The translations under genes were made by a program, and so were the position numbers. This document shows positions 1-64,000 of a DNA stretch of 64,000 bases, one piece after another. A model generated the notes under the pieces. The model was not told the origin of the DNA. It did not search any database and saw only the letters and a list, made by a program, of their open reading frames with translations. Origin of the DNA: an uncultured Candidatus Saccharibacteria bacterium (GTDB taxonomy: Bacteria > Patescibacteriota > Minisyncoccia > Phycocordibacterales > PALSA-1337); the NCBI GenBank assembly GCA_964367745.1, contig CAYIYK010000003.1, forward strand, positions 10,248 through 74,247, in the 5' to 3' direction. Every line of letters begins with the position of its first letter. Positions within the stretch are counted from its first letter, which is position 1.

Positions 1-283
1 TTGCTAGATATAGATGGCATTCTGGAGACTTTAGATATGGATATATACCTAGAGCGATAGAACGATTCACGATAAGTTCAGCAGGATTAAAGAATGCCAT
101 TAGGAACTCTACTGCGTGTCTTTCATCATCAGTCATTTTCTTCCAATCATCTAGGTCCTCTTTTAGAGTGATTTCGTGAGGAAACCAAGTATTACGTACA
201 GCTTGATTGTACAAATCATATGCCCACTTATACTTGATTGGATGTAAACTTGTATCTTCAGGTGCGGCTTTTCCGATAAGCAT
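1..283 (-). CDS. nrdB: Ribonucleotide reductase class I beta (R2) subunit, N-terminal part; CDS continues beyond window start
   Basis: Reverse-strand translation from ATG at 283 gives MLIGKAAPEDTSLHPIKYKWAYDLYNQAVRNTWFPHEITLKEDLDDWKKMTDDERHAVEFLMAFFNPAE.... The IKY-W-YDLY-N-W-P-EI pattern is the conserved N-terminus of NrdB/R2. It lies directly downstream of nrdA on the same strand with a 24 bp gap. Confidence 0.8.
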   Translation of the reverse strand, partial: MLIGKAAPEDTSLHPIKYKWAYDLYNQAVRNTWFPHEITLKEDLDDWKKMTDDERHAVEFLMAFFNPAELIVNRSIALGIYPYLKSPECHLYLA

Positions 284-307
284 AATATTTTATTTATTAA
301 TTTATAA

Positions 308-3010
308 TTACTGACAACTATCACACTGTGCTCTTTCTGCTGGATCTATAGGGCAAACTTTTGGTTGAGACTTTACTTGGAAGTTTGGATTGTTACTTAA
401 CTTTGCCATAATCTCATCTCTGGATAAAGAACTATCTTTTTTAACTTCAGGAACTGGTGACACTAGGGGCATACTTGGTTGTATTGTCGAGGCTTCTCTT
501 ACTTCATCTCTCATCTCTTCTCTTTGATAAACAGGTGTAGCAACCTTTGCAACTTCTACTCTTTGTATAATAAGTGGACTCTCTATTGGTTGTTTCACTT
601 CTGACACTACATCTTCTTTTGTTGCTGAAGCTACCGCTGCGAATCCTCTCTTTCCAATCTTTTCAGCTTTATTAACTTTAGTTGTACTTTGTTCTGCTGT
701 GTGTCGAGGTTTCATATGTAGATAATATGTAGACTTCAAACCTTTTTTCCAAGCAGTTGTGTAAATATCCATAGTTTCATCTATATCTCTTGTCTCAAGA
801 TACATATTTCTTGAAAGTGCTTGATCTACCCATTTCTGTGCACGTGCAGCTACTTCTACATAAGCTAAAGGTGAAGTTGTGAATGATGTTTTATAAACAT
901 CTTTGATATGTTGTGGAATACCTGGAATGTTTGAGATGTCTCCTTGATTCTCAATGATAGCTTCTCGAACCTTTTCCCAAATTCCCATATTCTTAAGATC
1001 TTTAACTAGGTTATGGTTTATGTCCATATATTTTCCTGAAATCTTATTTCTAGAAAATACTTGAGCAAAACGCGCATCGATTCCTGGAGTTGTTCCTACC
1101 ACTAGACCGATATTTGCATTTGGAGCAACAGCCATCAAAGTAGCATTTCTAATTCCCTTTTTAACTTTCTCTCTTAGAATCTGCCAATTAAGTCCTCTGT
1201 GTTTACTCTGACTATCTACAGTTACTGCAATTCCTCTTGAATCACCAACTTTGTTTAAAGTATCTATTGGAACTTTTCCTTTTGACCATTCTGAACCAGT
1301 GAAGTGACTATATGATCCTCTTTCTTGAGCTAGATTTGCACTTTCATCTATAGCCATATAACTTACGAATTCAAATATTCTGTCAGCAAAATCCCAAGCA
1401 TGTTCACTATCATAAGACATACCAAGTTGTTCAATAGTATCTGCAAATCCCATCACTCCAAGACCGATAGCACGATTCTCTCTATCTGATTTTGCCGCTT
1501 CTGCAATCGGTAGAATATTTATATCTATTAGGTTATCCAATTGTCGAACTGCAAGCCGAACACTTTCTTCCAATCTTCCCCAGTGTACTTCTTTATTCTT
1601 TATATGAGCTGCAAGGTTCAAAGATGCGAGGTTACATACAGCTACATTGTCTTTGTCTTGAGGTAGACAAATCTCCGTACAAAGATTCGACATATGAATC
1701 GTCCCTGTATTGTTATTCAAAGCACGGTTGTTTATTGTATCTTTCCAAACGAGCCATGGATGTGAAGTAGATTGTAGAGAAGTAAGTATTTGTCTGTATT
1801 GTTCTTTTGCTGGAACTTTTTTAAACATTACCAATTCTCCTCTCTCTGCTTTTTCTATGTATTGAGCATATTTTATACTGAATTCTTTTCCATATAGTTC
1901 ATTTAGATCTCCTGTTTCTGCAGGGTCGAACATATACCAATCTTGATCCTTTTCTACTCTAGACATGAATTCATCTGAAAGAAATGCAGCGGTATTTGCT
2001 GTACGCATACGCATATAGTCATCACCTGCATTGTGTTTCCAATCTAGGAATTCTGGAAAATCGTAATGCCAGTTCTCCATATAGAAACATAGAGCTCCCT
2101 TTTTCTTTCCACCTCTCATAACAGCACGGATGGCTGTATCGATTATTTTTGCAAAAGGAGTAGGTCCACTAGAAACCCCACCGAAATTTGATTTCAAAGG
2201 AGAACCAGTTGCTCGTAGTTTTGTAATAGATGCACCGATTCCTCCTGAGCCTTTTGATAGAAGTAGAACATCTGATACAGACTTCGCAATATGTCCCATA
2301 TCATCGTGTATCTCCATTAGATAACAGTTTGAAAGTGCTGGGCGTGTAGTACCTGAACCGAGGTTTGTAGATCCACCAGCTATATACTGATGACGAGACA
2401 TTTTGTCATAGAACTTCTTTGCATATTCATTTGGATTTTTCTCATTGTAACAAAGCCCCATAGCAACTCTCATGAAGAAGTATTGTGGTGTTTCTAGAGG
2501 ATGTTGCTTATCGTCTTTTAAGAAATATCTATTTATAAGTCCATCTAGACCTGCATAGACGAAGAGTTCATCTCTATCTAAAGATATATAATCAGCCAAC
2601 TCTTCGAGATTGAACTTTGATCCCATATCCTTGTGAAGACGATTTTGTTCTATTCCAGATTTAATGTAGTGGATAAAAGCGTCTCTGTGCTTTTTCTGTA
2701 AATCAGCTGGATTCTCTTTATCATATTCACCAATAACTCTACGATAAACAGTCTTTAGAAGAAGTCTAGTTGCTACTCTATCGTATTGGATATCCTCTTT
2801 AATATTTTGAACTGCAGCATTTATAGTTGCATGATCTAGTTCGTCAGTAGTAATACCATTATAAAGAGTCAAATATGTCTCTGTAGCTATTTGAGTAACC
2901 ATAGCTATAGGATCAACAAGTCCAGCACAAGCTCTCTCGATAGAACGATTTACTCTATCTGCATTATGCAATTCACGTGTACCATCAGTCTTCGTTATGT
3001 ATATGCTCAT
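308..3010 (-). CDS. nrdA: Ribonucleoside-diphosphate reductase class I alpha subunit with N-terminal ATP-cone
   Basis: 900 aa ORF. The N-terminal ATP-cone reads ITKTDGTRELHNADRVNRSIERA. The catalytic motif NLCTEI (N-x-C-x-E) is present, and the C-terminus carries a cysteine pair (CDSCQ). It is followed by the nrdB start, which makes it class I rather than B12-dependent class II. Confidence 0.9.
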   Translation of the reverse strand: MSIYITKTDGTRELHNADRVNRSIERACAGLVDPIAMVTQIATETYLTLYNGITTDELDHATINAAVQNIKEDIQYDRVATRLLLKTVYRRVIGEYDKENPADLQKKHRDAFIHYIKSGIEQNRLHKDMGSKFNLEELADYISLDRDELFVYAGLDGLINRYFLKDDKQHPLETPQYFFMRVAMGLCYNEKNPNEYAKKFYDKMSRHQYIAGGSTNLGSGTTRPALSNCYLMEIHDDMGHIAKSVSDVLLLSKGSGGIGASITKLRATGSPLKSNFGGVSSGPTPFAKIIDTAIRAVMRGGKKKGALCFYMENWHYDFPEFLDWKHNAGDDYMRMRTANTAAFLSDEFMSRVEKDQDWYMFDPAETGDLNELYGKEFSIKYAQYIEKAERGELVMFKKVPAKEQYRQILTSLQSTSHPWLVWKDTINNRALNNNTGTIHMSNLCTEICLPQDKDNVAVCNLASLNLAAHIKNKEVHWGRLEESVRLAVRQLDNLIDINILPIAEAAKSDRENRAIGLGVMGFADTIEQLGMSYDSEHAWDFADRIFEFVSYMAIDESANLAQERGSYSHFTGSEWSKGKVPIDTLNKVGDSRGIAVTVDSQSKHRGLNWQILREKVKKGIRNATLMAVAPNANIGLVVGTTPGIDARFAQVFSRNKISGKYMDINHNLVKDLKNMGIWEKVREAIIENQGDISNIPGIPQHIKDVYKTSFTTSPLAYVEVAARAQKWVDQALSRNMYLETRDIDETMDIYTTAWKKGLKSTYYLHMKPRHTAEQSTTKVNKAEKIGKRGFAAVASATKEDVVSEVKQPIESPLIIQRVEVAKVATPVYQREEMRDEVREASTIQPSMPLVSPVPEVKKDSSLSRDEIMAKLSNNPNFQVKSQPKVCPIDPAERAQCDSCQ

Positions 3011-3124
3011 AAATTAATAATATTATTTCTACTAGTGGAGACATTTTACCTTTTTAGCAAGGTTAAAAAAAGGGGAAAATAACTTTTTTTATAGATAAGA
3101 GACAGAAATTTAAAAATGTAAATA

Positions 3125-3580
3125 CTACTCCTTCGTCAATTTTAAAATATTTCCCACCTCTATATTATTTTCATCAGAAAAACCAGCATTTGTCTCGATT
3201 ACGTATAGGCTTTTTTCTGGTGGGAAGAATTGTTCTGGATAACTATCTACTGATGCATTTTTCTCAATATCAACAACTTTTTTATTTTCATCTAGCCAAA
3301 TAATATCTATTGGGAATTTCATATCTTTCATCCAAAAACCATAAGTGTCAGGTTTATCAAAGACAAAAAGCATTGCGCTTCCCTTTACTAGAGTCGCTCT
3401 ACCACTTAGTCCAGCTATTCTCGACGCTTCTGTATCAGAAACAATGAGTGGAATATCCTTGTTATTTATATCGAGTTTATATTTAGAAATATTTTTAATA
3501 TTTGTATCTTTTGGTAAGACACAGAATATCCAAATAATAATAGCAACCAGTATTACGTAAAATGGTATTTTCTTTTTCAT
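3125..3580 (-). CDS. DUF192 (COG1430) family protein with N-terminal membrane anchor/signal
   Basis: 151 aa with an N-terminal hydrophobic segment. The block PIDIIWLDENKKVVDI and the GFWMKDMKF motif resemble DUF192. Confidence 0.55.
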   Translation of the reverse strand: MKKKIPFYVILVAIIIWIFCVLPKDTNIKNISKYKLDINNKDIPLIVSDTEASRIAGLSGRATLVKGSAMLFVFDKPDTYGFWMKDMKFPIDIIWLDENKKVVDIEKNASVDSYPEQFFPPEKSLYVIETNAGFSDENNIEVGNILKLTKE

Positions 3581-3649
3581 GTATATTATTATCCCCTTTT
3601 AATTATTTTTCATCAAGATGACTAAAATGAAAAAAGATATGTTAATATT

Positions 3650-4207
3650 ATGTATATGAAAATTTCTTTTGTAGGACCATTTGCAGTAGGAAAAGATGCT
3701 GTATCAAGCTATATAGAAAAAAAATACAATCTAACCCACATATCTAGTGGCAATATCATAAGAGACTATATAACAAAGAATAATCTAGGTGGTCTAGATA
3801 GAAAGAACCTACAAATAGTAGCAAATAAAATGAGGGTTGATGGTGGTGGTGATATTCTAGTCAAAATGGCTTTAGCTGAAGCAAAAGACAATGTAATTGT
3901 TAGTGGACTGCGCGCAATAGATGAAGTAGAGACCTTTAAGAAAATGGGTGGCAATATAATAGCAATCACCGCTCCGATCGAACAGAGGTATAAACTAGCA
4001 CAAATGAGAGGACGTGTAGATGATCATATTTCCTTCGAAGAATTTAAAAAAATTGAAGAGGAAGAAAATAGGAGTAAGGACCATAACGAACAAAATCTGT
4101 CCAAAGTCATAGCAATGGCAGATTTTGAAGTCATAAATGATGGAAGTCTTGAGGAGTTATTCGCGAAATGCGATAAGACTATTTCCCAGATTATGAATGG
4201 ATTCTAA
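3650..4207 (+). CDS. P-loop nucleoside/nucleotide kinase-like protein (adenylate/dephospho-CoA kinase superfamily)
   Basis: 185 aa. It has a Walker-A-like GPFAVGKD near the N-terminus, is the right size for small NMP kinases, and has an acidic C-terminal region. The exact substrate is unknown. Confidence 0.45.
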   Translation: MYMKISFVGPFAVGKDAVSSYIEKKYNLTHISSGNIIRDYITKNNLGGLDRKNLQIVANKMRVDGGGDILVKMALAEAKDNVIVSGLRAIDEVETFKKMGGNIIAITAPIEQRYKLAQMRGRVDDHISFEEFKKIEEEENRSKDHNEQNLSKVIAMADFEVINDGSLEELFAKCDKTISQIMNGF

Positions 4208-4209
4208 TA

Positions 4210-4713
4210 TTATCTTGAGAATATACTCATGATTGCATCCCATAGACTAGCAAGGTTTGCGCCGAAACTCTTTTCAACTGCAAAAGTCACATTGTCTACA
4301 CTTGATACACAACCACCTGTAAACTTTTCAGGGTTTCCACAACCAATTTCGATTTGTAGATTTTCACCTAGTTCATCTCTTTTTGGTGACCACTTGAAAC
4401 TTCCATCATTCTCAGTATTTGCAGCAATTTGCCTAACTAGTTCATAACTCACTGGTGAGTCTGAAACCTTTTTAATCAAGTTAATATTTATACTAGCTTC
4501 CGCTGGGAAATTCTCAGTAGTCCAAGTTATGCTTTGATTTGAACCTGTCTTTATTACAGATTTTGATACTGAAGATACAGAATTTACCTTTGCTTCATTT
4601 GAAGCATTGGCAATAGTAAAACCTGATGAAAATAATGCTAATGTGATTATTGAACTTGCTAATAGATAAGATGTTTTATTCATATTTTTTATTATTATTT
4701 TATAAGTATACAC
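4210..4713 (-). CDS. Hypothetical secreted protein (signal peptide, Ser-rich)
   Basis: The ORF has a hydrophobic signal-like N-terminus (SYLLASSIITLALFSSGFTIANA) and no recognisable domain. Confidence 0.4.
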   Translation of the reverse strand: MYTYKIIIKNMNKTSYLLASSIITLALFSSGFTIANASNEAKVNSVSSVSKSVIKTGSNQSITWTTENFPAEASININLIKKVSDSPVSYELVRQIAANTENDGSFKWSPKRDELGENLQIEIGCGNPEKFTGGCVSSVDNVTFAVEKSFGANLASLWDAIMSIFSR

Positions 4714-4752
4714 GAAATTCTCGAGTTGTCAAGGTCTATATAAAGTGGATAA

Positions 4753-5709
4753 CTACTTCATTTTTAACCTAGATCCTGCACCCAATAATAATAACACGAT
4801 AGCGATAGAAAAATGTGGTAAATGTCCCATAAGCTCCACAGGACCTAGCATAACTAATGTTGATAATAAGAATACAGCTAGGGTTATAGTTGTCGTTCGA
4901 GTAACAAGTCCGAGCATAAGGAACAATCCAAATAGCGCTTCTACAACGCCAGCTGAGAATGCAAACCAATAATCAGTAAACCAAGTAAAGCCGATATTAT
5001 GCATGAAATTCCAATGATACAGACTCAAGAAATTCTCAGTAAGTGAAGGAGACATTATCTTCTCAGAGAAGCCAAGAATAAAGAGATTTAGTCCTGTACC
5101 AATTCTTAGCAGTGGTAATCCATAAGAATGGATTTTATGTGTATATTCTTTGAATATTTCTGTATCAACTATTCTCCATTTTGGTCTTCCTACAATCATT
5201 GCAAATAAACTGAAACCAAGCATTTCGAATGTATCCATCATTTCCATAAAACCGTATTCTTTTATTCCAAGAATAAATAGAATCACGAGCAGAAAACCTC
5301 CGATTCTCTCATAATACCCTGCTAGTATCATTATTCCCGCTAGAGTTTGGGTAATGATAAGTAGTAAAGCTAGTGGACCGTTTGCAATTAGATTTGGAGC
5401 GAAGATAAAACCGTTATATGAAAATATAAGGAAAGACAATCCAAAACCAATACTTGAAATAGATATTACATAGGGTGCCCACTTCTCTTCTATACGACGA
5501 AACCATGCTGGAATCTTTAGCTTTTTTTCTAGGATATAACCAATGATGAGGATTACGATCACAGCTATAATAGCAATGATTACCGGAAGGTCTGTTAATT
5601 CATAAGGCCTTATTTCTTTTACTGGATGAGCAAACCATTTTACATGTGCTGAGACCAAAAAAGGAACTGAGAATAAAACTGAAACAATTGATAATATTTT
5701 TTTGTACAT
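4753..5709 (-). CDS. Hypothetical polytopic membrane protein (about 8 TM segments; possibly DoxX-like)
   Basis: 318 aa with multiple hydrophobic helices. No catalytic motif was recognised. Confidence 0.45.
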   Translation of the reverse strand: MYKKILSIVSVLFSVPFLVSAHVKWFAHPVKEIRPYELTDLPVIIAIIAVIVILIIGYILEKKLKIPAWFRRIEEKWAPYVISISSIGFGLSFLIFSYNGFIFAPNLIANGPLALLLIITQTLAGIMILAGYYERIGGFLLVILFILGIKEYGFMEMMDTFEMLGFSLFAMIVGRPKWRIVDTEIFKEYTHKIHSYGLPLLRIGTGLNLFILGFSEKIMSPSLTENFLSLYHWNFMHNIGFTWFTDYWFAFSAGVVEALFGLFLMLGLVTRTTTITLAVFLLSTLVMLGPVELMGHLPHFSIAIVLLLLGAGSRLKMK

Positions 5710-5770
5710 GTATCAATTATACATTACAGAAATCAGTCTTTTTTATAAATATGTGAAGAAATAGGATTGT

Positions 5771-5799
5771 TTGACAAATCACCTGTTTTGGTGTATTAT
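5771..5799 (+). promoter_or_regulatory. Sigma70-type promoter (TTGACA-17-TATTAT) upstream of the 5834 CDS
   Basis: TTGACA at 5771-5776, a 17 nt spacer, then TATTAT at 5794-5799, about 35 bp upstream of the ATG at 5834. Confidence 0.4.
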
Positions 5800-5833
5800 A
5801 TTAAAAGAATAGCTGCCGAACTATTTTGAATAT

Positions 5834-6628
5834 ATGAAGTATCTCCTAGCTCATGAGGCTAGTAGATGGACACAATCCCATTATTCTCAAAAGGCATTTA
5901 AAATGATTAATATCGAAAGCGCTCGCAGGTTACTCAACAAGGTTTCTCCCGAGATCGTAAAACATTGGGAGAAGGAAAAAGGGGTCGGTCTTGCTATGAC
6001 AATCGCTCAGATTGAACAGATCGAACAGAACAGGCAAAAACCTAGGACAAGGAATAGAAAGCTTGAATTGTTAGTTATTATGATAGTTATCACCGCATAC
6101 ATACTACTATTATCACTATTGAGAAATAGTGTAATAGCGATGATGATTCTGATGATCTTCATGGTTGCGTCAATTGGTTTTTATTACGGACGATTGAACC
6201 GAAAGGATCGTGAGTCTTTTCAAAAAGAATCCAATGAAGACGCGGAGCAAGCAAGGCTATCAGATTCAATCACCGCCTTCTGGGAAACCATTTTCAGTGT
6301 TTGTGAACACAACACACTTCCCCAAGACAACCTCGTAGATGCGGAATACCTGAAAGGTGTATTGCATACCACAATTAAGGACCTGCTTTTGAAACAAGCA
6401 GTACTCAGGATGAAAAACTCCAATCCAAGCTTTGATGTAGATAATGTCGCTGCAGCAGCGATTGAATACACAAGTGCAGATGTATACCTGGACAATCAAT
6501 GGGAAACCGTCAAGAATGAACTAGGTGTAGATATAAAAAGGAAAGAGATGTTCAAAAAAGCCGAAGATGAAATGCGAATTACCCATCCCGGCCTTAGTCA
6601 GTACTTCAAGACAACAGAGGGGCAATAA
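5834..6628 (+). CDS. Hypothetical membrane protein (two central TM helices)
   Basis: 264 aa ORF with its own promoter and terminator. The hydrophobic core is LELLVIMIVITAYILLLSLL...MILMIFMVASIGFYY. No known domain was recognised. Confidence 0.45.
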   Translation: MKYLLAHEASRWTQSHYSQKAFKMINIESARRLLNKVSPEIVKHWEKEKGVGLAMTIAQIEQIEQNRQKPRTRNRKLELLVIMIVITAYILLLSLLRNSVIAMMILMIFMVASIGFYYGRLNRKDRESFQKESNEDAEQARLSDSITAFWETIFSVCEHNTLPQDNLVDAEYLKGVLHTTIKDLLLKQAVLRMKNSNPSFDVDNVAAAAIEYTSADVYLDNQWETVKNELGVDIKRKEMFKKAEDEMRITHPGLSQYFKTTEGQ

Positions 6629-6643
6629 GCACAACCCTCTCAC

Positions 6644-6677
6644 AGCCACGATTTTGCAAAAGATCGTGGCTTTTTTA
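6644..6677 (+). terminator. Rho-independent terminator (9 bp stem agccacgat/atcgtggct followed by TTTTTTATT)
   Basis: A perfect inverted repeat at 6644-6652 and 6663-6671 is followed by a T-tract, immediately after the stop of the 5834..6628 CDS. Confidence 0.55.
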
Positions 6678-7547
6678 TTACCAAGATCCACTCGAACCTC
6701 CTCCACCAGAGCTTCCACCTCCAAATCCTCCGAAGCCACCAGATGATCCTCCCCTTCCTCCTCCGATAAATAATGGCCAAATACCTCCACCCTTACTTGG
6801 TGGATGTTTTGAAACAAAATAATCAAAAATAAGACCAGCAATAGTAAGAGCTATTGTTGTAATAATAATTTTAAATGTAAAACCAAAAGCTATACCGAGA
6901 GCGATACCAATAATAAAACCAATAACGCCACCGAGCCACCAAGACTTCGTTCTACCTAATATACTTGAAAAGAAGATGATTGCCGACCAGAATATAAAGA
7001 TAATAAATTCAATAGATTTCCCACCGACTTTTACACTATTAGATTCATTTTTTATAGAATAATCAACATCACTAGTCACCACAGAAACAATAGCATTCGT
7101 TCCATCAGTAATTCCTTTTGGTAAATTCCCTGCTTTGAATTCTGGTAGAACTATTTTTTGAATAATTCCATTTGATTGCAAATCGGTTAATACACCTTCC
7201 AAACCATAACCAACTTCTATTCTTACTTTTCTTTCGTTTGGTGCGATAAGGAACAATACTCCATTATCCTTAGCTGAATTACCTATACCCCATTCTTTAA
7301 AAAGTTTTACTGCGTAAGTTTCTATCGTTTCATTACCTAGAGAATTTATAGTCACTATTGCGACTTGTATTGTTGTTTTATTATTAAGATCATTTAATTT
7401 TGATTCTATTTGATCTTTATTTTCTTTAGATAAAATACTTGCATAGTCATTTACAAAGCCCTGTGGTTTTCCAGGGCTTGTAAAAGCATTAGCAATAGTG
7501 ATGCTAAGTGCAAATATTATTGTTGCAAATAAAGCAACTTTCTTCAT
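6678..7547 (-). CDS. TPM-domain (TLP18.3/Psb32/MOLO-1, COG1512) membrane protein with Gly/Ser-rich C-terminal tail
   Basis: It has a signal peptide, the TPM-like core FVNDYASILS...IQVAIVTINSL...KVRIEVGYGLEG, a C-terminal TM segment and a GGGRGGSSGGFGGFGGGSSGGGG tail. It pairs with LemA, as is common. Confidence 0.7.
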   Translation of the reverse strand: MKKVALFATIIFALSITIANAFTSPGKPQGFVNDYASILSKENKDQIESKLNDLNNKTTIQVAIVTINSLGNETIETYAVKLFKEWGIGNSAKDNGVLFLIAPNERKVRIEVGYGLEGVLTDLQSNGIIQKIVLPEFKAGNLPKGITDGTNAIVSVVTSDVDYSIKNESNSVKVGGKSIEFIIFIFWSAIIFFSSILGRTKSWWLGGVIGFIIGIALGIAFGFTFKIIITTIALTIAGLIFDYFVSKHPPSKGGGIWPLFIGGGRGGSSGGFGGFGGGSSGGGGSSGSW

Positions 7548-7549
7548 AT

Positions 7550-8107
7550 TTAGAATTTAACTTGTGGAGCTTGTTCAGCGCCTTTTACTGCTTCAAAATA
7601 TGATCTTTCCTTGAATCCAAATATTGATGCGATTATTGAACCTGGAACTTTCATTACTTTCAAATTGTATAGTTTTACAGAATCATTGAATCTCATTCTT
7701 TCTACATTGATACGATTCTCAGTGCCTTCTAGTTGTGACATCATTGATTGTACAGTCTCTGAAGATTTCAATGTCGGATAACTTTCAACTATTACCATAA
7801 GTCTACTTAGAGCACTTTCTACCTGTCCTGCAGCTATAGCTTTGTCATTTACATTTGAAGCTCCTGAATATCTTGTTCTTGCATCAGATATAGCAGTAAA
7901 GACTACTTGTTCTTGTTTCATTACACCCTTTGCTGATTCGATAAGGTTTGGAATAAGGTCAAAACGTCTTTGATAGTTTGTTTCTACTTGTTTCCATTGT
8001 GCATCTGCATCAACGTTTAAAGATACGAGACTATTGTAAGTCATGACTGTATATCCTCCCAAAATAACTAGTACTGCAACAATAACGATAATTATTTTTT
8101 TATTCAT
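7550..8107 (-). CDS. lemA: LemA family protein
   Basis: 185 aa with a single N-terminal TM segment and the conserved LemA core YNSLV...QVETNYQRRFDLIPNL. It sits in an operon with the TPM-domain gene. Confidence 0.75.
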   Translation of the reverse strand: MNKKIIIVIVAVLVILGGYTVMTYNSLVSLNVDADAQWKQVETNYQRRFDLIPNLIESAKGVMKQEQVVFTAISDARTRYSGASNVNDKAIAAGQVESALSRLMVIVESYPTLKSSETVQSMMSQLEGTENRINVERMRFNDSVKLYNLKVMKVPGSIIASIFGFKERSYFEAVKGAEQAPQVKF

Positions 8108-8132
8108 TTTTAATTTAATTAACTAGTAACTA

Positions 8133-8819
8133 CTATTTCTTTGGAGAAGCCTTTGTCTCGTCTGTTCCTGCTGGACCAGTTACGAATTTGAATGATTTAA
8201 CCATGTCCTTGAATTGTGTATCTGCTTCATCAACTAACTTTGTATTGTTTGTAGATGCTAGTTTTACATCATCACCCTTGAATCCTTTACTAGCTGGAGT
8301 TAGAACGATTGAAGAATATGTGAATAGGTAACAAATTGAATTGTTTTGTAGTGAATACATTCTGTTAAAATAATTTCTACCTTGAACTGTATTTGAGATA
8401 GAGATCATGTTTAGAGTTGAATCACCAACTGTTAGAGTAGATCTTTCTTTAACTGTTGTTACAAGTGGGAAAGCACACTTTCCAGATACGATATCAACCT
8501 TCACTTCCAATTTTCCTATAGAATTCTTGTCTTTTGTAACACTAACTGGAATAGCAAGAGTAAGGTTACTAGGAGCTTCTGACTTTTCCCATGCTGTTGG
8601 GTATTTTACAGAGAAACCAAGTTCATCATTCTTGTATTCAGAAAGTTTTGTAGATACTGGTACTGTCTGACTTGTCGGTACTGGAGGAGTTTTCTCAGTT
8701 GTATTTTCACCACCTGAAACTACAGGAGACGGTGTACTTGGTCCATTAAACTTCCAAATAACTGCACCTGCGATAATAATTACTATAACGAAAGCTAATA
8801 TTTTTTTCATATCGCACAT
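8133..8819 (-). CDS. Hypothetical secreted/membrane-anchored protein
   Basis: It has an N-terminal hydrophobic anchor and a Pro/Thr-rich linker, with no recognisable domain. The start is probably at the MKKIL at about 8810. Confidence 0.4.
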   Translation of the reverse strand: MCDMKKILAFVIVIIIAGAVIWKFNGPSTPSPVVSGGENTTEKTPPVPTSQTVPVSTKLSEYKNDELGFSVKYPTAWEKSEAPSNLTLAIPVSVTKDKNSIGKLEVKVDIVSGKCAFPLVTTVKERSTLTVGDSTLNMISISNTVQGRNYFNRMYSLQNNSICYLFTYSSIVLTPASKGFKGDDVKLASTNNTKLVDEADTQFKDMVKSFKFVTGPAGTDETKASPKK

Positions 8820-8830
8820 TATAACAGATA

Positions 8831-10471
<1,641 letters not shown>

Positions 10472-10804
10472 TTATTTGATTATTGCTAATAATTCGCTTT
10501 CTTTTACTATATAGTATTCTTCATCATTTATTTTTACTTTATCTCCCCATTGAAATAGAACTTCATCACCTACTGATACAGATACTGGTATAACCTTTCC
10601 ATCTTCTGTTCTACCTTGACCTATAGCTACAACCTCTCCTCTTTTACCTCCTTTGTCTTCATTCACTGTTACTGGAATAATAATTCCTGATGCTGTTTTA
10701 TTTTCTTTATGTTTTGAATCTTCTTTTATTAAAACTCTATCAAATAGAGGTATGATAATCGTCGAACTGTTATTTGTTTTCGTCTTTTTTGTATCTTTTA
10801 TCAT
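10472..10804 (-). CDS. groS: Co-chaperonin GroES (Cpn10)
   Basis: 110 aa immediately upstream of groEL. Motifs PLFDRVLIKE, IIIP and GEVVAIGQG are typical of Cpn10. The N-terminus is slightly extended. Confidence 0.9.
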   Translation of the reverse strand: MIKDTKKTKTNNSSTIIIPLFDRVLIKEDSKHKENKTASGIIIPVTVNEDKGGKRGEVVAIGQGRTEDGKVIPVSVSVGDEVLFQWGDKVKINDEEYYIVKESELLAIIK

Positions 10805-10883
10805 AATGGAATTAAATTTTATAGTAATGAATGATCATAAGCAATATTGCACGTTTAAACTGGCTATGCTATAGTGTTCCGTA

Positions 10884-11114
10884 ATGAAGACGATCGCCTC
10901 TATACTACCGTACATACAGATTGTACTTGCTGTAATACTTTTAACAGCAATACTTCTTCAAAGAACTGGAGCACAAATCGGTGGTGCTTTTGGTGGTAGT
11001 GACAATTTTAGTTCTGCATTCCACACAAGACGGGGCTTCGAAAAACAACTCTTCATTGTAACAATCATAGTTGCAATACTCTTTGCAATTTCAGCGCTTT
11101 TGAGTCTTATTTAA
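10884..11114 (+). CDS. secG: Preprotein translocase subunit SecG
   Basis: 76 aa with two TM helices and a Gly-rich loop (LLQRTGAQIGGAFGGSDNF), characteristic of SecG. Confidence 0.65.
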   Translation: MKTIASILPYIQIVLAVILLTAILLQRTGAQIGGAFGGSDNFSSAFHTRRGFEKQLFIVTIIVAILFAISALLSLI

Positions 11115-11138
11115 CATTGACTAAAATCTATACATTAT

Positions 11139-12881
11139 ATGAAAGAGTTTCGCTTTAAAGGAAGTGAGAAACTTCTAGCTACTATTCATGCTTTTTCGGC
11201 CACAGAAAAGGTAGTTTTCACTTTTTTAACTATTGTTGCTTTGATCAGTTCACTTTCACTAGCTTGGAAAGTTAATTCTCTATTCCTTATACCTGTACCA
11301 GCTCATGGCGGTTCATTCTCTGAAGGCATGGTTGGATTACCACGATCTATAAACCCTGTTTTGGCTTTTACAGAAACCGACAAGAATCTTTCAAACCTTA
11401 TATATTCTGGTCTAATGAAATTCAATGGAAATGAAATAGTAAAGGATATCGCTGAATCATGTACAGTATCTGAAGATGGTTTGGTCTATGATTTTAAAAT
11501 TGGAGATAATGTGCGATTCCACGATGGAACTCAACTAACAACTGACGATATAGAATTTACAATACAAAAAATACAAGACAATGAAATAAAGAGTCCAAAA
11601 TATGTTGATTGGGCGAGTGTAATAGTTAAAAAGATCAGTCCTACTGAAATACAATTTATACTAAGACAACCTTATGCACCTTTTCTTTCAAATACAACTA
11701 TAGGTATCATTCCAAAGAATATTTGGAAAAATCAAAGTTCAGAACAATTTATTTTTAATCAAAAAAACCTTGAACCTATAGGTTCTGGACCATATAAAGT
11801 GAATAATATTGTAAAGGATAAGGCTGGCACTCCTACTCAGTATTCCCTTTCTTCATTTAATAAATATCACAGTGGAGAAGCATATATTTCAAATATAAAT
11901 ATATTCTTCTATCAAAACGAGGATATGGCTATTGATGCATTCAAATCTGGAACAATACAAAACTTCGCAGGAGTCTCGCCTCAGAAGTCATATGAAATAT
12001 CTTCATCTACACAAAGTGTAAATATAATACACAATCCACTTCCTAGAATTTTTGGAGTATTTTTTAATCAAAATAATTCACCAGTATTGGCGAATAAAGA
12101 AGTGAGACAAGCTTTGAATATGGTAGTAGATAAAGATGCAATCATCGAAAAAGCACTTTATGGATATGCGGTAAATATCGATAGTCCAATACCACTAGAC
12201 GATGCAAGTAGTACAATCAAAAAAGAAAAACTAGATGTAGATAAAAATATTCAACTAGCAAAAGATCTATTATCAAAATCTGGTTGGGCAATAAATGAAA
12301 ATGGAATTCTTGAAAAAAAGACAAAAACAGTAAAACAAACTCTTGAACTATCTATATCAACCGCCGATTCTACAGATTTGAAACTGATTGCAGAAATGAT
12401 AAAGAAAAGTTGGGAAGAACTAGGAGCGAAGGTAACGGTCAAGGTTTATGAATTCGGAGATCTATCACAAAACATCATAAAAACTAGAAAATATGATGCA
12501 TTACTTTTTGGTGAAATAATAAATAAAGACCTAGATTTGTATGCATTCTGGCATTCATCACAAAGGAATTCTCCAGGATTGAATGTATCAATGTATGTAA
12601 ATAGTAAAGCAGACAAAATACTAGAGGATGCAAGGACATCATTTGATGACAAAGCGAGAGATACCCTTTATAAATCTTTCGAAGAAATAATAAAAGATGA
12701 TGTACCAGCAATATTCCTTTATTCCCCAGAATATCTATACATGATGTCAAAAGAGATAAATGGATACGACATGAAAACAATATCAAGCCCATCAGACAGA
12801 TTCTCAAATATAGACAAATGGTATATCAAGACAGACAAGGTATGGGAGATATTCGTCAAAAATACAAAAACAAATAAATAA
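11139..12881 (+). CDS. ABC transporter substrate-binding protein, family 5 (peptide/nickel, OppA/DppA-like)
   Basis: 580 aa with an N-terminal anchor. The SBP_bac_5-like layout reads NPVLAFTETDKNLSNLIYSGLMKF...VRFHDGTQLTTDDIEFT. No adjacent permease or ATPase genes are present. Confidence 0.65.
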   Translation: MKEFRFKGSEKLLATIHAFSATEKVVFTFLTIVALISSLSLAWKVNSLFLIPVPAHGGSFSEGMVGLPRSINPVLAFTETDKNLSNLIYSGLMKFNGNEIVKDIAESCTVSEDGLVYDFKIGDNVRFHDGTQLTTDDIEFTIQKIQDNEIKSPKYVDWASVIVKKISPTEIQFILRQPYAPFLSNTTIGIIPKNIWKNQSSEQFIFNQKNLEPIGSGPYKVNNIVKDKAGTPTQYSLSSFNKYHSGEAYISNINIFFYQNEDMAIDAFKSGTIQNFAGVSPQKSYEISSSTQSVNIIHNPLPRIFGVFFNQNNSPVLANKEVRQALNMVVDKDAIIEKALYGYAVNIDSPIPLDDASSTIKKEKLDVDKNIQLAKDLLSKSGWAINENGILEKKTKTVKQTLELSISTADSTDLKLIAEMIKKSWEELGAKVTVKVYEFGDLSQNIIKTRKYDALLFGEIINKDLDLYAFWHSSQRNSPGLNVSMYVNSKADKILEDARTSFDDKARDTLYKSFEEIIKDDVPAIFLYSPEYLYMMSKEINGYDMKTISSPSDRFSNIDKWYIKTDKVWEIFVKNTKTNK

Positions 12882-12884
12882 TTA

Positions 12885-12975
12885 ATAAAATGGAAAACAC
12901 AAAAACAAATACAAACACAACAGCAAATACGAATGCGAACACAAATACAACTGCAAGTACAAACACGCATGCAGG
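12885..12975. repeat. Low-complexity ACAAA(T/C)/ACGAAT-type simple-sequence tract
   Basis: The sequence acaaaaacaaatacaaacacaacagcaaatacgaatgcgaacacaaatacaactgcaagtacaaacacg translates as a TNTN(T/A)N repeat at the 5' end of the RNase J ORF. Confidence 0.5.
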
Positions 12976-14791
12976 AACTGGTCATGCCAGAGGTTCACAT
13001 TCAGGTCATAGTCCTAGACGACCCGTATCTAGATCACATGGAATGAGACCAGCTCGTCCACCTGATGCTACACAAATGCATAAAAAAGTTGAGGACACTG
13101 TCCCGGCTTTGGCTCCAAACTCTATCCGTATAATTCCGCTTGGAGGTGTGGAGGAAATTGGTAAGAACATGACTATGGTTGAATATGGAAACGATATAAT
13201 CATTATCGATATAGGTTTCCAATTCAAAGATGAGAATACTCCTGGAATCGATTATATTCTTCCGAACACAAAGTATCTTGAAGAAAGAAAGGATAAAATA
13301 AGAGCTGTGATAATAACTCACGGTCACCTAGACCACATAGGTGGTATTCCTTATGTAATGCCAAGAATTGGTAATCCACCACTATATACAAGAATGCTTA
13401 CTTCAGTAATGGTGAAAAAGCGTCAAGAAGAATTTACTCATGTTCCACCTCTAGATATAAAAATAGTGGAAAAAGACGAAACAATATCATTGGGTGCTTT
13501 GAAAGTGAAATTCTTCGCTGTAACTCACACTATTCCAGATGCTATGGGAGTTGTTATACAAACTCCATTTGGTTCAGTAGTACACACCGGTGACCTAAAA
13601 CTAGATCACGTAGAAGGAATACCAACTGAAGCAGAAGAAGCTGAATACGATAGGGTTTTCAAGAATGAAAAAGTATTACTTCTAATGGCTGATTCTACAA
13701 ACGTAGAAAATCCTGGTTTCTCAATGCCAGAAAAAACAGTTCATAAAAATATTGAAGAAATAATCAAGAATACAAAAGGTAGATTGATCATTGCAACATT
13801 CGCTTCCCTACTAGAAAGAATGCTAAAGATTATAGAATTCTCAGAAAAATATGGAAAGAAAGTGGTTGTGGAAGGACGAAGTATGAAAACAAATATCGAG
13901 ATTTGTATGAATCTTGGTCTTTTGAAACCTAAAAAAGATACTTTGATCACAGTTGAAGAAATAGATAACTTCCCTCCTGAGAGAATCGTAGTTCTAGCAA
14001 CTGGGGCTCAAGGCGATGAATTCGCAGCGATGATGAGAATGTCTAATAAGACTCACAAATATATTAAGATAAATAAAAGAGATACTATTCTTCTTTCTTC
14101 ATCTATCGTTCCAGGGAATGAAAGAGCAGTTCAAAAACTAAAAGACAATCTTTCAAGACAAGGAGCTAGTATTATTCACTACAGAATTGCTGATGTTCAC
14201 TCTTCAGGACATGCAAACCATGATGAAACAGCTTGGATACATAAGAAAATAAATGCCAAGTTCTTCATACCAGTTCACGGTTATCACTATATGTTGAGAG
14301 TGCACGGTGAAATAGCAAAAGAAACAAATGGACTAACTGAAGATCAAATAGTAATCCCTGACAATGGTTCTATCATCGAGATACAAGATGGTGGTGCAAA
14401 GATAGTTAAAATAAAAGAAAAGGCACCATCTGGTATCGTTATGGTTGATGGATTCTCAGTTGGAGATATACAGGATGTTGTTATACGTGATAGACAAATG
14501 CTTGCTCAAGACGGAATCTTCATTGTCTTTGCAATTATAAATTCTCAAACAGGTAAACTAAAGAAATCACCGGATATTATATCTAGAGGATTCGTTTATC
14601 TAAGAGAATCACAAGAACTTCTACATCACACAAGAATAATAATCAAAAATACAATTGATGAATCTACAAAAGGAATGAATCCTATAAACATAGACTTCGT
14701 CAAAACAAGTATTAGTGATAATGTAAGTAAATTCCTACTTCAAAAGACTGCTAAAAGACCTATAGTTATCCCAGTATTACTGACTATTTAA
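12890..14791 (+). CDS. rnj: Ribonuclease J (metallo-beta-lactamase/beta-CASP RNase) with possible N-terminal low-complexity extension
   Basis: Motifs IIPLGGVEEIGKNM and HGHLDHIGGIPY (the HxHxDH zinc motif), plus beta-CASP and RNase J C-terminal regions. The true start may be the internal Met at about 13076 (MHKKVEDT...). The first roughly 60 aa are a TN-repeat, Arg/Ser/Pro-rich tract. Confidence 0.85.
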   Translation: MENTKTNTNTTANTNANTNTTASTNTHAGTGHARGSHSGHSPRRPVSRSHGMRPARPPDATQMHKKVEDTVPALAPNSIRIIPLGGVEEIGKNMTMVEYGNDIIIIDIGFQFKDENTPGIDYILPNTKYLEERKDKIRAVIITHGHLDHIGGIPYVMPRIGNPPLYTRMLTSVMVKKRQEEFTHVPPLDIKIVEKDETISLGALKVKFFAVTHTIPDAMGVVIQTPFGSVVHTGDLKLDHVEGIPTEAEEAEYDRVFKNEKVLLLMADSTNVENPGFSMPEKTVHKNIEEIIKNTKGRLIIATFASLLERMLKIIEFSEKYGKKVVVEGRSMKTNIEICMNLGLLKPKKDTLITVEEIDNFPPERIVVLATGAQGDEFAAMMRMSNKTHKYIKINKRDTILLSSSIVPGNERAVQKLKDNLSRQGASIIHYRIADVHSSGHANHDETAWIHKKINAKFFIPVHGYHYMLRVHGEIAKETNGLTEDQIVIPDNGSIIEIQDGGAKIVKIKEKAPSGIVMVDGFSVGDIQDVVIRDRQMLAQDGIFIVFAIINSQTGKLKKSPDIISRGFVYLRESQELLHHTRIIIKNTIDESTKGMNPINIDFVKTSISDNVSKFLLQKTAKRPIVIPVLLTI

Positions 14792-14793
14792 AC

Positions 14794-14815
14794 TTGATGT
14801 TATAATTAACATCAA
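14794..14815 (+). promoter_or_regulatory. Perfect 9 bp hairpin (ttgatgtta-taat-taacatcaa) overlapping the start codon of the MFS gene
   Basis: The inverted repeat spans 14794-14802 and 14807-14815. The A of the ATG at 14815 is its last paired base. No T-tract follows. Confidence 0.3.
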
Positions 14816-15987
14816 TGAAGCATCATCACAGTATAAAAAAAGCGAGTGCACTTTATAGTATAAGTGTAATCGCTTTTTTCCTTGCACTACATACAAGTAT
14901 TCCAACTTACTTTAACTCTAGCTTTCTATCAGGAATAACTGATGCAAAAACAGTGAGTATTGTATATTTGATAATATCTCTAACTACGATTGTGGGATTA
15001 TTATCTATGGATAGTGTTTTACATAGATTTGGTAATCTAAATACATCTATCGCTTTTATACTAGTTCAGATTTTTGTGTTCTACGGTTTGATAACATCAA
15101 CTTCCCCAAACACTTTGCTTTTCTTATTTATCATCGGTTCCAGTATGATTAGTTTAATTGGTTTTACTATCGATATTTTCCTCCAAAAAGGCACCGATTT
15201 AGGTCATACCGGAGGTATACGAGGTATGGTTATGACTGCGACAAATAGCGCATGGATACTTGGACCACTTCTTGGAGGTATGTTGGTTATTGGAAATAAT
15301 TATAAAGGAATATACATTGCTGGATTCGCTCTACTTTTCCCGCTTATATACTTGGTACATAGAAACTTCAAAGATTTTAAAGATTCACACTATGTTCAGG
15401 TCTCAGCCAGACAAACATTCCTAAAGATCCTTAGAGACAAAGACATCAGTAAGATCTTTATAATCAACATTGTATTGCAGACTTTTTATGCGTGGATGAT
15501 AGTCTATACCCCGATGTACCTTCATGAATATATAAAGTTTGATTGGAGTGAAATAAGTGTGATCTTTACTATAATGCTAATACCATTCGTACTTGTTCAA
15601 CTTCCTCTTGGTAAACTTGCTGATAAAAAGTGGGGTGAAAAAGAGTTGTTGGCAATCGGTTTTACAATCATTGGTATGACAACTGCGTCTTTAGTATTTT
15701 TTGATACAAAAAGCATTATGATTTGGTCTATCGCTCTTTTCTTAACACGTATTGGTGCGGCAACTGCAGAGATTATGATTGAGACTTATTTTTTCAAGAA
15801 AACTGATAAAAGAGATCCTGAAGTCTTGAGTATGTTTAGAATAACAAGACCATTGTCATATTTTATTGCGCCAATCATTACAACAGTCGGTCTTTCATAT
15901 ACAACTCAACCTTATTTATTTGTTATTTTAGGAGTTATCTGTCTATTGACCCTTTATCCTATTCTAAATATTAGAGATACGAACTAA
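14815..15987 (+). CDS. MFS transporter
   Basis: 390 aa with about 12 predicted TM helices and a two-halves MFS topology. Confidence 0.65.
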   Translation: MKHHHSIKKASALYSISVIAFFLALHTSIPTYFNSSFLSGITDAKTVSIVYLIISLTTIVGLLSMDSVLHRFGNLNTSIAFILVQIFVFYGLITSTSPNTLLFLFIIGSSMISLIGFTIDIFLQKGTDLGHTGGIRGMVMTATNSAWILGPLLGGMLVIGNNYKGIYIAGFALLFPLIYLVHRNFKDFKDSHYVQVSARQTFLKILRDKDISKIFIINIVLQTFYAWMIVYTPMYLHEYIKFDWSEISVIFTIMLIPFVLVQLPLGKLADKKWGEKELLAIGFTIIGMTTASLVFFDTKSIMIWSIALFLTRIGAATAEIMIETYFFKKTDKRDPEVLSMFRITRPLSYFIAPIITTVGLSYTTQPYLFVILGVICLLTLYPILNIRDTN

Positions 15988-16056
15988 TTTTTTTATCCTA
16001 TTTATTTTTTGCTTTCCCACCCAAACTCATATATAATTTCGCTACAAAATTATTAA

Positions 16057-17364
<1,308 letters not shown>

Positions 17365-17391
17365 TTATTTAAGATAAACAAAATAAAAAAT

Positions 17392-17426
17392 AACCTCCAG
17401 ATCTAGAATTTGGAGGTTATTTTTAT
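17392..17426 (+). terminator. Rho-independent terminator downstream of eno
   Basis: Stem aacctcca (17392-17399) pairs with tggaggtt (17411-17418) across an 11 nt loop and is followed by ATTTTTA. Confidence 0.7.
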
Positions 17427-17841
17427 GATTTCGACACAAACATTACATTTGTGTTGGCGCTGCAGGTGCTGGTGCAGCTGGCTTTGGTGTCTTTGCCATA
17501 TTATTCAAGTCACAGGTTGATTAGCTCCTGTGTGTACAAATTATACCGTCGTTTCAAGTCACTTGACCTTTCCCTCATTTAGTTGACATTGAGTCAAAAC
17601 GTTGGGTAAAAAAGCTATATAAAATGGTACTTTTTAGGTGTGGTGTAATGATTGGTGATATTAGAACATTTAGATCAAGTTTTGGCTATATATATTAAAC
17701 TGGATATGCCATAATCTTCAAAAACTTGACAAGATTATCATGGTATGCTAAGCTGTTTGTTAGAAGATAGCTTTACACGTTGGGGGCTACTTTCGTCCAC
17801 AAGGACTATCCAACGGTGAGGAGTGAGAGAATCCAATAAAC

Positions 17842-17880
17842 AACCGGCGCTAATTTCTCTCTGGGCGCCGGTTTTTTCTT
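17842..17880. terminator. Strong GC-rich hairpin terminator (aaccggcgc...gcgccggtt + TTTTTTCTT), possibly bidirectional
   Basis: A 9 bp perfect stem with a 14 nt loop is followed by T6 on the plus strand. It sits 17 bp downstream of the gpmA stop on the minus strand and about 480 bp downstream of eno on the plus strand. Confidence 0.6.
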
Positions 17881-17896
17881 GCCTAAATCTTAAACA

Positions 17897-18610
17897 TTAT
17901 AACGCCTGCTCTACCCCACCCTCCATCAAATAATATCTCTTCAAAGGTTTTAGATTCTCATCTAGCTCATAGACTATCGGAACTGCATTCTTTATCTCAA
18001 TTCCAACTATCTCATCATCACTTACGTTATCTATATGCTTCACCATTGCTCTTATACTATTGTTACTTGCAGAAATTAGAACTCTTTTACCACTCTTTAT
18101 AGCTGGCACGATCTCTGATTCCCAATATGGCATTACTCTCTTGATAGTATCTTCTAGTGATTCACCTAGCGGCAATTCACTTTCTGACAGATCAGCATAC
18201 ATTGGATCATGTCCTGGATATCTAGGATCATCTTTTGTTAATTGAAGTGGCTTGTCACTAAAACTTCTTCTCCATTTGTGTACTTGTTCTGGTGAATACT
18301 TTGCACCAATATCAGCATGCTTTTGTCCCTGCAAAGCTCCATAATGTCTTTCATTTAATCTCCAAGAGTATTTTATTGGTAAATCATTTATACCAATTTC
18401 ATTTACTACAGTATTTAAAGTATCTTTTGCTCTTTTAAGAACTGAACAAAAGGCCAAATCAAAACCGAAACCTGCATTTTTTAGATTTTTACCTGCAACT
18501 TTGGCTTCCTCAACTCCCTTCTCTGTTAGATCAACGTCTGTCCAACCACAAAACATCTTTTCAATATTATAAACTGTCTGTCCGTGTCTTATTATTACTA
18601 ATTTATACAT
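17897..18610 (-). CDS. gpmA: 2,3-bisphosphoglycerate-dependent phosphoglycerate mutase
   Basis: 237 aa starting MYKLVIIRHGQTVYNIEKMFCGWTDVDLTEKG. It contains the RHG catalytic His motif of the dPGM family. Confidence 0.9.
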   Translation of the reverse strand: MYKLVIIRHGQTVYNIEKMFCGWTDVDLTEKGVEEAKVAGKNLKNAGFGFDLAFCSVLKRAKDTLNTVVNEIGINDLPIKYSWRLNERHYGALQGQKHADIGAKYSPEQVHKWRRSFSDKPLQLTKDDPRYPGHDPMYADLSESELPLGESLEDTIKRVMPYWESEIVPAIKSGKRVLISASNNSIRAMVKHIDNVSDDEIVGIEIKNAVPIVYELDENLKPLKRYYLMEGGVEQAL

Positions 18611-18641
18611 AGACCGATATTATACAGTAAACGATATTTTA

Positions 18642-19925
18642 TTAAAAGTTATTTTTATCTTCAGCTTTTTTAAACAAAGCTAGTACGATACTTACATATT
18701 TTACAAGGAGGATAATAGAGGTTACCCAGAATAAACCAAAACCTATACCCGCAAGGACGTCCGATAACCAATGCACGCCGAGATATACCCTACTGAATGC
18801 AGTAAGAATTATAGACAATACACACAGTACAACCAATATTTCTCTAACTATCATTGATTTTACTTTTACAATAAAGAAATATATAAGGAGGGTGAAGAAA
18901 ATCGTTGATGCAACAGCATGTCCACTTGGGAAGCTATATCCTTTTACTAGAATAAAAGCATTCTCAGGTCTAATCCTTGTAACTATGTTTTTTATTATAA
19001 AAGTGAATACATAACCACCACCTAGTGAGAATATTGATATTAAAGAATAATAATAATTCTTTTTATGAATCAAATAAGCAATCAATACCAAACTAATTCC
19101 AGTAATAAGTGTTGGACTAAATATATTCGTAAATATAAGCATAAAATCTCTCAACACTTCAGATGAATGGATAAAGAAGAAATTGTTTACAAAAACATCT
19201 AGTTCAAGCAGAAAAACTTTATCTGTAATTGCATCTTGTAGTGTTTTAAAGAATAAATAAAGTCCAAACAGATTGAAACCTAGAGTAATTAGTTCGTATT
19301 TTGCGAATATATGGAATTGTTTATTTATAAATCTATAACCCCACACTATCAATATACCAATCAAGACTGCTATGAAAATATACTTACCCAATACCTTTGA
19401 CATTATGTGATAGCTAGCACCAAAAACATAACCTAGTAGGACTGATGTAATTGACCAGATAAAAACACCAATAAAATCCCAAATCCAGAATATTTTTGTA
19501 TGTATTCCACTCGCGCCGAGCATAAATGGTGTAAGTGTTCTTGTAATAGGGTTATACTTTCCGAAAATTATTGCTTTTGCTTTATGTTCCTTTACAAGTT
19601 TTAAGATTTTATCTAGATATTCCTTCTTAACAAAAAAATATGGACCTAATTTCTCTAGAAGAGATATACCGTACTTTTTTCCCAAAATAAAACCAATAAT
19701 ATCTCCTAGTAAAGCCCCAATACTTACTACAGGTATGACCACAAACAAATTTAATATACCTAATTTTGATAAGAAACCTGAAATAATTACAATAGTGTGT
19801 CCTGGAACGAATTGTCCAATTATTGGTATACCTTCTACAATGGTTATTAAGAAAAGAAGTAGGTAACCACCGTTTTCAACTATAGTCTGTAAGTTACTAG
19901 ATACTGAGTGAAGAAAATTATACAT
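18642..19925 (-). CDS. Fusion membrane protein: DedA/SNARE-associated (VTT) domain + PAP2 (type 2 phosphatidic-acid/undecaprenyl-PP phosphatase) domain
   Basis: The N-terminal half is DedA-like (FLITIVEGIPIIGQFVPGHTIVIISG). The C-terminal half carries the PAP2 motifs KxxxxxxRP (KNIVTRIRPENAF), PSGH (SFPSGHAVAS) and SRxxxxxHxxxD (SRVYLGVHWLSDV). Confidence 0.7.
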   Translation of the reverse strand: MYNFLHSVSSNLQTIVENGGYLLLFLITIVEGIPIIGQFVPGHTIVIISGFLSKLGILNLFVVIPVVSIGALLGDIIGFILGKKYGISLLEKLGPYFFVKKEYLDKILKLVKEHKAKAIIFGKYNPITRTLTPFMLGASGIHTKIFWIWDFIGVFIWSITSVLLGYVFGASYHIMSKVLGKYIFIAVLIGILIVWGYRFINKQFHIFAKYELITLGFNLFGLYLFFKTLQDAITDKVFLLELDVFVNNFFFIHSSEVLRDFMLIFTNIFSPTLITGISLVLIAYLIHKKNYYYSLISIFSLGGGYVFTFIIKNIVTRIRPENAFILVKGYSFPSGHAVASTIFFTLLIYFFIVKVKSMIVREILVVLCVLSIILTAFSRVYLGVHWLSDVLAGIGFGLFWVTSIILLVKYVSIVLALFKKAEDKNNF

Positions 19926-20055
19926 AGATTAGGTATTTAATAATTATAACACAAACGAGATAAATTCCTGATAAAATTTTTATAATAGATTTCCACAAAT
20001 AAATTTGATTTAGAGCCATAATTATTCAATAATCAAATCATAAAAATACAATATT

Positions 20056-20724
20056 ATGAAAATCCTGATTATTGAAGACGATGTAGATATTTCCAGTTTC
20101 ATAAAGGACAATCTTACAGAGAGTACATATTCAGTTGAAGTCGCAAAGGATGGACCTGATGGATCATTTCTGGCCAGAACAAATTATCACGATGTTATCA
20201 TAATGGATTATTCACTTCCTTCAAAAGACGGAGTTTTGGTTTGTGAAGAGATAAGATCATCAGGTGTTGAAACACCCATAATATTCCTAACCGTACATAC
20301 AGACGTCAAAAAGAAGGTTAAAGCATTAGAAAAAGGTGCGGATGACTATATGACTAAACCTTTCTCTATCGAAGAGTTAAAAGCGAGGATACAAGCTCTA
20401 GTGCGTAGACCTAGGAAAATCGAAAGTCCTGTACTGATAGTTGGAGACCTAGTTTTGGATACACACAAAAGAACAGTTAGAAGAGGTGAAACACCTATTT
20501 ATCTAACTAGAAAGACTTATGATCTATTGGAATATCTTATGAGGAATAAAGGTATAGTGCTTTCAAGGGGATCTATAATGGAATATGTATGGAACTCAGA
20601 TAGTGATCCATTCTCAAATACCATAGAAGCACATATCCTAAACCTCAGAAAGAAAATCAATGTTAGAGGTAAAAAGGATATACTAAAGAATATTCCAGGT
20701 AGAGGTTATATTATGGGGTCCTAA
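20056..20724 (+). CDS. OmpR-family two-component response regulator (REC + winged-helix); no adjacent histidine kinase
   Basis: 222 aa. The N-terminal receiver MKILIIEDDVDI has the acceptor Asp in VIIMDYSLP. The C-terminal trans_reg_C-like wHTH ends ...GRGYIMGS. Confidence 0.85.
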   Translation: MKILIIEDDVDISSFIKDNLTESTYSVEVAKDGPDGSFLARTNYHDVIIMDYSLPSKDGVLVCEEIRSSGVETPIIFLTVHTDVKKKVKALEKGADDYMTKPFSIEELKARIQALVRRPRKIESPVLIVGDLVLDTHKRTVRRGETPIYLTRKTYDLLEYLMRNKGIVLSRGSIMEYVWNSDSDPFSNTIEAHILNLRKKINVRGKKDILKNIPGRGYIMGS

Positions 20725-22957
20725 ACTTACCTTCTTCTATTTGCTTTATAGCCTCATCTACTTGAGACTTTATAAGTGGGAATCTTTCTTTTGCTTTCTT
20801 TAGAAGTTCAATCGCTTGGTATTCTTGTTTACTCAATAGATAAACATAAGCTAGAGATGAATATACTTCTTGATTGTCTTGATCTTTAGCTAATATCTTC
20901 TTATATATTTCAATAGCTTTATCGTACTGTTTTGACAATACATAAGCATTTATAACTCTTGGATCGCTGAATACTTCGAAATCATCTCCAAATAGCTTCT
21001 TCGCTTTTACTTCTTCACCTGCCGTTATAAGAGCTGTAACGTAAGTAGTCTTGGCGATTGGATTGTCTGTTGCTGATTGATACGCTTTGTCTAATATCTC
21101 AACTGCTTCTTTATTTTTACCGATATTTAGATAGTTGACGGCTAGTTCAAATATTATACTTTGCTTGTTTGGAGAAAGTTCATTTGCTTTTTCAAGTAGT
21201 GGTGTAGCTGTATTAAAATCTCTTATAGTATCATAATAACTTCCACCAATAATATATATTCTTGCATCATTCGGAGTTTTCTTTATTTGATTTTCTATTT
21301 CTTTCTTTGCCAAATCGTAGAATGCAGCCTTTTTATCTTGTTGCATTTGTGGATTTTGTATTACATTTGCTGAACAATTTAATAGTTGCTCAACCGACTC
21401 TTGATTTGCAACTGTCTGTCTTAGTTTGAATATTTTTTCAAATGGTACTACTGATACTGTTTGAGGATTTGAACAAGCTATAAGTGCATTTATAAGTCCT
21501 GTATTCGCTTGTATAGCGCGCACATTCACAAAATACATTGAAGTAATGAATAAGATAACAACAACAGGTACATATACATAATCTCTTACTGTTTCAGCAT
21601 CTTCAGATATTGATTTGCTGTAATTTTTAAATATAAATAAATCTTTATTCTTTCTTAATGAATGAACAAAAGCGAGCAATGTAAAGAACATTACATAACT
21701 TGTTTGATTGTCGAATACGAATACATTGTGTATTGCATATCCTACCAATAGACCGATAAGTATAGATTTTTCACCAATAGTTTTTTCACTTTTAATGATA
21801 AAGATTAGAGAGATTAAATATAGAGCTAGATACGCAACTAATCCTAGTATTCCTCCGGCAACAAACCAATCTAGGAAAACACTGTGTGCTCGATCAAACC
21901 ATTGCTCATGTCTCCACATTTCAGGATTGTAATGTGAATTGAATATATAGTTAAAGTTCTCTTGCCCAACTCCGATAATTGCTGTCTTTGGGCTCTCTGT
22001 AATTCCCTTTATAGCCATAGGCCAAATAAATCTTCTTGCTTGAGTCTTTGTATCTGAAATAGATATAGAAGCCAATCTTCCCAATACTTCATTCTTTTGA
22101 ATCCAACTAGCATTTCTATTGAAATAAAATAGTGTACCGATAACAACTACTAGTAGAATAACTGAACCAGAAACTACTCTACTTATATTTGATTGACCAC
22201 TACTCTTTCTACCAAAAATTGTATAAATAGCACATGAAGCAATAATAGCAATCGTCCAACCTATGATAGTTCCTCGAGTTGCTGTTTGAAACATTATAAA
22301 AGAGAAAAATGCTGCGGCAATAGCATATGAATAGAACAAATGCTTCTTTGCAAAATAACTTATAGCCAAATATCCCGCAATAAATGCATTAAATAACATA
22401 TAAACCGCCATGTATGCAGAGTTACCTAGAGATGCATCGACTCTACTTCCTTGATGTGTTTCTGCCCAACCGAAAAACTGTGTTAGACCGTAAAGTGCAG
22501 TTATAAATCCAGAAACAATTACAACATTGAAAAACTTATGCCAACTCTCTTTTGTCTTAAGTACTGAAGATAGAACCATGAAATAACCCCAAAGGTGTAT
22601 TATCATCAACCAACCTTCCATTCTTTCGAAGTTTGACCAAATACTTCTAAGTGGATTTAGACCAGCTAAGTCAGCAATCAGAGCAATAAGAGTAAATATA
22701 CCTATAGAAATAGATATTGCATTGCATCGCGGAAGAACACTTCTATCTGTTCCGACAACACTAGTGCCTCTTTCTCTGAAAACAAGAATCAGCCATAGAG
22801 CAAAGACAATTTCAACAATTATTCTAAAAGCGAATCCTTTACCAGTGATGAATGGAAAGAATAAAGAATTAACGACGTAAGTTGGGATAAATGGGATTAC
22901 TGCTAAACCGATAATAATTGCGTATTTGATTAAAGTATTTATTGTTGCATTGTTCAT
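20711..22957 (-). CDS. O-antigen ligase-like (Wzy_C) polytopic membrane protein with C-terminal TPR repeats
   Basis: 748 aa. About 12 N-terminal TM helices include a large periplasmic loop typical of Wzy_C/O-antigen ligase/PglL-type proteins. The C-terminal roughly 250 aa are TPR-like (AYVYLLSKQEYQAIELLKKA...). Confidence 0.6.
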   Translation of the reverse strand: MNNATINTLIKYAIIIGLAVIPFIPTYVVNSLFFPFITGKGFAFRIIVEIVFALWLILVFRERGTSVVGTDRSVLPRCNAISISIGIFTLIALIADLAGLNPLRSIWSNFERMEGWLMIIHLWGYFMVLSSVLKTKESWHKFFNVVIVSGFITALYGLTQFFGWAETHQGSRVDASLGNSAYMAVYMLFNAFIAGYLAISYFAKKHLFYSYAIAAAFFSFIMFQTATRGTIIGWTIAIIASCAIYTIFGRKSSGQSNISRVVSGSVILLVVVIGTLFYFNRNASWIQKNEVLGRLASISISDTKTQARRFIWPMAIKGITESPKTAIIGVGQENFNYIFNSHYNPEMWRHEQWFDRAHSVFLDWFVAGGILGLVAYLALYLISLIFIIKSEKTIGEKSILIGLLVGYAIHNVFVFDNQTSYVMFFTLLAFVHSLRKNKDLFIFKNYSKSISEDAETVRDYVYVPVVVILFITSMYFVNVRAIQANTGLINALIACSNPQTVSVVPFEKIFKLRQTVANQESVEQLLNCSANVIQNPQMQQDKKAAFYDLAKKEIENQIKKTPNDARIYIIGGSYYDTIRDFNTATPLLEKANELSPNKQSIIFELAVNYLNIGKNKEAVEILDKAYQSATDNPIAKTTYVTALITAGEEVKAKKLFGDDFEVFSDPRVINAYVLSKQYDKAIEIYKKILAKDQDNQEVYSSLAYVYLLSKQEYQAIELLKKAKERFPLIKSQVDEAIKQIEEGKFRTP

Positions 22958-22992
22958 AATATGGAGATGATATCATATTATGAACATGTTAT

Positions 22993-23940
22993 CTATTGAA
23001 ATTTCTTTAATTTATTGGCTATAAATATATCAGTATCTCTTCTAGATTCATAAGTCATACCTCCTGTATGTGGAGCGATGATTACATTTGAATATTCTTT
23101 TGCAAACTTCACTAATGGATGATTCTTGCAACTATTTTTTGTAAATAGAATCTCACCATCTAGAACGTCAGCTGTATAACCGGCAATCTTTTTTTGCTTT
23201 ATCATAGTCATCAAATCACCTTCATGAACTATTTTGCCTCTTGAAGTATTTATAAGATACGCAGTTTTCTTCATAAGACTCATAGTCTTTTTATTGAAAA
23301 GGAATTCTGTTTCTGGATTCAAATGTACGTGTATAGAAATAAAATCACTTTGTTTTATAAGCTCTTCGAAACTAACTTTTTTCCAATTTAGATTTGATGA
23401 TTCAACTTTTGGATCAGTGAATAGAACTTTCATACCCAAAGCCTCTCCATATCTTGCCATCCATTTTCCAAGTCTACCAAGTCCAACAACTCCCAATGTC
23501 TGACCATTCAGTGAATGCCCTTTGAACTTTTCTCTATTCCATTCCCCCTTTAGAACTGATTGAGTTGAACTAGGAATATGTCTTGAAGAAGATATGAGTA
23601 ATCCCAAAGCTAGTTCAGCAGTGCCAGTAATAGTATTTAGGAAATCATCTTCACCCTTTAGACTTAGAACTTTTATACCCTTTTCCTCAGCGTATTTTAA
23701 ATCGATATGATCCAAACCAGTTGTTGCGGTAACAAGGAACTTTAGATTTTTAGCTTTTGATAGGACTTCACTATTAAAGTTCAATCCCAAACCACAAACT
23801 ACTACATCATATTTTTCTATCTTTTTTAATAGTTCTTGATTTGTAGGTATAACATAATCAACCTTACCTAGAATGTTTAGAATCTTTTTTGCTTCAGGGT
23901 CGAAATCTTTACCGATTGTATTTAGTATTTTGTAGGCCAT
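22993..23940 (-). CDS. D-isomer-specific 2-hydroxyacid dehydrogenase (NAD-binding; glycerate/phosphoglycerate dehydrogenase-like)
   Basis: 315 aa with the NAD-binding motif GVVGLGRLGKWMARYGEALGMKV and the catalytic R/E/H arrangement (HTGGMT). Confidence 0.8.
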   Translation of the reverse strand: MAYKILNTIGKDFDPEAKKILNILGKVDYVIPTNQELLKKIEKYDVVVCGLGLNFNSEVLSKAKNLKFLVTATTGLDHIDLKYAEEKGIKVLSLKGEDDFLNTITGTAELALGLLISSSRHIPSSTQSVLKGEWNREKFKGHSLNGQTLGVVGLGRLGKWMARYGEALGMKVLFTDPKVESSNLNWKKVSFEELIKQSDFISIHVHLNPETEFLFNKKTMSLMKKTAYLINTSRGKIVHEGDLMTMIKQKKIAGYTADVLDGEILFTKNSCKNHPLVKFAKEYSNVIIAPHTGGMTYESRRDTDIFIANKLKKFQ

Positions 23941-23978
23941 TAAGTAATTATCTATAAAATGAAGGAAAAAGCAAATGG

Positions 23979-24422
23979 TTAAACCTTCGGCACCTTTATT
24001 ATAACCAACCTAGCTTTCGTAGAAGTCTTATGTTGATGTGGCTCTCCAGCAGGAATCCATAACCAATCTCCAGGTTTCATCACAACTTCTGTTCCACCCT
24101 TTATTTCTTTTGCTTTCCATTCCCTATCATCTATACTCCCATCAGCATTCTTTTTTACCCAAGGGTCTACCATTTCTCCTCCATAGATAAAGATAACTTC
24201 TCCTTCAAGACAAAACCATAGATCAGCTTCATGCTTGTGTATCTCTGCTTCATTTGAAATATTTATATCCTCCAATATATTCATAGGAACTTTATTCAAA
24301 GCAGAAAAAGCTTTTAGAGGTTCCAAAAGTTTTTTTGTTGGCGTGTCGGCACTAGGACTTGATAGAGTACTATCGATTAAATCTTTACTGATAAAAGCAC
24401 AATTTGATTTATTATTTTCCAT
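23979..24422 (-). CDS. Cupin-domain protein
   Basis: 147 aa. The cupin motifs in EADLWFCLEGEVIFIYGG...PGDWLWIPAGEPHQHK include His/Glu metal ligands. Confidence 0.5.
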   Translation of the reverse strand: MENNKSNCAFISKDLIDSTLSSPSADTPTKKLLEPLKAFSALNKVPMNILEDINISNEAEIHKHEADLWFCLEGEVIFIYGGEMVDPWVKKNADGSIDDREWKAKEIKGGTEVVMKPGDWLWIPAGEPHQHKTSTKARLVIIKVPKV

Positions 24423-24431
24423 TTAATTTAA

Positions 24432-26312
24432 TTAAAATTTAAATCCTTTTTTCTTTAATTCTTTTAACATGTACTCTGTGATAATCCAATCAAGTGGATA
24501 GTCTATATCTATAGATCTCTCTTTTGGTACTATATACCCTGCAATCTTATCTCCATATAACCTCTCTTCTTTCATAATCAAATCTCTTCTCATACAATAT
24601 ATTGCTGCACTTCTCTTGTATGCTACAGGTAGATCTTGTCTTCTTGTACCTTCTACTTCAGGAACAGAATATGCACTGATGAAGTCACCTTCTAATTTTT
24701 TAATCTTAATTGGATTTACATTACTTGGTACTTCAACTATTGATACTGCACTATCTGCTTTTGTATCTATAAGTTTTTGAATTGTTCCATCGATATCGTC
24801 TATAGTTCTAAAAGGTGAAGTTGGCTGAAGAATAACTACATAGTCGATAGTGATATTATTTTTCTTTTCATAAAAATCTATTGCATGTTGCATTACAGGA
24901 AGATGTGGAGTTGAATCTAGAGCCAATTCTTTTGGTCTCATAAAAGGTACATCTGCACCATACTTCTTACACACATCGGCAATCTCTTTGTCATCTGTTG
25001 AAACGATAAGATGATTTATCAATTTACTTTTCTTTGCAGCATCGATTGTATATGCAATAAGAGGTTTATTGCCAAGTTTCTTTATATTCTTACCCGGAAT
25101 ACCTTTTGACCCTCCGCGAGCTGTAATAACGCCAAGGACGTTTGGAGTTCTGTATTCCCTATCTACATGTTCTTCTGTAAGCGGTTCAAATTTCTTTATA
25201 TCTTTTATTATTTTTTTATCCAAAATATCATGGAAAAGATTCGAGAAAATTCCATTTAGATGAAGTCTTGGTCTCATAGCGTAAACCATATCACTCGTGA
25301 TTATTGTTCCAGCTTTAATATCTCTTGAAGCAACGAGTGTTTTGTTGAAATAAGGTCTAAACTTATTTTGTGCACCTTCCAATTCTTTTTCCTTTTGACC
25401 GTAGAAAATATTTGTATCTATTTTCTTATATTCATTTTTCTTAATACCAGAGACCAATTGTTTCATTTCTTCTGGAGTTACTGAAGCTTTATGGTCTGAA
25501 CCCCAAAGGCCTCGGTCTAGAGAAAAGTGTTTCTCTATAACCTGCGCACCCATTTTTACTGCAGCTAAAGGAATAGTATTATCTCCAACTGAATGATCAG
25601 AAAAACCGATGATCGCTTGAGGGTATTTTTCTCTAAAATATTCTATAGTAGAAAGGTTAAAAGCTTCTGGAGGACATGGATATTCACTAACGCAATATAG
25701 AATAATAATTGGTGACCCACGCTTTGTTATATAGTCAACAACGTCATCCAACTCTTTGTGACTAACCATTCCTGTTGAAATGATTATTGGTTTTTGTGTC
25801 TTTGTAATAAAGTCCAAAAGAACATGATCCTGAACATCACCAGAACCTACTTTCCAGAAAGGTACATCTAGATTCTCAAGCTTAACCGCTGCCATTCTAG
25901 ACATCGGAGTTGAGAAGAATATAATTCCCTTTTTTTCTGAATATCTTTTTATCTCTTTGAAGAATTCTATAGGTGCTTCTTCAGTATTTCTTTTAACCCA
26001 AGAATATCTATCACTGCCTTTGAAGTGCGGAGAAACTACATTTATATTTGCTTGTTCATCTTCAACTTCATGAGTTTGAAATTTCACAGCATGTGCACCA
26101 GCTTTTACTGCTTCGTCGATAAGCTTTTTTGCATTTTTAATATAGACTTTTAGAGGTTGAGACTCTTGTGTTTGTATAAAATTCTTACCGATTTCAGCAA
26201 TAACAAAAACTTTATCTTTTGATATGATCTTAGAGATAGCGTGAGGTTTCACTATTTTTGAATTTTTGTTCTTACTGGCTTTAGAAGATTTAACAGACTT
26301 TTTTGTTTTCAT
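24432..26312 (-). CDS. neuBA: Bifunctional nonulosonic (sialic) acid synthase NeuB-like + SAF domain + CMP-nonulosonate cytidylyltransferase NeuA-like
   Basis: The N-terminal roughly 330 aa match NeuB/PseI/LegI: VIAEIGKNF, KFQTH, FFSTPMS, KVGSGD, IIGFSDH, EKHFS, and the SAF segment KTLVASRDIKAGTIITSDM. The C-terminal roughly 230 aa match CTP_transf_3/NeuA (LGVITARGGSKGIPGKNIKKLGNKPLIAYTIDAA). A Lys-rich N-terminal tail is present. Confidence 0.8.
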   Translation of the reverse strand: MKTKKSVKSSKASKNKNSKIVKPHAISKIISKDKVFVIAEIGKNFIQTQESQPLKVYIKNAKKLIDEAVKAGAHAVKFQTHEVEDEQANINVVSPHFKGSDRYSWVKRNTEEAPIEFFKEIKRYSEKKGIIFFSTPMSRMAAVKLENLDVPFWKVGSGDVQDHVLLDFITKTQKPIIISTGMVSHKELDDVVDYITKRGSPIIILYCVSEYPCPPEAFNLSTIEYFREKYPQAIIGFSDHSVGDNTIPLAAVKMGAQVIEKHFSLDRGLWGSDHKASVTPEEMKQLVSGIKKNEYKKIDTNIFYGQKEKELEGAQNKFRPYFNKTLVASRDIKAGTIITSDMVYAMRPRLHLNGIFSNLFHDILDKKIIKDIKKFEPLTEEHVDREYRTPNVLGVITARGGSKGIPGKNIKKLGNKPLIAYTIDAAKKSKLINHLIVSTDDKEIADVCKKYGADVPFMRPKELALDSTPHLPVMQHAIDFYEKKNNITIDYVVILQPTSPFRTIDDIDGTIQKLIDTKADSAVSIVEVPSNVNPIKIKKLEGDFISAYSVPEVEGTRRQDLPVAYKRSAAIYCMRRDLIMKEERLYGDKIAGYIVPKERSIDIDYPLDWIITEYMLKELKKKGFKF

Positions 26313-26348
26313 ATGTTATATCCTATGCTATTTAAAAATTTTTGCAAC

Positions 26349-26380
26349 AAAAAAAATCCACCCAGTAAAACCAGGTGGAA
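26349..26380 (-). terminator. Rho-independent terminator for the GC-rich methyltransferase gene (minus strand)
   Basis: On the minus strand the stem ttccacc...ggtggaa (26357-26380) is followed by T8 (26349-26356). It lies between the methyltransferase stop (26409) and the neuBA start (26312). Confidence 0.55.
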
Positions 26381-26408
26381 ATTGTGTTGAGTGTTCAGTA
26401 CTCGAAGA

Positions 26409-27347
26409 TCAAAGCCTGCGAGCGGTGACCACAACCGACGGGTGGTATGCGGTAAAGTTGAGGAGATTCTGGTCTGCCTCAAAAACGCTACGGATTCCAA
26501 TACCAACAATCTTGAGCTTGTCCTCAATCGGAAGCTTGTCGAGCGGTTCCCAACGGCACCAAGTGGCCCAGGCATTGCGAATGAAATCGACGATTCGACT
26601 CCCAACAACAGGAACGAGGGTTTCATTCACACGGAAGATCTCGAAACCATTTTGCTCGAGAGCAGACTTGAGATCAACAAGCGAGAATGCCTTTGCTTTG
26701 GGTGCCCAGAGATTTTCGCGAGTGAAATCAGGATACTTTGACCGAACATAATTGTAAGCTGCATCGTGCGCAATCCTATAAAGCGGATGCGAGAGTTCGG
26801 TTGTGATCTGATCCGGCCCCGGCTCAGACTTTGACCGGAAATCGTGCAAATTGCACTTCCAATCCGAATAATTGGACGGACCGAAGTCAAAACTGAGAGT
26901 TCCACGAACCTTGAGGCAAGAACTGATTGCTTTCAAGGAAGCATCGAGGGTATCCCGCAAAAGATGAAACATCTGACAACAGACAGCGGCGTCATGAAGA
27001 CCTACAACATGCCGATCCAGAAATTCCGCTTTCATTGTGTAAGCATTCACCCTCGGATTACCCATCAAATTGAGGAGAAGGAAATGCATCATGCTTTCAT
27101 TCGGCTCAACAGCCGAAACGAGCGCCTTCGTCCTCTTGAGAATAACTGCTGTACTGACACCAGTGCCGGCGCCAATCTCCAACACTGAATTGATTCCATT
27201 TTTGTTGGCTTGAATCGCCTCACTAACAACGAATTCAGCCATTTCAGTGTAGTATTTGTCACGACCATTGAAGGCCGAGTATGCTGCGCCGACATTCCCT
27301 TCGAAGAGTTTCGAACCGAGGATTGCACTAACATTACTTGTACTCAT
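26409..27347 (-). CDS. Class I SAM-dependent methyltransferase encoded by a GC-rich (~48% GC) island, probably horizontally acquired
   Basis: 312 aa containing motif I LEIGAGTGVSTAVIL. GC content is sharply elevated relative to flanks of about 30% GC. The high GC produces many spurious overlapping ORFs on both strands in the six-frame track. Confidence 0.7.
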   Translation of the reverse strand: MSTSNVSAILGSKLFEGNVGAAYSAFNGRDKYYTEMAEFVVSEAIQANKNGINSVLEIGAGTGVSTAVILKRTKALVSAVEPNESMMHFLLLNLMGNPRVNAYTMKAEFLDRHVVGLHDAAVCCQMFHLLRDTLDASLKAISSCLKVRGTLSFDFGPSNYSDWKCNLHDFRSKSEPGPDQITTELSHPLYRIAHDAAYNYVRSKYPDFTRENLWAPKAKAFSLVDLKSALEQNGFEIFRVNETLVPVVGSRIVDFIRNAWATWCRWEPLDKLPIEDKLKIVGIGIRSVFEADQNLLNFTAYHPSVVVTARRL

Positions 27348-27523
27348 TTTTTTAAGAACTGCATCATGACTTTATTATCATGATTTTCGTTTAATCTATA
27401 ACATATTATTGTAAATTTAGCAATAGTACGATATTTAAATATTAAACTATAGAAAATAATTGACGTAATACTTTTTTAATGATATTGTATATTAAATTTA
27501 AACAAACAGTTCATTAAAAAAAT

Positions 27524-28477
27524 ATGACAGCAAAAAATGTTGGAAATTGGCAAAAATGGGCCTTCTTGGAAGGAATAACAAGGACCTTATCAAGGACTCT
27601 ACAAAAAGTTGTTGGTTCCGTATCTAACAACTGGGAGAATACCCTACTAGCTGCCGGCATAATCGGTTTTGTTCAAGTTCTGTCAGCTGTAATCATTACA
27701 AGAAAGACGAAAGAAAAACTTCTGTGTGATCCAGCAGGAATCATCGGCTGTTTGATTTTTGGTCTTATAGCTCTAGTATGTACTGTATTAGGCTTCGCAA
27801 CTTTCCTTTATGGAGGAGATATTACTGTTAGTACTTTTATCATTGCCCTGTCCATCATTCCAAGTATGATAATCGACATCGTCTTCTTCAACTACAAATC
27901 TAGTCGTAGAGAATGGATTGGGATTTTTGTGGCGGTTATAGCTGGTTGGGCAGTTCTAGACTTCCCAAACTTAGCTAGCATGCTTAAGTTGCCTATGTGG
28001 GTAGGCCTTTCATTCATCACCATGATCCTTGTGGCAATAAATCAAGGAATCACACAATCAATCAAAGATATTTCCCCGATGTTCAAAAACTTCTGGGGTG
28101 GTATGGTGGCACTAATACTGTCACCAGTTATCATGATCGTGATTGGCAAAGGTGGATTCTTACTCAGTTTCCCAGATAATAAAGTACTATGGTTTACCTC
28201 AGCTATGATTGGGATCATAGTGATAGCCATATGGTCTTTCAACCTTCTGAGCTACAAGGACGGTGCGAGTATCGCATTAAAAAAACTTGTAGTAAGTAGT
28301 ATTTACTTTATCAGTACCACGTTTCTTGGAAGCATCGTATTTAACGAAGCAATGACTGCTGGGAAAATTATTGCAATCCCTCTTTTTATTATTTCATACT
28401 TCCTTATGAGTAAGGAAGCCTACAATTTCGTACTAGCGAAGCGGATACCGAAGTGGATAAAGTGGATATTGAAGTGA
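27524..28477 (+). CDS. Hypothetical polytopic membrane protein (about 9-10 TM; possibly DMT/EamA-like transporter)
   Basis: 317 aa and highly hydrophobic throughout. No catalytic motifs were recognised. Confidence 0.45.
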   Translation: MTAKNVGNWQKWAFLEGITRTLSRTLQKVVGSVSNNWENTLLAAGIIGFVQVLSAVIITRKTKEKLLCDPAGIIGCLIFGLIALVCTVLGFATFLYGGDITVSTFIIALSIIPSMIIDIVFFNYKSSRREWIGIFVAVIAGWAVLDFPNLASMLKLPMWVGLSFITMILVAINQGITQSIKDISPMFKNFWGGMVALILSPVIMIVIGKGGFLLSFPDNKVLWFTSAMIGIIVIAIWSFNLLSYKDGASIALKKLVVSSIYFISTTFLGSIVFNEAMTAGKIIAIPLFIISYFLMSKEAYNFVLAKRIPKWIKWILK

Positions 28478-28507
28478 TGTCTAAGTAAATACAGTAATCT
28501 CTCAAAG

Positions 28508-28540
28508 CCCTCACGTAAAAAGCGTGGGGGTCTTTTTATT
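28508..28540. terminator. Hairpin terminator (ccctcacg-taaaaag-cgtggggg + TCTTTTTATT) between convergent genes
   Basis: An 8 bp stem with one G-U pair is followed by a T-tract. It overlaps the stop of the minus-strand NeuC gene and lies 30 bp after the stop of the plus-strand membrane protein. Confidence 0.5.
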
Positions 28541-29693
28541 CAACAAAAGTCTTTTGAGTATAAAGAGGTACAGTAGCTATAACCTCTGCAATCTTTTTAC
28601 TTGTACCTTCTGCAAAATATAGACTTGATGATTCGTATCTGCCTTTTTTAACTTGTTTCTCTATTGCTTTCTTTATAGCTTTAATATCATGGTCTACAGT
28701 TACTACATTTTCTGCACTCAATCTTTTGAATTGTCTATTACCAATATTCACCACAGGCAAACCCATAAAAGAAGATTCCTTTATTCCAGCTGATGAATTC
28801 CCTATCAAACATAGACTGTTATTCAATAGCCAAATAAAATCCTTTGGACCCATATATCGCATGAAGCGTATTTTATGTCCTTTAACTTCATCTTTAAAAA
28901 TTCGAAGCTCATGTGATATATCTTCTGCACCGGCATCAGCATTTGGCCAAAACCAAAGTGTTGGAATCTTTAGACTATGTACAGCATCAAGGATTTTCTT
29001 TGTATTTTCATGTACATGCTTCACATCCATAATATCAGGATGATACATAACTATTAGATATCCTTTCTTTAGATCAAAAAGGGCCCCACTTCCTGTTTTC
29101 TTTATATCGAATTTATGTTTATTTTTTGCTAATTTTTGTACAACTTCTATTTCTGGACTACCAAAATTGAAAACGTGAGATTCTCTTTCTCCAAGTCTCA
29201 ATACTCTTTTTCTTGCTGGTTCATTTGTTGTAAAGTGAATATGAGAAAGTTTTGTGATAGCGTGTCTTACACTTTCATCTATTGATCCAGATACATCACC
29301 ACCTTCTATGTGTGCGATAGGTATAGATAAATATGCAGCTGCAATTGTAGCTGATAGAACTTCAAATCTATCACCTCTTACCACAACGACATCAGGTTTA
29401 ATCTGATTAAAAAGTGTAGTGAATTCTATTATTCCTAGTCCTGTTGTTTTTGCTTTTACGATTGTATCATTCCCTTCTAGATTGAAATGTAGTTCGTATA
29501 GCTTGTTATATCCGTCTTCCGTCAAAAGTTTTCTTATATCAGCAAGTTTTGAAGTATAACGAGACAATAAAGCTGTACCTCCAACTATTATATGTAGGTC
29601 AATATCCTTTCTTTTCTTTAGTTCTTCTAGAATAAGAAAGTTACGACTATAGTGTATGAAACTTGTAATAACAAAGCAGACTTTTCTCTTCAT
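28536..29693 (-). CDS. neuC: UDP-N-acetylglucosamine 2-epimerase (hydrolysing), NeuC-like
   Basis: 385 aa of the Epimerase_2 family. Motifs VVVRGDRFEVL and AHIEGGDVSGSIDESVRHAITKLSHIHF match. Confidence 0.8.
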   Translation of the reverse strand: MKRKVCFVITSFIHYSRNFLILEELKKRKDIDLHIIVGGTALLSRYTSKLADIRKLLTEDGYNKLYELHFNLEGNDTIVKAKTTGLGIIEFTTLFNQIKPDVVVVRGDRFEVLSATIAAAYLSIPIAHIEGGDVSGSIDESVRHAITKLSHIHFTTNEPARKRVLRLGERESHVFNFGSPEIEVVQKLAKNKHKFDIKKTGSGALFDLKKGYLIVMYHPDIMDVKHVHENTKKILDAVHSLKIPTLWFWPNADAGAEDISHELRIFKDEVKGHKIRFMRYMGPKDFIWLLNNSLCLIGNSSAGIKESSFMGLPVVNIGNRQFKRLSAENVVTVDHDIKAIKKAIEKQVKKGRYESSSLYFAEGTSKKIAEVIATVPLYTQKTFVE

Positions 29694-29696
29694 AGT

Positions 29697-30680
29697 CTAG
29701 CTAATATGCAGTATTTTTCGTAAAAATGCAAATCTATTTGAATACTTTATTATGTATATTATTTTAACCAAGATTGGTGATAGTGATACGCGCGCTTTAA
29801 GATAAATATTCTTCGGAATTTCTATATCTTTTGATAATGTATCCTTCCTTGCAACCAAACGTATATGGTGGGTATTCAATCCATCTTGTTTTTGCTTCTT
29901 TATTTGTTCTTGCTTTTTACCTTCATCAACATCCATATAGACGATTACGAAACCTGCTTTTTTACACATTAAAGAAAGTGTCTCTGGTGTAAACATATAG
30001 ACATGGTCAATCTGCACTCCAGACTGAAGCTTCCCCATTCTTCTAACTTGATGTCTCCAGTTTTTCACTGCAAGGAAAATATGACCACCTGGTTCCAGTG
30101 CTTCATGTGACCAATTTAGGAATTTCATTGGATCTAAAAGATGGTTCAAACTTTGAACACAAAGAATATTTTTTACTTTATTCTTAATATCCATATTCAC
30201 ATCTTCAAAAAGCCCGCGAATAGTCTTTACGCCTTTTGATTCTGCATAACCCGATTCTTCAAGCGAAGGTTCAATACCTAGCAGTTCTAGATTTTTCCTA
30301 GATTCCCTCATACCAAAAAGGATTCCACCAGTACTTGAACCAACGTCGATAGTAAGTCCGTCTTTTACATATTTACCCATATAACTGACTATAGCCTTAC
30401 CGAATCTTCTAGCATTCTCGAAGTTCTTCTCTAGATCAGAATTGTATTCACGATTCTTTATACTAGCTCTATCTTGTCTATAAAAAGACATATAGTATTC
30501 ATCATAATCTTTTGCAGTCATACGTGGGTTAATAAAGACTAGACTGCACTTCTTACACATTACTGTATTTGCTTTGAGATTGTTTACACTTCTTTTAACA
30601 ATTATTTTAAAATCATTTCCACCACAAAGATTACATGCGATGTATTCTAAATTCTTTTTATTATAATCAAATCCTTCCAT
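29697..30680 (-). CDS. SAM-dependent methyltransferase with N-terminal Cys4 zinc-ribbon (paralog 1 of 3)
   Basis: The Zn ribbon is C-NLC...CKKC, followed by SAM motif I IDVGSSTGG. The architecture resembles Methyltransf_13/14 sugar C/O-methyltransferases. Confidence 0.65.
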   Translation of the reverse strand: MEGFDYNKKNLEYIACNLCGGNDFKIIVKRSVNNLKANTVMCKKCSLVFINPRMTAKDYDEYYMSFYRQDRASIKNREYNSDLEKNFENARRFGKAIVSYMGKYVKDGLTIDVGSSTGGILFGMRESRKNLELLGIEPSLEESGYAESKGVKTIRGLFEDVNMDIKNKVKNILCVQSLNHLLDPMKFLNWSHEALEPGGHIFLAVKNWRHQVRRMGKLQSGVQIDHVYMFTPETLSLMCKKAGFVIVYMDVDEGKKQEQIKKQKQDGLNTHHIRLVARKDTLSKDIEIPKNIYLKARVSLSPILVKIIYIIKYSNRFAFLRKILHIS

Positions 30681-30681
30681 T

Positions 30682-32040
30682 TTATTTAATTAAATTAATT
30701 ATATAATCTGCAATTCTCTTTCCTGATAAACCGTCTGTATAACTTGTCTGTTCTTTTACCAAGATCTCTCTTTCTTTACTCTTTACTGATGGATCATCAA
30801 GATATTTATTTATTGAATCCAATAACTCTTGTTTGCTATTAACTAGATCGATAGCACCGGTCTTTAATGCATTCTTATAATGCCAAGTTCTATAGTATTG
30901 TACAGGAGATTTCAATAATTTTGGAATTATATTTATTTCAAAATTTATATTTATTACAGGTTTATTAAAAATACTTGCATCGATACTAATACTTGAAGCA
31001 TAGCAAACCAAAACAGACATATGATAAAGAGTATCCTGCAAATGTTCTAGATCTGCTTTATTCATATCCCAATCTACACCTCTTTTTGTACCAAAACGTA
31101 TACCAGGCTTATCATATTTTAGATCTGGTCTCTTTGATATTTCTTCTTCATCAACAAAGTCATTTGGTTGGAATCGGACCAATAATTCACATTCGTATTT
31201 CAATTCATTTGAGTGAATAGTTTTTTGCAAAAGGTCGATTATATCCCAATCTGCAGAACTGAACGCTCTCCCCATTGGAGCGTATACTATCAATTTCTTA
31301 TCACTTGATATTTTTATTTTATTAAAAAATTCTTCTCTTAAAATAGGTTTCCTTGTGTAGAAGAAATCGTATTGTGGCAGACCGCTGATAAAAATATCTT
31401 CCGATTTCATTTCATTCAAATCAATCATCTCCTTTTTTACGATATCGTTAAAAACTATAGCTTTATCAGGTAATAATCTTAAAATGCATCTTGATGTAAC
31501 TTTGTCCCAAGAGTTTATATAGCCTATCGTTTTTATTTTTCTTTTTTTTGCTTCTCTTAAAAGATTGATTTCTATTTCTTCAAATAGATGTGCGGTGAAA
31601 ACAAGATCTGGTGAATATTTATCAAAATATTCACTATATGTATTGTCTTTTATTAAAATAAAATCCAAATATCGTACGATTCTTCTTATCACAGGCCAAG
31701 CCAAAATATAGTTCGATACTTTACCAAAATAGTATCCGAAAAATCTTCCTTCATATTCACTTACCATTTTCCTTTTTAAATCTGTTGTTTCAGTTCTAAG
31801 TAAAGTGAATTTCATCTTTGAGAAAAACCCATCAAACATTGGTACAGATTTTTGCTCGACAAATTCAAATACTATTCTTGGATCATTGAATTCATTTTTA
31901 TAATAATCAACTTTTTGTTGTGATTTTGTAAATAGAACAATTTTAATATCTTTATTTAAAAGAAGATTTTCCAAAATCGGTGTTCGTAGAATATTTTTTA
32001 CTTCTACACCCTCAAAGATTGTTACAAATATTGTCTTCAT
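30682..32040 (-). CDS. Surface-carbohydrate biosynthesis transferase-like protein (paralog 1 of 3; TagB/TagF-like or capsule-synthesis-like GT-B fold, speculative)
   Basis: 452 aa. It shares conserved blocks with ORFs 32037..33365 and 36479..37873, including the N-terminal MKTIF, the GYINSWDKVTS(R/K)(C/G)I block and V/IYAPMGR (reminiscent of the YAPT(W/F)R block of CDP-glycerol glycerophosphotransferases). The function is not established. Confidence 0.45.
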   Translation of the reverse strand: MKTIFVTIFEGVEVKNILRTPILENLLLNKDIKIVLFTKSQQKVDYYKNEFNDPRIVFEFVEQKSVPMFDGFFSKMKFTLLRTETTDLKRKMVSEYEGRFFGYYFGKVSNYILAWPVIRRIVRYLDFILIKDNTYSEYFDKYSPDLVFTAHLFEEIEINLLREAKKRKIKTIGYINSWDKVTSRCILRLLPDKAIVFNDIVKKEMIDLNEMKSEDIFISGLPQYDFFYTRKPILREEFFNKIKISSDKKLIVYAPMGRAFSSADWDIIDLLQKTIHSNELKYECELLVRFQPNDFVDEEEISKRPDLKYDKPGIRFGTKRGVDWDMNKADLEHLQDTLYHMSVLVCYASSISIDASIFNKPVININFEINIIPKLLKSPVQYYRTWHYKNALKTGAIDLVNSKQELLDSINKYLDDPSVKSKEREILVKEQTSYTDGLSGKRIADYIINLIK

Positions 32041-33365
32041 TTATTTATTGATTCTAGTATTGCATTAAAAAGTCTTTCAGTATTTTTGCCATCCAAAAAT
32101 CCAGTTTCCATCTCTGCTAGTTTCTTTCTTTTATCTTTATCCAGACTAGGATTTTTAACGTATTCTTCTACATAGTCTTTAAATTGACGCATAGATTCAG
32201 CCAGCTTCACACCTCCACTCTCTATTACTGGAATAAAATTGTTATAATCATAATATCTTCTTATACTATCAAAATATTCCCTTTTTTCATGTCCGTCAAA
32301 ACCAAAAAGGATTATTGGTTTATCCATATATGCAGAATCCAAAACTAAAGTTGATGGTGAGCTGATAACCAATTCTGACCAGAACAATGTATGAGCAAGA
32401 TGTATATCATCATCTTTATCGATCTCTGTAATTTTTATATTATCAAATTTAGGTTTTGCTCTGTCATACATAACCTTAATATTTGGAAACTTCGGACTAT
32501 TCTCCAATTCTCTAACATAATCTCCAGGTGGAAGTCTGACTAGAAGTTGATAATCATTTGGTAAAGTCTTATCCAAAATATCTACAATATCTCTGTCTAC
32601 AGTATTTTTTCTCAAATATCGATCACCTAGAGGTATAAATAAAGCCAGCTTTTTATTCTGATCACCACCTATTTTTTCTATAAATTCTTTTCTATTTGTA
32701 AATACATTCTTTTTATAATCATCATAGTGTGGAATTCCGACAATAGATATTATTGATTCATTTATTCCTTGAAGATCTTTTGCTTCATCTTTAATGATAT
32801 TGTTCCAAACAAAAAGTCTATTCGGAATCGTTCGAATGATACCTTTTGAAGTAAGATTGTCCCAAGAACGAACCATACCGATAGTCTTTATACCTGAGGA
32901 ATTACCTTCATTTAAAATCGCTATATCGATTTCGCTTTGAATATCGGTAGCGAATACGCAATCAGGTTTATACTGCTCAAATAATTTATCAAATTTTTTA
33001 TTTTTATAACTTACTCTTTCCAAGAATCTTACGAATTTATGCCCGATTTTATTTGATAATAAATAAGTTAAATACATTCCACTCCCTTTCATCTCTGTCT
33101 TCCTTTTTATATAAAGAGTTTTTGTATTTAATGCTGTTAGCGAAAGATACTTTAATAAATTTTCTCTTTTAGCATTTTTAAATTCTATTCCTTCAACAAC
33201 TACCCCATCTCTTTCAAAACTTTCTTTAAAAAAACTCTCTTTATTTTTTGGAGCAATTATTACAACTTTTATTTCATTCTTAACAAAGAGATCCAAAATT
33301 CCAGATGAAAGAATATTTCTTGATATTAGAGGATGGCAACTAGTTATAAAAATTGTCTTTTTCAT
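32037..33365 (-). CDS. Surface-carbohydrate biosynthesis transferase-like protein (paralog 2 of 3)
   Basis: 442 aa and a paralog of 30682..32040. It has the same MKKTIFIT start and the same RSWDNLTSKGI block. The two genes are adjacent and overlap by 4 bp. Confidence 0.45.
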   Translation of the reverse strand: MKKTIFITSCHPLISRNILSSGILDLFVKNEIKVVIIAPKNKESFFKESFERDGVVVEGIEFKNAKRENLLKYLSLTALNTKTLYIKRKTEMKGSGMYLTYLLSNKIGHKFVRFLERVSYKNKKFDKLFEQYKPDCVFATDIQSEIDIAILNEGNSSGIKTIGMVRSWDNLTSKGIIRTIPNRLFVWNNIIKDEAKDLQGINESIISIVGIPHYDDYKKNVFTNRKEFIEKIGGDQNKKLALFIPLGDRYLRKNTVDRDIVDILDKTLPNDYQLLVRLPPGDYVRELENSPKFPNIKVMYDRAKPKFDNIKITEIDKDDDIHLAHTLFWSELVISSPSTLVLDSAYMDKPIILFGFDGHEKREYFDSIRRYYDYNNFIPVIESGGVKLAESMRQFKDYVEEYVKNPSLDKDKRKKLAEMETGFLDGKNTERLFNAILESINK

Positions 33366-34312
33366 TATCTTTTAAGGAATTGCTGTAGACGTACTGTAAG
33401 TAAATATCTTAAATAAATATAATATTTGTTTATTGATAATAAAGTAAAAATATAATTACCCTTACCTATTGTTAAATCCTTGAAGGGGGTTTTATTCAAT
33501 CTTTTAGCCACAATGCGAATATGTACTTTTGGAATTCCCTGCATGACCTTCTTTTTTGTATATTCATTAGCTTCAAAGAAAAGGATTTCGAATCCAGCTG
33601 ATACAATGAAATCTCTCAAAACCTCAGGTGTATACATATAGACATGGTCGATCTTTACACTATTTTCATACTTTCCTGCTTTTTGTAATTGCTGTCGAAA
33701 ATTCATAACTTCAACTACAAGAAGTCCATTATCAAAAAGAGACTCGTGAGCCCATTTGAAAAAATATCTAGGATCCAAATAGTGATTTAAAGCTTGAGTA
33801 CTGACTATAACTGCGAATTTTTCTTTTTTATTATGATCTTCGATTAGAGCATGATAAGTCTTTATTCCTTGAGAATTCGCATAATCTGATTCAATCTTTG
33901 ATGGCTCAAGACCAATTACTTCTCTATTCAAAAATCTTTTCATTCCTTCCAAAACTCCTCCGACACCAGAACCGACTTCCATTATTGAGCCTTTTACTTT
34001 TAGATATGGTGATATAAGCTCACCCAAGAATTTGCCGTGTCCGATGGTTGATTCGAACAATTTCTTACAATCAAAATCTGAACCTGCTTCGCCATTGTTT
34101 ATAGTTTTTTGTCTGTATTCTTCTTCATAATAGAATTTGTAACCAGACTTTGTCATTCTAGGATTTATATAAATAAGCCCGCATTTTTTACAAATAACAG
34201 AATTCAAAGCAAGACCATCAGTGCCTTTTTTTGACAGGATTTTATAATTGTTACTTAAACAGAAACTGCAAGCAATATTCTCCTTTTCAATTGTATTGTA
34301 TGGGAAAGACAT
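33365..34312 (-). CDS. Zn-ribbon SAM-dependent methyltransferase (paralog 2 of 3); ORF extends to 34432 but the homology-supported start is Met at 34312
   Basis: From MSFPYNTIEKENIACSFCLSNNYKIL...CKKCGLIYINPRMT it aligns colinearly with the N-terminus of paralog 1 (MEGFDYNKKNLEYIACNLCGGNDFKII...CKKCSLVFINPRMT). SAM motif I is MEVGSGVGG. Confidence 0.65.
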   Translation of the reverse strand: MSFPYNTIEKENIACSFCLSNNYKILSKKGTDGLALNSVICKKCGLIYINPRMTKSGYKFYYEEEYRQKTINNGEAGSDFDCKKLFESTIGHGKFLGELISPYLKVKGSIMEVGSGVGGVLEGMKRFLNREVIGLEPSKIESDYANSQGIKTYHALIEDHNKKEKFAVIVSTQALNHYLDPRYFFKWAHESLFDNGLLVVEVMNFRQQLQKAGKYENSVKIDHVYMYTPEVLRDFIVSAGFEILFFEANEYTKKKVMQGIPKVHIRIVAKRLNKTPFKDLTIGKGNYIFTLLSINKYYIYLRYLLTVRLQQFLKR

Positions 34313-34383
34313 TTTATGATAAACAAGTATATCACAACAAAATATTGCTTCAATTAAGATTAAATTCTGATATACTGTCTCAA

Positions 34384-35520
34384 ATGGAAATAAAAATCGA
34401 TAAGGTCGCAAATCTAAGTGGCTGGAAATCATATACAGTAGACAATACTAATGATTTTATAACTATAAATGATTGCTTGTGTTGCAAAGGAAAACTAAAA
34501 GTTACAATTCGAAATAAAAATCAAACAGACGATACAAAGATTGATATTGGAACTTGTGTAAATTGTGGTTTTACAACCTATATTAATAAACCAAGTCACA
34601 AATGGATTATCGATTTCTACAATTCAACTTGGAATAAAGAAGAGGGTGAAGAGAATAATTTTGTAAATAAAGATCTACAATCTAGCAAACTAACAATAGC
34701 CCTAGAAAAAATAAATTTCCCAAAGAATGGTTCAATATGTGAAATCGGCACAGGAAGAGGCGGTAACTTTGCTGCGCTTATAAATAATGGTTATAACAAT
34801 CTTATTGGTGTAGAGAATTCAATACACAGAGCTGATACAGTGAGTAAAGCTCTAAATGATGTTCCTATATACACAGGAGGTTTTGAAGAAGAAAAAGTAC
34901 AAAATGCTCTAGCGAAACATGGAAGTTTCGATTTGATATACACTGCTCATGTAATGGAACATATTTATAATCCTGAAGAGACTATTGAACTATGTTCAAA
35001 ACTTCAGAATGAAAATGGTCATTTGATAGTCGCTGTGCCGAACTTCGTAGGTGAACCTAGTATAGGTATTTCTTCTTTCCTTCCCCATTTACATTCTTTT
35101 ACAAAAGAATCGATGATAAGACTTTTGAATAATAAAGGGTATCAAGTTATAGATGATAGTTACACTACAGAGTTTGAATTGTTTCTTATTGCTCAAAAGA
35201 AAAGTAATATTAATAAAAAACTAGATAATAAGACTGATTATATAAAACCTGCTCAAGACAAATTTATTAAAGAATTAAAATTGAATGAAATTCCCCTAAA
35301 TCAGTCTGTATTCTATTTTTTCTCTAAGAAAAATTATTCAGTATCTGGATATAAAATACTAAATAAAATATCAATAATAAAAACAATTCAAGCTATGTTT
35401 TTCAAATTCATTCAAAGAAAAAAAGGTTATAGATCTTTCGTATTTACTTTGATGAATAAAGATAAAAATCAACCAATTGTATTGAATTGGAAGAAATCTA
35501 TTATTCTTTTCTATAAATAA
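34384..35520 (+). CDS. Zn-ribbon SAM-dependent methyltransferase (paralog 3 of 3, divergent orientation, longer C-terminus); six-frame ORF begins at 34231 but likely start is 34384
   Basis: The Cys4 ribbon is CLCC...CVNCGFTTYINKPS and SAM motif I is CEIGTGRGG. The 34231 start would overlap the neighbouring divergent methyltransferase by about 200 bp. Confidence 0.6.
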   Translation: MEIKIDKVANLSGWKSYTVDNTNDFITINDCLCCKGKLKVTIRNKNQTDDTKIDIGTCVNCGFTTYINKPSHKWIIDFYNSTWNKEEGEENNFVNKDLQSSKLTIALEKINFPKNGSICEIGTGRGGNFAALINNGYNNLIGVENSIHRADTVSKALNDVPIYTGGFEEEKVQNALAKHGSFDLIYTAHVMEHIYNPEETIELCSKLQNENGHLIVAVPNFVGEPSIGISSFLPHLHSFTKESMIRLLNNKGYQVIDDSYTTEFELFLIAQKKSNINKKLDNKTDYIKPAQDKFIKELKLNEIPLNQSVFYFFSKKNYSVSGYKILNKISIIKTIQAMFFKFIQRKKGYRSFVFTLMNKDKNQPIVLNWKKSIILFYK

Positions 35521-36471
35521 TTAGAAATTATAGAATTTCGGCTCCTTCTTTATCTTATTTGAAACTGCGATTTTAGCTTCATTAGATAGTCCATTTGTAT
35601 CTAGTGATTTCGGATATTTATATAGTATAGGCCAAACAGATGCTGGAGAAGTGTATACACTTGTATACATGAATCTATTACTTGTCTTTGCATGACCGCC
35701 TCTATGCAAACCGCTTGTATCGCAGAATATTATTGTTCCAGCTTTACCTGTACACACAATTTTGTCTTCATTAGGAATTAAGGAATCCTGGCTTGCACTA
35801 CCTCGTGGTGGCTGTTGTGGTGATATATGTCTCCATTTACCGAAGATATGAGACTTTTTAACATAAATAAAAGGGCCAGCATTGTCATCAACATCATTTA
35901 GATAAAGGAACACTTTTACAAGTTGTTGATCTTCAGGATCTCTGTGCCACTCTTGTGATGCGTAACTTCTCATTCCTTCAGGCATAGGTACGGTCACTTG
36001 GAATCTCCAATCAAAAAACTTCATATACATTTTCATATATGCATTCACTGTTCCGAGAATTTGATTACTCAGACTCATTTTGGTGAGAGGATGTTTTAGA
36101 TCCAATATTCTCTCTCCATTCCAAAGATCGATCAAAAAGAAATTCTTACTTTTCAACTTGTCACCATCCAATAGATTACCTCTAGAGTCGTATCTTTCTT
36201 TAACGTCTTTATCATTCCATCGATTCTGTGCAATCTTCTCCAATTCAGCATATACGTGCTTTGGAAAAAGTTTATCGATATGACTTATTGCAATACCGTC
36301 TCTATTTAGATCTTCGACGATTTTCTTCTGTTCATCTGACAATTTATTTTCACTCTTTTTATAAAGTCTAATACTTGAGATATTTAGTAGAGTCCAGACA
36401 AATCGACTTGCTCTGATGCGATGATAAAAACGTGCGATTATACCTATAACACTTTTTATTATTTTCTTCAT
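35521..36471 (-). CDS. Phytanoyl-CoA dioxygenase (PhyH)-family Fe(II)/2-oxoglutarate-dependent oxygenase
   Basis: 316 aa. The HxD...H facial triad context fits: WHRD and GLHRGGHA. The protein size matches PhyH-like hydroxylases. Confidence 0.6.
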   Translation of the reverse strand: MKKIIKSVIGIIARFYHRIRASRFVWTLLNISSIRLYKKSENKLSDEQKKIVEDLNRDGIAISHIDKLFPKHVYAELEKIAQNRWNDKDVKERYDSRGNLLDGDKLKSKNFFLIDLWNGERILDLKHPLTKMSLSNQILGTVNAYMKMYMKFFDWRFQVTVPMPEGMRSYASQEWHRDPEDQQLVKVFLYLNDVDDNAGPFIYVKKSHIFGKWRHISPQQPPRGSASQDSLIPNEDKIVCTGKAGTIIFCDTSGLHRGGHAKTSNRFMYTSVYTSPASVWPILYKYPKSLDTNGLSNEAKIAVSNKIKKEPKFYNF

Positions 36472-36478
36472 AAATAAA

Positions 36479-37828
36479 TTAAATAATTTTTCCTAAAAAA
36501 TCGACATTTCTCTTATAAGACAAACCGTCTCTAAAGAAAATAAAATCATTGAATACTTTCTCTTGTTGCTTCTTTTTTACATCGTGATTTTTCAAACAAA
36601 TATTAACATGTTCAACGATATTATCGAAACTCTTTGAGAGAAAAACTGCATCAGCATCTACTATAGGTTTATAGTGACGGAAATTGTATGCTCTATGATA
36701 CTTTTCTGGATAATCTATATTTACAACTGGTTTTCCGAAGATAAAAGATTCAAGGGTCATTGTTGAAACGTAGTTTATAACTACATCAGAATATTTTAGA
36801 GTTAATTTTAGATTCAAAATATCATCTTCATGTATTTCAATTCTTGTACCCATTTCTTGTGAAAGTAACTTGCCTGGATATTCAACATGGAGATTTGGAA
36901 TTTTACTATCAATATATACTTTGAACTTATCAAACTCTTCTTTTGGATGCATTCGCACTAGAATATTGGGTTTACCATCGAATTTGCCTTGATCACGAGC
37001 TTTCAATAGTTCACCAAGAAGAATATCTTCATCAGGGTAATTCCCCTTTGTAACTGTAGTTATAAGTATTGTTTTTTCTTTTGGATTCAATCCTTTACTC
37101 AAAAGGAACGCTTCTCTAGACTGTTCACTTGGATTGTTTACAGAATAAGAGTCGAAACGCATTGTACCTGAGACAAATACATTATCTTCTGAATATCCAT
37201 ATTCTTTAACTGCGGTATTTTTTATTATTTTATTCCAAACGATTAGATAATCTGGTCTTCTAAAATGCATTCCTCCATTGTGAAGATTGTCCCAACTGAA
37301 GTTTACTGCAGCAGTCTTTATACCAAACTTCTTAGCATATATTATTGCTTCAGCATCAGGATGACTGAAGCCAGGAGTTGCTGTTAGAAACATAACTGGG
37401 TTGTATTCTTTAATCTTTTCTTCAAGAGCCTTTGATCTTGGTATAAAAATTTTCTCAAGTTTAGTAAATAAATCATTTGTCCAAAAAGATGCAGGGGCAA
37501 TGTAAGAAAAATACTTCAAAAATCTTCTTCTCCAATCCTTCATCCCCTTTTCTTTATTTCTTACAACCACTGGTTCAAAATCGTATTTACGGATTATTGA
37601 ATATCTAAAATATTTACCAAATAGATTCCAAAATCCTGGATTTTGTAATTTCCAAGGAACATAAGTCACATTTTCTGATTTAAAATATGGTTTATTATCT
37701 TCACAAAAAGCTTGTGGGGACATAAATACGACTACTTTGTATTTTGTTGATAAATACTTTATATAATCTGTACGCAAAAAATCTGATGAGTAAACAAAGT
37801 TCGAAATAAAAAGAAATATTGTTTTCAT
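36479..37828 (-). CDS. Surface-carbohydrate biosynthesis transferase-like protein (paralog 3 of 3); ORF extends to 37873, paralog-supported start MKTIF at 37828
   Basis: It shares the MKTIFLFIS start, the NFSWDNLHNGG block and the (I/V)W/FN motif with the other two paralogs. Confidence 0.45.
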   Translation of the reverse strand: MKTIFLFISNFVYSSDFLRTDYIKYLSTKYKVVVFMSPQAFCEDNKPYFKSENVTYVPWKLQNPGFWNLFGKYFRYSIIRKYDFEPVVVRNKEKGMKDWRRRFLKYFSYIAPASFWTNDLFTKLEKIFIPRSKALEEKIKEYNPVMFLTATPGFSHPDAEAIIYAKKFGIKTAAVNFSWDNLHNGGMHFRRPDYLIVWNKIIKNTAVKEYGYSEDNVFVSGTMRFDSYSVNNPSEQSREAFLLSKGLNPKEKTILITTVTKGNYPDEDILLGELLKARDQGKFDGKPNILVRMHPKEEFDKFKVYIDSKIPNLHVEYPGKLLSQEMGTRIEIHEDDILNLKLTLKYSDVVINYVSTMTLESFIFGKPVVNIDYPEKYHRAYNFRHYKPIVDADAVFLSKSFDNIVEHVNICLKNHDVKKKQQEKVFNDFIFFRDGLSYKRNVDFLGKII

Positions 37829-37873
37829 AGAAAGGTATTGTAGCATATATGTTATAATCCTTATTATTACCAC

Positions 37874-38992
37874 ATGAAAAAGCCTATTCTGCTACTCTGG
37901 ATAATTTCATCATGGATTCTCTATCCTTTTTTTAGTCTATCTTCAAAAATTAAGAGTAAGAAACTAGGTAAAAAGAAAAGGATACTTGTATTACCTCAGC
38001 TTTCTAGAATTGGGGACATCGTCTGTTCTACAGGCGTATTTTATAACATAAAAAAATCATATCCTGATAGTTATGTATCTGTACTAGTATCAAAGAGAGC
38101 ATTTGGAATTATAAAAAACAATAAAAGAATCGATAATTTTATTATTTATGAAGACTATTCTTTTTTTGGTTTAATAAATAAAATTAAATCAGAGAATTTT
38201 AACTATTCAATAAACCTCACAGCAACATCAATAAATACATGTTTAACACTTTGGAGTTGTATAGATCACAGAATAAAGACTGTGGTAGAAAATCCCCCGA
38301 TTACTGAGAGACTAACTGATTGTATGTCTAATCATCGATTGTTATACAAGAATCATACGTATTTACCGCTTCATCATATAAAGTTGTTGAATTTTATTGG
38401 AATAAATAATCCTGAAGATAAAAAAGAAATCTGGCTAAGTGATACAGCAGAAATAAAAGCGAATGATTTTGTTAAAAATCTTGGAGAAAATAAGAAAATA
38501 ATTGGAATAAGTATAACCGCAGGAAATAAAATAAAAGAACTCGGTGATGAGAGATTTGAAAAATTAATAAATAAACTATTAGAAAATAAAGAAAATATTG
38601 TTTGTTGTATAGGATCAAAAAACGATTCAGAAAGAATAGATAAAATAATATCAAGCGTAAATAATCCTCGTTTCATTAAAGCAACAGATTTTAACTTGGA
38701 AGAGTTACCATCTCTTATGAAAAGATTCTCACTTTATATAGCAGTTGATACAGGCCCTATTTATATCGCACATGCTCTGGGAGTACCTCTAATAGACATA
38801 ATAGGTCCAGTAGATCCGGATGAACAACCACCAAAAGACAGTAAGAGTATACGAATTCTTCCTAGAGGAGATATTAAGCCTAGTTCATTTGTATTTAAGA
38901 GACGTGGAACTCAAGATGAAATCATCTCAGCAATACAAAATACTGATATAAACGATATCTATAAAGCAGCAAGTATACTATTGAGTAAGTAG
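37874..38992 (+). CDS. Glycosyltransferase family 9 (heptosyltransferase-like)
   Basis: 372 aa. The N-terminal ILVLPQLSRIGDIVCSTGVFYNIKKSYPDSYVSVL and the C-terminal VDTGPIYIAHALGVPLIDIIGP match GT9 signature regions. Confidence 0.6.
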   Translation: MKKPILLLWIISSWILYPFFSLSSKIKSKKLGKKKRILVLPQLSRIGDIVCSTGVFYNIKKSYPDSYVSVLVSKRAFGIIKNNKRIDNFIIYEDYSFFGLINKIKSENFNYSINLTATSINTCLTLWSCIDHRIKTVVENPPITERLTDCMSNHRLLYKNHTYLPLHHIKLLNFIGINNPEDKKEIWLSDTAEIKANDFVKNLGENKKIIGISITAGNKIKELGDERFEKLINKLLENKENIVCCIGSKNDSERIDKIISSVNNPRFIKATDFNLEELPSLMKRFSLYIAVDTGPIYIAHALGVPLIDIIGPVDPDEQPPKDSKSIRILPRGDIKPSSFVFKRRGTQDEIISAIQNTDINDIYKAASILLSK

Positions 38993-40366
38993 ACCGTATC
39001 TAACAAACCATCCTCGAACTATTGATATTCCCTTTCGAAGGATTATTTTATCTTCTTCTTTGAAACCAAAGATAATTTTAAAATCAAAATGGAATCCTTT
39101 ATCCTGATTTTTTGTGTATATATAGTTTGCAATAACCATAATTAAAGGTACGAGTACAAATTCAAGAGACAATCCCCAAAGACCGATAATTGGTAGGGTA
39201 GAAACGATGAGACCAAGAGTCAAACTATTTCTTAATAGATGTAGAAAGAAAAGGTATTTTTGTTTTCGTAGTGCTATGAGATAGTTGCCGATTATGATTC
39301 CACTTGCAAATATTGGTAAATTCAAGAGCATAAAGTAGAACAATGGTATTGATTGTGCGTATTTTGAGAAGAAAGTATAGACGACTGGTGGCACGACAAC
39401 AATCGCTGATATAACCACCAATATACTTCCAAGTACAAAATATTTTATTCCATAAGAAAACATTTTTACCGATAGATGTTTGTCTTTTATCCAAAGTGGT
39501 ACGAGAGATTGCATTGTATTACTTGGAATTAGATCTTGAATAGTTGTAACAATAGTCTCTGCGATAGAATATATAGCCACTGCTTCTGTGCCAATGAAAA
39601 GTTTAACCAGCCAAGGTTTAACCCTGAAAGTTATTTTATTTATAAATTGTCGAAGCACATCCCAAGTACCATAGGTGGTGAAAATATTCCACAACAATAC
39701 ATTTGGAGTAGCTACAATATGACTCCATTTGAAATATACCTTGAAGAATTGATATGAAACTGCCAAAACACTGAGTGATGAAGCGATGATTATAGATAGT
39801 ATCAATTGTTTCAAACCAAGATTGCCTTGCAGGAAATAATAAATAAGTACAATAGATTGAATAGCTTTATTTATAGTATATCTCTGAGCAACTACTGAGA
39901 ACTTCAATCTGACTAGACATAGTAATCGTATAAGAACGAACAATCCTTCACTCAAAATCACAAAAGAAATCATTCTCATATCTTTTACGAAATCGATATC
40001 GTAAGATTTAAAGAAGTAAACTGAACCGAAGAATATTATTGCCCAAGCAATGAAAGTTATAACTATTCTAACCAAAGAATATTCTAAGAAAATTCTCTTT
40101 GCATCACTAAGTCTATTGTCAGCAATTGCTCGAGACATTTCATTTGAGATAATAGCTGAACCAAGATTCAAAACATCAGACGGTACACCTGAAAAAGAAA
40201 GTAGGAGTTGGAATACACCGTACTGATACAGGGTAAGAGATGTAATGGTTAAGAATGTATTCAATAGACCTATTGCCTTTGTCACAAGATTCCAAAAGGT
40301 TGAAATAGCTTCCCCTTTTAAGAAAATAGCCATAAATGACGGCTTTTTTTGAGTATTTGTATCCAT
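38978..40366 (-). CDS. Polysaccharide biosynthesis protein / Wzx-like flippase (MOP superfamily)
   Basis: 462 aa with about 12-14 TM helices. The size and topology are typical of Wzx/RfbX-type oligosaccharide flippases. Confidence 0.6.
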   Translation of the reverse strand: MDTNTQKKPSFMAIFLKGEAISTFWNLVTKAIGLLNTFLTITSLTLYQYGVFQLLLSFSGVPSDVLNLGSAIISNEMSRAIADNRLSDAKRIFLEYSLVRIVITFIAWAIIFFGSVYFFKSYDIDFVKDMRMISFVILSEGLFVLIRLLCLVRLKFSVVAQRYTINKAIQSIVLIYYFLQGNLGLKQLILSIIIASSLSVLAVSYQFFKVYFKWSHIVATPNVLLWNIFTTYGTWDVLRQFINKITFRVKPWLVKLFIGTEAVAIYSIAETIVTTIQDLIPSNTMQSLVPLWIKDKHLSVKMFSYGIKYFVLGSILVVISAIVVVPPVVYTFFSKYAQSIPLFYFMLLNLPIFASGIIIGNYLIALRKQKYLFFLHLLRNSLTLGLIVSTLPIIGLWGLSLEFVLVPLIMVIANYIYTKNQDKGFHFDFKIIFGFKEEDKIILRKGISIVRGWFVRYGLLTQ

Positions 40367-40389
40367 AACTCAATATACTATCATAAATT

Positions 40390-41814
40390 GTGATAACCAT
40401 ATATAATCTTAAAAAATACAATTTTATGAAAAATATATCCAAAAAGGCTTTCATTATCATATTTTTAATAATCGTATCCGTAAATTTCCTTTATGCTATA
40501 TCATATAAAATAAAACCAGCTGTAGATGCTGAAGCATATGATGAAATAGCGACAAATATCGTTGAACACGAACAGTACAGATCGAGCTTTAACGTTCCTC
40601 TAGAACTTGATGGTTCAATATCAAGAATCGGTCCTGGATATGAATTGTTCTTAGCTACAAATTATCTATTCTTTGGAAAACATTTTTGGATTATTTGGTT
40701 ATTCCAAGCAATACTTTATGCTTTGACTATTGTAATGCTTGGCTTGATGAGTCTAAAGTTATTCCCTGTTTTAAATCAAAACACAAAAATCCTTTATGGT
40801 TCGATGATTGTCTTTGGTCTACTTATCGATATTATTCAGTTGAATGCAATGATAATGACCGAATCCCTTTTCCTATTTCTTCTAACTCTTTCTTTCTTTA
40901 TTTGGTCACAAATTTACAATCATGATCCAAAGATAAAATATGGACTGTGGATTATCCTTGGTTTCGTCTTGGGATTGTTAACCCTTACAAGACCAACAGG
41001 TCTTCTAGTTTTTGTTTTATTAAGTGGAGCAACTATATATAGGAAAAAACTTGGTTCAATACTTGCAATATGCCTTATTGCTATTCCTTTTATCTTAATC
41101 CAAGTTCCTTGGTTTGTAAGAAATTATCATGTATATAATCAATTCATTTTTCACTCTAGTGCTGATGGTCTGAATTTCTTAAGTGGCAACTATCCCGGTA
41201 ATCATGGAGAATTTACTTCTGATTTCCCTTTTTATAAAGAATTAAAAGAGAAATACCCATCCCCAGTAGAATTAAATAGTGAAGCAAAGAAGTGGTATAA
41301 AGATTTTGTATTACATCACCCTATTCAAGCTACAAAAATACTAATTGAAAAAGCTTTAATATTCTTTTCACTTACCAAAACTTCTGGCTTTTGGTTCCAT
41401 TATTTTGGAAAGACTGATCAGATACTTACGATCCTCATATCAATATTTCAAAACTTTATAATACTTGGAAGTATTATATTGTATGGAACGATGGTTGTTA
41501 AAAGATGGATAAATAAACAATTCCTTCTACCAGACATATTCCTTGCTTCAACTTTTGTAGTATTAACAGTAACTCCAATAATTTCAGTTATAGCAAATAG
41601 ACATAGACTTCCACTAGTTATAATGTCTCTGCCTTTATTCGTCTATGTTGCATATATAATAAAAAATAACTTTAGAAAAATGAAATGGGAAATCGCTATT
41701 ACGATTCTTATCCTTATCGCAAGTACAGGTTTTGATCTATTCTTACAATTCGATAAATTCAAATCAAAGATACATTCAGTGAATAAAAATCCAGCAGAAA
41801 CAGTAACTAAATAA
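40390..41814 (+). CDS. GT-C fold membrane glycosyltransferase (ArnT/PMT/GT39/83-like)
   Basis: 474 aa, polytopic. The Asp-containing first periplasmic loop (PAVDAEAYDEIATNIVEHEQY) resembles GT-C DE/DD motif regions. Confidence 0.5.
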   Translation: MITIYNLKKYNFMKNISKKAFIIIFLIIVSVNFLYAISYKIKPAVDAEAYDEIATNIVEHEQYRSSFNVPLELDGSISRIGPGYELFLATNYLFFGKHFWIIWLFQAILYALTIVMLGLMSLKLFPVLNQNTKILYGSMIVFGLLIDIIQLNAMIMTESLFLFLLTLSFFIWSQIYNHDPKIKYGLWIILGFVLGLLTLTRPTGLLVFVLLSGATIYRKKLGSILAICLIAIPFILIQVPWFVRNYHVYNQFIFHSSADGLNFLSGNYPGNHGEFTSDFPFYKELKEKYPSPVELNSEAKKWYKDFVLHHPIQATKILIEKALIFFSLTKTSGFWFHYFGKTDQILTILISIFQNFIILGSIILYGTMVVKRWINKQFLLPDIFLASTFVVLTVTPIISVIANRHRLPLVIMSLPLFVYVAYIIKNNFRKMKWEIAITILILIASTGFDLFLQFDKFKSKIHSVNKNPAETVTK

Positions 41815-41817
41815 TTT

Positions 41818-43476
41818 ATGATTAAGAAAATTATAAAACACCCATTAAGTTATATATTACTTTTTGCTTTTTTAATTCGTATAGTAATGATCAAATACGG
41901 TTTGCCATTCTGGCTATACAATGACGAACCACCTTTTGTACTTACAACACTGAAGATGTTCCAACTAAAAACACTGTTACCAGTGTTACATGAAGCTGAT
42001 TTCAAGCCTTTCATGTATTACCCTCCTTATATTAGTTATCTATATATTCCCTTCTTTTTATTTTCTATAGCACTATCATGGATTGGTTTTGATGGAAACC
42101 TTAGTGAGTTACAGAATGTCTTGGCTAGTGATCCTTCTATATTTTTCATAACAGCGAGAGTAATAATGATTTTTATTAGTATATTAACAATTTATTTAAT
42201 ATATAAAATAACTCAATCATTAACTCAAAGTAAGACAGCATCACTTTATTCTGCAATCCTTTCTTCAACAAGTTTAATGTTTATAAGTCTTTCAATCACA
42301 GGCAAACACTGGGTACCAATACTTTTCTTTTATACACTTTGTCTTTTTATACTTACACGTCCGAATTGGTCTATTAAAAAGAGATATATATTGTCAGCAG
42401 TTACTATTGGTATCGGAACTGGTGTAGGTACTGTGGTGATTCTTTTTTCAGTTGTTATTTTCCTTTGGTATATAACGTACGATAAAGTAAGTATGAAAGA
42501 AAGTTTGACTAGCTTACTTATGTACAAACTAGGTTTTATCGTAGTTATTTTATCTTTTATTCCAGTTCTTCTTTATCCTGCAAGTCTTGGTTTCGTACCA
42601 GACACAACATTACATGGAGGTAAAACTCTTTTAGGATTCATAACTAGTCCTTTTGTCTTTCCATTCCCTTTTATCGCCACGGAACCAGTTTTGGTATTAC
42701 TTAGTCTTATTGGTTTATATCTCGGTTTTAAAAAATACAAACCATTCTATATAACATCTATCATTTTTACAGTGTTTTACAGTATGATATTCTATGTATT
42801 TTTCAGATTCGAATACCGTTTCCTTTTACCTCTTGTATTGTTCTTAATAGTTGGATCAGCAATAGGAATAAATGAGATTAGGAATAAATACCCAAACAAA
42901 TATTCTAAAGCATTTATTTATCTAATTCTTCTAATCCCAATATTATTCTCTTTGAGACTTAGTTATCTTGGTTATGTAAATGATTCAAGAATAAAAGCAA
43001 AAGAATGGTTGAATGCCAATACCGAAGCTGATGACAAAGTTATCGTCTATGCAAACCTTATGAGAATAGCGAATAATAAAAATGGAATATTGGAACAAGA
43101 ATTCATCGATTCTAGATCATTGAGGACAAATGATAAAAACATGTTGAATATTCGAGACGGTTTGATAAAAGAGAAGACATTCCACGCTTTAAATCTATAT
43201 ACAGTTGAGAACGACAATTTCTACAAAATGATTGATGTTTATGCAAAAAAGAATGGCTATAAATATCTAATATTTAGTAAAAAAGATTTCTTAGATAAAT
43301 CTGAACAGTTTGAGTATGTTAAAAATCTTACAAAAGATGCTAAACTTATGGCAAGCTATGGTAATAATGAGAGTAACTATTCCCTATCAAAAACAGACAT
43401 TGGACCTAATTTATTACCTTTCTTTAGAATAAATGAATTCGGACCAGAGATAGAGATATATAAATTGAATAACTAA
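41818..43476 (+). CDS. GT-C fold membrane glycosyltransferase (ArnT/PMT-like), second copy with soluble C-terminal domain
   Basis: 552 aa with about 11 N-terminal TM helices and a first loop reading LYNDEPPF. The roughly 170 aa C-terminal domain is hydrophilic. Confidence 0.5.
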   Translation: MIKKIIKHPLSYILLFAFLIRIVMIKYGLPFWLYNDEPPFVLTTLKMFQLKTLLPVLHEADFKPFMYYPPYISYLYIPFFLFSIALSWIGFDGNLSELQNVLASDPSIFFITARVIMIFISILTIYLIYKITQSLTQSKTASLYSAILSSTSLMFISLSITGKHWVPILFFYTLCLFILTRPNWSIKKRYILSAVTIGIGTGVGTVVILFSVVIFLWYITYDKVSMKESLTSLLMYKLGFIVVILSFIPVLLYPASLGFVPDTTLHGGKTLLGFITSPFVFPFPFIATEPVLVLLSLIGLYLGFKKYKPFYITSIIFTVFYSMIFYVFFRFEYRFLLPLVLFLIVGSAIGINEIRNKYPNKYSKAFIYLILLIPILFSLRLSYLGYVNDSRIKAKEWLNANTEADDKVIVYANLMRIANNKNGILEQEFIDSRSLRTNDKNMLNIRDGLIKEKTFHALNLYTVENDNFYKMIDVYAKKNGYKYLIFSKKDFLDKSEQFEYVKNLTKDAKLMASYGNNESNYSLSKTDIGPNLLPFFRINEFGPEIEIYKLNN

Positions 43477-44240
43477 TGAAAATCACGATAATAATACCAA
43501 CATACAATGAGGGTGAAGCAATCGGTAATCTTCTCGATGCGGTTATTGCTGAGACAAAGGAAATAAAGAATCATATATTTTCTATTCTTATCGTTGACGG
43601 GAATTCAAAAGACAATACTCAAGAGAATGTTAGAAACAAATCAAATAAATACAACAATATAAAACTAATTGTTGAAAAAAGTAAATGCGGTCTTGGGAAT
43701 GCGTATCTAGAAGGAATGAATTATGCAATAAACAATCTTGGTGCGGATGCCTTCATGGAATTTGATGGTGATTTCCAGCACAATCCAAAAGATATAAAGA
43801 AGTTGGTAGAAAAACTAGATCAAGGATACGAATATATAATCGGATCAAGATATATAAAAGGAGGAACGATTCCAAAAGAATGGCCTTGGTACAGGAAAGC
43901 TATTAGTTCATTCGGAAATATCGTTATAAGTATAGGATTAAGACTTGGTATAAATGATGCAACTTCAGGATTCAAACTATCAAGAGTTGGTAAATTCAAA
44001 GACTCGATGCCATTAAAACAAGGACAATTGATCTCTCTTCGACATGCATATAAGATCCATTTTCTTTATAATATAGTAAAAGCTGGAGCAAAAACAGTAG
44101 AAGTTCCCATAGAATTCTTGAATCGAAATAAAGGAATATCAAAGAGTACTTTCGAAGATATTATAGAATCATTAAGAGTTGTCTTTGTTTTGATTATCAA
44201 AGGTAGAAACAACAGCATTGTTTTTAAAAATAAATCTTGA
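43476..44240 (+). CDS. GT2 polyprenyl-phosphate glycosyltransferase (DPM1/GtrB/ArnC-like)
   Basis: 254 aa starting MKITIIIPTYNEGEAIGNLL. It has the VDGNSKDNT and DGDFQHNP (DxD region) motifs typical of dolichyl/undecaprenyl-phosphate sugar synthases. Confidence 0.75.
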   Translation: MKITIIIPTYNEGEAIGNLLDAVIAETKEIKNHIFSILIVDGNSKDNTQENVRNKSNKYNNIKLIVEKSKCGLGNAYLEGMNYAINNLGADAFMEFDGDFQHNPKDIKKLVEKLDQGYEYIIGSRYIKGGTIPKEWPWYRKAISSFGNIVISIGLRLGINDATSGFKLSRVGKFKDSMPLKQGQLISLRHAYKIHFLYNIVKAGAKTVEVPIEFLNRNKGISKSTFEDIIESLRVVFVLIIKGRNNSIVFKNKS

Positions 44241-44603
44241 ATAGATAAAGTAACTACTGATAGCAAGTAAACCTGAAGCTAGTATTTGACTTAGGAAATA
44301 GTGAATATGGAAGTGATCTACAAATAAATACATTAAAAGTGTATTCACACCAAGATTTACGCTTGAGACAATAAAATAAATAGTTGTTTGTTTGTGAACA
44401 TCTTCGATACTTTTATCCTGAAATGTCCAGAACTTTTGCAATATAAAACTAACAGAGAATGCTATTAGGAAAGCAAGAATTGCTGAAATCAAATAATTTA
44501 TCTTAAAAATATCAACAAAAATAGCTAGGAAGGCCAAGTTAACAACCGCTGCAGTTCCACCAGATATTATATATTTTATTGTCTTAATTATTTTGGTTCT
44601 CAT
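44172..44603 (-). CDS. GtrA-family small membrane protein (polyprenyl-P-sugar flippase-like)
   Basis: 143 aa with 4 TM helices. The N-terminal motif IKYIISGGTAAVVNLAFLAIFV is typical of GtrA. Confidence 0.7.
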   Translation of the reverse strand: MRTKIIKTIKYIISGGTAAVVNLAFLAIFVDIFKINYLISAILAFLIAFSVSFILQKFWTFQDKSIEDVHKQTTIYFIVSSVNLGVNTLLMYLFVDHFHIHYFLSQILASGLLAISSYFIYSRFIFKNNAVVSTFDNQNKDNS

Positions 44604-45289
44604 TGCTTAACAATCACGCACTGACCAACTGTAGTAACTATTGGAATTTCCTTTTTATCAATCAAGAATTCATCTAAAGCTTTTTTAACTCCTGGAGTAT
44701 TCTTGCCCATATAGTCATCGAAAAATATGAATCCCCCTTTTAACATCTTTGGATAGAAGAAGTTCAACGAATCAAGAGTTGATTGATAAATATCAACATC
44801 AATATAGACAAAAGAGAAATTCTCACTTTGTGCTGGAGCACTTGTATCTGGGAAAAATCCTGGGCAAAAAACTATGTCCTTTGCATCTTTAAAAATCTCT
44901 TTTACACCTTCTAAAGAAGTATTTATAAAATCACCTTCTTTATGTAAATCTATCTCTTCATTTACCTTTGGCATTCCTTTGAAAGTATCGAAAAGATAAA
45001 ACTTCTTACCATTTCCTTCTTTTGCATGAGCTATTAGTCTCGCAGACCCACCACGAAATACTCCTACTTGCGCCATCGCTCCAGGGAAGCGTTTTGCTTG
45101 TCTTGCAAACTGCCAAAGCATAAACAATCTATCTCTTTCAAGCATTGTATATGGACTTACTTTTTTGTAAGCATTCTCAAAATCATTATCCTTTGCCCAA
45201 GAGATAAAATCCATTCTTACATCTGTACGAGTAATGGTATAGCCTGTTTTATCAATTATTTTTTTAATTAAATCTTTTATTTTTTTCAT
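44600..45289 (-). CDS. TylF/MycF (macrocin-O-methyltransferase) family sugar O-methyltransferase
   Basis: 229 aa containing the TylF-like blocks MAQVGVFRGGSARLIA and FYLFDTFKGMP. Confidence 0.7.
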   Translation of the reverse strand: MKKIKDLIKKIIDKTGYTITRTDVRMDFISWAKDNDFENAYKKVSPYTMLERDRLFMLWQFARQAKRFPGAMAQVGVFRGGSARLIAHAKEGNGKKFYLFDTFKGMPKVNEEIDLHKEGDFINTSLEGVKEIFKDAKDIVFCPGFFPDTSAPAQSENFSFVYIDVDIYQSTLDSLNFFYPKMLKGGFIFFDDYMGKNTPGVKKALDEFLIDKKEIPIVTTVGQCVIVKQ

Positions 45290-45879
45290 TTTGTTGCGTA
45301 TAAATAATAACCGTAAGTTGTTGTCTTTTTTGCAGTACCAAAAATCTTATCCAAAATAGTTGATAATGGATGCAAAATAAATTTCAATTTATGTTGCATT
45401 GGAAAGAAGAAAGATAAGGTCTTAAAGTATCCTCCAGCTTTTATAAGTTCAACCTTAGAAAAGCCTTCGAACATAAATAATAACGAATCATCGAAGAATC
45501 TCCAATAGTCAGGATATGAGCCTTTTCTTGCATGGTATGGATATATAGAAGGAACATAAACAAATATCTTACCTCCCTTTTTCAATACCCTTTTTAGCTC
45601 CAAAACTGCTCTTATAGGGTCTTTTACATGCTCTAGCACCGAACTACATATAACAGCGTCTACACTTTCATCCTTTAATGGTATAGCGTGTATATCACCG
45701 ATAACATCTGCACCCGTATGTGCATCATAATCCATTGTCTTGTAATCACAGTTCTTAAATAGATCCTTATAAGGTTCTAGCCATTTCTGGAATCGATCGC
45801 CTCCACCAATATCTAATACGATCTTTTCTTTACTTATCAAAACCATCTTTTCATCTACAAATTTTTGATAGTGTGTCAT
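45286..45879 (-). CDS. Class I SAM-dependent methyltransferase (Methyltransf_11-like)
   Basis: 197 aa. Motif I is LDIGGGD and the post-II region is VDAVICSSVLEHVKDP. Confidence 0.7.
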   Translation of the reverse strand: MTHYQKFVDEKMVLISKEKIVLDIGGGDRFQKWLEPYKDLFKNCDYKTMDYDAHTGADVIGDIHAIPLKDESVDAVICSSVLEHVKDPIRAVLELKRVLKKGGKIFVYVPSIYPYHARKGSYPDYWRFFDDSLLFMFEGFSKVELIKAGGYFKTLSFFFPMQHKLKFILHPLSTILDKIFGTAKKTTTYGYYLYATK

Positions 45880-45883
45880 ATAT

Positions 45884-46573
45884 TTATTTTGTAAATCTTG
45901 TTCTTATAATAGTACCGAGAATCATAAATCCGTGCTTCCAATTTATTTTCTTACCTTCTGAATAACTTCGTGGGTTGTAATGTATTGGTACATCTACAGT
46001 CTTATATCCCATTTTCAAAGCCTTACAAACCAATTCATTCTCATAATCAAAACTATTTGCTTTAACATCGATTTTTCTTGCTAATTCTTTTGTTATGGCT
46101 TTATAACATCCTTCATATTCACCTGCATGATTTAAGTATAAAATATTTGTAAGCCAAGTTATAGTGAAGTTCCCTATTGTACCAAGGAAATAAAGTACTT
46201 TTCTCCCCGTATGTCTATCTTCTATTCTAACCCCTAGAGTCACTTCAGTTTTACTATCAAGTATAGGTTGAATAACCGCTTTAAAATCATTTGGATCATA
46301 TTCTAGATCTGCATCTTGTATTATAAAAATATCTCCTGTTGCTTCTTTGAAGCCTTTTTTAACAGCTGCACCTTTTCCAGGAATAGTTTCTTTAAAAACC
46401 CTAACTCCTTGTATTGAACTAGCGATGTTGTAAGTATTATCTTTTGAATTGTTATCGACAACAATAATCTCTTTTTCGATATTCCCAATATCCGCCTTTT
46501 TTACCAATTCTACTATCTTTTGAATTGTCTTTTCTTCATTGTATGCAGGAATAACGATGGAAAGTTTTTTCAT
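45884..46573 (-). CDS. Glycosyltransferase family 2
   Basis: 229 aa. Motifs LSIVIPAYNEEKTI, VDNNSKDNT and QDADLEY form the DxD region. Confidence 0.7.
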   Translation of the reverse strand: MKKLSIVIPAYNEEKTIQKIVELVKKADIGNIEKEIIVVDNNSKDNTYNIASSIQGVRVFKETIPGKGAAVKKGFKEATGDIFIIQDADLEYDPNDFKAVIQPILDSKTEVTLGVRIEDRHTGRKVLYFLGTIGNFTITWLTNILYLNHAGEYEGCYKAITKELARKIDVKANSFDYENELVCKALKMGYKTVDVPIHYNPRSYSEGKKINWKHGFMILGTIIRTRFTK

Positions 46574-47709
46574 AATTTTTTAACTATTATAACATCTTTA
46601 ACTATAGATATATGGGTATCAGTAACTACATCCCATGATTGATTTAATGGCAATGAATTGACGATTTCTATCATGTTTGGATAGAGTTTTTTATCAAACA
46701 TATTTAATATTTTATTCTCCAATTCCTTTTTATCAAATGGATCAAATAAGAACTCTTCTGGCAAGACAACAGATAGACCGTTTCCTTTTGTAAGTAGTAC
46801 CGGTTTGCCCAAAGAAAGAGATTCGAGTATAAAGTTTGGATTGAATTCTGAAAGAGCTGGTCCAATACATACAGTTGAATTTCTAATATAATCAAATAAT
46901 TCATTTTGAGGAACTGAATTCTTAAAGATTACAATTTCTTTCATTGATAATTTATCTACCAAATCAACTAATTTATTTTTATCTGGACCACTACCAACCA
47001 AGATAAACTTTCCCTTACCGATCTTTTTTACTACATTATTAAAAACTTTGATCACTAATTCTAGATTTTTATAACTAACGAATCTTCCAGCAAAAAGTAG
47101 TGTTGGTATATCCTGTATTTGAGAATTAGACTTTTCTTTTCTTACTACAGGATTCTTAACTATTACAATTTTATCTTGATTTGCATCGTAATAATTTATA
47201 TAAAAATCTTTAAAAAATTGACCGTAAACTATTATTTTATCTGCTTTTTTTATAATAAATCTTATTAGTTTATAAAGTATTGGTTTATCAATTCTATATA
47301 ATCCTTGTTTATAGTAATCATCAATAGTTATAAACCTCTTCCCCATTTCTACTGTCCTTTCCCAAATAGGATCACCCCCAATTCTTATAATAAATGGCTT
47401 TCTAAAGATAATAGATGCCAAGCAAGCAGGTAAGCCGGCAGCAGTTGGATCAAAAGCATAAATTGCTTTACTACCAATACCCTTACACATAACAATAAAA
47501 TAGTATGTTAACCATTGCAAAACCTTAGGCAAACGTCTCGATACTCGAATAACTTTGAATGGAAATTTCTTATTTGTCTTATCATCTCCATAAGCAAGTA
47601 CAGTTACATCGAAACCATTAGCCTGTAAAGCCTCAGCAATTTTCTGTACATGTATAGCGGGACCTCCAACATCAGGATAAAAAATTCCAGCTGCAAATAA
47701 GATTTTCAT
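46570..47709 (-). CDS. Glycosyltransferase family 4 (GT-B)
   Basis: 379 aa. The N-terminus MKILFAAGIFYPDVGGPAIHVQKIAEAL matches Glyco_trans_4, and the C-terminal region matches Glycos_transf_1. Confidence 0.7.
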   Translation of the reverse strand: MKILFAAGIFYPDVGGPAIHVQKIAEALQANGFDVTVLAYGDDKTNKKFPFKVIRVSRRLPKVLQWLTYYFIVMCKGIGSKAIYAFDPTAAGLPACLASIIFRKPFIIRIGGDPIWERTVEMGKRFITIDDYYKQGLYRIDKPILYKLIRFIIKKADKIIVYGQFFKDFYINYYDANQDKIVIVKNPVVRKEKSNSQIQDIPTLLFAGRFVSYKNLELVIKVFNNVVKKIGKGKFILVGSGPDKNKLVDLVDKLSMKEIVIFKNSVPQNELFDYIRNSTVCIGPALSEFNPNFILESLSLGKPVLLTKGNGLSVVLPEEFLFDPFDKKELENKILNMFDKKLYPNMIEIVNSLPLNQSWDVVTDTHISIVKDVIIVKKL

Positions 47710-47754
47710 ATTTTAATATTGTCACCTTAATAATATTGCTATACTATATCAAAC

Positions 47755-48663
47755 ATGGATAAAAAACTAAATGTCGCAATAATCGGTATAGGTAAATGGG
47801 GTAAGAACCTAACTGAAGCTTTTTTGAGACAAGGTGCAAATATTAAATACTGTTTTAATAAAGGTTCAATAGAAAATGTAAAATGGTTAAAAGAAAAGCA
47901 TCCTGATATTGAACTAGCTTCAAGCTATGAAGATATTCTTTCAGACAAAACAATTGATTCAATAATAGTTGCTACTCCTATAAAGACTCACTTTGAAATT
48001 ACAAAAAAGGCTTTGCTAGCAAAAAAAAATGTTTTTCTTGAAAAACCTGGAACTGAGACTGTGGAAGAATTGGAAGAACTCAAAAAACTTCATGTAGATA
48101 ACGATCTAATACTTACTGTTGGTTATATTTTTGTACACCATCCAGTCTGCACATATATTAAAAAACTACTAAATAACGAGAAAATAATTAGTATACATTT
48201 CGAATGGAATAAATGGGGATCATTCGGAGAGGATATAATACTTAATCTTTTTTCACATGAGATTTCATTATTAAAAACTTTTGGTATAGATATTGAAGAA
48301 AAGACGATAAGTTTCGAAACCCATTCTCATATTTCTGAAAAAGATATTGTTGTATTTAATGCAGAGGGTAAAAATGGAGAAAAAATAACAATAAATATAA
48401 ATAGAGTGAGTTTGGATAAGAAAAAAACAGTCACTATTAAAACTAATAAGAACTCATACATTTGGCTAAATAATGAATTAAAAATTATTAATATGGATCA
48501 GATTAATACAAACATTGAAGTATCAAATGTGCCAGCATTAGATATTGAAGTTGCAAATTTTATATCTAATATACAAAACAAAAATAAGCCTTTAGTTGAT
48601 CTGGATTTTTCAATAGATGTACTTAAAACTACTTCTTTTTTATTAGATTCAAAACATCCTTAG
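47755..48663 (+). CDS. Gfo/Idh/MocA-family NAD(P)-dependent oxidoreductase
   Basis: 302 aa. The N-terminal Rossmann segment NVAIIGIGKWGKN and the EKP motif (VFLEKPGTE) are present. Confidence 0.6.
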   Translation: MDKKLNVAIIGIGKWGKNLTEAFLRQGANIKYCFNKGSIENVKWLKEKHPDIELASSYEDILSDKTIDSIIVATPIKTHFEITKKALLAKKNVFLEKPGTETVEELEELKKLHVDNDLILTVGYIFVHHPVCTYIKKLLNNEKIISIHFEWNKWGSFGEDIILNLFSHEISLLKTFGIDIEEKTISFETHSHISEKDIVVFNAEGKNGEKITININRVSLDKKKTVTIKTNKNSYIWLNNELKIINMDQINTNIEVSNVPALDIEVANFISNIQNKNKPLVDLDFSIDVLKTTSFLLDSKHP

Positions 48664-49675
48664 CTGCTTGAACACAGTTCCCTATTTTCCCAGAAAAAAC
48701 TTGTATTAGACGCTTATTTAACTTACTTACAATAGTTGGCCTTTCATCTGTCTTATCTTTATTTGGTAGTACCGTTCTTATTGTATACATTGAACCTATA
48801 TGTTCTGCTTTTGCCATATCGGGAATTATTTCTGAAGCAGATTTAAGAAATTTTTTGATATTTGTAATAGAAGGATCCTTAATTATCCCTTTATTTAAAA
48901 ATGGAACAATTTTTTTTGGAATCTTTGGAAAGGATCCGTTGTTTGTAGAATGTATAGCATGAACGACATTACCCATCACATGCATATCAGTCCTACCGTA
49001 AGGATCGATACAGAAAAATGGCCCATCTAAAATAACTATACTTTTTTTATTATATTCTTTAGGTAGTTTTATTAAGGGTTTTTCACAAACTTCAAATTGA
49101 TACTCATTGTGATTATCTTTGTTTTCTATAACAGAATTTAGATTGGCATAAGTACAATTTATAATATAATCATAATCATTTGAATTATTTGAAAAGCTTG
49201 TATTTAAAAATTGTTTTACTTTATTTTTATAAAGACGATTACTAACTATTTCTTTAAGTTTAGCGTGATCTATAATCGATTCTTTAACCCTAACGGATAG
49301 TTCGATCTTGTCTTTCTTTGCATGAGGCAAATCAACTATTTCAAAATCTAAATCACATCTTTTACAAAAATCCATGAATTGTTTAGCGGAAACCTTACTT
49401 CCTTGTGATGCTATACAATAATAATGCTCATTATCATTCACTACAGAATCTTTATACTCTTTTCTAAAAGAATTCTCTGAGTCACGAGAAGAAATAGCGG
49501 TCTCATCACTTCTTGGATAATGATAACCAACATGCAACCTAAACTGATTTGCACCAGATGCACCCATCAATATATCTGATTCTCTCTCAAAAATTTCAAC
49601 CTTAAAACCTTTTTCAGCAAGCTTGATAGCTACAGTAGTTCCAAATATTCCAGCTCCGACAACTGCGATTTTCAT
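48629..49675 (-). CDS. FAD-dependent oxidoreductase (DAO-like)
   Basis: 348 aa. The N-terminal FAD dinucleotide-binding motif is MKIAVVGAGIFGTTVAIKLAEKGFKVEIFE. Confidence 0.65.
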   Translation of the reverse strand: MKIAVVGAGIFGTTVAIKLAEKGFKVEIFERESDILMGASGANQFRLHVGYHYPRSDETAISSRDSENSFRKEYKDSVVNDNEHYYCIASQGSKVSAKQFMDFCKRCDLDFEIVDLPHAKKDKIELSVRVKESIIDHAKLKEIVSNRLYKNKVKQFLNTSFSNNSNDYDYIINCTYANLNSVIENKDNHNEYQFEVCEKPLIKLPKEYNKKSIVILDGPFFCIDPYGRTDMHVMGNVVHAIHSTNNGSFPKIPKKIVPFLNKGIIKDPSITNIKKFLKSASEIIPDMAKAEHIGSMYTIRTVLPNKDKTDERPTIVSKLNKRLIQVFSGKIGNCVQAAKDVLNLIKKK

Positions 49676-49676
49676 T

Positions 49677-50687
49677 CTATTTTATTATCTTAAAAAGCTT
49701 GTCTGACAAAATAGACAATGAATGCTTGTTTGAAAAATCACTTAGTCTAGACAAAATATCCAATCGCTCTTTTTCAGAATAATTCATAACTCTCTCAATT
49801 TTATTTTTTAATTCATCTGTATCCCCTTGTTTAAAAATCAAATCATCACTTATTTCTCCTCTCAAATTATCATTTGAAGCAATAACAATACAACCACAAG
49901 CCATAGCCTCAAATATTGTCTTATCATACATTCCACTTGAAGATAGATTTATAAAAATTTCGTATTTAGAATATAGATCTATAGTTTCAATATTTGGAAC
50001 TCCTTTATGAAATTCTATTAATCCAGAAGATTTATTTTTTAATTCTTCATAATAAATTTTATCTTTTTCGATTGGATCACCGTAGACTGCAACTTTGATA
50101 CTTGGATCATTTATTTTATTTATTACATCTACTAAAACATGAATATTTTTTGAAGGTGATATTCTACCTATAGACAATATAGATTTTCCTAATCTAGTTA
50201 TATTTTTATTCGGTTTAAAGTTTTCTAAATCTACACCTACTGGCATTATTTCAGTCTTTCTGTATTTTGCTGTATATGAAAACTTAGATGTGCAAAACAC
50301 CTTTTTACAGAACATTGAAGCTATATCAGTAAGCATTGAACCTGAATGATGATTCCTCCACATGTATATATTCTTATTCATGATCTTCCACATAACTCCA
50401 GCGAGTAAGATATACTCTTGGTTCATATGAACAAAAACACTGTTGTATTCATTTCTCAATCGCCAAATATATTTATAAAAATTTAAAATATATTTTATCT
50501 TTGATTCCCCTTTTTCTTTACCCAAAGAAAATACTCTAACATTTTTAGGTAAATCGTATTCGCCTTTATAAAGACATATTACATTTACACTTTCATAGTT
50601 TTCTGAGAAAACTCTTACCCAATTATGAAAAAAGCCTAGTACAGGATCATTTTTATCAATCTTTTGAGTTATGATTAATAATTTCAT
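49677..50687 (-). CDS. Glycosyltransferase (GT4-like, GT-B)
   Basis: 336 aa. The C-terminal half matches Glycos_transf_1 (EAMACGCIVIAS). Confidence 0.6.
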   Translation of the reverse strand: MKLLIITQKIDKNDPVLGFFHNWVRVFSENYESVNVICLYKGEYDLPKNVRVFSLGKEKGESKIKYILNFYKYIWRLRNEYNSVFVHMNQEYILLAGVMWKIMNKNIYMWRNHHSGSMLTDIASMFCKKVFCTSKFSYTAKYRKTEIMPVGVDLENFKPNKNITRLGKSILSIGRISPSKNIHVLVDVINKINDPSIKVAVYGDPIEKDKIYYEELKNKSSGLIEFHKGVPNIETIDLYSKYEIFINLSSSGMYDKTIFEAMACGCIVIASNDNLRGEISDDLIFKQGDTDELKNKIERVMNYSEKERLDILSRLSDFSNKHSLSILSDKLFKIIK

Positions 50688-51775
50688 TTAATTTTATCTA
50701 TAATCTTTGAAGCTATATCTTCGCTTGTCCAATCGACAATACTTGCTCCTACATCCTTTGCGATACCTACGTCAGTTGAGATTATTTTGCAATTATTCGC
50801 TTCAGCTTCTTTGAATGTAAGACCGTAACCTTCATACCATGAACAAACTAGAAATACATCGCAACCTTTATAGTATGAGGTGAGATCAGTCTGCCACCCT
50901 TCAAATACAATATTTGATGAAATCTTCAGAATTTCAGATTTTCTTTTAAGATAATCCTGCATTGTTCCAGAACCGACAATCACGAGTCCTGTATCTGGTT
51001 TTTTAGCCAGAACAATCTTCATCGCATCTATAGCCATTGAGAAATTCTTTTCAGCTTCTATTCTTGAAACCATAAGAATGATATTTTTAAATTGAGGGAA
51101 TTTTTCTTTTAAAATAAAAGATGTTTTATCATTCTTTATATAATCAATATTTATATCTATAGGTTTTACTATTATATCTTCTGGATTAAATCCCCTTTTA
51201 GCTAGTGAATCTGCAATTTTATTTGATACTACTCTTATGATATTTGCATGATTTAAAGTAAAACGAGATATAAAAAGTCTTATTCTATTTAAAATAGAAT
51301 TCAAAATACCGATTCTTGCATCGACGAAATACGGACTATGCAGATCGGTATGTATTTGTATCAACAATTCAGAATTCTTTCTTTTACTATTTAGACATTT
51401 CCCCACCAAAGCGGTTTCAAAAGGATCTTGGCAAGTTATAAGTATTGGTATTTCTGAGTTTATTTCATTAATAATTTTTACACCGATCTTTCTCGCATCG
51501 CTTACATAGTTCCATCTTACAAATGATTTCGTAGAATAGATTTTGCAGTTTTTTGCTATTTCTTCATCATTAACTTTTGAATCTGAAAAGACAATAATAT
51601 GTAATTCTTTATATTGCTTTGAATATTCAAGCATTCTTCTTCTAACAGCACTTTTCTCTACAAGTATTTGTCTATCAGTTGAAATCATTATCACAGAATG
51701 ATTGGAATAATCTTTATATGTTGTTTTATAAACATTATTTGATTCTTTCATAAATCGAAATGATTTCATTCCCAA
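50684..51775 (-). CDS. Glycosyltransferase family 4
   Basis: 363 aa containing the EGYGLTFKEAEANNCKIISTDVG motif (the E-x7-E region). Confidence 0.65.
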   Translation of the reverse strand: MGMKSFRFMKESNNVYKTTYKDYSNHSVIMISTDRQILVEKSAVRRRMLEYSKQYKELHIIVFSDSKVNDEEIAKNCKIYSTKSFVRWNYVSDARKIGVKIINEINSEIPILITCQDPFETALVGKCLNSKRKNSELLIQIHTDLHSPYFVDARIGILNSILNRIRLFISRFTLNHANIIRVVSNKIADSLAKRGFNPEDIIVKPIDINIDYIKNDKTSFILKEKFPQFKNIILMVSRIEAEKNFSMAIDAMKIVLAKKPDTGLVIVGSGTMQDYLKRKSEILKISSNIVFEGWQTDLTSYYKGCDVFLVCSWYEGYGLTFKEAEANNCKIISTDVGIAKDVGASIVDWTSEDIASKIIDKIK

Positions 51776-52757
51776 TATTCTCCCAACTATGAACCCAATT
51801 AAACTTCTTTACCTTATCTGCTTGTATTTTTCTATTCTTAGGGTCAGATATCCAGACAATCTTTTCGACTATATCATTTTTATTCATTGGATCTATAAAA
51901 ATCGCGCAATCTTTTACTCTATCTGATATACCATTCTCTTTTGTAAGAATAAAAGGAGTACCAACTCTTATGGCGTCAAAAATCATATTTGGACTTATAT
52001 CGCCAATCGAATTTAAAATCACCGCATAAGATCGTCTCATTCTCTCTTGGAAATTATCATAGACTGCTTTTGTAGTATCGAATTCTATATCTTCAAAACC
52101 TTTTTCTTTGACTTTATCCTGAGCAATTTTAAATGAACTCTTTAACAATTCTAGATTCTTCCACTTCAATTCTCTTGTACCAGCAACAAAAACTCTATTC
52201 TCTGGCTCTATTTGTTCATCTCTTTCTCCACAGAAATTCTCAACGATCATATTCTTTTCTGAATCAAGTTTATATACTTTTTCAAAAATATCTCTTTGCC
52301 ATTTTGTACTAAATATTATTGCTGAAGCATTCCTCATAGAATCACCTCCAACTTTAAATATTACTTTTTCTTTTTTAGATAGCTTATTAAGTGATGTATT
52401 ATAGAAATTTTTAAATAAAACCAAGTCTCCTGTTCTTTCAACATAATTTTCCCATAAGAAATCTCCTCCAGTTCTTATGATGTATTTTTTCCTCATAAGC
52501 TTGCAGGCATACATAGTAGGTACTGCTGCACTCCATGTATCAAGTACGAGTATCAAATCCGCATTCCATCCTTTTCTAAAAATCTTTAGAAAAAATAAAA
52601 AGTGTCTGAGGAATTTTGGGAATGCTCTCTCCCAACGATATGCAGCAACTTTTACATCATGACCCTGCTTTTTCCAGGTTTCATAAAGATTTCTAGCATA
52701 TTGAGCTGGACCACCAATATCTGGTGGATATATTCCTGATGAGATTAGAATTTTCAT
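51735..52757 (-). CDS. Glycosyltransferase family 4
   Basis: 340 aa. The N-terminus MKILISSGIYPPDIGGPAQYARNL matches Glyco_trans_4. Confidence 0.65.
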   Translation of the reverse strand: MKILISSGIYPPDIGGPAQYARNLYETWKKQGHDVKVAAYRWERAFPKFLRHFLFFLKIFRKGWNADLILVLDTWSAAVPTMYACKLMRKKYIIRTGGDFLWENYVERTGDLVLFKNFYNTSLNKLSKKEKVIFKVGGDSMRNASAIIFSTKWQRDIFEKVYKLDSEKNMIVENFCGERDEQIEPENRVFVAGTRELKWKNLELLKSSFKIAQDKVKEKGFEDIEFDTTKAVYDNFQERMRRSYAVILNSIGDISPNMIFDAIRVGTPFILTKENGISDRVKDCAIFIDPMNKNDIVEKIVWISDPKNRKIQADKVKKFNWVHSWENIGNEIISIYERIK

Positions 52758-53944
52758 ATTACCTTTAAGAATACCTTATTCTTCATATCACTTGCAATGA
52801 GGTTCCATTGATACTTTCTTTCTACCATATCCAAAGCATTTTTGACTATTTTCTCTTTTAAACTCTTATCATTTAAAAGCATTTCAACTTTCCAAGCTAT
52901 GCTCTTTGGATTTTTTACTTCACACAAAAGGCCTGTTTCTCCATCTTTAAGAAAATCTACTATTCCTCCAACCGGTGTTGCTATAACAGGAATTCCAGCA
53001 GCCATCGCTTCTATATATGAATTACCAAAACCTTCAGACAAAGATGGTCTTATGAAAATATCTGATACATGGAGATATTTTGGCATATCTACATGTTTAA
53101 CAAAACCTAAGAAGATCACTCTGTTATCGAGATTTAATCTCTTAGTTCTTTGCTTTAGCATTTCTTCTTCATGACCTGTACCCAAGACAAGGAATTTAAC
53201 ATTTTCTGGTAGATATGTTAGAGAATCAATGATATCTATAGTTGCATTTTTCTCAACCAATCTACTTGTAGTTACAATAAAAATATCTTTATCTTTTTTA
53301 TTCAGACTCTTTTTTAAATCATTAAATTCATTTTCATTTTTTCTATTTGAAAATAGAGAAAAATTCACGCCATTTGGTACAACAACAATCGGTGAACTTG
53401 CTCCCATATTTTTTGACCAGGTTGATAGGAAATTTGATATTACTTGAACAATATCCGCCTTTCTAAAAATCCTCATGAAAGATGATTTGAATATTCCTTG
53501 GCGAATCTTGAAGTTATCACCTTCTTGTATTGAAAGTACAAATGGAATATTTGGATTGAATATTTTAAATAAATAACCAGCAAAACCAGCATAACTTGCC
53601 ATCATTGACCATACTAAATCGTATTTATTTTTTCTATTTAGTTGTAGTGCCTTTATAAAAGCAAAAACTGGAAAAGTTAGTTTTGATAATGGGAATATCT
53701 TTGAACTTTTTGTATTACTACCAAACCAAGGCATACCAGCTCTATATACATTTATATTCCCTATTCTTTCAAATTTAGGAGCCTGTTTTCTTAAGGTTAT
53801 CATATCGAATTCCATATCAGACGGAAGGATACGATCAGTAATTTCTTTAATCGCTATTTCTGCCCCACCTATGAATCTTGGATAGTAAACTAGCGAAAAA
53901 ATGAGTATTTTCTTACTTTTTTGTTCATTTTTTACTTGTTCCAT
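52754..53944 (-). CDS. Glycosyltransferase family 4
   Basis: 396 aa containing the GT4 signature EGFGNSYIEAMAAGIPVIATPVGG. Confidence 0.7.
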   Translation of the reverse strand: MEQVKNEQKSKKILIFSLVYYPRFIGGAEIAIKEITDRILPSDMEFDMITLRKQAPKFERIGNINVYRAGMPWFGSNTKSSKIFPLSKLTFPVFAFIKALQLNRKNKYDLVWSMMASYAGFAGYLFKIFNPNIPFVLSIQEGDNFKIRQGIFKSSFMRIFRKADIVQVISNFLSTWSKNMGASSPIVVVPNGVNFSLFSNRKNENEFNDLKKSLNKKDKDIFIVTTSRLVEKNATIDIIDSLTYLPENVKFLVLGTGHEEEMLKQRTKRLNLDNRVIFLGFVKHVDMPKYLHVSDIFIRPSLSEGFGNSYIEAMAAGIPVIATPVGGIVDFLKDGETGLLCEVKNPKSIAWKVEMLLNDKSLKEKIVKNALDMVERKYQWNLIASDMKNKVFLKVI

Positions 53945-53948
53945 TTTA

Positions 53949-55823
53949 TTACTTTACCTTAAGTACATCACGAAGTACATCTTCAGGAACCTCTCTTTTT
54001 GTGTCACTTTTTTCGTGATGATTAGCATGACTTTTATGTATTTCATTTGGTTTATGGTCACTTGAAGTATTTTGATGATTCGAATGATTTGAACCATCTG
54101 AATCTTTTTTTACATGCTCGTCCTTATGTGCCAAAACTGATGCCAAAGCACTCTTTAATTCATTTATTCTTTGTGGATGTGCATCTTTATGATGATTATG
54201 AGCCTTAGGTGTATTTGTTAGAGAATTCAGAGATACAGACTTTAACTTAGGAAGATTTGGTTGGGGTTTTGGATAATTTGATTGTTGCACATGATTTTGG
54301 ACACTTGGCTGTACAGGTGCTTGGACTGATTGTTGAGGTGGTTGCTGAATAGGCTGTTCTGCGACAATTGGCTTTGGTGGAGGTGGAGGTATATGTGCAG
54401 GTGCAGGTGTGGGTGCAACTGTAGCTACTGGTTTGGGCGGTTGTGTATTTGTTGCAGGAGTACTAGAACCATTCTGAGTAGAATTCGAAGCGGTAGATGC
54501 ACCGGGCGTAGGATTCTTTGGAGTTACAACAGGCTTTATTGGTGCAAGCCATTCTTCGATTTTCTTTTCTACTTCTGGTCTCTTACTAGCAAACTGTCTT
54601 CTTGATTCTTCAATCACAGCAAGAGCATTGGACTTCTCTGGTAAAGGAATGGGTGGCAATGTTGTAGCAGAAAATGGTGATGAACTTATACCATCAATCA
54701 TCAGTTTCAAATATATTTGAAATATTCCGAGATTAACAATATCTTCAGCGGTGAACTGTGGTGCGAATTCTTTTTCCAAAACTTCTGCATCATAAGCGCC
54801 AACACGGAACACGATCATTGTTCCAACGTTTCCAAAAACCGCAGCTCTAACCTCTTCTTCCATTTGCTCTATATACTGGTGAGCCATAGTAAGATTCAGT
54901 TTATATTTTCGAGCTTCAGAGAGAATATCTGCAAAAGATTCATTTGCAAATGATTGGAATTCGTCTACGAATAGATAGAAGTTTGGAAGTTTTTTTATAA
55001 CATTATCTGACACATCAGCACGAGAAAGTGCAGCGAGATATATCTTGGTTATTATCATTCCACCCAAAAGATTTGCATTCGATTCTCCGATTCTTCCTTT
55101 TGATAAGTTAACTATAAATATCTTACTCTTATCCATCATTTCACGGAGATTGAAAGATGATTTTGGTTGACCGATCATATTTCGTATCAGAGCATTCGCA
55201 GTGAACTGACCGATTTTATTTTGTATTGCAGGAACAGCTTCGGCAGCCATTCTTTCTGTATAGTTTGCAAATTCTTGTACCCAGAATGATTTTACTGATG
55301 GATCAGTAACACAGGCCACTACTTGCTTCCTGAATTCTTTATCAGAAAGCATTCTATTTACCCCAAGCAGGGTTGCGTCAGGATATTCAAGTAAAGCCAA
55401 AAGAGTATTTGTAAGAATATACTCCATTCTCGCTGACCAAGCATCTTGCCAGATCTTTTTGAATGTACTCATAAGACCAGATACAACTAGATGTCTTTTG
55501 TCATGATCAACGTTTTCAAGTACGTTGAATGATATAGGATAGTCCATATCAAAAGGTGCAAAATACACAACGTCTTGTCTTCTATTCTCAGGAATATATT
55601 CTAGTAGCAATTCCGCTGTCTTACCGTGAGGGTCGAGGAAGGCCATACCTTCCCCATTTTTTATATCTTGCACAGCCATGTTTTCAAGTAGAGTAGATTT
55701 ACCCATACCTGTCTTACCGATCACATAAACGTGCTTTGTTCTATCTTTGGCTTTAATACCAAAACTTACCTTTTTATTTCTGGCATCAGTTTGACCAAAA
55801 TATGTAATCTTTTCTTCATTCAT
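53949..55823 (-). CDS. Soluble VirD4/TraD/TraG-like (type IV coupling-protein-like) P-loop ATPase with Pro/Gln/His-rich low-complexity C-terminal tail
   Basis: 624 aa. Walker A is HVYVIGKTGMGKSTLLENM, followed by the FLDPHGK block. Walker B is FYLFVDEFQSF. The ARKYKLNLTMAHQYIEQM block resembles the T4CP/TrwB region. No N-terminal TM segment is present. The last roughly 200 aa are low complexity. Confidence 0.55.
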   Translation of the reverse strand: MNEEKITYFGQTDARNKKVSFGIKAKDRTKHVYVIGKTGMGKSTLLENMAVQDIKNGEGMAFLDPHGKTAELLLEYIPENRRQDVVYFAPFDMDYPISFNVLENVDHDKRHLVVSGLMSTFKKIWQDAWSARMEYILTNTLLALLEYPDATLLGVNRMLSDKEFRKQVVACVTDPSVKSFWVQEFANYTERMAAEAVPAIQNKIGQFTANALIRNMIGQPKSSFNLREMMDKSKIFIVNLSKGRIGESNANLLGGMIITKIYLAALSRADVSDNVIKKLPNFYLFVDEFQSFANESFADILSEARKYKLNLTMAHQYIEQMEEEVRAAVFGNVGTMIVFRVGAYDAEVLEKEFAPQFTAEDIVNLGIFQIYLKLMIDGISSSPFSATTLPPIPLPEKSNALAVIEESRRQFASKRPEVEKKIEEWLAPIKPVVTPKNPTPGASTASNSTQNGSSTPATNTQPPKPVATVAPTPAPAHIPPPPPKPIVAEQPIQQPPQQSVQAPVQPSVQNHVQQSNYPKPQPNLPKLKSVSLNSLTNTPKAHNHHKDAHPQRINELKSALASVLAHKDEHVKKDSDGSNHSNHQNTSSDHKPNEIHKSHANHHEKSDTKREVPEDVLRDVLKVK

Positions 55824-55875
55824 ATGGAGTTCTATATGTTTAATATTTTACCATGGTTTTTTATATTAAGTATAG

Positions 55876-57444
55876 TTAATTATGACTGTATATTGTATAT
55901 AAATTATCACTATATACCCTCTTCAAATTTGAGTATTTTAATAAATCATTTCTATTATCCTGTATTACATATTGAATATCGTATTTTTCTAGATTTTTTA
56001 ATATCCTTTCTTGTGTGTTTGAACTCATAACATCATGAATTCTCTCTGGCTTTGATATCCACTGCCCCGCATATAATGTCCAAAAAACATAATTTCTTGA
56101 ATAAAGCGGTATATATTGTGAAAGAGATTCCGGTGCCATAAATATTGAATCTTTAGAATTCGACTTTATCCAATTAAGTATGGGGACATATCTTTGAACA
56201 TAAATAGTATAATCTAAAGAGTTTTTATATGAATTAATTTGAATCAAAATAGAATTAAAAATACAAAGAATAGACAGCAGGTATATTATTGCAATACAAA
56301 TTTTTGATTTTATATTGTCAGACAGAAATTCCTTTATAAAATAGACTATTGAGATAACCAAGACTGGACTGAATACATACATTTCGAAATGACCATATTG
56401 CATTATAAGTCCAGTTATAACATGTTCATTTCTAGTTAGAAAACAAGCAGATATTAGGCCTGAAATAAATATAAATTCATCATTAATAATTTTATTCTTC
56501 TTATAAACCAAAAAGAGCAGCGTAGAACAGACTATAAAAATTGATATTCCAAACAAACTAACATCAGGAATATGACTCATTCTTAAATATTCATGTGGGA
56601 TGGTTAAATAGTACTCATGAGACATTAGATTCACAATCTGATAAAAGACTGGAATAGCCAATATTATACCTACTGATAAACTGACAACAAGACCCTTAAG
56701 TCTGTCAAATTCTTTTCTAAAAAAATAAATCCCAATAAAAACTAGATTTAACACAGTTAAATATGCATATGTAAAGAAATAAACATAGAATGACAAACCA
56801 AAGAAAATACCGAGGATGATATACCACAGTCTAGTATTCTTTTTAATTGCTAAATACAAAATATTTAAATATAAGAAAAAATACAAAGAACTGAATTGAG
56901 GATTAACAGGTCTAGAGAATATAAGGAATTGATCCTCATCAGTTACAAACCTAAACAGATTCAATAAATCATGAATATTTAACAGATCAACGAAATTCAA
57001 GAGATTATACCCAAGCACAATAAACAGTGACCCGAGTATAGATATGTGAATATTCCTAGTAATTCTATCGAGCAGCAAAAAAGACAGAAGGAAGATAATG
57101 ATCGGCAACACAAGTTCGTACAAAATCTTTAAATCCAGCGTATCTATACTTAATATGATACCTGGCAGTGCCAATATCATAGACGAAATAGATGAATCAA
57201 AGTGTGGGAAATTATAGCCATACTCTTTTATAAAAGGATTACAATTAAACGTACAACCCATGTATGCTCCTTGAATTTTATTCAGATATAGTGACTCTGC
57301 ATCGGTATTCATTATTGGTATACCACTAAAGTTAGTACTGTGAATAAATAAAATATTTGGCAATACATAAATAACACCGCAAACTAGAGAGATGATAAGG
57401 ATCGATAGAAATTTCTTAGAAAACATAAATAAATTATACATCAA
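55876..57444 (-). CDS. Hypothetical large polytopic membrane protein (about 12-14 TM) in the pilus operon
   Basis: 522 aa and very hydrophobic, with a hydrophilic roughly 120 aa C-terminal domain. No recognisable motif was found. It lies immediately downstream of the pilin gene on the same strand. Confidence 0.4.
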   Translation of the reverse strand: MMYNLFMFSKKFLSILIISLVCGVIYVLPNILFIHSTNFSGIPIMNTDAESLYLNKIQGAYMGCTFNCNPFIKEYGYNFPHFDSSISSMILALPGIILSIDTLDLKILYELVLPIIIFLLSFLLLDRITRNIHISILGSLFIVLGYNLLNFVDLLNIHDLLNLFRFVTDEDQFLIFSRPVNPQFSSLYFFLYLNILYLAIKKNTRLWYIILGIFFGLSFYVYFFTYAYLTVLNLVFIGIYFFRKEFDRLKGLVVSLSVGIILAIPVFYQIVNLMSHEYYLTIPHEYLRMSHIPDVSLFGISIFIVCSTLLFLVYKKNKIINDEFIFISGLISACFLTRNEHVITGLIMQYGHFEMYVFSPVLVISIVYFIKEFLSDNIKSKICIAIIYLLSILCIFNSILIQINSYKNSLDYTIYVQRYVPILNWIKSNSKDSIFMAPESLSQYIPLYSRNYVFWTLYAGQWISKPERIHDVMSSNTQERILKNLEKYDIQYVIQDNRNDLLKYSNLKRVYSDNLYTIYSHN

Positions 57445-57495
57445 AAAACACCCTATGGGTGTTTTTTGATGTAACCGTATTGTTACCAGATTGTA

Positions 57496-57975
57496 TTAAG
57501 ACGCAGGGCAAGCTGTAGCATTTATTGCAAGAACAGTTGTAACTTGTCTTGAAGCGCCTGTATTATCTACACACCATCCAACTGGTGTACCACTCACTGA
57601 AGCCTTCAGCGGAGCCCAGATAACCCATGTTGCTGATGCATCGTGACATTGTGCAGTGTTCCAAGTTGAAGCAGTTCCATCAGCAAATACCGCAGCTGTT
57701 CCTCCGAAAGCGGCTTGAGCAGCCATTACACTGTCTCCAATAACATTAGCACCTGTTAACGCACATACGGCATCATAAACATTAGTTCCATTATCATAGA
57801 ACAATTCTGCCTCAGCTCTAGCACCTGCTAGGTTTGACTTTATAGCTGTATCAGCTCCCTTTGAACGTGCTGTGTTTAGTGAAGCCAAAACAACTGATGA
57901 CAATATACCGATAATAGCGATAACTACAAGCAACTCAATCAATGTAAAACCTTTTTGCAAATATGATTTCTTCAT
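57496..57975 (-). CDS. pilA: Type IV pilin (prepilin with class III signal peptide)
   Basis: The N-terminus MKKSYLQKGFTLIELLVVIAIIGILSSVVLA has the canonical G/FTLIE cleavage and N-methylation motif with Glu+5. The hydrophobic alpha1 helix is followed by four Cys residues in the C-terminal domain. Confidence 0.85.
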   Translation of the reverse strand: MKKSYLQKGFTLIELLVVIAIIGILSSVVLASLNTARSKGADTAIKSNLAGARAEAELFYDNGTNVYDAVCALTGANVIGDSVMAAQAAFGGTAAVFADGTASTWNTAQCHDASATWVIWAPLKASVSGTPVGWCVDNTGASRQVTTVLAINATACPAS

Positions 57976-58085
57976 AACGAAATAATTAACTTAATAAATA
58001 AAACTAATAATTCAACTTATACACGTAAGTATATCAAACCTCAAAAAAATAGCGCAATATCGTATGGGGATAAGTAGTTGATAAC

Positions 58086-59294
58086 TTATTGAGCACTTGC
58101 AACGTTGTATATAGGTATAAGAACTGAAGCAAGCAGTGTAGCAACACCAAGTCCCAAAAGGACGATCATAGCGGGTTCAATAAGATCGACTAGTGCATCT
58201 ACAGCAGTTACTACTTCTCTAGAGTAAAATCTCGACAAAGTCTTCAATATTGCACCGAGTTCTCCTGATTCTTCTCCCACTCTCATCATTTGAATCATAA
58301 TTCCGGGGATTTCACCGTTACCTGAAAGTGCTTCTGATACCGTCTTTCCTGCTTTTACTGAATCTACAGCATCAGAAAGTATTTTTTTATAAATACTATT
58401 GTTTATAACAGATGAAGTTAGTTCTAGTGAACGAATCATTGGAATTCCTGACATAAGCATAGTATTCATATTGTCAGAAAGTCTTGCCCAATATAGTTTC
58501 CTAAAAAGATTACTCATATAAGGGATACTAAGTTTGAATTGATCAAAAACGATTGTGCCACTTGGAGTTCTTATATATCTAATTAAAATAAATCCAAGCA
58601 CCACAACGATCGCAACAACAATAAAGCCTTTTTCTACCAAGAAATTACTTATACCCAGAACAACTTTTGTATATATTGGAATATCTTGTCCAGACTCAGT
58701 CAAAATTGTACTGATCTTTGGAATAACCATAGTGAACATAAGTATCATCACGGTTATAAATGTCATCATAACGAAAGCTGGATATATAAGAGCACTCTTG
58801 GCTTTTGAAACAAGTTCATATGTTCTATCTAGATAGTCAGCAAGGTAAGCAAAAGTCTCATTTAGTTTACCTGACTCTTCTCCTGCTTTTACCATACTTA
58901 CATAAAATTCTGAGAATACCTTTGGATGTTTCTCTAGAGCGCTTGATATCTGACTTCCCGCTTGTAGATCATCGGCGATCTGGATTAGCTTTGTACCCAA
59001 AACTTTATTATCACATTCAGCGCCTAAGAGTCTAAAGATTCTCAGAGCCGAAACCTGTGCTTCAAAAAGTGTTGCTAGTTGTCTTGAAAGTATAACTATC
59101 TCTTTATTTGACACTCTATCAAGAAAAGATAGGTTCATTGAAAGAAGTCCTCCCTTTTTATCTGCTTCATTTATAGAAGTAATAACCAGGCCTCTTCTTT
59201 GCAAAGAAGCAATAGCAATATCGACATTCGCAGCATCTATAGAGCCTTTTTGTTGTGTTCCCGCTTGATCTACTGATTGATAATTAAATAACAT
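58086..59294 (-). CDS. pilC: Type IV pilus assembly platform protein PilC (GspF family)
   Basis: 402 aa with two T2SSF repeats and 3 TM segments. The layout is typical of PilC. Confidence 0.85.
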   Translation of the reverse strand: MLFNYQSVDQAGTQQKGSIDAANVDIAIASLQRRGLVITSINEADKKGGLLSMNLSFLDRVSNKEIVILSRQLATLFEAQVSALRIFRLLGAECDNKVLGTKLIQIADDLQAGSQISSALEKHPKVFSEFYVSMVKAGEESGKLNETFAYLADYLDRTYELVSKAKSALIYPAFVMMTFITVMILMFTMVIPKISTILTESGQDIPIYTKVVLGISNFLVEKGFIVVAIVVVLGFILIRYIRTPSGTIVFDQFKLSIPYMSNLFRKLYWARLSDNMNTMLMSGIPMIRSLELTSSVINNSIYKKILSDAVDSVKAGKTVSEALSGNGEIPGIMIQMMRVGEESGELGAILKTLSRFYSREVVTAVDALVDLIEPAMIVLLGLGVATLLASVLIPIYNVASAQ

Positions 59295-59302
59295 ATAAAA
59301 TA

Positions 59303-60361
59303 TTATATCATTCTCTCAAGATTTTTTGGATTCGCAGAATTTATATAAGCATTTTCAGGACTAATCTCACCTCTTCTTACAAGTTCTGCCAAAGAACGAT
59401 TCATATCGATCATACCTTCTGCAGAACTAGTCTCTATAACAGTATTTATTTCATGTATTCTTTTTTCTCGGATTAGGTTTGCAACCGCAGAATTGTTTAT
59501 CAGAAGTTCATATGCTGGTATAAGTCCTCCTGAAATTCTAGGAATCAATCTTTGAGAGAAAATACCTGTCATACTTCCTGCAAGTTGAACTCTAATTTGA
59601 TCTTGTTGAGAGGCTGGAAAAGAGTCGATGATACGGTTTATAGTCTGAGAAGCAGTATTTGTGTGTAGTGTTGAGAATACCAAGTGACCTGTTTCAGCAG
59701 CAGTAACCGCTGTAGATATAGTCTCTGGATCTCGCATCTCGCCCACCAAAGCAACGTCTATATCTTCTCGAAACATTGCGATCAAAGCATTCTTAAAGTC
59801 TGGAGTATCTATTCTGACCTCTCTTTGATCTATAATAGATTTCTTTGATTCATAAATATATTCAATAGGATCCTCTATCGTCATAATGTGCTCATTTCTA
59901 GTTTGATTTATTATTTCAATTAAAGAAGCCAAGGTTGTACTTTTTCCTTGTCCGATCGGTCCTACGCAAAGGAAGAATCCTTGTTGTTTTCTAGTAAAAG
60001 ATTCAAGAATTGGTGGAAGATTCAACTCTGTAAGAGTCTTTATTTGTTTTGGAATAAGTCTAAGGGCAATAGAGATGAGGCTTTGTCTATAATACGCATT
60101 TCCTCGGAATCTTGCATTGGTCAAACTATAAGAAAAGTCTACGTCTTTGTCTTTATCAAAAAGTTCTTTATTTTCATCAGAAAGAAAAGTATTTATATAA
60201 CCTTTCATATCTGCAGCGGTGATTATAGGTTTTTTTGCAAGAGGTATAAGGCTTCCAGATACTCGAATAAGTGGGTGTCTACCTTCAGAAAGATGAAGGT
60301 CTGATGCACCCTCGTTTATCACGGTTGTAACAAGTTCTTCTATATCCCTTTTATAATCCAT
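59303..60361 (-). CDS. pilT: Type IV pilus retraction ATPase PilT
   Basis: 352 aa that aligns colinearly with PilT. Matching blocks are GASDLHL, Walker A GPIGQGKSTTLAS, IMTIEDPIEY, ALVGEMRD, AAETGHLVFSTLHT and the C-terminal AIRNLIRE-like block AVANLIREKR. Confidence 0.85.
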   Translation of the reverse strand: MDYKRDIEELVTTVINEGASDLHLSEGRHPLIRVSGSLIPLAKKPIITAADMKGYINTFLSDENKELFDKDKDVDFSYSLTNARFRGNAYYRQSLISIALRLIPKQIKTLTELNLPPILESFTRKQQGFFLCVGPIGQGKSTTLASLIEIINQTRNEHIMTIEDPIEYIYESKKSIIDQREVRIDTPDFKNALIAMFREDIDVALVGEMRDPETISTAVTAAETGHLVFSTLHTNTASQTINRIIDSFPASQQDQIRVQLAGSMTGIFSQRLIPRISGGLIPAYELLINNSAVANLIREKRIHEINTVIETSSAEGMIDMNRSLAELVRRGEISPENAYINSANPKNLERMI

Positions 60362-60381
60362 ATAATTTAATTATGAAAAAA

Positions 60382-60768
60382 CTATTTTTTAATATTTGAA
60401 CAAATCTTCTCAACTTCAGACATAACTTCAGAAGGAATTGTGGTTGCTTTTATTATATAACCATCAACATTCAAAGCTTTTGCTCTAGCAATATCATCAG
60501 GAAGACCTTGATTTGTTAGCATGATTATAACTGATTTCTTTACCAAACCTTCTTTTCTTAGATTTGAAAGTAATTCGATACCATCCATTCCTGGCATAAC
60601 AATATCTAAAAGTAGAATATCAGGTTCCAATCCATCTCTTATTAACTTCAACGCTTCTTCTGTATCTGCTGATGTGTGGACGATAAAATCATTCTTTGAA
60701 AACTTCAGAGAATACATATCGAGTAGAAACTTGTCATCATCTACAAAAAGTATTGAGCGTTGTTTCAT
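60382..60768 (-). CDS. Standalone response-regulator receiver (CheY-like, PilH/PilG-like)
   Basis: 128 aa. The REC fold shows ILFVDDD, the acceptor Asp in ILLLDIVMPGMDG, and a conserved Lys (IIKAT). There is no output domain. Confidence 0.8.
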   Translation of the reverse strand: MKQRSILFVDDDKFLLDMYSLKFSKNDFIVHTSADTEEALKLIRDGLEPDILLLDIVMPGMDGIELLSNLRKEGLVKKSVIIMLTNQGLPDDIARAKALNVDGYIIKATTIPSEVMSEVEKICSNIKK

Positions 60769-60791
60769 AGATATATTATATCATAGTTAAA

Positions 60792-62507
60792 TTAAAGCTT
60801 ATTCACTTCTTCAAACGGTATTTTCTTTTCAAATGCTTTTAGCATTGCATCTTCTTTCATCGTAATCATCCCCTTTTGTCTCAACAATCTACTTATCTCC
60901 AATTCAGTCGGGCTTTTCAAAATAACATTTTCTATCTCTTTATCCATTTTAAATATTTCAAATATTGCCATACGTCCTCTAGTACCCTTTGGACAATCTG
61001 GAGTCGGCTCTATTCCATAAACTGTATCTGAAAAAGGTATTTCTTTTTTATATTGTTCTGGAAGATCTGAGAATTGCTTATCGATCATCATTTTTATACT
61101 TCCTTCAACCGGTATTGGTTTACCAGCACCTGGAGGGAAAGTTGAAACAAGTCTTTGGGCAATAGCTAGGATAAGAGTCGGAGCAATAAGGTATGGATCT
61201 ACTCCCATGTCTATCAGACGAGGAATAACACCAGCAGAGTTGTTAGTGTGTAGTGTTGAGAATACCAAGTGACCAGTAAGCGCTGCTTGCACAGCAAGCT
61301 GCGCAGTCTCTTTGTCTCGGATCTCTCCCACCATGATTATATCCGGGTCTTGTCTAAGAGTTGTTCTAAGTCCTGATGCAAAAGTATAACCAATTTCAGG
61401 GTGTACTTGTGATTGACTCACGCCGTCCATATTGTATTCAATAGGATCTTCGAGAGAAAGAACGTTCATACTCTCTCTATCAACTTCGTTTAGCATAGAA
61501 TAAAGTGTTGTAGATTTTCCTGAACCTGTCGGACCTGTGATTAGAATAAGTCCATAAGGTCTTGTAATTGCATCTTTTATATAAGCGAGGTTTTTCGGGG
61601 TTAGACTCATATCGTCTATCTTTTTTACTCCCTTTTCCTGATCGAGGATACGCATCACAACCTTCTCACCATAATATGCCGGGAAAGTTGAAACTCGGAA
61701 GTCGATTTTTCTTCCATCAATACGCGCAGAGAATCTACCGTCTTGAGGTTTTCTCTTTTCATCAAGCTTCATATTACATAAAACTTTAATACGAGCCACA
61801 ACAGCATTGTGCACTTGTGGAGGCAGAACTAGACTGGTATTTAGAGTACCGTCCACACGGAATCGGACACGAACCTTATCTCTCATATGTTCGATATGAA
61901 CGTCGGAAGCATTACCTTCTGTAGCGTATCGAACTATAGTAGCTACGATCTTTATAACTGGAGCATCTTCTATAATAACTGCATCACTTTTCTTTTCAGA
62001 CTTATTTTGTGCCAAATCTAGAGTTGCAGCTTTGTCTACAGATAGTACAGATTCAAGTTCAGTAAGAGCCTTTGATACTTCTCCACCAATTCCTTTGTAT
62101 GATTCAATTACTTTTTGGAAATCATCTATAGTGATAAGAAAAACTTTGTATGGAATATTTTTCTTTGAGGCAATGAAGTTTAGAGCATCTCTAGCTTCGA
62201 TATTGTCTGGGTCTACAATTCCAACCTCGAGTGTACTGTCATGAATTCCAACTGGTACGAATTTATAATGTTTCGCTGATTCTTCTGGAATATAATCCAA
62301 TGCTTCAAAAGGAACCATAGTATCCCCTAGGGCTTTTACAGGAATATTCAGGAACTCTCCTCTTGCAGTGAGAATATCTTCAGGTCTTATACCCTTTTCA
62401 ATTAAAATTTGATCCAAAGCCTCACCCTTTGCAGCGAGTTTTTTTATTTCTGCAACATCATCTTTGGTTATAAGATTTTTATTTAATAAAATATCAACAA
62501 TACTCAT
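60792..62507 (-). CDS. pilB: Type IV pilus assembly (extension) ATPase PilB / GspE family
   Basis: 571 aa. An N-terminal T2SSE_N domain is followed by Walker A ITGPTGSGKSTTLYS, LEDPIEY, the Asp box MVGEIRD, the His box LTGHLVFSTLHTN and a C-terminal Cys/His cluster (CPKGTRGRM). Confidence 0.9.
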   Translation of the reverse strand: MSIVDILLNKNLITKDDVAEIKKLAAKGEALDQILIEKGIRPEDILTARGEFLNIPVKALGDTMVPFEALDYIPEESAKHYKFVPVGIHDSTLEVGIVDPDNIEARDALNFIASKKNIPYKVFLITIDDFQKVIESYKGIGGEVSKALTELESVLSVDKAATLDLAQNKSEKKSDAVIIEDAPVIKIVATIVRYATEGNASDVHIEHMRDKVRVRFRVDGTLNTSLVLPPQVHNAVVARIKVLCNMKLDEKRKPQDGRFSARIDGRKIDFRVSTFPAYYGEKVVMRILDQEKGVKKIDDMSLTPKNLAYIKDAITRPYGLILITGPTGSGKSTTLYSMLNEVDRESMNVLSLEDPIEYNMDGVSQSQVHPEIGYTFASGLRTTLRQDPDIIMVGEIRDKETAQLAVQAALTGHLVFSTLHTNNSAGVIPRLIDMGVDPYLIAPTLILAIAQRLVSTFPPGAGKPIPVEGSIKMMIDKQFSDLPEQYKKEIPFSDTVYGIEPTPDCPKGTRGRMAIFEIFKMDKEIENVILKSPTELEISRLLRQKGMITMKEDAMLKAFEKKIPFEEVNKL

Positions 62508-62512
62508 AAAAT

Positions 62513-62878
62513 TTAATTTGAACCTTTAGGAAGCTTAACTGGATTAACCGCAGGAACTGCAGAACCACCGATTGGAGCAAAAGGGTTTGGTCGTCCAACA
62601 TTCTGTTCTGGAATAGTTATTGTATAGTCGACAAGAGAATTATACACCGGAGACTTAAATATTTCTCCATCAATTTTAAGTGAATTTATTGTATTCAAAA
62701 GCATCAATACTCTTGTAGCTGCGGCTTGTGCACCAACTGAAGCTACAGTACTTGAGGTCGTCAATGAAGAACCTGTATCAGTAGGTGTTCCTTTATAATA
62801 AAAATAAATTCCAAGTGATACTAATACTATTAGTATCAAAGCTATGAATGTTCCTTTTGATGGTGATTGTTGTTGCAT
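62513..62878 (-). CDS. Hypothetical single-pass membrane protein in pilus operon (possible PilP-like/minor component)
   Basis: 121 aa with an N-terminal TM anchor, then a Ser/Thr-rich region. No motif was recognised. Confidence 0.35.
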   Translation of the reverse strand: MQQQSPSKGTFIALILIVLVSLGIYFYYKGTPTDTGSSLTTSSTVASVGAQAAATRVLMLLNTINSLKIDGEIFKSPVYNSLVDYTITIPEQNVGRPNPFAPIGGSAVPAVNPVKLPKGSN

Positions 62879-62882
62879 AATA

Positions 62883-63458
62883 TTATTGTTTTAACCAAAA
62901 TGTTTTAACTTCAACACTGTAATCATACACCCCAGTTTCATTTGATTTAATTGTAATTTTTGAAATCTCAATAATTCTTAGACTTGCTTCGATATCTTTT
63001 AGAAAATTTAAGAAATTCTGATAGTTACTAGAAACATCGAAGTTCAAAGTAACAGTACTGTAACTACCTTGTTTTGGTGCTGAAACCCCCATACCTTGCC
63101 CCATAGCTGTATCAACTACTGGTTCAGAAGCGTCTTTTGGTGTGGTGGTCTTCACATTCTTCATTACAATACCGTGCCTTGCAGCGACACCACTTACATC
63201 AATTATAAGTCTTACATTGTCTACATTGTCTGGCAAAATCTTCTCCAGTCTTTCTTGATCATCCTGACTTATCTTATTGTAATTATCCCTAACAGTGTCT
63301 CTTACCTTTACCAGTTTCTCTGAATTCTTAAGAGCTTGTTCATATTGTGCATTTACCTGTCTAATAGCCTGCAATTCATCGATTTTTGCACGAGTAAAAG
63401 TAAAATAAATTCCGACTGACAAAACTATGAGGATGAGAGGTGTGAGGTTTTTGTTCAT
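62883..63458 (-). CDS. pilO: PilO-like type IV pilus assembly protein
   Basis: 191 aa with an N-terminal TM helix, then a coiled-coil segment (IDELQAIRQVNAQYEQALKNSEKL) and a C-terminal alpha/beta domain. The topology and operon position match PilO. Confidence 0.5.
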   Translation of the reverse strand: MNKNLTPLILIVLSVGIYFTFTRAKIDELQAIRQVNAQYEQALKNSEKLVKVRDTVRDNYNKISQDDQERLEKILPDNVDNVRLIIDVSGVAARHGIVMKNVKTTTPKDASEPVVDTAMGQGMGVSAPKQGSYSTVTLNFDVSSNYQNFLNFLKDIEASLRIIEISKITIKSNETGVYDYSVEVKTFWLKQ

Positions 63459-63459
63459 A

Positions 63460-63996
63460 TTATTGTGTAGGATTATTTGGTGTCACACCTCCAGTTAACA
63501 CTTTTTCATAATAAATATCATTTGGATCAAAACTTGCAGTCATAGTAAAACCAACATTCCCTTTTTCATCAAGTATTAAATCTCCCAAGACTGGATTTTT
63601 AACTATTTTGTTTTTCCCGTATTTTATAGATTGACCCAAAACGTCAGACTGCCAAGCAATTGAACTGAAACTATTTCCAACCCCTCTCACTGTTATACGA
63701 GCTGAATCACCTGTAGCAACTGGTGAAGTGAATTCAAAATTATCAAAACGGATACCTTCGGTAGTAAGACTATTAACAATATCAAAAACTTCAGAAACCG
63801 CGACATGCTTCTTTAATAATTGGTTTGCAAGATCAATCTTCGTATTTGCTTTCTTTAGCTTTTCAATCAAACCAATATCAAATCTTTTTTCTGCTTTTTC
63901 TAATTCAACTTGGTATGAAGCCTGTTGCTTCGTCAAAACATCTTTCCAAAAAAAAGTAAAACCTGCACCTGCAAGAGATAGTATAAAAATGATCAC
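63460..63996 (-). CDS. pilN: PilN-like type IV pilus assembly protein
   Basis: 178 aa with an N-terminal TM helix followed by a coiled-coil (QQASYQVELEKAEKRFDIGLIEKLKKANTKIDLANQLL). Its position is upstream of pilO. pilM is presumably beyond the window end. Confidence 0.5.
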   Translation of the reverse strand: MIIFILSLAGAGFTFFWKDVLTKQQASYQVELEKAEKRFDIGLIEKLKKANTKIDLANQLLKKHVAVSEVFDIVNSLTTEGIRFDNFEFTSPVATGDSARITVRGVGNSFSSIAWQSDVLGQSIKYGKNKIVKNPVLGDLILDEKGNVGFTMTASFDPNDIYYEKVLTGGVTPNNPTQ

Positions 63997-64000
63997 AGAT

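Follow-up and report, generated by a model that had tools for sequence, protein, structure and literature searches.

What does an unusually long intergenic region contain in a bacterium whose genes otherwise lie close together? Genomes in the candidate phyla radiation are tiny, with very short intergenic regions, and few regulators are known from them. In the window, i.e. the whole 64-kb stretch of Patescibacteria (candidate phyla radiation) DNA analysed here, the convergent genes eno (16072–17364, plus strand) and gpmA (18610–17897, minus strand) are separated by 532 bp. We propose, from sequence comparison and with a probability of about 0.72, that this gap holds a micro-gene which has escaped annotation, is transcribed independently and lies on the minus strand, extending from about 17688 to 17385. 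The original prediction of a functional, unannotated element in the gap is in line with this, but not the strand, position and RNA nature that it had assigned, as the conserved part is the minus strand of 17385–17688.

The length of the gap had rightly been called unusual. When ORFs of 90 aa or more are taken as genes, 50 of the window's 55 gaps measure 130 bp or less, and the eno/gpmA gap is the longest genuine one (an 865-bp entry was discounted as an artefact of ORF choice). Two other gaps of more than 300 bp without an ORF of at least 90 aa were observed at 10805–11138 and 44241–44599, one divergent and one convergent. The base composition had been overstated: a GC content of about 42% against about 30% was claimed, while we measure 0.37 for the gap (0.386 for 17420–17896) against 0.331 for the window and 0.35–0.36 for eno and gpmA. 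The GC excess of the gap over the window is small. The gene caller behind the public contig had called no gene in the gap, and the promoter/terminator scan gave no promoter-like sites above shuffles there. An identical contig occurs in SRR10761721. The Rfam scan that had been proposed as a check returned nothing at the gathering threshold, neither in the gap nor in the whole 64-kb window. At E <= 10, the interval 17300–17950 gave only sub-threshold matches driven by terminators, the best in the gap being STnc240 (18.5 bits, threshold 55) and Leu_leader (15.2 bits, threshold 50). ARAGORN found no tmRNA in the window and 27 loci and no tRNA in the window, and no tmRNA model of Rfam matched. The window as a whole is free of tRNA and Rfam matches.

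Which stretch of such a long gap is functional is decided by conservation and not by the reading of motifs. We fetched 80 enolase loci from one-per-species genomes (labelled L003, L007 etc.) and compared them with the gap. The closest ones come from MAGs labelled Paceibacteria, Taylorbacteria or ‘Saccharibacteria’. Homologs found by blastn and nhmmer were confined to 17433–17695 and kept a constant orientation relative to eno. For this range, nhmmer E-values lay between 1e-30 and 1e-10 in related genomes and reached 1e-3 at the weak end of the listed loci; the homologous eno loci are L006, L007, L009, L010, L012, L013, L042, L038, L062, L040, L043, L033, L065 and L037. By these alignments, only this part of the gap (17433–17695) is unusual beyond chance. 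A pattern scan of metagenomes (TTTTGAC-N5-GTCAA-N50-80-GAGYTAAYCMAC) yielded 30 loci, with the element present in 16, of which 12 were new. Fourteen pattern matches that share one 97-nt span did not match the nhmmer profile of the element and were rejected as unrelated. These loci (L086, L087, L089, L090, L095–L102, L109 and L112), several of them on contigs labelled human gut, probably mark some other conserved sequence. In total, 27 distinct copies from Patescibacteria (Paceibacteria/Taylorbacteria-like) genomes and metagenomes were compared, and they reveal one conserved unit on the minus strand, at 17385–17688 of the window. Its parts, in the order of the minus strand, are as follows.

17660–17688, minus strand: putative distal promoter P1, with TAGCCA as −35 (17683–17688), a 17-nt spacer, and TGT plus TCTAAT as extended −10 (17660–17668).
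17546–17659, minus strand: conserved upstream block, free of insertions and deletions in the alignments, with the motifs ATTACACCACACC (17637–17649), AGTACC (17626–17631), TTGAC-N5-GTCAA (17583–17597), ATGAGG (17573–17578) and CTTGAAAC (17551–17558).
17540–17545, minus strand: TATAAT, read as the −10 of a proximal promoter P2, with the predicted start at the foot of the hairpin.
17511–17532, minus strand: 5′-UTR hairpin, stem CACAGG/CCUGUG with the invariant 10-nt loop AGCUAAUCAA, 11 nt upstream of the ATG in the window.
17499 to 17443, minus strand: micro-ORF, ATG at 17499–17497 and TAA at 17445–17443, encoding MAKTPKPAAPAPAAPTQM (18 aa).
17434–17454, minus strand: tentative small hairpin with the stop codon in its loop (ACACAAAUGUAAUGUUUGUGU), seen when the window transcript is folded to its MFE structure.
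17385–17424, both strands: bidirectional intrinsic terminator with a stem of 14 bp, flanked by an A-tract and, on its other side, by a T-tract, at the end of eno (plus) and of the micro-gene (minus).

The motifs named in the original prediction are all present, displaced by 1–2 nt at most, and three of them fall within the range of the unit.

17505–17513 and 17554–17562: tcaagtcac, both copies located in the motif check.
17558–17567: gtcacttgac, overlapping the conserved CTTGA of the unit.
17583–17597: ttgacattgagtcaa, identical with the invariant TTGAC-N5-GTCAA repeat of the unit.

Read in the sense of the minus strand, the conserved segment of the alignment ends at an invariant ATGGCAAAG; beyond it come a C-rich stretch that is periodic in steps of three bases and a conserved TAA. 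The 27 distinct copies have an ATG and an in-frame stop (TAA or TAG), with ORFs of 16–24 codons; for L111 and L103, the conserved ATGGC start was recognised by eye. The nine ORF lengths that occur among the copies all stay in frame. Pairwise differences at codon positions 1, 2 and 3 number 32, 18 and 42, and 21 synonymous codon changes stand against 40 non-synonymous ones, with a fast-evolving middle of the peptide. The peptides are rich in Pro, Ala and Thr and follow the form M-A-K-x-P-K-P ... Q/T-A, examples being MAKTPKPAAPAPAAPTQM in the window and MAKGPKPAPAAPTPAPTQM, MARTKKPEEPQAPQTPPTPAPQA and MAKQAKPVPPQPQTPPPTPPTEA elsewhere. The layout is the same in the more distant copy of L037, whose peptide is less rich in proline. 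These alignments demonstrate coding constraint on the micro-ORF, and we infer that translation begins at its ATG and transcription at both predicted starts. The product is probably a short, proline-rich and disordered peptide. Since the middle of the peptide evolves fast, selection may act on its composition or on the act of translation, and not on a folded product. Searches of the peptides against Pfam and NCBIfam at E <= 10 gave no match, and the literature searched for small proteins, ncRNAs and leaderless translation in this phylum held nothing relevant. A conserved coding gene with a non-ATG start had been named as the finding that would speak against a small RNA in the gap. What we find is such a gene in spirit, although it starts with ATG and comprises 18 codons only.

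Two other reading frames were considered and rejected. The antisense (plus) strand of the micro-ORF could encode a Gly-rich hydrophobic peptide, reminiscent of a type I toxin. This frame has no start in the window and is viable in 4 of the 26 copies, the start being missing or stops being present in the other 22; it shares the wobble positions of the micro-ORF. A longer ORF running from the conserved ATGAG into the micro-ORF would differ in frame between copies (TGANQP vs QELINL through the hairpin), meets early stops in the window, L013, L040 and L042, and lacks the start in at least four copies. As an observation on the 3′ end of the micro-ORF, in most close relatives (group A copies) a G stands directly after the stop, giving a UAAUG stop-start overlap (17443–17449 in the window). 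In the window, the second ATG opens a frame of 6 codons only (MFVSKS), and the conservation of UAAUG may instead reflect the small stop-codon hairpin.

The hairpin upstream of the start codon is the one RNA structure of the unit for which covariation was found. Its loop is an invariant 10 nt with the consensus AGYUAAYCMA. Among 24 sequences, the covariation score is 0.348 compared to 0.202 in shuffles, of which 0 of 500 reach the observed value; 7 of the 8 pairs have changed on both sides, and 77.6% of the cells are paired, compared to 24–46% when the partner is slid. The inner five pairs include six G.U and no A.C combinations in the minus sense, thus the hairpin RNA is that of the minus strand. 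For the small stop-codon hairpin, the mean z is −1.5, with values below −1.5 in 13 of 26 copies, and a similar hairpin is seen in most copies when the folds are read individually. Its register varies, which results in a low pairing fraction in any fixed register, and we treat it as tentative. A terminator on the ORF strand follows the ORF in 18 of 26 copies when a strict script is applied that demands a stem and a T-run, and several of these are oriented for the ORF strand only; further ones are visible by eye with one mismatch. The distance from ORF to terminator is 7–60 nt in most copies. The predicted 151-nt minus-strand transcript of the window folds with z = −4.9.

Upstream of the hairpin, conservation extends outward over some 165 nt without a single insertion or deletion. 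Identity of the block to the window is 0.65–0.72 in close and 0.45–0.57 in distant copies, compared to 0.50–0.58 and 0.39–0.45 at third codon positions of eno. Spacings are fixed, with 44 nt from ATTA[CG]A to TTTTGAC and 37 nt from GTCAA to TA-N-AAT; in groups A and B, TATAAT itself stands exactly 37 nt after GTCAA. The block includes two inverted repeats, TTGAC-N5-GTCAA and TAAT-N10-ATTA, whose arms never vary while their spacers vary freely. The 165-nt block is not coding by our analysis, with stops in all six frames and no period-3 signal. Neither an all-against-all helix search nor RNAalifold detected covariation in any helix of the block, whichever strand was taken, in the same data that reveal the hairpin; with 26 sequences this is a fair, not an exhaustive test. 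An RNase P-like GAGGAAAG resemblance at 17573–17585 is not conserved in relatives and was dropped.

Both ends of the block carry promoter-like signals, and neither P1 nor P2 was called by a generic promoter scan. In the TATAAT of P2, the third base alone varies in the block alignment (TACAAT, TAAAAT, TAGAAT), which is the pattern to be expected for a −10, and two group C copies read TATACT. Groups A and B have no −35 element for P2. We rejected CTTGA in that role, because its spacer to TATAAT is 6–7 nt in groups A and B: among 106 TATAAT promoters in related loci there is a weak TTG excess at 17–18 nt and none at 6–7 nt. L065 and group C (L110, L091, L093 and L107) carry exactly 10 extra nt between CTTG and TATAAT, and this insertion brings the TTG to the canonical spacer of 16 nt. 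A Shine-Dalgarno-like motif precedes one of 40 window genes (at least 200 aa), and many window genes have a TATAAT 6–17 nt 5′ of the ATG (e.g. at 14801–14817, 18611–18630 and 59295–59313). Promoters with a −10 only, and leaderless or short-leader mRNAs, thus appear to be the local norm. Over 26 copies, the mean match to TTGACA at the block's outer edge peaks at a spacer of 17 nt (3.23 vs about 1.6 elsewhere), which suggests a second promoter transcribing the block. Its −35-like hexamers read TAGCCA, TTGCCA or TTTACA; in most copies they stand 17 nt from TG-N-NNTAAT, the TG being seen by eye. The hexamer of P1 has C instead of A at the second position, and its TAAT is at the same time the left arm of the repeat TAAT-N10-ATTA. 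The P1 signals are kept even in copies in which the surrounding sequence is not otherwise conserved.

The distribution of the unit is patchy. Within 4 kb of eno it was not found in most of the 80 eno loci, including several close relatives such as L005 and L008. L055 carries a decayed remnant of the micro-ORF on the minus strand (5440–5500), with the 3′ half homologous to the L042 copy. This remnant directly follows a PAP2-type membrane protein gene and has kept the terminator, whereas the ATG, hairpin and upstream block are gone. Absence near most eno genes and decay in L055 indicate that the unit is dispensable or mobile within genomes. A unit of about 300 bp is kept in at least three sub-lineages, between which enolase identity is 64–90%, and such retention despite tiny genomes makes it likely that it does something important. 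Where eno is adjacent to the unit, it is convergent. A phosphoglycerate mutase gene usually flanks the unit: gpmA lies upstream on the same strand in the window, L003, L007, L043/L108, L104, L092 and L093, while gpmI, which is unrelated to gpmA, lies divergently in L006, L111 and L103. Neighbours across the copies include gpmA, gpmI, a kinase, a nuclease, MazF and AlaRS, and this diversity indicates that the unit is autonomous. A functional link to eno was rejected, as some copies of the element have no eno in their vicinity (L084, L088, L110, L107). As a side observation, the occurrence of gpmI (L006 6152–7672, L111 11731–13344, L103 2183–3685) or gpmA (window 17897–18610) at the same position beside the micro-gene suggests in-place displacement of the mutase type.

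How could such a unit work? We read it as a small-protein gene family, described nowhere so far, with an unusually conserved control region. Transcription from the TATAAT of P2 would place the hairpin at the 5′ end of an mRNA of about 150 nt, and P1 at the far edge of the block would probably add a longer transcript. The block would act mainly as DNA, with the inverted repeats as operator sites at fixed distances from the −10. The hairpin, in contrast, would act on the RNA, controlling stability or translation in a genome that seems otherwise leaderless and devoid of Shine-Dalgarno motifs. On the alignments we favour this combination of a tandem-promoter DNA control region and an RNA-acting 5′-UTR hairpin; a functional RNA leader is a real alternative. 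If P1 were the main promoter, the block would be a 165-nt RNA leader and not a set of DNA control sites. The whole unit would then be one regulatory RNA of about 280 nt, in which the block serves as a ligand- or protein-binding leader or as a trans-acting sRNA domain, with a dual function through the micro-ORF. We regard this as possible but on balance unlikely. It would account for the −35 and extended −10 with a 17-nt spacer at the outer edge of the block in most copies, and for the unbroken conservation from P1 to the ORF, indel-free over about 130 nt of the block. In groups B and C, the alignment and alifold allow UACAYC to pair with GRUGUA, and the 5′ motif with the segment that follows the repeat. 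CCAUA can likewise pair with UAUGG at the start codon, and a z of −3.4 was obtained for the fold of the window transcript. However, these candidate long-range pairings break down in group A or in several of the sequences, and no helix of the block covaries across groups, while the neighbouring hairpin does so in the same alignment. A riboswitch-like leader would be expected to contain several compensatory helices, and in this unit it is only the start-proximal hairpin that covaries. The inverted repeats are invariant, which makes them uninformative for RNA pairing and is typical of protein-binding DNA. Rfam gave no match to the element, neither in the window at E <= 10 nor in eight other copies, none of which had a match at gathering score. 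The absent covariation is compatible with an RNA that is recognised by its sequence.

A further reading appears rather improbable to us. Here, the unit would be a lineage-wide regulatory device of a new kind in Patescibacteria devoid of Shine-Dalgarno motifs. Hairpin and proline-rich micro-ORF would jointly respond to the state of ribosome, EF-P or Pro-tRNA. The output would be either the peptide, with the translation machinery as its target, or read-through of the terminator, antisense to eno/gpm. The hairpin loop and its flanks AGGAGCUAAUCAACC resemble what we take to be the complement of the 16S rRNA 3′ tail, and eno and gpm, beside which the unit usually stands, encode two adjacent glycolytic steps.

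The part of the gap on the gpmA side had been the core of the original prediction, which placed there a plus-strand transcript of 110–120 nt, from about 17760 to 17878. The features in question are the following.

17689–17896: window-specific segment outside the conserved unit, with TTGACA (17726–17731), TAAGCT (17749–17754) and the GC hairpin with T6 (17844–17877).
17726–17731: TTGACA, in the window-specific segment, not called by the promoter scan.
17844–17877: GC hairpin followed by T6, in the window-specific segment.

Thus, of the motifs that were thought to mark a functional element, ttgacattgagtcaa and gtcacttgac belong to the conserved unit, but TTGACA and the GC hairpin lie outside of it. 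The enolase of L003 is 99% identical to that of the window, and the first 300 nt of the gap share 96% identity. This homology ends at window position 17661 and restarts near the gpmA stop codon. Hence, 200–230 bp with the TTGACA, the candidate transcript and the GC hairpin are specific to this strain. No homolog of 17662–17896 was found in any fetched locus or elsewhere in the window, and the conservation check that had been suggested comes out in favour of 17433–17695 only. In the minus-strand sense, an A-tract stands before the GC hairpin and the T-rich tail TTGTTTATT after it, so that the hairpin can terminate gpmA. From this comparison, we read 17689–17896 as a strain-specific insertion that carries a bidirectional gpmA terminator. 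The segment is bracketed by imperfect 15-nt direct repeats, TGCCATAATCTTCAA (17707–17721) and TGCCTAAATCTTAAA (17880–17894), which a small insertion may have left behind. We note that the GC-rich terminator of this segment stands in an AT-rich genome.

A plus-strand sRNA of 110–120 nt, reaching from a TTGACA-17-TAAGCT promoter (17726–17754) to the GC hairpin with T6 (17844–17877), is very unlikely. All of its sequence elements are indeed present, including the 17-nt spacer and the perfect hairpin with T6, and the 128-nt stretch folds with z = −2.9. However, this fold value is mostly owed to the terminator hairpin, which is accounted for as gpmA terminator on the other strand. The −35-like TTGACA exists as a sequence, yet the scan did not call the promoter and counted fewer promoter-like sites in the region than in shuffles; Rfam gave no match above threshold, and the segment is missing from L003 and every other locus.

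Least credible of all is an attenuator, in which stalling at Pro codons of a leader peptide (reporting Pro-tRNA or EF-P status) sets terminator formation, and read-through controls a downstream gene or makes eno antisense RNA: in most copies the tiny ORF rich in one amino acid does lie 7–60 nt 5′ of a terminator, some copies contain PPP and a same-strand ORF of 141–163 aa follows in L006 and L009, but group A peptides have no consecutive prolines, no conserved antiterminator pairing was found, the Phe_leader and Leu_leader matches are far under threshold and cover terminators only, and in the window and at least L003, L007 and L013 the stretch between element and convergent eno is free of same-strand ORFs, so that there is nothing to attenuate.

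The small-protein gene that we favour can be compared with several known systems. Small-protein genes and dual-function sRNAs are known from other bacteria, for example SR1/SR1P of B. subtilis and the MgtS-type micro-proteins of E. coli. Similar to these, the unit described here is a stand-alone element of 150–300 nt with its own predicted promoter and intrinsic terminator, an ORF of less than 50 codons that is missed by gene callers and has conserved start and stop, and a hairpin in the untranslated part. Obvious differences are the peptide, which is 16–24 aa long, rich in Pro, Ala and Thr and without hydrophobic helix or Cys motif, and the upstream conservation, which at about 165 nt is far more extended than usual. 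With attenuators (Phe_leader RF01859, Leu_leader RF00512) the unit shares a very short ORF biased to one amino acid and an intrinsic terminator close behind; however, most copies are not followed by a same-strand gene, an antiterminator alternative is missing, and scores of 15–20 bits compare to thresholds of 50–55. As with tmRNA (SsrA), its RNA would be some 300 nt long and enclose a short ORF whose last residue is often Ala, and the stop may lie in a small hairpin loop. Unlike tmRNA, it has no tRNA-like acceptor/T-arm domain, and its ORF starts with an invariant ATG and is located at the 3′ end. The inverted repeats recall operator sites of sigma-70-type promoters, such as FNR/CRP-like TTGAT-N4-ATCAA and Fur/Zur-like TAAT...ATTA half-sites. 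As in operator-controlled promoters, the repeats are invariant with variable spacers, stand at fixed distances from TATAAT, overlap a −10-like hexamer in one case, and a 10-nt insertion keeps the helical phase; in contrast to FNR/CRP and Fur/Zur sites, the repeat spacings of 5-5-5 and 4-10-4 fit no known consensus. The unit is of a known kind, namely small-protein genes and dual-function RNAs missed by annotation, and belongs to no described family. Invisible to gene callers and Rfam, it adds a candidate micro-protein family, and its control region with two invariant operator-like repeats could identify the regulon of a transcription factor where none has been mapped.

Follow-up and report, generated by a model that had tools for sequence, protein, structure and literature searches.

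A probable sialic-acid-like nonulosonate locus, most likely for a cell-surface glycan, in an uncultured Candidatus Saccharibacteria genome

In bacteria, the Wzy_C domain is found in the O-oligosaccharyltransferases PglL and TfpO, and it occurs also in polymerases and in lipid-directed ligases. In the Pseudomonas and Acinetobacter systems, TfpO and TfpW are encoded directly downstream of pilA. TagF releases CMP from CDP-glycerol, and CMP is likewise the leaving group when a CMP-nonulosonate serves as donor. Sialic-acid genes have already been mentioned in passing for the CPR (PMC4736985).

Here we analysed a window of 64,000 nucleotides from an uncultured Candidatus Saccharibacteria bacterium (GCA_964367745.1, contig CAYIYK010000003.1, positions 10,248 to 74,247 of the forward strand), in which the stretch under study comprises positions 22993–38992. 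Genes were called from ORFs together with Pfam and NCBIfam profile searches. All members of the gene list in the original prediction were recovered at or near their expected positions, and the profiles identified NeuB, NeuA (as CTP_transf_3), NeuC and PhyH. As had been proposed, this is most likely a locus for nonulosonic-acid (NulO) biosynthesis and tailoring in a CPR-type genome. The sugar is most likely put on a cell-surface glycan. For comparison, we counted genes around homologs of the transferase tf1 in 41 GTDB-species loci whose 10-kb flanks were complete on both sides, and in a wider set of 77 related loci.

Nonulosonate synthesis genes and the identity of the sugar

The minimal route NeuC-NeuB-NeuA is encoded locally, in agreement with the original prediction:

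22993–23940, minus strand: PGDH-like D-2-hydroxyacid dehydrogenase (2-Hacid_dh_C, 2e-49)
23979–24422, minus strand: small cupin protein (Cupin_2, 7.5e-10) with weak likeness to the YhcH/NanQ Neu5Ac anomerase
24432–26312, minus strand: fusion of NeuB (Pfam, 4e-66), SAF and CTP_transf_3 (NeuA, 1e-27) domains, NulO synthase/CMP-NulO synthetase
26409–27347, minus strand: class I methyltransferase, compositionally foreign accessory insert
27524–28477, plus strand: EamA/DMT-family transporter between neuC and neuB (EamA, 5.7e-7; at least seven hydrophobic segments)
28536–29693, minus strand: NeuC-type hydrolysing UDP-HexNAc 2-epimerase (TIGR03568, 342.7 bits, cut-off 235.9)

The three activities would make a CMP-nonulosonate, probably of the Neu5Ac type. 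The best PDB match of the NeuB domain is NeuB of N. meningitidis (160 bits), and residues aligned with His215, His236, Asp247, Tyr186 and Arg314 of that enzyme are kept. The fusion itself was found only in the window locus and in one related locus (L005). Its NCBIfam scores (NeuB_NnaB 252 bits, PseI 214, PseF 172) all lie under the cut-offs; thus, with both domains below every equivalog cut-off, the sugar might be other than Neu5Ac.

One such possibility, which we consider rather improbable, is a legionaminic-acid-type 5,7-diamino NulO or another non-Neu5Ac NulO, with NeuC acting on UDP/GDP-diNAcBac whose biosynthetic genes would lie elsewhere in the genome. Among solved structures, NeuC is matched best by the GDP/UDP-diNAcBac hydrolysing 2-epimerase from A. 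baumannii (5xvs/5zlr, 190.7 bits); however, human GNE, a UDP-GlcNAc enzyme, scores nearly the same (185.5 bits). Because NeuC is equally near to both and neither the NeuB nor the NeuA domain reaches an equivalog cut-off, the earlier preference for Neu5Ac over Leg is not established. The NeuB domain is almost as near to SpsE of B. subtilis (149 bits), which works in a Leg pathway (PMC7439481), and PseF is the best NCBIfam match of the NeuA domain. Furthermore, known TagB-like NulO transferases use Pse/Leg derivatives, and the tightly linked dehydrogenase points to a pathway other than plain NeuABC. Against a diamino sugar, no 4,6-dehydratase (Polysacc_synt_2 type), DegT aminotransferase or acetyltransferase is encoded in the window. 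The absence of PseB/PseC/PseH- or LegB/LegC-type genes, noted before, held among window ORFs of at least 100 aa outside other genes, where no Pse- or Leg-type dehydratase, aminotransferase or acetyltransferase was found. Such families were also missing from the recurrent gene clusters of the 77 related loci, in which the Pfam-scanned clusters gave only generic Epimerase/GDP_Man_Dehyd SDR proteins and the other clusters were judged by sequence alone. The suggestion that the sugar is acylated or glyceroylated was speculative; the window contains no acyltransferase or ligase.

The dehydrogenase and the cupin were both found as predicted. The dehydrogenase, whose nearest solved structure is a short phosphoglycerate dehydrogenase (1wwk, 158 bits), adjoins NeuA/NeuB in 34 of its 38 occurrences and accompanies the window-type NeuB in 26/31 loci versus 4/20 loci with paralogs only (Fisher p = 8e-6). 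It is a conserved member of the NulO cassette and presumably acts in the sugar pathway. The cupin is present in eight related loci; it has marginal scores for DUF386/YhcH (4.7e-4) and for the NCBIfam N-acetylneuraminate anomerase (4.7e-4, far under the cut-off), and only generic cupin matches in the PDB.

The methyltransferase insert is indeed foreign in composition (48.3% GC versus a gene mean of 33.1%, sd 4.5) and carries its own terminator-like hairpin at 26379–26357. Homologs occur in only two of the 77 related loci, and a PDB search gave no sequence match. The EamA transporter gene, which like the GT9 gene at 37874–38992 lies within the stretch and is missing from the original prediction, keeps its position in L005–L010; a terminator-like site lies nearby (28507–28531).

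Transferases and tailoring enzymes

Upstream of neuC, three transferase genes lie among putative tailoring genes:

29697–30680, minus strand: mt1, Zn-ribbon SAM methyltransferase, partner of tf1 (Methyltransf_23, 2e-13)
30682–32040, minus strand: tf1, TagB/F-like GT-B transferase, above the Pfam Glyphos_transf threshold
32037–33365, minus strand: tf2, paralogous TagB/F-like transferase (Glyphos_transf 1.7e-8; BFO_1060 47.8 bits; 30% identical to tf1)
33365–34312, minus strand: mt2, Zn-ribbon methyltransferase (Methyltransf_23, 2e-14; the ORF reaches 34432, likely start Met41 at 34312)
34384–35520, plus strand: mt3, Zn-ribbon methyltransferase (Methyltransf_23, 4.5e-14; the ORF begins at 34231, likely start 34384)
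35521–36471, minus strand: PhyH-type Fe(II)/2-oxoglutarate dioxygenase, a variable tailoring gene (Pfam PhyH 23.2 bits, borderline at a cut-off of 22)
36479–37828, minus strand: tf3, TagB/F-like transferase (the ORF reaches 37873; likely start at the MKTIF motif at 37828)

The original prediction described three paralogs of about 450 aa as uncharacterised transferase-like proteins. Three such proteins exist, with 25–30% mutual identity, but they are recognisable as TagB/TagF-like GT-B enzymes and are distant kin of the pseudaminic/legionaminic-acid transferases of Tannerella forsythia. This kinship, together with NeuA within 10 kb in 35/41 related loci, suggests that tf1–tf3 are probably CMP-NulO-dependent glycosyltransferases. 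The 'HP' motif that is typical of bacterial sialyltransferases and TagF is present at the aligned position in tf3, whereas tf1 has QP and tf2 has PP.

Alternatively, the transferases could be true TagF-type polyol-phosphate transferases or polymerases of a teichoic-acid-like or capsule-like polymer, in which case the Wzy_C/TPR protein described below would not be a protein O-oligosaccharyltransferase but would polymerise the chain as Wzy does or ligate it to a glycolipid in the manner of TacL. Both tf1 and tf2 pass the Glyphos_transf threshold, whereas tf3 stays under it (17.8 bits), as it does under the cut-offs of BFO_1060 (82.9 bits) and TIGR04396 (44 bits). TarL and TarB are weak matches of the tf proteins, TagF and TarL are their top structural matches, and there are proteins of about 900 aa in which two tf domains stand in tandem, an arrangement reminiscent of capsule polymerases. 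The breadth of the Wzy_C family and the Gram-positive-like envelope of these bacteria would also suit a polymer. However, the window contains no gene for CDP-glycerol or CDP-ribitol synthesis (TagD, TarI or TarJ types) and no LCP-family ligase, Wzz or ABC exporter, and a CMP-NulO synthetase is encoded within 10 kb in 35/41 loci. We thus regard a polyol-phosphate polymer as very unlikely.

All three methyltransferases carry the N-terminal CxxC...CxxC motif of the predicted Cys4 zinc ribbon, but their family is Methyltransf_23 and not Methyltransf_13/14. The motif is conserved in 45/52 homologs versus 4/48 control methyltransferases. Identity is 40% between mt1 and mt2 (alignment from residue 43) and 24% between mt2 and mt3. 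The dioxygenase assignment was confirmed by the invariant HxD...H...R (H176, D178, H256, R266) and by an AF2 model (pLDDT 94.5) whose fold matches are the Fe/2OG oxygenases ColD, SnoN/SnoK, EctD and AviO1. The phyH gene is present in eight related loci, and mt3 goes together with phyH in 7 of its own 11 occurrences. No membrane segments are predicted in the tf, mt and PhyH proteins, which is consistent with cytoplasmic assembly followed by Wzx/Wzy_C export.

Export, ligation and the pilus operon

Genes for export and further glycan assembly flank the cassette, and a pilus operon lies at the end of the window:

20711–22957, minus strand: polytopic Wzy_C (O-antigen ligase/O-oligosaccharyltransferase/polymerase) protein with C-terminal TPR (Pfam Wzy_C 60.9 bits, cut-off 31.7; TPR_19)
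37874–38992, plus strand: GT9 (heptosyltransferase-family) glycosyltransferase (Glyco_transf_9, 1.2e-17; weak matches to heptosyltransferases I–III)
38978–40366, minus strand: Wzx-type flippase (Polysacc_synt, 2.5e-7)
40390–44603: membrane-protein/GT module with two GT-C-like membrane proteins (40390–41814; PMT_2, 41818–43476), GT2 (43476–44240) and GtrA (44172–44603)
44600–53944: further glycan genes (TylF and Methyltransf_11 methyltransferases, GT2, five GT4, GFO/Idh/MocA oxidoreductase, FAD oxidoreductase)
57496–63996, minus strand: type IV pilus operon (pilin, PilC, PilT, response regulator, PilB, a 121-aa protein, PilO, PilN-like), running off the window end

The Wzy_C/TPR protein has about 10 hydrophobic segments followed by a soluble TPR tail, and beyond the TPR part it gave no sequence match to solved structures. 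Of 21 occurrences of its gene in relatives, 16 adjoin the NulO cassette, so that the genomic tie to the NulO locus is upheld; we consider it a candidate ligase for the finished glycan. The genes at 40390–44603, which are colinear in relatives, look like a polyprenol-phosphate-sugar modification module. The wzx gene is colinear in L005–L013 and L035, and heptose-nucleotide pathway genes lie near GT9 in relatives.

The original prediction assumed dedicated pilin glycosylation, in which the type IV pilin would be the intended target of the NulO glycan and the Wzy_C/TPR protein would be the pilin O-oligosaccharyltransferase, as the domain shared with PglL and TfpO would allow. A Wzx/Wzy_C route would indeed suit pilin glycosylation, which must presumably happen outside the membrane. 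The two gene sets are neighbours in the window, but not directly contiguous as had been stated: the operon starts 18.5 kb beyond the stretch under study, with about 14 glycan genes, a VirD4-like ATPase and a membrane protein in between. The order of pilus operon, VirD4-like gene, GT4 island and NulO locus is kept in 4/6 relatives checked, where one 648-kb contig carries it uninterrupted, whereas mur genes instead of the pilus operon flank the island in the other two. The block at 44600–53944 comes next after the VirD4-like gene in all six, and PilM follows further on in relatives, past the point equivalent to 63996. Unlike the genes for TfpO and TfpW, the Wzy_C/TPR gene is separated from that of the pilin by about 35 kb, and the slot directly downstream of the pilin gene is taken by a different protein, a polytopic membrane protein of 522 aa (55876–57444). 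No pilus genes occur within 10 kb of tf1 in the 41 related loci. Furthermore, these genomes are small and the window is a sizeable share of one, which makes the closeness of operon and island weak evidence. With synteny limited to those four relatives, the pilin was thus not established as the target and a dedicated pilin system is unlikely. The connection of the NulO locus to pili is only circumstantial, and the pilin is only one candidate acceptor among several.

A conserved cassette and its proposed function

Within 10 kb of the tf1 homolog, the 41 loci encode NeuA (35), NeuB (34), NeuC (29), the dehydrogenase (20), Wzy_C/TPR (14) and Wzx (14). The nearest relatives keep the gene order: pmt2-wzx-gt9-tf3-(phyH-mt3)-mt2-tf2-tf1-mt1-neuC-eamA-neuB-neuA-cupin-2HADH-WzyC/TPR is repeated in L005–L013 and L035 and also on the 648-kb contig.

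From protein families and genomic context, we propose the following route. NeuC would hydrolyse and 2-epimerise a UDP-HexNAc, in the simplest case UDP-GlcNAc to ManNAc; the NeuB domain would condense PEP with this product, and the fused NeuA domain would convert the NulO to CMP-NulO. The soluble tf1–tf3 would then use CMP-NulO to add NulO to a lipid-linked oligosaccharide at the cytoplasmic face; to the assembly of this oligosaccharide, GT9, GT2 and GT4 enzymes encoded in the island would also contribute. Each transferase would be partnered by a Zn-ribbon methyltransferase, one pair additionally by the PhyH-type dioxygenase, and these enzymes may methylate the sugar or glycan and also hydroxylate or epimerise it. 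Wzx would flip the glycan, and the Wzy_C/TPR protein would pass it to a final acceptor, perhaps a protein (one of the surface or S-layer, or the pilin) or else an anchor in lipid or wall.

Restriction of the 'HP' motif to tf3, the lack of an initiating phosphoglycosyltransferase gene in the window and the six of 41 loci without NeuA nearby count against this explanation. It is favoured by the Pfam and NCBIfam identities, including NeuC above its equivalog cut-off and the aligned NeuB catalytic residues, by guilt by association in the 41 loci with their recurring gene order, and by the missing CDP-glycerol/CDP-ribitol synthesis genes. Thus, the locus is not peculiar to its source genome but is a conserved cassette found across Patescibacteria, and as far as sequence comparison can tell, it is likely to be a variant of a conserved patescibacterial surface glycan locus built around a sialic-acid-like NulO.

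Gene content of the locus and the surrounding glycan island

Every gene named in the original prediction was borne out by an ORF listing and by Pfam and NCBIfam profile searches. The list below also includes an EamA transporter that was absent from that prediction.

Genes of the locus and its surroundings (position, strand where given, description)
20711–22957 (−): membrane protein with Wzy_C and TPR domains, 748 aa (Pfam match)
22993–23940 (−): D-2-hydroxyacid dehydrogenase (2HADH), nearest to short phosphoglycerate dehydrogenases (PGDH)
23979–24422 (−): cupin (Pfam match)
24432–26312 (−): NeuB-SAF-CTP_transf_3 fusion (Pfam match)
26409–27347 (−): methyltransferase, 48.3% GC against a 33% GC background, with its own terminator-like hairpin
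27524–28477 (+): EamA transporter (Pfam match)
28536–29693 (−): NeuC (TIGR03568, 342.7 bits against a cut-off of 235.9)
29697–30680, 33365–34312, 34384–35520: three methyltransferases with an N-terminal CxxC...CxxC (mt1–mt3)
30682–32040, 32037–33365, 36479–37828: three paralogs of about 450 aa (tf1–tf3), 25–30% mutual identity
35521–36471 (−): PhyH-type dioxygenase (Pfam match)
37874–38992 (+): GT9 glycosyltransferase (Pfam match)
53949–55823 (−): VirD4/TraG-like ATPase
55876–57444 (−): polytopic membrane protein of 522 aa, no family match

A larger glycan island, extending from 20.7 to 53.9 kb, has the range 22993–38992 at its core. Past 38992, we found a Wzx flippase, two GT-C-like membrane proteins, a GT2 glycosyltransferase and GtrA, then TylF-type and other methyltransferases; the island further holds a second GT2, five GT4 and two oxidoreductases. 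The stretch 40390–44603 (the GT-C-like membrane proteins, one of them PMT_2, with GT2 and GtrA) is colinear in relatives and looks like a polyprenol-phosphate-sugar module that modifies the glycan outside the membrane. A search for an initiating phosphoglycosyltransferase in those window ORFs that lie outside other genes and are at least 100 aa long gave no match.

An Rfam scan of the window returned zero RNA families, and a promoter scan found no excess of sites (83 compared to 93.8 expected from shuffles). Two terminator-like sites were the only useful output of this regulatory-site scan. Just upstream of the island, at 16072–18610, lie an enolase gene and a histidine-phosphatase (phosphoglycerate-mutase-like) gene, which are probably housekeeping genes. 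Such enzymes supply PEP, the co-substrate of NeuB.

A cassette that recurs across Patescibacteria

Homologs of tf1 at 50–92% identity are numerous, and all those with a source name come from Patescibacteria. By scanning one genome per GTDB species, we detected 77 tf1 loci (L-numbered below), nearly all of them in Patescibacteria MAGs (Paceibacterota, Parcubacteria, Giovannoni-, Sungii-, Harrison-, Zambryski-, Taylor-, Niyogi-, Yanofsky- and Kaiserbacteria). ORFs were called in these loci and searched with the window proteins; the counts below refer to the 41 loci with full 10-kb flanks around tf1.

Genes within 10 kb of tf1 (loci out of 41)
NeuA: 35/41
NeuB: 34/41
NeuC: 29/41
NeuA, NeuB and NeuC together: 25/41
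2-hydroxyacid dehydrogenase: 20/41
Wzy_C/TPR: 14/41
Wzx: 14/41
GT9: 12/41
at least two tf copies: 32/41
at least three tf copies: 20/41
pilus genes: 0/41

The closest relatives, namely the loci L005–L013 and L035 and a 648-kb JGI contig, have a common gene order: pmt2, (GT-C), wzx, gt9, tf3, [phyH-mt3], mt2, tf2, tf1, mt1, neuC, eamA, neuB, neuA, cupin, 2HADH, Wzy_C/TPR. Within this order, the pair of PhyH and mt3 is a variable insert that is found in L009, L010 and L013 and is missing from L005–L007 and L035. Homologs of the GC-rich methyltransferase occur at the same position in only two other loci (L006 and L019), and the NeuB-NeuA fusion is found only in the window and L005 among the related loci. 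Thus, the window holds one variant of a conserved cassette and not a unique invention. The GC-rich methyltransferase gene, which has a hairpin-plus-T-run at 26379–26357, is probably a recently acquired tailoring gene.

Relatives at a greater distance add further genes to the cassette. These include heptose-nucleotide genes (SIS isomerase, GHMP kinase, HAD phosphatase and nucleotidyltransferase), which lie near tf together with a transaldolase in L003, L026, L031, L057, L076 and others and which fit the GT9 heptosyltransferase-family gene of the window. Genes for a CBS-UDP-sugar dehydrogenase, a polysaccharide deacetylase, FkbH-like proteins and AMP-ligases are also added, and some relatives have a second NeuB/NeuA pair. 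Visual inspection placed AMP-dependent ligase-like genes near tf in 10 loci and FkbH-like genes in 7 (L043, L067 and others); a representative of the FkbH-like genes gave no Pfam match. Both gene types are absent from the window, and in the relatives they might supply hydroxyacyl substituents.

In the LPS inner core, the Kdo transferase WaaA is followed by the GT9 heptosyltransferase WaaC, which acts on the ulosonic acid. The cassette resembles this arrangement in that GT9 lies beside putative ulosonic-acid transferases and that relatives carry heptose-nucleotide genes; however, there are no lipid A or Kdo genes here and the likeness is an analogy only.

The predicted nonulosonic acid and its putative transferases

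To characterise the nonulosonic acid (NulO, a sialic-acid-like sugar), we compared the three pathway enzymes to family profiles and solved structures. NeuC exceeds the curated equivalog cut-off of its TIGR03568 profile, compared to just 69 bits with the non-hydrolysing WecB model. Its nearest solved relatives, the diNAcBac enzyme 5xvs (190.7 bits) and human GNE (185.5 bits), are about equally close. The NeuB part consists of a TIM barrel (PF03102, 223 bits) and a SAF/antifreeze-like domain (27 bits), both above their cut-offs; it remains under the equivalog cut-off of TIGR03569 NeuB_NnaB (252.4 against 399.65 bits) and under that of the PseI model (214.5 against 340.25 bits), and thus the product sugar is not assignable from the NeuB score. 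The NeuA domain matches PF02348 CTP_transf_3 (97.8 bits, cut-off 22.6) and NeuA proteins in the PDB (84–114 bits), and it scores 172 bits with PseF, below the cut-off of 205.7, compared to at most 48 bits with KdsB models. We aligned the NeuB domain with N. meningitidis NeuB (NmNeuB), for which we take His215, His236, Asp247, Tyr186 and Arg314 from the 1XUZ work to be the metal and substrate residues. All five are identical in the NeuB domain, and the position of Asn184 is occupied by Ser.

Neither a 4,6-dehydratase nor an aminotransferase or N-acetyltransferase of the PseB/C/H or LegB/C/H type was found in the 64-kb window (ORFs of at least 100 aa outside other genes). Among the recurrent gene clusters of the relatives that were scanned against Pfam, there is no DegT or PglF type, and the sole sugar dehydratase-like cluster is a generic Epimerase/GDP_Man_Dehyd SDR. 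The Neu5Ac-type route is the only complete NulO route that is encoded locally. Together with the lack of DegT and PglF types in the scanned clusters and the conserved NmNeuB residues, this makes a Neu5Ac-type scaffold, as originally predicted, the most likely one as judged from sequence; the final product is probably modified. The nearest solved homologs of NeuC and NeuB were also considered for distinguishing Neu from Leg, but the scores did not separate the two. Profile searches of the window gave no match to the sialyltransferase families GT38, GT42, GT52 and GT80 or to NeuD and NeuO.

The same three enzyme families make up the classical NeuC-NeuB-NeuA pathway of E. coli K1, N. meningitidis and C. 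jejuni. In contrast to this pathway, NeuB and NeuA are fused in the window, both domains score below all NCBIfam equivalog cut-offs, and the PGDH-like dehydrogenase is a conserved fourth member. This dehydrogenase is present in 26/31 loci with the window-type NeuB orthologue class, compared to 4/20 loci that have only NeuB paralogs (Fisher p = 8e-6), and adjoins NeuA/NeuB in 34 of its 38 occurrences, mostly being placed between neuA and neuB in related loci. We know of no NulO pathway that uses a PGDH-like 2-hydroxyacid dehydrogenase, and a literature search returned no paper linking such dehydrogenases with NulO pathways.

Several neighbouring genes were also inspected. The cupin (23979–24422) was tried as a Neu5Ac anomerase and set aside as a weak lead, with E about 5e-4 in two libraries and generic cupins as PDB matches. 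The EamA/DMT transporter (27524–28477, +) sits between neuC and neuB, and this position is kept in L005–L010. The CMP-sialic acid transporters of eukaryotes also belong to the DMT superfamily. L016, L017, L019 and L061 (the same locus as L002) each have NeuB and NeuA twice, and the second, shorter NeuB adjoins SDR, GFO/Idh/MocA and NTP_transf_2 genes. This doubling suggests a second ulosonic acid pathway.

The gene order couples tf1 with mt1, tf2 with mt2, and tf3 with mt3 and PhyH, which points to separate tailoring of every residue that is added, or of every donor variant. The N-terminal Zn-ribbon motif of the mt proteins has no Pfam model; it is present in 45/52 mt homologs of the related loci compared to 4/48 control methyltransferases and is thus a family trait. 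The catalytic domains had been predicted as Methyltransf_13/14; we found only generic matches (Methyltransf_23/11/12), and the domain is Methyltransf_23-like. For PhyH, the predicted family was confirmed: the Pfam score is only borderline (23.2 bits against 22), but it is backed by motif, model and fold. The facial triad and the 2OG arginine (H176-x-D178...H256...R266) are invariant in the alignment, the model (pLDDT 94.5) has a double-stranded beta-helix fold, and Foldseek retrieves Fe/2OG oxygenases (E about 1e-11), among them SnoN, SnoK and AviO1, which act on sugars.

The tf proteins form a large family (1,669 clusters at 50% identity, E ≤ 1e-30). Pfam Glyphos_transf (PF04464, threshold 22.1), the family of the teichoic acid enzymes TagB, TagF and TarL, is passed by tf1 (41.9 bits) and tf2 (34.2 bits) and failed by tf3 (17.8 bits). 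The tf1 model (55 homologs, pLDDT 93.9) shows a GT-B fold like that of TagF; this fold comparison was the only informative one for structural relatives, as sequence searches of tf1 and of the 55-sequence tf profile against solved structures gave nothing relevant. A YAPxGR-like motif in tf resembles what we take to be the TagF-family motif YAPT(F/W)R. The differences are that the tf profile retrieves neither TagF nor TarL from the PDB and that the tf genes are linked to NeuA and NeuB: no TagD-, TarI- or TarJ-type CDP-glycerol or CDP-ribitol genes were found in the window, and NeuA is near tf in most loci instead. The tf proteins have no predicted membrane segments. Based on this feature, the TagF-like structure, the CMP that a tf donor would release as TagF's does, and the linkage to NeuA and not to CDP-alditol genes, we conclude that tf1–tf3 are probable NulO transferases.

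A further likeness exists to the general protein O-glycosylation of Tannerella forsythia. All three tf proteins match NCBIfam NF046086 ("BFO_1060 family glycosyltransferase", E 1e-12 to 1e-23), with scores of 52.7, 47.8 and 82.9 bits for tf1, tf2 and tf3 that lie far under the curated cut-off of 200 and thus mark distant relatives and not family members. BFO_1060 is the ortholog of Tanf_01245 and TFUB4_00887, described by the authors as TagB-like GT-B enzymes, and knock-outs showed that they are needed for the O-glycan to receive its terminal derivative of pseudaminic or legionaminic acid (PMC5420450). As in the window, a NulO cluster lies beside TagB-like GT-B transferases in T. forsythia, and its glycan carries methyl and other non-sugar decorations (PMC5420450, PMC5378307). 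There, the transferases put CMP-activated NulO on a lipid-linked O-glycan, a role that is predicted for tf from its genomic association. Sialyltransferase-like HP and D/E-D/E-G motifs are a feature of the T. forsythia enzymes (PMC5420450); in the tf alignment, SWD and R..P are invariant instead, and HP is found in tf3 only (VRMHP), its histidine being replaced by Gln in tf1 (VRFQP) and by Pro in tf2 (VRLPP). Further differences are three paralogs here and one there, a local NeuC/NeuB/NeuA route and not the six-step Pse or Leg route, and a monoderm-like CPR host. Public data also contain proteins in which two tf-like domains stand in tandem over a length of about 900 aa (P0361, P0383, P0385, P0397 and P0405), an architecture that recalls, by analogy, multi-domain capsule polymerases.

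The candidate glycan ligase and a possible link to pili

The Wzy_C/TPR protein is a polytopic membrane protein with about 10 hydrophobic segments and matches Wzy_C (PF04932, 60.9 bits against 31.7), a domain that by itself does not tell ligases, polymerases and O-OTases apart. It adjoins the NulO cassette in 16 of its 21 occurrences in relatives and is a candidate glycan ligase. The window shares the combination of Wzx and a Wzy_C protein beside glycan genes with the systems of known Wzy_C O-OTases (PglL, the pilin enzymes TfpO/PilO, and WsaB/WsfB of Gram-positive S-layers); it differs in the C-terminal TPR domain, in the distance to the pilin gene and in that no Wzy_C protein of solved structure matches it in sequence. 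A ligase candidate is adjacent here, whereas the O-OTase of Bacteroidota, considered as another possible Wzy_C/TPR protein, is still undiscovered (PMC12871550).

The NulO locus had been predicted to be contiguous with a complete type IV pilus operon. The operon is present from 57496, but it begins 18.5 kb past the end of the range and runs off the window. Its order with the VirD4-like gene and the GT4 island is kept in 4/6 relatives (VirD4-like protein at 65–87% identity), and on the 648-kb contig this block continues straight into the NulO locus, as would be expected if the glycan were made specifically for type IV pilin. However, mur genes replace the pilus operon in 2/6 relatives, distant relatives have no pilus linkage, and conserved gene order says little about function when the genomes are small and related. 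Nor does the Wzy_C gene (20711–22957) directly follow the pilin gene (57496–57975), as is the hallmark of TfpO/PilO: it lies about 35 kb away, and the slot is filled by the polytopic membrane protein at 55876–57444 and is variable in relatives. We thus consider a pilin-specific glycan unlikely.

This slot is where TfpO- and TfpW-type pilin glycosylases sit in other bacteria. For the protein that occupies it in the window, neither Pfam nor NCBIfam returned a match, and at least 8 hydrophobic segments were counted; relatives have a second pilin, a PemK toxin or a PAP2 protein instead. The VirD4/TraG-like coupling ATPase (53949–55823) separates the pilus operon from the GT4 island, and GT4 genes follow it in 6/6 relatives. 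It has at least 8,000 homologs, with E ≤ 1e-20 for all the matches listed, and seems to belong to the core genes of Patescibacteria and not to a conjugative element.

In the mechanism that we propose, NeuC and the NeuB and NeuA domains would produce a CMP-nonulosonate, which the tf enzymes would add to a lipid-linked glycan at the cytoplasmic face. Wzx would flip the glycan, and the Wzy_C/TPR protein would ligate it. The most extended reading is that of an undescribed NulO glycosylation system, widespread in Patescibacteria, in which a new NulO variant needs the PGDH-like dehydrogenase; three TagF-derived transferases, each with a Zn-ribbon methyltransferase, would extend a lipid-linked glycan that contains heptose by a short, methylated chain of NulO residues, and the Wzy_C/TPR protein would transfer it en bloc to type IV pilin or other surface proteins that mediate attachment to host cells. 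As a whole, we regard this reading as very doubtful.

A literature search for NulO sugars in Patescibacteria, CPR or Parcubacteria returned a single one-line mention for Peribacteria, and no description of the locus itself turned up in the literature searched. Each of the components, NulO pathways, TagB-like NulO transferases and Wzy_C ligases, belongs to a known kind; the novelty lies in their combination and its breadth in Patescibacteria, with several TagF-like transferases each accompanied by a Zn-ribbon methyltransferase, and, as part of this combination, the conserved dehydrogenase step, the embedded DMT transporter and the TPR-bearing Wzy_C partner.

Patescibacteria (CPR) are believed to live in attachment to other microbes, and their surface chemistry is almost unstudied. 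Our analysis suggests that their genomes recurrently carry a sialic-acid-like sugar pathway and, with it, a large and dedicated TagF-like transferase family. It provides concrete candidates for NulO transferases, a class with few characterised members, brings to light a conserved dehydrogenase step that no NulO pathway known to us explains, and names the Wzy_C/TPR protein as a candidate ligase. Should pili or other adhesins carry the glycan, it would have a direct bearing on host recognition by these episymbionts.

What the first reader, a model, noticed from the sequence alone, without database searches (positions are those of the whole stretch)
24432..26312. Single-polypeptide NeuB-SAF-NeuA fusion (synthase + CMP-activating enzyme)
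Nonulosonic acid synthase and the cytidylyltransferase are normally separate proteins. Here a single 626 aa ORF carries all NeuB motifs and the SAF domain, followed by a complete CTP_transf_3 (NeuA) domain. A Lys-rich N-terminal tail is also present. Fusion implies substrate channelling from condensation to CMP activation.
Basis: seen in the sequence. Interest (0 to 1): 0.55.

Follow-up and report, generated by a model that had tools for sequence, protein, structure and literature searches.

The report
Fused sialic-acid synthase and CMP-activating enzyme
A Saccharibacteria (TM7) genome joins two consecutive enzymes of sialic-acid-type sugar synthesis, normally adjacent separate genes, into one intact 626-residue protein; the fusion is real but is a modest evolutionary variant of a well-known pathway.

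Summary
Window 24432..26312 (-) is one uninterrupted 626-aa ORF with NeuB (4e-66), SAF and CTP_transf_3/NeuA (1e-27) domains. It is not an assembly artefact. Its 90% cluster has 15 distinct sequences from NCBI, JGI, ENA and Logan, and all 13 that span the junction share the linker DREYRTPN. A sister Saccharibacteria contig differs at 145 nt, 123 at third codon positions (dN/dS 0.04; junction 11 synonymous, 0 nonsynonymous). Most catalytic and metal residues checked against N. meningitidis NeuB and CMP-Neu5Ac synthetase are present; five substrate-pocket positions differ. No in-frame start could express NeuA alone. The closest relatives (72-81% identity) keep the same operon with neuB and neuA adjacent but out of frame. 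So the fusion arose recently, by loss of the stop codon (TAA to GAA) plus a 1-nt frame correction, with no added linker. The architecture is not unique. I found 55 NeuA-NeuB fusions, at least three distant NeuB-NeuA fusions and a NeuB-NeuC-NeuA triple fusion, mostly in unnamed metagenome sequences. JGI already auto-annotates this protein as bifunctional. Substrate channelling is untested. A NeuC neighbour, with no dehydratase or aminotransferase, favours a Neu5Ac-type sugar, but the sugar is unproven. Interest is modest.

The parts
24432..26312 (-). Whole fused gene, 626 aa plus stop: NeuB-SAF-NeuA bifunctional enzyme
   Evidence: ORF; Pfam; identical protein in the public collection as P0400.
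26321..26324 (-). AGGA Shine-Dalgarno-like motif 8 nt upstream of the ATG
   Evidence: Upstream sequence read (...ATAGCATAGGATATAACAT|ATG).
26211..26312 (-). Lys/Ser-rich N-terminal tail, residues 1-34 (12 K, 7 S)
   Evidence: It is also present in the unfused relatives P0002, P0003, P0005, P0007 and P0012. 11 of 34 positions vary among alleles and dN/dS is 0.13.
25431..26210 (-). NeuB catalytic TIM-barrel domain, residues 35-294
   Evidence: Pfam NeuB 4.2e-66. PDB 1xuu N. meningitidis NeuB 2e-46. E40, K77, Q79, T135, K154, S157, S179, Y211, H240, E260, H262 and D273 match NmNeuB E25, K53, Q55, T110, K129, S132, S154, Y186, H215, E234, H236 and D247. These residues are invariant in all 10 full-length alleles.
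25164..25337 (-). SAF (antifreeze-like) domain, residues 326-383, carrying R347 (equivalent to NmNeuB R314)
   Evidence: Pfam SAF 4.9e-6; alignment to 1xuu; R347 and P348 invariant.
25140..25163 (-). Fusion junction D384-N391 (DREYRTPN). Codon 25155..25157 (GAA, E386) stands where relatives have the neuB stop codon TAA
   Evidence: DNA alignment with the split loci L001 and L002. Identical in 13 of 13 cluster members that span it. 11 synonymous and 0 nonsynonymous differences over residues 365-405 against L005.
24435..25139 (-). NeuA (CMP-nonulosonate synthetase, CTP_transf_3) domain, residues 392-626
   Evidence: Pfam 1.1e-27. PDB 6ifd 1e-32 and 1eyr 1e-23. R399, S402, K403, K408, N409, R459, Q496, T498, K536, R558, Y572, D602 and D604 match NmCSS R12, S15, K16, K21, N22, R71, Q104, T106, K142, R165, Y179, D209 and D211. 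dN/dS is 0.048.
28536..29693 (-). NeuC-type hydrolysing UDP-GlcNAc 2-epimerase, the preceding pathway step
   Evidence: TIGR03568 NeuC_NnaA 342.7 bits, above its cut-off of 235.9. Conserved next to neuB in the syntenic loci.
30682..33365 (-). Two tandem Glyphos_transf-fold transferases, candidate users of the CMP-sugar (inferred)
   Evidence: Pfam PF04464. Weak BFO_1060-family glycosyltransferase hits, well below cut-off. Conserved in L001 and L002.
22993..24422 (-). Downstream operon partners: cupin (23979..24422) and D-2-hydroxyacid dehydrogenase (22993..23940)
   Evidence: Pfam. Synteny in L002-L004. 2-Hacid_dh is found fused to NeuA in P0165.

Best explanation
The gene encodes a genuine bifunctional enzyme of a Candidatus Saccharibacteria (TM7) surface-glycan locus. 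The N-terminal NeuB/SAF module condenses phosphoenolpyruvate with a 2-acetamido hexose. That hexose is most likely ManNAc, supplied by the NeuC-type hydrolysing epimerase three genes upstream. The product is a free nonulosonic acid, most likely Neu5Ac or a close derivative. The C-terminal NeuA module then uses CTP to convert it into the CMP-activated donor. That donor would be consumed by the transferases, Wzy_C ligase and flippase of the same locus. The fusion arose recently from two adjacent, out-of-frame genes of a conserved neuC-neuB-neuA operon: the neuB stop codon TAA became GAA, the neuA ATG was lost, and a net 1-nt deletion restored the frame. The two proteins are therefore joined end to end with no added linker. 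Shown here: ORF integrity, intact catalytic residues in both halves, purifying selection on both halves and on the junction, origin from adjacent genes, and NeuA being expressible only as part of the fusion. Inferred: the enzymatic activities themselves, the identity of the sugar, and any kinetic benefit. The likely benefit is obligatory 1:1 co-expression and proximity of consecutive active sites rather than a demonstrated channel.
For: Single ORF. NeuB, SAF and CTP_transf_3 domains. Catalytic and metal residues of both enzymes conserved against solved structures and invariant in 10 alleles. Against the sister contig L005/L006 there are 145 nt differences, 123 at third codon positions. dN/dS is 0.041 overall, 0.021 for NeuB and 0.048 for NeuA, and the junction shows 11 synonymous and 0 nonsynonymous changes. 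The cluster holds 15 distinct sequences from four data sources, and all 13 that span the junction have an identical linker. There is no in-frame ATG, GTG or TTG between codons 364 and 431. The syntenic split-gene loci L001-L004, L007 and L008 carry the same operon. The junction DNA alignment shows TAA to GAA and a 1-nt gap. The NeuC equivalog scores above its cut-off. The 64-kb window has no 4,6-dehydratase, DegT aminotransferase or N-acetyltransferase.
Against: There is no biochemical evidence. Both halves score below the NCBIfam equivalog cut-offs (NeuB 252 against 400, PseI 214 against 340, PseF 172 against 206), so substrate specificity is unresolved. JGI names close NeuA relatives either CMP-Neu5Ac synthetase or CMP-diacetyllegionaminate synthase. 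Several substrate-pocket positions differ from the Neisseria enzymes: NeuB N184 is Ser; NeuA S82 is His, N175 is Ser and F192/F193 are Leu/Tyr. Genes for a legionaminic or pseudaminic acid precursor could lie elsewhere in the genome. Post-translational cleavage into two proteins cannot be excluded.
Confidence: 0.85

Rival explanations
1. Assembly or sequencing artefact: a homopolymer or indel error merged two adjacent genes into one apparent ORF.
For: The closest relatives have neuB and neuA adjacent, separated by 1 nt or overlapping by 4 bp and out of frame, so a single indel could in principle mimic a fusion.
Against: Removing the stop needs a substitution (TAA to GAA) as well as an indel. 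The same junction appears in 13 distinct sequences from NCBI, JGI, ENA and Logan assemblies. It also appears in a MAG only 92% identical at nucleotide level, where the differences are almost all synonymous, including across the junction.
Confidence: 0.02
2. A decaying fusion: the gene is real, but one half (for example NeuA) is non-functional, with another neuA elsewhere in the genome doing the work.
For: The rest of the genome cannot be inspected. Some NeuA pocket residues differ from the N. meningitidis enzyme.
Against: dN/dS for the NeuA half is 0.048 and all catalytic and Mg-binding residues are kept in every allele. The differing pocket residues are typical substrate-specificity positions rather than catalytic ones, which is inference from knowledge of NmCSS.
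Confidence: 0.04
3. The fusion is functional but makes and activates a different nonulosonic acid (a legionaminic or pseudaminic acid type, Kdn, or a novel methylated or acylated derivative) rather than Neu5Ac.
For: No equivalog cut-off is met. The best NeuA-half NCBIfam hit is PseF. JGI labels close relatives as legionaminate enzymes. The locus is rich in methyltransferases and also holds a PhyH dioxygenase and a 2-hydroxyacid dehydrogenase, families found fused to NeuA elsewhere. The distant same-order fusion P0214 sits beside DegT and WbqC genes.
Against: The only precursor enzyme in the window and in the syntenic loci is NeuC-type. The window has no dehydratase, aminotransferase or acetyltransferase. 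The NeuB half scores highest to Neu5Ac synthase in both NCBIfam and the PDB.
Confidence: 0.35
4. True substrate channelling: the fusion creates a defined tunnel or electrostatic path that hands the free sugar acid from the NeuB site to the NeuA site without release.
For: The two reactions are consecutive. The join has essentially no linker, which places the NeuA N-terminal CTP-binding loop next to the SAF domain that caps the NeuB active site; that is an inference from the known NeuB structure. Fusions of these enzymes recur independently.
Against: Nothing here tests it. Both domain orders, and versions with NeuC inserted between the two domains, are viable, which is hard to reconcile with one specific channel geometry. 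Fusion of overlapping genes in compact genomes can be nearly neutral.
Confidence: 0.15

Closest known systems
Neisseria meningitidis NeuB (SiaC), N-acetylneuraminate synthase, PDB 1XUU/1XUZ
   Same: TIM barrel plus C-terminal SAF/antifreeze-like domain. E 2e-46 over residues 58-366. Metal ligands H215/H236, catalytic E25/E234, PEP-binding K53/K129/S132/S154, D247 and the SAF-domain R314 are all conserved.
   Different: A stand-alone 349-aa protein. The query adds a Lys-rich N-terminal tail and an insertion of about 8 residues after the AEIGxN motif. N184 is replaced by Ser. The query scores below the TIGR03569 equivalog cut-off and continues directly into NeuA.
CMP-N-acetylneuraminate synthetases: Vibrio cholerae 6IFD and N. 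meningitidis 1EYR
   Same: CTP_transf_3 fold. E 1e-32 and 1e-23. R12, K21, R71, Q104, T106, K142, R165, Y179 and D209/D211 are conserved, and the dimerisation segment is present without deletions.
   Different: Stand-alone proteins of about 230-250 aa. The query has His for S82, Ser for N175 and Leu-Tyr for F192-F193 in the sugar pocket. It has no start codon of its own.
Split neuB and neuA genes of sister Saccharibacteria (L001/P0003+P0280; L002=L007/P0006+P0281; L008)
   Same: 72-83% identity to each half. Same operon order: neuC-(EamA)-neuB-neuA-cupin-2-HADH-Wzy_C.
   Different: Two genes, with a 1-nt spacer, an 11-nt spacer or a 4-bp overlap, and neuA out of frame relative to neuB. NeuB ends ...KKHIKK* at the point where the query reads through.
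Metagenomic NeuA-NeuB (reverse order) fusions, e.g. P0018 (a Woesearchaeota member in its cluster) and P0123 (Patescibacteria)
   Same: The same two enzymes in one polypeptide of 550-630 aa. 55 such proteins were retrieved.
   Different: Opposite domain order. Only 30-50% identity to the query's halves, and independent origin.
Other natural fusions in sialic-acid pathways: animal GNE (epimerase-kinase), E. coli K1 NeuA (synthetase-esterase), Leptospira NeuB-phosphatase (PMC3438082)
   Same: Consecutive or accessory steps of nonulosonic-acid metabolism merged into one ORF. The Leptospira and GNE examples are described in PMC3438082. The E. coli NeuA bifunctionality is cited in PMC6137143.
   Different: Different partner domains. 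None joins the synthase to the cytidylyltransferase.

Membership tests
NeuB family nonulosonic-acid synthase (PF03102 + SAF PF08666) | Pfam NeuB and SAF domains above their gathering scores | tested here: met
   NeuB 223.3 bits against 22.1; SAF 27.4 bits against 21.
NeuB family nonulosonic-acid synthase (PF03102 + SAF PF08666) | Metal ligands (two His), catalytic Glu residues, PEP-binding Lys/Ser, and the SAF-domain Arg that completes the partner active site | tested here: met
   H240, H262, E40, E260, K77, K154, S157, S179, D273 and R347 align to NmNeuB H215, H236, E25, E234, K53, K129, S132, S154, D247 and R314 (E40 by direct reading of the AEIG motif). They are invariant in 10 alleles.
N-acetylneuraminate synthase proper (TIGR03569 equivalog) | Score at or above the curated equivalog cut-off | tested here: not met
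   252.4 bits against a cut-off of 399.65. PseI TIGR03586 also fails, 214.5 against 340.25. Substrate subfamily is therefore unassigned.
CMP-nonulosonate synthetase (CTP_transf_3, PF02348; NeuA/LegF/PseF) | Pfam domain above its gathering score, and the N-terminal ARGGSKG...KN nucleotide-binding motif | tested here: met
   97.8 bits against 22.6. Motif at residues 398-409.
CMP-nonulosonate synthetase (CTP_transf_3, PF02348; NeuA/LegF/PseF) | Catalytic Arg/Lys, QPTSP motif, trans-acting Arg of the dimer partner, and two Mg-binding Asp | tested here: met
   R399, K408, R459, Q496, T498, R558, D602 and D604 align to NmCSS R12, K21, R71, Q104, T106, R165, D209 and D211.
CMP-nonulosonate synthetase, specific equivalog (PseF TIGR03584) | Score at or above the curated cut-off | tested here: not met
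   172.5 bits against 205.7.
Natural bifunctional fusion protein (as opposed to two genes) | Continuous frame confirmed independently, purifying selection across the junction, and no independent start for the second domain | tested here: met
Neu5Ac three-step bacterial pathway (NeuC-NeuB-NeuA) | Hydrolysing UDP-GlcNAc 2-epimerase in the same locus, and no di-N-acetyl-trideoxyhexose precursor genes | tested here: met
   TIGR03568 342.7 bits against 235.9. No dehydratase, aminotransferase or acetyltransferase in the 64 kb window. The rest of the genome was not seen.
Substrate-channelling bifunctional enzyme | Kinetic or structural evidence that the intermediate is transferred without release | not testable with these tools
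   Requires coupled-enzyme kinetics or a structure of the oligomer.
Enzymatic activities themselves | PEP-dependent aldol condensation and CTP-dependent CMP-sugar formation by the protein | not testable with these tools
   No member of this clade has been assayed. No paper was found.

The most novel reading that the evidence does not exclude
NeuA, NeuB and NeuC have been fused repeatedly and independently: B-A, A-B, B-C, B-C-A and B-B-A. The named examples are all ultra-small episymbiont lineages (Patescibacteria/Saccharibacteria and DPANN archaea). This recurrence could reflect selection for keeping free sialic acid off the cytoplasmic pool, i.e. real metabolic channelling, or protection of a host-mimicking sugar in cells that live attached to a host. 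If so, these natural fusions, the window's zero-linker NeuB-NeuA among them, would be compact single-gene CMP-sialic-acid modules with better coupled kinetics than separate enzymes.
Probability: 0.2. Interest if true: 0.5.

Novelty: new variant of a known kind. Interest (0 to 1): 0.3.

Why it matters
It is a clean, datable example of how a bifunctional enzyme is born. Sister genomes still carry the two abutting, out-of-frame genes, and the fused form is already under strong purifying selection. It also shows that Saccharibacteria, reduced-genome episymbionts, invest in a sialic-acid-like surface sugar. A naturally linker-free synthase/activase could be useful as a compact part for CMP-sialic acid production. 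It does not reveal new chemistry or a new kind of system, and automated annotation (JGI) already labels the protein as bifunctional.

Tried and rejected
1. Full-length structure prediction. Two attempts to build a combined alignment (query plus stand-alone NeuB plus stand-alone NeuA homologues) gave A3 and A4. The second attempt repeated the query to add weight. In both, MAFFT laid the half-length sets on top of each other. The alignments were unusable and modelling was dropped, because residue-level PDB alignments already answered the active-site question and a monomer model could not test channelling.

2. Literature. Searches for a described natural NeuB-NeuA fusion and reading of candidate papers found only other pathway fusions (Leptospira NeuB-phosphatase, GNE, E. 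coli NeuA-esterase) and an operon cassette, not a protein fusion.

3. Flanking genes. PDB searches of the neighbouring cupin and of a Glyphos_transf protein gave only generic or insignificant hits.

4. Internal translation start for NeuA. Rejected, because no in-frame canonical start lies between codons 364 and 431.

5. Alternative start at GTG codon 21, which would remove the Lys tail. It has no Shine-Dalgarno-like motif, whereas M1 has AGGA, so it is considered unlikely.

6. Sugar identity from homology. NCBIfam, PDB ranking and source names disagree. The assignment rests on gene context only.
Full report
**1. Observation**

Window 24432..26312 on the minus strand is a single 626-aa ATG-initiated ORF with no internal stop.
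- Pfam finds NeuB at residues 64-294 (E 4.2e-66), SAF at 326-383 (E 4.9e-6) and CTP_transf_3 at 394-612 (E 1.1e-27), all above their gathering scores.
- An AGGA Shine-Dalgarno-like motif lies 8 nt upstream of M1.
- The first 34 residues hold 12 Lys.

**2. Is the fusion real?**

- The exact protein is in the public collection as P0400 (NCBI and Logan, on a 76.5-kb contig).
- Its 90% cluster holds 15 distinct sequences from NCBI, JGI/IMG, ENA and Logan. Ten are full 626-aa alleles, 92-99.8% identical to one another.
- All 13 members that span the junction carry the same linker...EEHVDREYRTPNVLGVITARGGSKG....
- A sister contig (L005, and the near-identical L006 from a Candidatus Saccharibacteria MAG) is 92.3% identical in DNA. 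Of 145 differences, 123 are at third codon positions.
- Nei-Gojobori dN/dS is 0.041 overall, 0.021 for the NeuB/SAF part and 0.048 for the NeuA part.
- Residues 365-405 across the junction show 11 synonymous and 0 nonsynonymous changes.
- This is the signature of a translated, selected reading frame, not of an assembly error or a decaying pseudogene.

**3. Are both active sites intact?**

Against N. meningitidis NeuB (1XUU, E 2e-46):

| NmNeuB residue(s) | Role | Query residue(s) |
|---|---|---|
| H215, H236 | metal ligands | H240, H262 |
| E25, E234 | catalytic Glu | E40, E260 |
| K53, Q55, T110, K129, S132, S154 | PEP and substrate contacts | K77, Q79, T135, K154, S157, S179 |
| Y186, D247 | substrate pocket | Y211, D273 |
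| R314 | SAF-domain Arg | R347 |
| N184 | substrate pocket | S209 (differs) |

Against CMP-Neu5Ac synthetases (6IFD, E 1e-32; 1EYR, E 1e-23):

| NmCSS residue(s) | Query residue(s) |
|---|---|
| R12, S15, K16, K21, N22 | R399, S402, K403, K408, N409 |
| R71 | R459 |
| Q104, T106 | Q496, T498 |
| K142 | K536 |
| R165 | R558 |
| Y179 | Y572 |
| D209, D211 | D602, D604 |
| S82, N175, F192/F193 | His, Ser, Leu/Tyr (differ) |

- The roles assigned to these residues come from my knowledge of the published Neisseria structures.
- The differing residues all lie in the sugar pocket.
- The NeuB residues tabulated above are invariant in all ten full-length alleles, and the NeuA motifs are kept apart from a conservative I601V.
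- No in-frame ATG, GTG or TTG lies between codons 364 and 431. A NeuA module with its essential N-terminal motif can therefore only be made as part of the fusion.

**4. Origin**

The organism is a Candidatus Saccharibacteria (TM7) bacterium (record titles).
- The nearest relatives of each half are stand-alone proteins: NeuB 72-81% identical at about 365-380 aa, and NeuA up to 83% identical at about 237-240 aa.
- Their loci (L001-L004, L007, L008) carry the same operon as the window: methyltransferase, two Glyphos_transf genes, methyltransferase, neuC, (EamA), neuB, neuA, cupin, 2-hydroxyacid dehydrogenase, Wzy_C.
- In those loci neuB and neuA are adjacent but out of frame. L001 has a 1-nt spacer, L002 a 4-bp ATGA overlap and L008 an 11-nt spacer.
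- The junction DNA alignment shows L001 ...AAA TAA C ATG AAT AAG TAT AAT ATC... against window ...AGG GAA TAC AGA ACT CCA AAC GTC....
- So the stop codon is now GAA (E386), the neuA ATG is gone, and a net 1-nt deletion brings neuA into frame.
- The linker is simply the old NeuB C-terminus, the converted stop codon and the old NeuA N-terminus. No spacer was added.
- The closest relative, at 81% identity (P0002), is unfused, while the window and L006 lineages (dS about 0.4) share the junction. The event is therefore recent and confined to a narrow Saccharibacteria sublineage.
- The fusion has persisted while its flanks changed. L006 lacks both the 40%-GC methyltransferase at 26409..27347 and the cupin at 23979..24422.

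**5. How unusual is the architecture?**

An exhaustive HMMER search of 1.84 billion cluster representatives was classified by BLAST against the two halves and by Pfam. Together with the first homologue search it gave:
- 55 NeuA-NeuB (reverse-order) fusions of 495-633 aa;
- same-order NeuB-SAF-NeuA fusions in at least three distant lineages (P0127, P0214, P0261), only about 35% identical to the query and to each other, with P0214 in a different gene context;
- a NeuB-NeuC-NeuA triple fusion (P0010, 986 aa);
- NeuB-NeuC fusions (P0036, P0122);
- a NeuB-NeuB-SAF-NeuA protein (P0156).

The few with source names are Patescibacteria and a Woesearchaeota archaeon. JGI's pipeline already calls the window's cluster 'sialic acid synthase SpsE/CMP-N-acetylneuraminic acid synthetase'. 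Joining NeuB and NeuA is thus a recurrent, independently derived theme in uncultured lineages. The window's event is one more, in the rarer order. I found no paper that describes or assays a natural NeuB-NeuA fusion. The described pathway fusions are GNE, the Leptospira NeuB-phosphatase (PMC3438082) and the E. coli NeuA-esterase.

**6. What it makes and how it works**

- The only precursor enzyme in the locus is a NeuC-type hydrolysing UDP-GlcNAc 2-epimerase (TIGR03568, 342.7 bits against a cut-off of 235.9).
- The 64-kb window contains no 4,6-dehydratase, DegT aminotransferase or N-acetyltransferase.
- This favours the three-step route UDP-GlcNAc to ManNAc to Neu5Ac to CMP-Neu5Ac.
- Both halves nevertheless fall below every NCBIfam equivalog cut-off, and source names for relatives disagree.
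- The locus is also rich in methyltransferases and holds a PhyH dioxygenase and a 2-hydroxyacid dehydrogenase. So a modified or different nonulosonic acid remains plausible, at roughly one chance in three.
- Channelling is not shown. Both domain orders, and NeuC-interrupted versions, exist. That argues for a general proximity or co-expression benefit, or for near-neutral fusion of overlapping genes in compact genomes, rather than a specific tunnel.

**7. The Lys-rich tail**

The tail is not linked to the fusion. Unfused relatives (P0002, P0003, P0005, P0007, P0012) have similar tails and P0006 lacks one. It is the most variable part of the protein, with 11 of 34 positions varying among alleles and dN/dS 0.13. 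Its role is unknown.

**8. Verdict**

This is a real, selected, recently formed bifunctional nonulosonic-acid synthase / CMP-activating enzyme in Saccharibacteria. It is a new variant of a well-known enzyme pair. It is not unique in sequence space and is already recognised by automated annotation. It is uncharacterised biochemically. Interest is modest (0.3).

Noticed in passing
P0010 (986 aa); also P0036, P0122, P0156: A NeuB-NeuC(Epimerase_2)-NeuA triple fusion places the whole UDP-GlcNAc to CMP-sialic-acid route in one polypeptide. NeuB-NeuC fusions and a NeuB-NeuB-SAF-NeuA protein also exist. L009 and L014 have the matching unfused order neuB-neuC-neuA with abutting genes.
   Followed up: partly
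window 22993-23940 (-); P0165, P0139, P0215; L013 4711-5673: The D-2-hydroxyacid dehydrogenase next to the fusion belongs to a family that is fused to NeuA elsewhere (P0165). In L013 it sits between neuA and neuB. NeuA is also found fused to a methyltransferase (P0139) and to a LarA_N lactate-racemase-like domain (P0215). This suggests an unknown modification of the sugar, or acyl or lactyl chemistry tied to it.
   Followed up: partly
window 26409-27347 (-): A 312-aa class-I methyltransferase lies immediately upstream of the fusion in a block of about 40% GC, against about 33% in the flanks. It is absent from the sister genome L006 and from L001 and L002, so it is probably a recent insertion.
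   Followed up: partly
window 23979-24422 (-): A small cupin directly downstream gives weak hits to DUF386/YhcH and to N-acetylneuraminate anomerase (E about 5e-4, far below cut-off). PDB gives only generic cupins. It is conserved in L002-L004 and L007 but lost in L006.
   Followed up: partly
window 30682-33365 (-): Two tandem paralogous Glyphos_transf-fold proteins give weak BFO_1060-family glycosyltransferase hits and have no solved relative. They are conserved with neuC/neuB/neuA in the sister loci, so they are candidate transferases for the CMP-sugar.
   Followed up: partly
window 53949-62507 (-): A TraG/TrwB-like coupling-protein ATPase is followed by type IV pilus genes: a pilin with the N_methyl motif, T2SSF, and two T2SSE ATPases, one with an MshEN domain.
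   Followed up: no
window 20711-22957 (-): A 748-aa protein combines a Wzy_C O-antigen-ligase domain with C-terminal TPR repeats. It is conserved at the end of the operon in L001, L002 and L006.
   Followed up: no
window 36479-37873 (-), 40390-41814 (+), 55876-57444 (-): Three ORFs of 464-522 aa inside or next to the glycan and pilus loci have no Pfam family at the thresholds used.
   Followed up: no

What the first reader, a model, noticed from the sequence alone, without database searches (positions are those of the whole stretch)
26313..27400. Single-gene GC-rich island (~48% GC versus ~30% flanks) encoding a SAM methyltransferase with its own terminator: probable horizontal acquisition into the glycan locus
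The 939 bp methyltransferase gene has a strikingly different base composition and therefore different codon usage. The region is free of stop codons in many frames, which produces about 8 overlapping spurious ORFs in the six-frame track. A rho-independent terminator (hairpin plus T8) sits at 26349..26380 and AT-rich divergent promoter DNA lies upstream, so the gene is an independent transcription unit. It looks like a recent gene gain that extends the methylation repertoire of the glycan pathway.
Basis: seen in the sequence. Interest (0 to 1): 0.6.

Follow-up and report, generated by a model that had tools for sequence, protein, structure and literature searches.

The report
Conserved GC-rich methyltransferase gene, not recent import
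The GC-rich gene is real and encodes a rare methyltransferase in a sialic-acid-like surface-sugar locus of an ultra-small (CPR) bacterium, but its odd composition is an old, actively maintained trait shared by its relatives and not the mark of a recent gene transfer.

Summary
ORF 26409-27347 (-) encodes a 312-aa class I SAM methyltransferase with GC 0.48 and GC3 0.51, against 0.33 and 0.24 for 50 other ORFs. It has a clean intrinsic terminator, and the extra ORFs are spurious. Orthologs at 75, 59 and 56% identity sit at the same position (NeuC, EamA, MT, NeuB/NeuA, cupin) in other low-GC relatives and are equally GC-rich. Synonymous divergence matches the flanks. On the window and nearest-relative branches, GC->AT changes (21) roughly equal AT->GC changes (27), whereas neutral decay predicts about 3:1. 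Across 14 loci with host GC3 from 0.18 to 0.70, three families run above host GC3: this methyltransferase (+0.19), its always-adjacent EamA transporter (+0.13) and a third unknown gene (+0.15). Seven neighbouring families do not. The excess is confined to coding sequence. As a group these genes fold more stably than synonymous shuffles, although the window's own copy does not. Best reading: a conserved MT-EamA glycan-modification module whose GC-rich coding sequence is held by a gene-specific fixation bias of unresolved cause. The family is tiny (about 23 clusters in 1.8 billion) and known only from CPR bacteria.

The parts
26409..27347 (-). MT*: 312-aa class I SAM-dependent small-molecule methyltransferase CDS, the GC-rich island (GC 0.483, GC3 0.508)
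   Evidence: ORF. Pfam Methyltransf_12/25 above cutoff. AF2 model pLDDT 92.2. Foldseek hits to RebM, BioC, Tam and PfPMT at TM 0.45-0.57. Composition.
26349..26379 (-). Intrinsic terminator of MT*: 10-bp stem, 3-nt loop, T8
   Evidence: A hairpin at the same position is present in L001 and L026 (same sequence; a T->C change turns a G.U pair into G-C) and in L005 and L007 (different sequences).
27348..27425 (-). Conserved promoter-like and leader block upstream of MT*: -35 TTGCTA 27423..27418, 17-nt spacer with TG, -10 TATAGA 27400..27395, two TCATGAT repeats at 27383..27377 and 27369..27363, no obvious SD
   Evidence: Nearly identical in W, L001 and L026 even though dS is about 0.7. The TATGT.A core is invariant in all five sequences. 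Promoter function is inferred. It falls below the consensus threshold of the scan.
27348..27523 (.). AT-rich (GC 0.18) divergent intergenic region between MT* and EamA
   Evidence: A + strand promoter-like site, TTGACG-17-TATTGT with TG, lies at 27460..27488 upstream of EamA.
27524..28477 (+). EamA/DMT-family transporter, the obligate neighbour of MT*, also GC3-elevated (0.406)
   Evidence: Pfam EamA 30.3 bits, cutoff 28.2. It is adjacent to MT* in every locus where the neighbouring DNA was recovered. Mean dGC3 is +0.13, positive in 12 of 13 loci.
24432..26312 (-). NeuB-NeuA fusion (nonulosonic acid synthase plus CMP-NulO synthetase), host-like composition
   Evidence: Pfam NeuB, SAF and CTP_transf_3. 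The best NCBIfam match is NeuB_NnaB, below its cutoff. GC3 0.225.
23979..24422 (-). Cupin-like 147-aa gene conserved next to NeuB/NeuA
   Evidence: ORF. Orthologous position carries Cupin_2 in L001, L005, L022 and L025. dGC3 +0.03.
28536..29693 (-). NeuC-type UDP-GlcNAc 2-epimerase, host-like composition
   Evidence: Pfam Epimerase_2, E = 4e-68. GC3 0.189.
22993..23940 (-). D-2-hydroxyacid dehydrogenase, conserved locus member
   Evidence: Pfam 2-Hacid_dh_C. Co-occurs in L005, L022, L023 and L024.

Best explanation
The island is the coding sequence of an uncharacterised, CPR-restricted class I SAM-dependent small-molecule methyltransferase (MT*). Together with the adjacent EamA/DMT transporter gene it forms a conserved two-gene module inside a sialic-acid-like (NeuC, NeuB, NeuA) surface-glycan locus. 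MT* is transcribed on its own, from a conserved promoter-like block to a conserved intrinsic terminator. By inference it methylates the nonulosonic acid, its CMP-activated form or a precursor. The high GC is not a scar of recent import. It is a maintained, near-equilibrium property of this coding sequence, and to a lesser degree of the EamA gene and a third family (unk350), in genomes of very different base composition. In effect there is a gene-specific GC-favouring fixation bias of about 1-2 logit units that opposes the host's AT-biased mutation. Shown here: conservation of the gene in synteny, conservation of its composition, balanced synonymous flux, specificity to three families, and restriction to coding sequence. 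Inferred: the cause. I favour selection on synonymous sites acting on the coding sequence or transcript, for example on mRNA folding or stability. The composition may originally have been seeded by an ancient transfer from a mid-GC Patescibacterium.
For: Synteny and composition are conserved. Orthologs at 75% (L001), 59% (L005/L006) and 56% (L007, a Saccharibacteria MAG) identity occupy the same slot, with GC 0.50-0.54 and GC3 0.54-0.61 in contigs of 32-36% GC. Divergence tracks the flanks: W-L001 dS is 0.69 for MT* against 0.37-1.40 for the flanks, and all genes are near saturation against L005 and L007. Synonymous flux is balanced: W has S>W 10 and W>S 13, L001 has 11 and 14. Simulated neutral decay to the host equilibrium gives an S>W fraction of 0.73, and 0 of 600 simulations were as low as the observed 0.44. 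Equilibrium at 0.55 predicts 0.51. The L026 copy, which has an IS inserted just upstream, shows the neutral-decay pattern (21:6, GC3 0.43) and so calibrates the null. The effect is family-specific across 14 loci with host GC3 of 0.18-0.70: MT* +0.19 (13 of 14, p = 0.0002), EamA +0.13 (12 of 13), unk350 +0.15 (6 of 6), while NeuB, NeuA, NeuC, 2HADH, cupin, Wzy and Glyphos all lie within +/-0.025. The excess also appears in GC-rich hosts (L014 0.93 vs 0.70, L016 0.92 vs 0.54), which rules out regression toward a shared gene-pool mean. It is not expression codon bias, since GroEL and enolase have GC3 of 0.23 and 0.20. It is confined to coding DNA, since intergenic DNA inside the module is not elevated. 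GC-elevated genes fold more stably than synonymous shuffles with local composition fixed: mean z -2.2 (n = 11) vs -0.04 (n = 10), MWU p = 0.0009. Ordinary mid-GC genes give z near 0. GC3 is higher at conserved residues (OR 1.3-1.6) in the four maintained copies and not in L026 (OR 1.04).
Against: The cause is not established. The window's own MT* shows no excess folding (z +0.1 to -0.8). Sense and antisense strands give similar z values, so RNA-level selection cannot be separated from DNA-level complementarity. The polarity test rests on one trio and 48 changes. The 14 loci are not phylogenetically independent and represent about 9-10 lineages. One lineage (L008, Sungiibacteriota) shows no excess, and several show only +0.07 to +0.10. 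GC1 and GC2 are also raised (0.54 and 0.40), which synonymous-site selection alone does not explain. The decay in L026 could instead reflect a different mutational regime in that organism. The Akashi-type signal is weak in each gene taken alone. The substrate of the enzyme is unknown.
Confidence: 0.55

Rival explanations
1. Ancient horizontal transfer with incomplete neutral amelioration. The MT-EamA module entered the ancestor of the low-GC (Saccharibacteria-like) clade from a mid- or high-GC Patescibacterium and is still drifting toward host composition.
For: The third-position profile of W MT* (A .13, T .36, G .24, C .27) matches ordinary genes of mid-GC Patescibacteria (L022 background .18/.31/.29/.23). 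In Sungiibacteriota (L008) the MT and EamA genes have host composition. GC1 and GC2 are also shifted, and GARP amino acids are 0.24 against 0.19. The L026 copy is visibly decaying. With the lowest flank distances, an ancestor with GC3 of 0.8-1.0 could in principle leave 0.5-0.6 today (derived), and family members with GC3 of 0.92 exist.
Against: Balanced S>W and W>S flux on the W and L001 branches rejects ongoing decay (0 of 600 simulations). GC3 stays at 0.51-0.61 in four lineages despite near-saturated 4-fold divergence. The excess also exists in GC-rich hosts (L014, L016, L025), where no richer donor is known. No member of the family was found outside CPR-type contigs.
Confidence: 0.18
2. 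Recombination hotspot with GC-biased gene conversion or recurrent allele replacement. The variable modification genes of the locus are exchanged often between lineages, and biased repair or fixation raises GC at all codon positions.
For: dS along the locus is mosaic (0.37-1.40 for W vs L001). The EamA N-terminus groups L026 with L001 (94.5% vs 86% to W), while MT* is a star (75/73/72%). MT* and EamA have the highest dN/dS in the locus (about 0.25 and 0.17, against 0.03 for NeuB). G3, C3, GC1 and GC2 all rise. Gene order and orientation of MT and EamA differ between clades, and an IS has inserted there.
Against: Intergenic DNA inside the module is not GC-enriched, including in tandem arrangements. 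The boundaries fall exactly at the start and stop codons. Excess folding relative to shuffles is not predicted by this model. The effect size (dGC3 up to +0.38) is far larger than the few percent I recall being reported for bacterial gBGC (own knowledge, not checked here).
Confidence: 0.18
3. Recent single-gene horizontal acquisition into this genome.
For: Strong compositional outlier with sharp gene-level boundaries and its own promoter-like region and terminator.
Against: The gene is present at the same position with the same composition in relatives down to 56% identity. dS matches the flanks. There is no amelioration flux. There are no flanking repeats, tRNA or integrase, and no plasmid or viral relatives.
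Confidence: 0.02
4. The high GC is imposed by an overlapping antisense or alternative-frame gene, or by an embedded structured RNA.
For: The codon-aligned antisense frame has only 3 stops in W and open runs of up to 117 codons. GC-rich genes show excess folding as a group.
Against: No alternative frame is open end to end in any ortholog, with 2-11 stops in the best frame. Stop counts do not fall below synonymous shuffles except in the +2 frame, which still has 3-27 stops. There is no Rfam match at E <= 1. The excess folding is diffuse along the gene and absent in W.
Confidence: 0.02
5. Assembly or binning artefact (a chimeric contig).
For: The source is probably a metagenome-assembled genome, judging from its MAG and metagenome relatives, and the composition switches abruptly.
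Against: The same junctions are reproduced in independent assemblies from four sources. The flanking regulatory DNA is conserved up to the gene boundaries.
Confidence: 0.01

Closest known systems
Class I (Rossmann-fold) SAM-dependent small-molecule methyltransferases, e.g. RebM sugar O-MT, BioC, trans-aconitate MT, phosphoethanolamine N-MT (Pfam Methyltransf_11/12/25)
   Same: Has the GxGxG motif I (G59, G61, G63), an acidic residue after beta-2 (E81) and the seven-stranded fold. Foldseek probability is 1.0 against these structures.
   Different: Only 11-17% identity and TM 0.45-0.57. It has a distinctive C-terminal half of about 160 aa with family-invariant motifs (GPSN, DxR, TELSHPL, NLW, FxRNxW, RW, YHP) that is not shared with any solved structure. 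No NCBIfam equivalog applies. There are only about 23 clusters worldwide.
neu/NulO (sialic, legionaminic, pseudaminic acid) biosynthesis clusters with accessory modification genes
   Same: NeuC-type epimerase, NeuB synthase and NeuA cytidylyltransferase are adjacent, within a Wzx, Wzy, GT and TagF-like glycan locus.
   Different: The accessory pair here is a methyltransferase plus a DMT transporter, together with a cupin and a 2-hydroxyacid dehydrogenase. I found no paper describing such a module or NulO loci in CPR. Which NulO is made is unresolved, because NeuB scores below both the NeuB and PseI cutoffs.
Classical horizontally acquired genomic island undergoing amelioration (Lawrence & Ochman model; own knowledge)
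   Same: Gene-bounded compositional and codon-usage outlier within a surface-polysaccharide locus.
   Different: It is present in relatives, co-diverges with its flanks, shows no GC->AT flux excess and has no mobility signatures.
GC-biased gene conversion in bacteria, and selection for local mRNA secondary structure in coding regions (own knowledge of the literature; not retrieved here)
   Same: A directional GC-favouring fixation bias of weak-selection magnitude (logit offset about 1-2). Native sequences fold better than synonymous shuffles.
   Different: The bias is specific to three gene families, conserved across phylum-level divergence and a host GC range of 33-60%, very large (up to +0.38 GC3) and limited to coding sequence.
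DMT/TPT-family nucleotide-sugar transporters such as the eukaryotic CMP-sialic acid transporter (own knowledge), as an analogue for the EamA partner
   Same: EamA domains, with faint TPT hits in several orthologs, encoded next to the CMP-NulO synthesis genes.
   Different: There is no evidence on substrate or direction. It is only a weak Pfam member with no NCBIfam family.

Membership tests
Class I SAM-dependent methyltransferase | Sequence match to curated family models above threshold | tested here: met
   Methyltransf_12 scores 31.4 bits (cutoff 30) and Methyltransf_25 scores 30.8 bits (cutoff 27).
Class I SAM-dependent methyltransferase | SAM-binding motif I (GxGxG) and an acidic residue at the end of beta-2 | tested here: met
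   G59 and G63 are invariant, G61 is at least 90% conserved, and E81 is invariant in 30 sequences.
Class I SAM-dependent methyltransferase | Seven-stranded Rossmann-like fold | tested here: met
   The AF2 model has pLDDT 92.2 and pTM 0.88. The top 50 Foldseek PDB matches are almost all class I methyltransferases (one is the MT-fold cyclase SpnF) at probability 1.0.
Class I SAM-dependent methyltransferase | Methyl transfer to a defined substrate | not testable with these tools
   Needs an enzyme assay. The substrate is inferred only from gene neighbourhood.
Named methyltransferase equivalogs (BioC, RsmA/KsgA, Erm, CpaM, UbiE etc.) | Score above the NCBIfam curated cutoff | tested here: not met
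   The best hit is CpaM at 31.6 bits against a cutoff of 180, and all others are far below their cutoffs.
Recently acquired genomic island | Atypical base composition and codon usage | tested here: met
   GC z = 4.5 and GC3 z = 5.8.
Recently acquired genomic island | Absent from the syntenic locus of close relatives | tested here: not met
   Present at the same position in L001, L005/L006, L007 and L026.
Recently acquired genomic island | Ongoing amelioration (GC->AT excess at synonymous sites) | tested here: not met
   W and L001 together show 21 S>W against 27 W>S. Simulated neutral decay expects a fraction of 0.73.
Recently acquired genomic island | Mobility signatures (flanking repeats, tRNA, integrase or transposase) | tested here: not met
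   No tRNA in 64 kb. Only short, AT-rich, low-identity repeats flank the gene. The neighbours are NeuB-NeuA and EamA. A transposase is present only in the L026 relative.
Intrinsic (Rho-independent) terminator | GC-rich hairpin directly followed by a T-run, downstream of the stop codon | tested here: met
   10-bp stem plus T8, starting 29 nt after the stop codon. Its position is conserved, with one compensatory change. Termination itself was not measured.
NulO (neu-type) biosynthesis locus | NulO synthase, CMP-NulO synthetase and 2-epimerase encoded together | tested here: met
   NeuB with CTP_transf_3, and Epimerase_2. NeuB_NnaB scores 252 bits but is below the equivalog cutoff of 399.65.
NulO (neu-type) biosynthesis locus | MT* acts on the NulO or its precursor | not testable with these tools
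   The only evidence is strict co-occurrence with EamA and NeuB across the family.

The most novel reading that the evidence does not exclude
Three gene families of the CPR nonulosonic-acid locus (this methyltransferase, its EamA partner and an unannotated protein of about 350 aa) carry a gene-intrinsic GC set-point. A selective pressure on the coding sequence or transcript itself, for example a need for a GC-rich, highly folded and long-lived mRNA, holds them 0.1-0.4 GC3 units above whatever the host genome's composition is. It has done so across phylum-level divergence, and it relaxes when the module is disrupted (the L026 IS insertion).
Probability: 0.3. Interest if true: 0.7.

Novelty: new variant of a known kind. 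Interest (0 to 1): 0.5.

Why it matters
Compositional outliers are routinely read as recent horizontal transfers. Here a textbook-looking island turns out to be an old, syntenic, vertically co-diverging gene whose GC content is held away from the genome's mutational equilibrium. If the maintained, family-specific GC excess is confirmed, it would be an unusually clean and strong case of gene-specific fixation bias at synonymous sites in bacteria with tiny genomes. It would also be a caution for GC-based HGT detection in CPR genomes. Separately, the MT-EamA pair defines an uncharacterised, very rare modification module of sialic-acid-like surface glycans in episymbiotic bacteria, where surface sugars plausibly mediate attachment to hosts.

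Tried and rejected
Overlapping or antisense gene: no alternative frame is conserved open, and stop counts match synonymous shuffles. Known structured RNA: Rfam found nothing at E <= 1 in 25800-28600. High-expression codon bias: GroEL and enolase have background or lower GC3. Strand-asymmetric A3 avoidance as a special signal: it turned out to be ordinary codon usage of mid-GC Patescibacteria. Dinucleotide or local-composition artefact in the folding test: the signal survived dinucleotide-preserving and within-block shuffles, and ordinary mid-GC genes gave z near 0. Sense versus antisense folding: not discriminating. Phage or plasmid carriage: no relatives found. Insertion scars: none. Relaxed protein constraint in L026: not seen, with 32 unique aa changes against 27 and 28. 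Literature on CPR NulO loci or locally maintained GC: nothing relevant retrieved. Function by structure: only generic small-molecule MT matches. Organism name for the window: the cluster look-up carries no names, and the window's own protein is not in the contig index. The metagenome and genome scans added few loci because the family is so rare.
Full report
OBSERVATION. The feature is real. In 300-bp windows GC is 0.43-0.49 from 26350 to 27399 and 0.28-0.37 on either side. The only long ORF that accounts for it is 26409..27347 on the - strand (312 aa). Its GC is 0.483 (GC1 0.54, GC2 0.40, GC3 0.51). The other 50 ORFs of at least 150 aa in the window have GC 0.332 +/- 0.033 and GC3 0.241 +/- 0.046, so the gene lies at z = 4.5 and 5.8. 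It passes the Pfam thresholds for Methyltransf_12 and Methyltransf_25. The terminator is confirmed: a 10-bp stem with a 3-nt loop and T8 on the - strand at 26379->26357. The other ORFs over the gene are by-products of low stop-codon density. No alternative frame stays open in any ortholog, and stop counts match synonymous shuffles.

CONTEXT. The gene lies inside a large surface-glycan locus. The locus contains a NeuB-NeuA fusion (24432..26312), a cupin (23979..24422), a 2-hydroxyacid dehydrogenase, a Wzy-like protein, a NeuC-type epimerase (28536..29693), two other methyltransferases, TagF-like transferases, a GT9 and a Wzx-like flippase. Elsewhere the window encodes RNR, GroEL, enolase, RNase J and type IV pilus genes. 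The closest named relative of the locus is a Candidatus Saccharibacteria MAG. More distant family members come from Sungiibacteriota and unclassified Patescibacteria.

THE GENE IS OLD AND SYNTENIC. The protein family is tiny. A word-indexed search found 11 proteins, a profile search found 31, and an exhaustive HMM scan of 1.84 billion representatives found 23 clusters at E <= 1e-30, followed by a sharp drop to Rossmann-only hits. Orthologs at 75% (L001), 59% (L005/L006) and 56% (L007) identity lie in the same order: NeuC, EamA (divergent), MT, NeuB/NeuA, cupin. In more distant members the MT is still next to an EamA gene in all but one locus (L010), usually with NeuB, NeuA, NeuC, a cupin and 2HADH nearby. 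These orthologs are just as GC-rich, with GC 0.50-0.54 and GC3 0.54-0.61 in contigs of 32-36% GC, and the EamA gene is again intermediate. Independent assemblies from four sources also exclude a chimera.

CO-DIVERGENCE AND NO AMELIORATION. Between W and L001, dS of the MT (0.69) lies within the range of the flanking genes (0.37-1.40). Against L005 and L007 all genes are near saturation, and 4-fold-site identity is 0.38-0.40 for MT* against 0.38-0.49 for the flanks. The identity ranking (L001 closer than L005 and L007, which are about equal) is the same for MT* and the flanks. The MT is the fastest-evolving protein of the locus, with dN/dS about 0.25 against about 0.03 for NeuB. Using the trio W, L001 and L026 (198 codons with identical amino acid and identical first two bases), I polarised third-position changes. 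W has 10 GC->AT and 13 AT->GC, and L001 has 11 and 14. A simulation that includes parsimony error gives a GC->AT fraction of 0.73 under neutral decay to the host equilibrium. None of 600 replicates was as low as the observed 0.44. Equilibrium at GC3 0.55 predicts 0.51. So in these two lineages the gene is at compositional equilibrium near GC3 0.5, inside genomes whose equilibrium is about 0.22. The third copy, L026, behaves as the neutral model predicts (21:6, GC3 0.43). In L026 an IS256-type transposase has inserted immediately upstream of the MT promoter-like block, separating it from EamA. Its protein is not visibly relaxed, with 32 unique substitutions against 27 and 28.

A FAMILY-LEVEL TRAIT. 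I called ORFs in 14 loci, assigned them to families and expressed GC3 relative to the median of the other genes in each locus. MT* averages +0.19 and is positive in 13 of 14 loci (Wilcoxon p = 0.0002). EamA averages +0.13 (12 of 13). An unannotated protein of about 350 aa (unk350, absent from this window) averages +0.15 (6 of 6). NeuB, NeuA, NeuC, 2HADH, cupin, Wzy and the TagF-like genes are all within +/-0.025. The host background ranges from 0.18 to 0.70. The excess is also present in GC-rich hosts: L014 0.93 vs 0.70, L016 0.92 vs 0.54, L025 0.77 vs 0.66. A shared mid-GC gene pool would instead pull the gene below the host in those cases. Expressed as logit offsets, the bias is 1.2-2.3 in seven loci and 0-0.55 in the rest. 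The loci are not independent and represent roughly 9-10 lineages. One lineage (Sungiibacteriota, L008) shows no excess.

WHAT MAINTAINS IT? High-expression codon bias is unlikely, since GroEL and enolase have GC3 of 0.23 and 0.20. The A3-poor, T3-retaining third-position profile equals normal usage in mid-GC Patescibacteria. There is no overlapping gene and no Rfam RNA. Intergenic DNA inside the module is not enriched (W 0.18 against 0.26 elsewhere, L014 0.64 against 0.61, L022 0.41 against 0.39). The effect is therefore confined to coding sequence, which argues against a purely regional process. I then folded 120-nt windows and compared them with synonymous shuffles. GC-elevated genes are more stable than expected, and neighbouring host-like genes are not. 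This held with plain shuffles, with dinucleotide-preserving shuffles and with shuffles that keep each window's codon set exactly: mean z -2.2 (n = 11) against -0.04 (n = 10), MWU p = 0.0009. Ordinary genes of mid-GC relatives give z near 0, and so do MT* and EamA where their GC excess is small. However, the window's own MT* shows no excess (z +0.1 to -0.8), and antisense strands give similar z values. The signal is therefore suggestive, not decisive, and is not strand-resolved. GC3 is also somewhat higher at conserved residues (odds ratios 1.3-1.6) in the four maintained copies and not in L026 (1.04). GC1, GC2 and GARP amino acids are raised as well, which fits a nucleotide-level bias or a foreign origin. 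dS along the locus is mosaic, and the EamA and MT trees disagree for L026, so recombination-linked bias remains a live rival.

TRANSCRIPTION UNIT. A hairpin sits between the MT stop codon and the NeuB start codon in all five clade members. W and L026 share the same sequence over the stretch available, although the L026 contig ends inside the hairpin. L001 differs by a T->C change that converts a G.U pair into G-C. L005 and L007 have different hairpins. Upstream, 78 nt (27425..27348) are nearly identical in W, L001 and L026 despite dS of about 0.7. This block contains TTGCTA, a 17-nt spacer, then TATAGA with an upstream TG, plus two TCATGAT repeats, and it has no clear SD. Promoter and operator roles are inferred.

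FUNCTION. The AF2 model is confident (pLDDT 92.2). It matches small-molecule class I methyltransferases (RebM, BioC, trans-aconitate MT, phosphoethanolamine N-MT) at TM 0.45-0.57 and 11-17% identity. No PDB or NCBIfam relative is close enough to assign a substrate. The C-terminal half carries family-invariant Arg, His and Trp motifs, which would be compatible with an anionic substrate, though that is an inference. From its adjacency to an EamA/TPT-like transporter in almost every locus and its frequent proximity to NeuB, I infer that it methylates the nonulosonic acid, its CMP-activated form or a precursor. I infer that the transporter moves that substrate or product. Neither inference is tested.

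VERDICT. The island label and the recent-HGT reading are not supported. The most likely description is a conserved MT-EamA glycan-modification module whose coding sequences are held GC-rich by a gene-specific fixation bias (confidence about 0.55). Ancient transfer with slow amelioration and recombination-linked GC bias are the main rivals, at about 0.18 each. The enzyme itself is a new, rare member of a known fold. The maintained, family-specific compositional offset is the unusual part.

Noticed in passing
L026:459-1433 (relative; the corresponding window position is about 27425-27523): In one close relative an IS256-type transposase (PF00872) has inserted between EamA and the MT, immediately upstream of the conserved -35-like element. 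That MT copy is intact but has lower GC3 (0.43) and a 21:6 GC->AT excess, and it lacks the enrichment of G/C-ending codons at conserved sites.
   Followed up: partly
L005:13430-14560; L022:14204-15232; L023:14741-15796; L024:11055-12122; L008:17383-18375: An unannotated protein family of about 330-376 aa with no Pfam or NCBIfam hit recurs in these NulO loci. It is GC3-elevated like the MT (+0.10 to +0.33, 6 of 6 loci). It has no homolog in this window by tblastn.
   Followed up: partly
window 5834-6628 (+): A second compositional outlier outside the glycan locus: a 264-aa ORF with GC 0.405 and GC3 0.423, no family match, and a hydrophobic stretch around residues 78-115. Whether its orthologs are also GC-elevated was not checked.
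   Followed up: no
window 24432-26312 (-) vs L005:11079-12933: NeuB and NeuA (CMP-NulO synthetase) are fused into one 626-aa ORF in the window and in L001, but are separate adjacent genes in L005/L006 and more distant relatives.
   Followed up: no
window 20711-34432 vs L001: Synonymous divergence from the closest relative varies four-fold along the locus: NeuB and NeuA 0.37-0.38, EamA 0.40, MT 0.69, NeuC 1.07, MT23a 1.40. The EamA N-terminus groups L026 with L001, while the MT is star-like. This suggests a mosaic recombination history within the locus.
   Followed up: partly
window 27363-27383 (-): Two copies of TCATGAT spaced 14 nt start to start lie in the conserved, SD-less leader of the MT. 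This may be an operator. A response regulator gene (20056-20724) is conserved at the edge of the locus.
   Followed up: no
window 26409-27347 and orthologs: The +2 reading frame has fewer stop codons than synonymous shuffles in six of nine orthologs (p <= 0.03) but still contains 3-26 stops. Avoidance of T|A at codon junctions is a likely cause, and an ORF is not.
   Followed up: partly
L022:11019-12914; L023:10600-12469: Mid-GC relatives carry two tandem EamA paralogs downstream of the MT instead of one divergent copy. The order and orientation of MT and EamA differ between clades, but the two genes stay adjacent.
   Followed up: no
window 1-64000: ARAGORN found no tRNA gene anywhere in the 64-kb window. 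Type IV pilus genes (PilB-like 60792-62507, PilC-like 58086-59294, pilin 57496-57975) and a T4SS coupling-protein-like gene (53949-55823) lie downstream of the glycan locus.
   Followed up: no
window 33365-34432 (-): The mechanical ORF is 355 aa, whereas its orthologs are 312-317 aa, so the true start is probably about 40 codons downstream of the first ATG.
   Followed up: no
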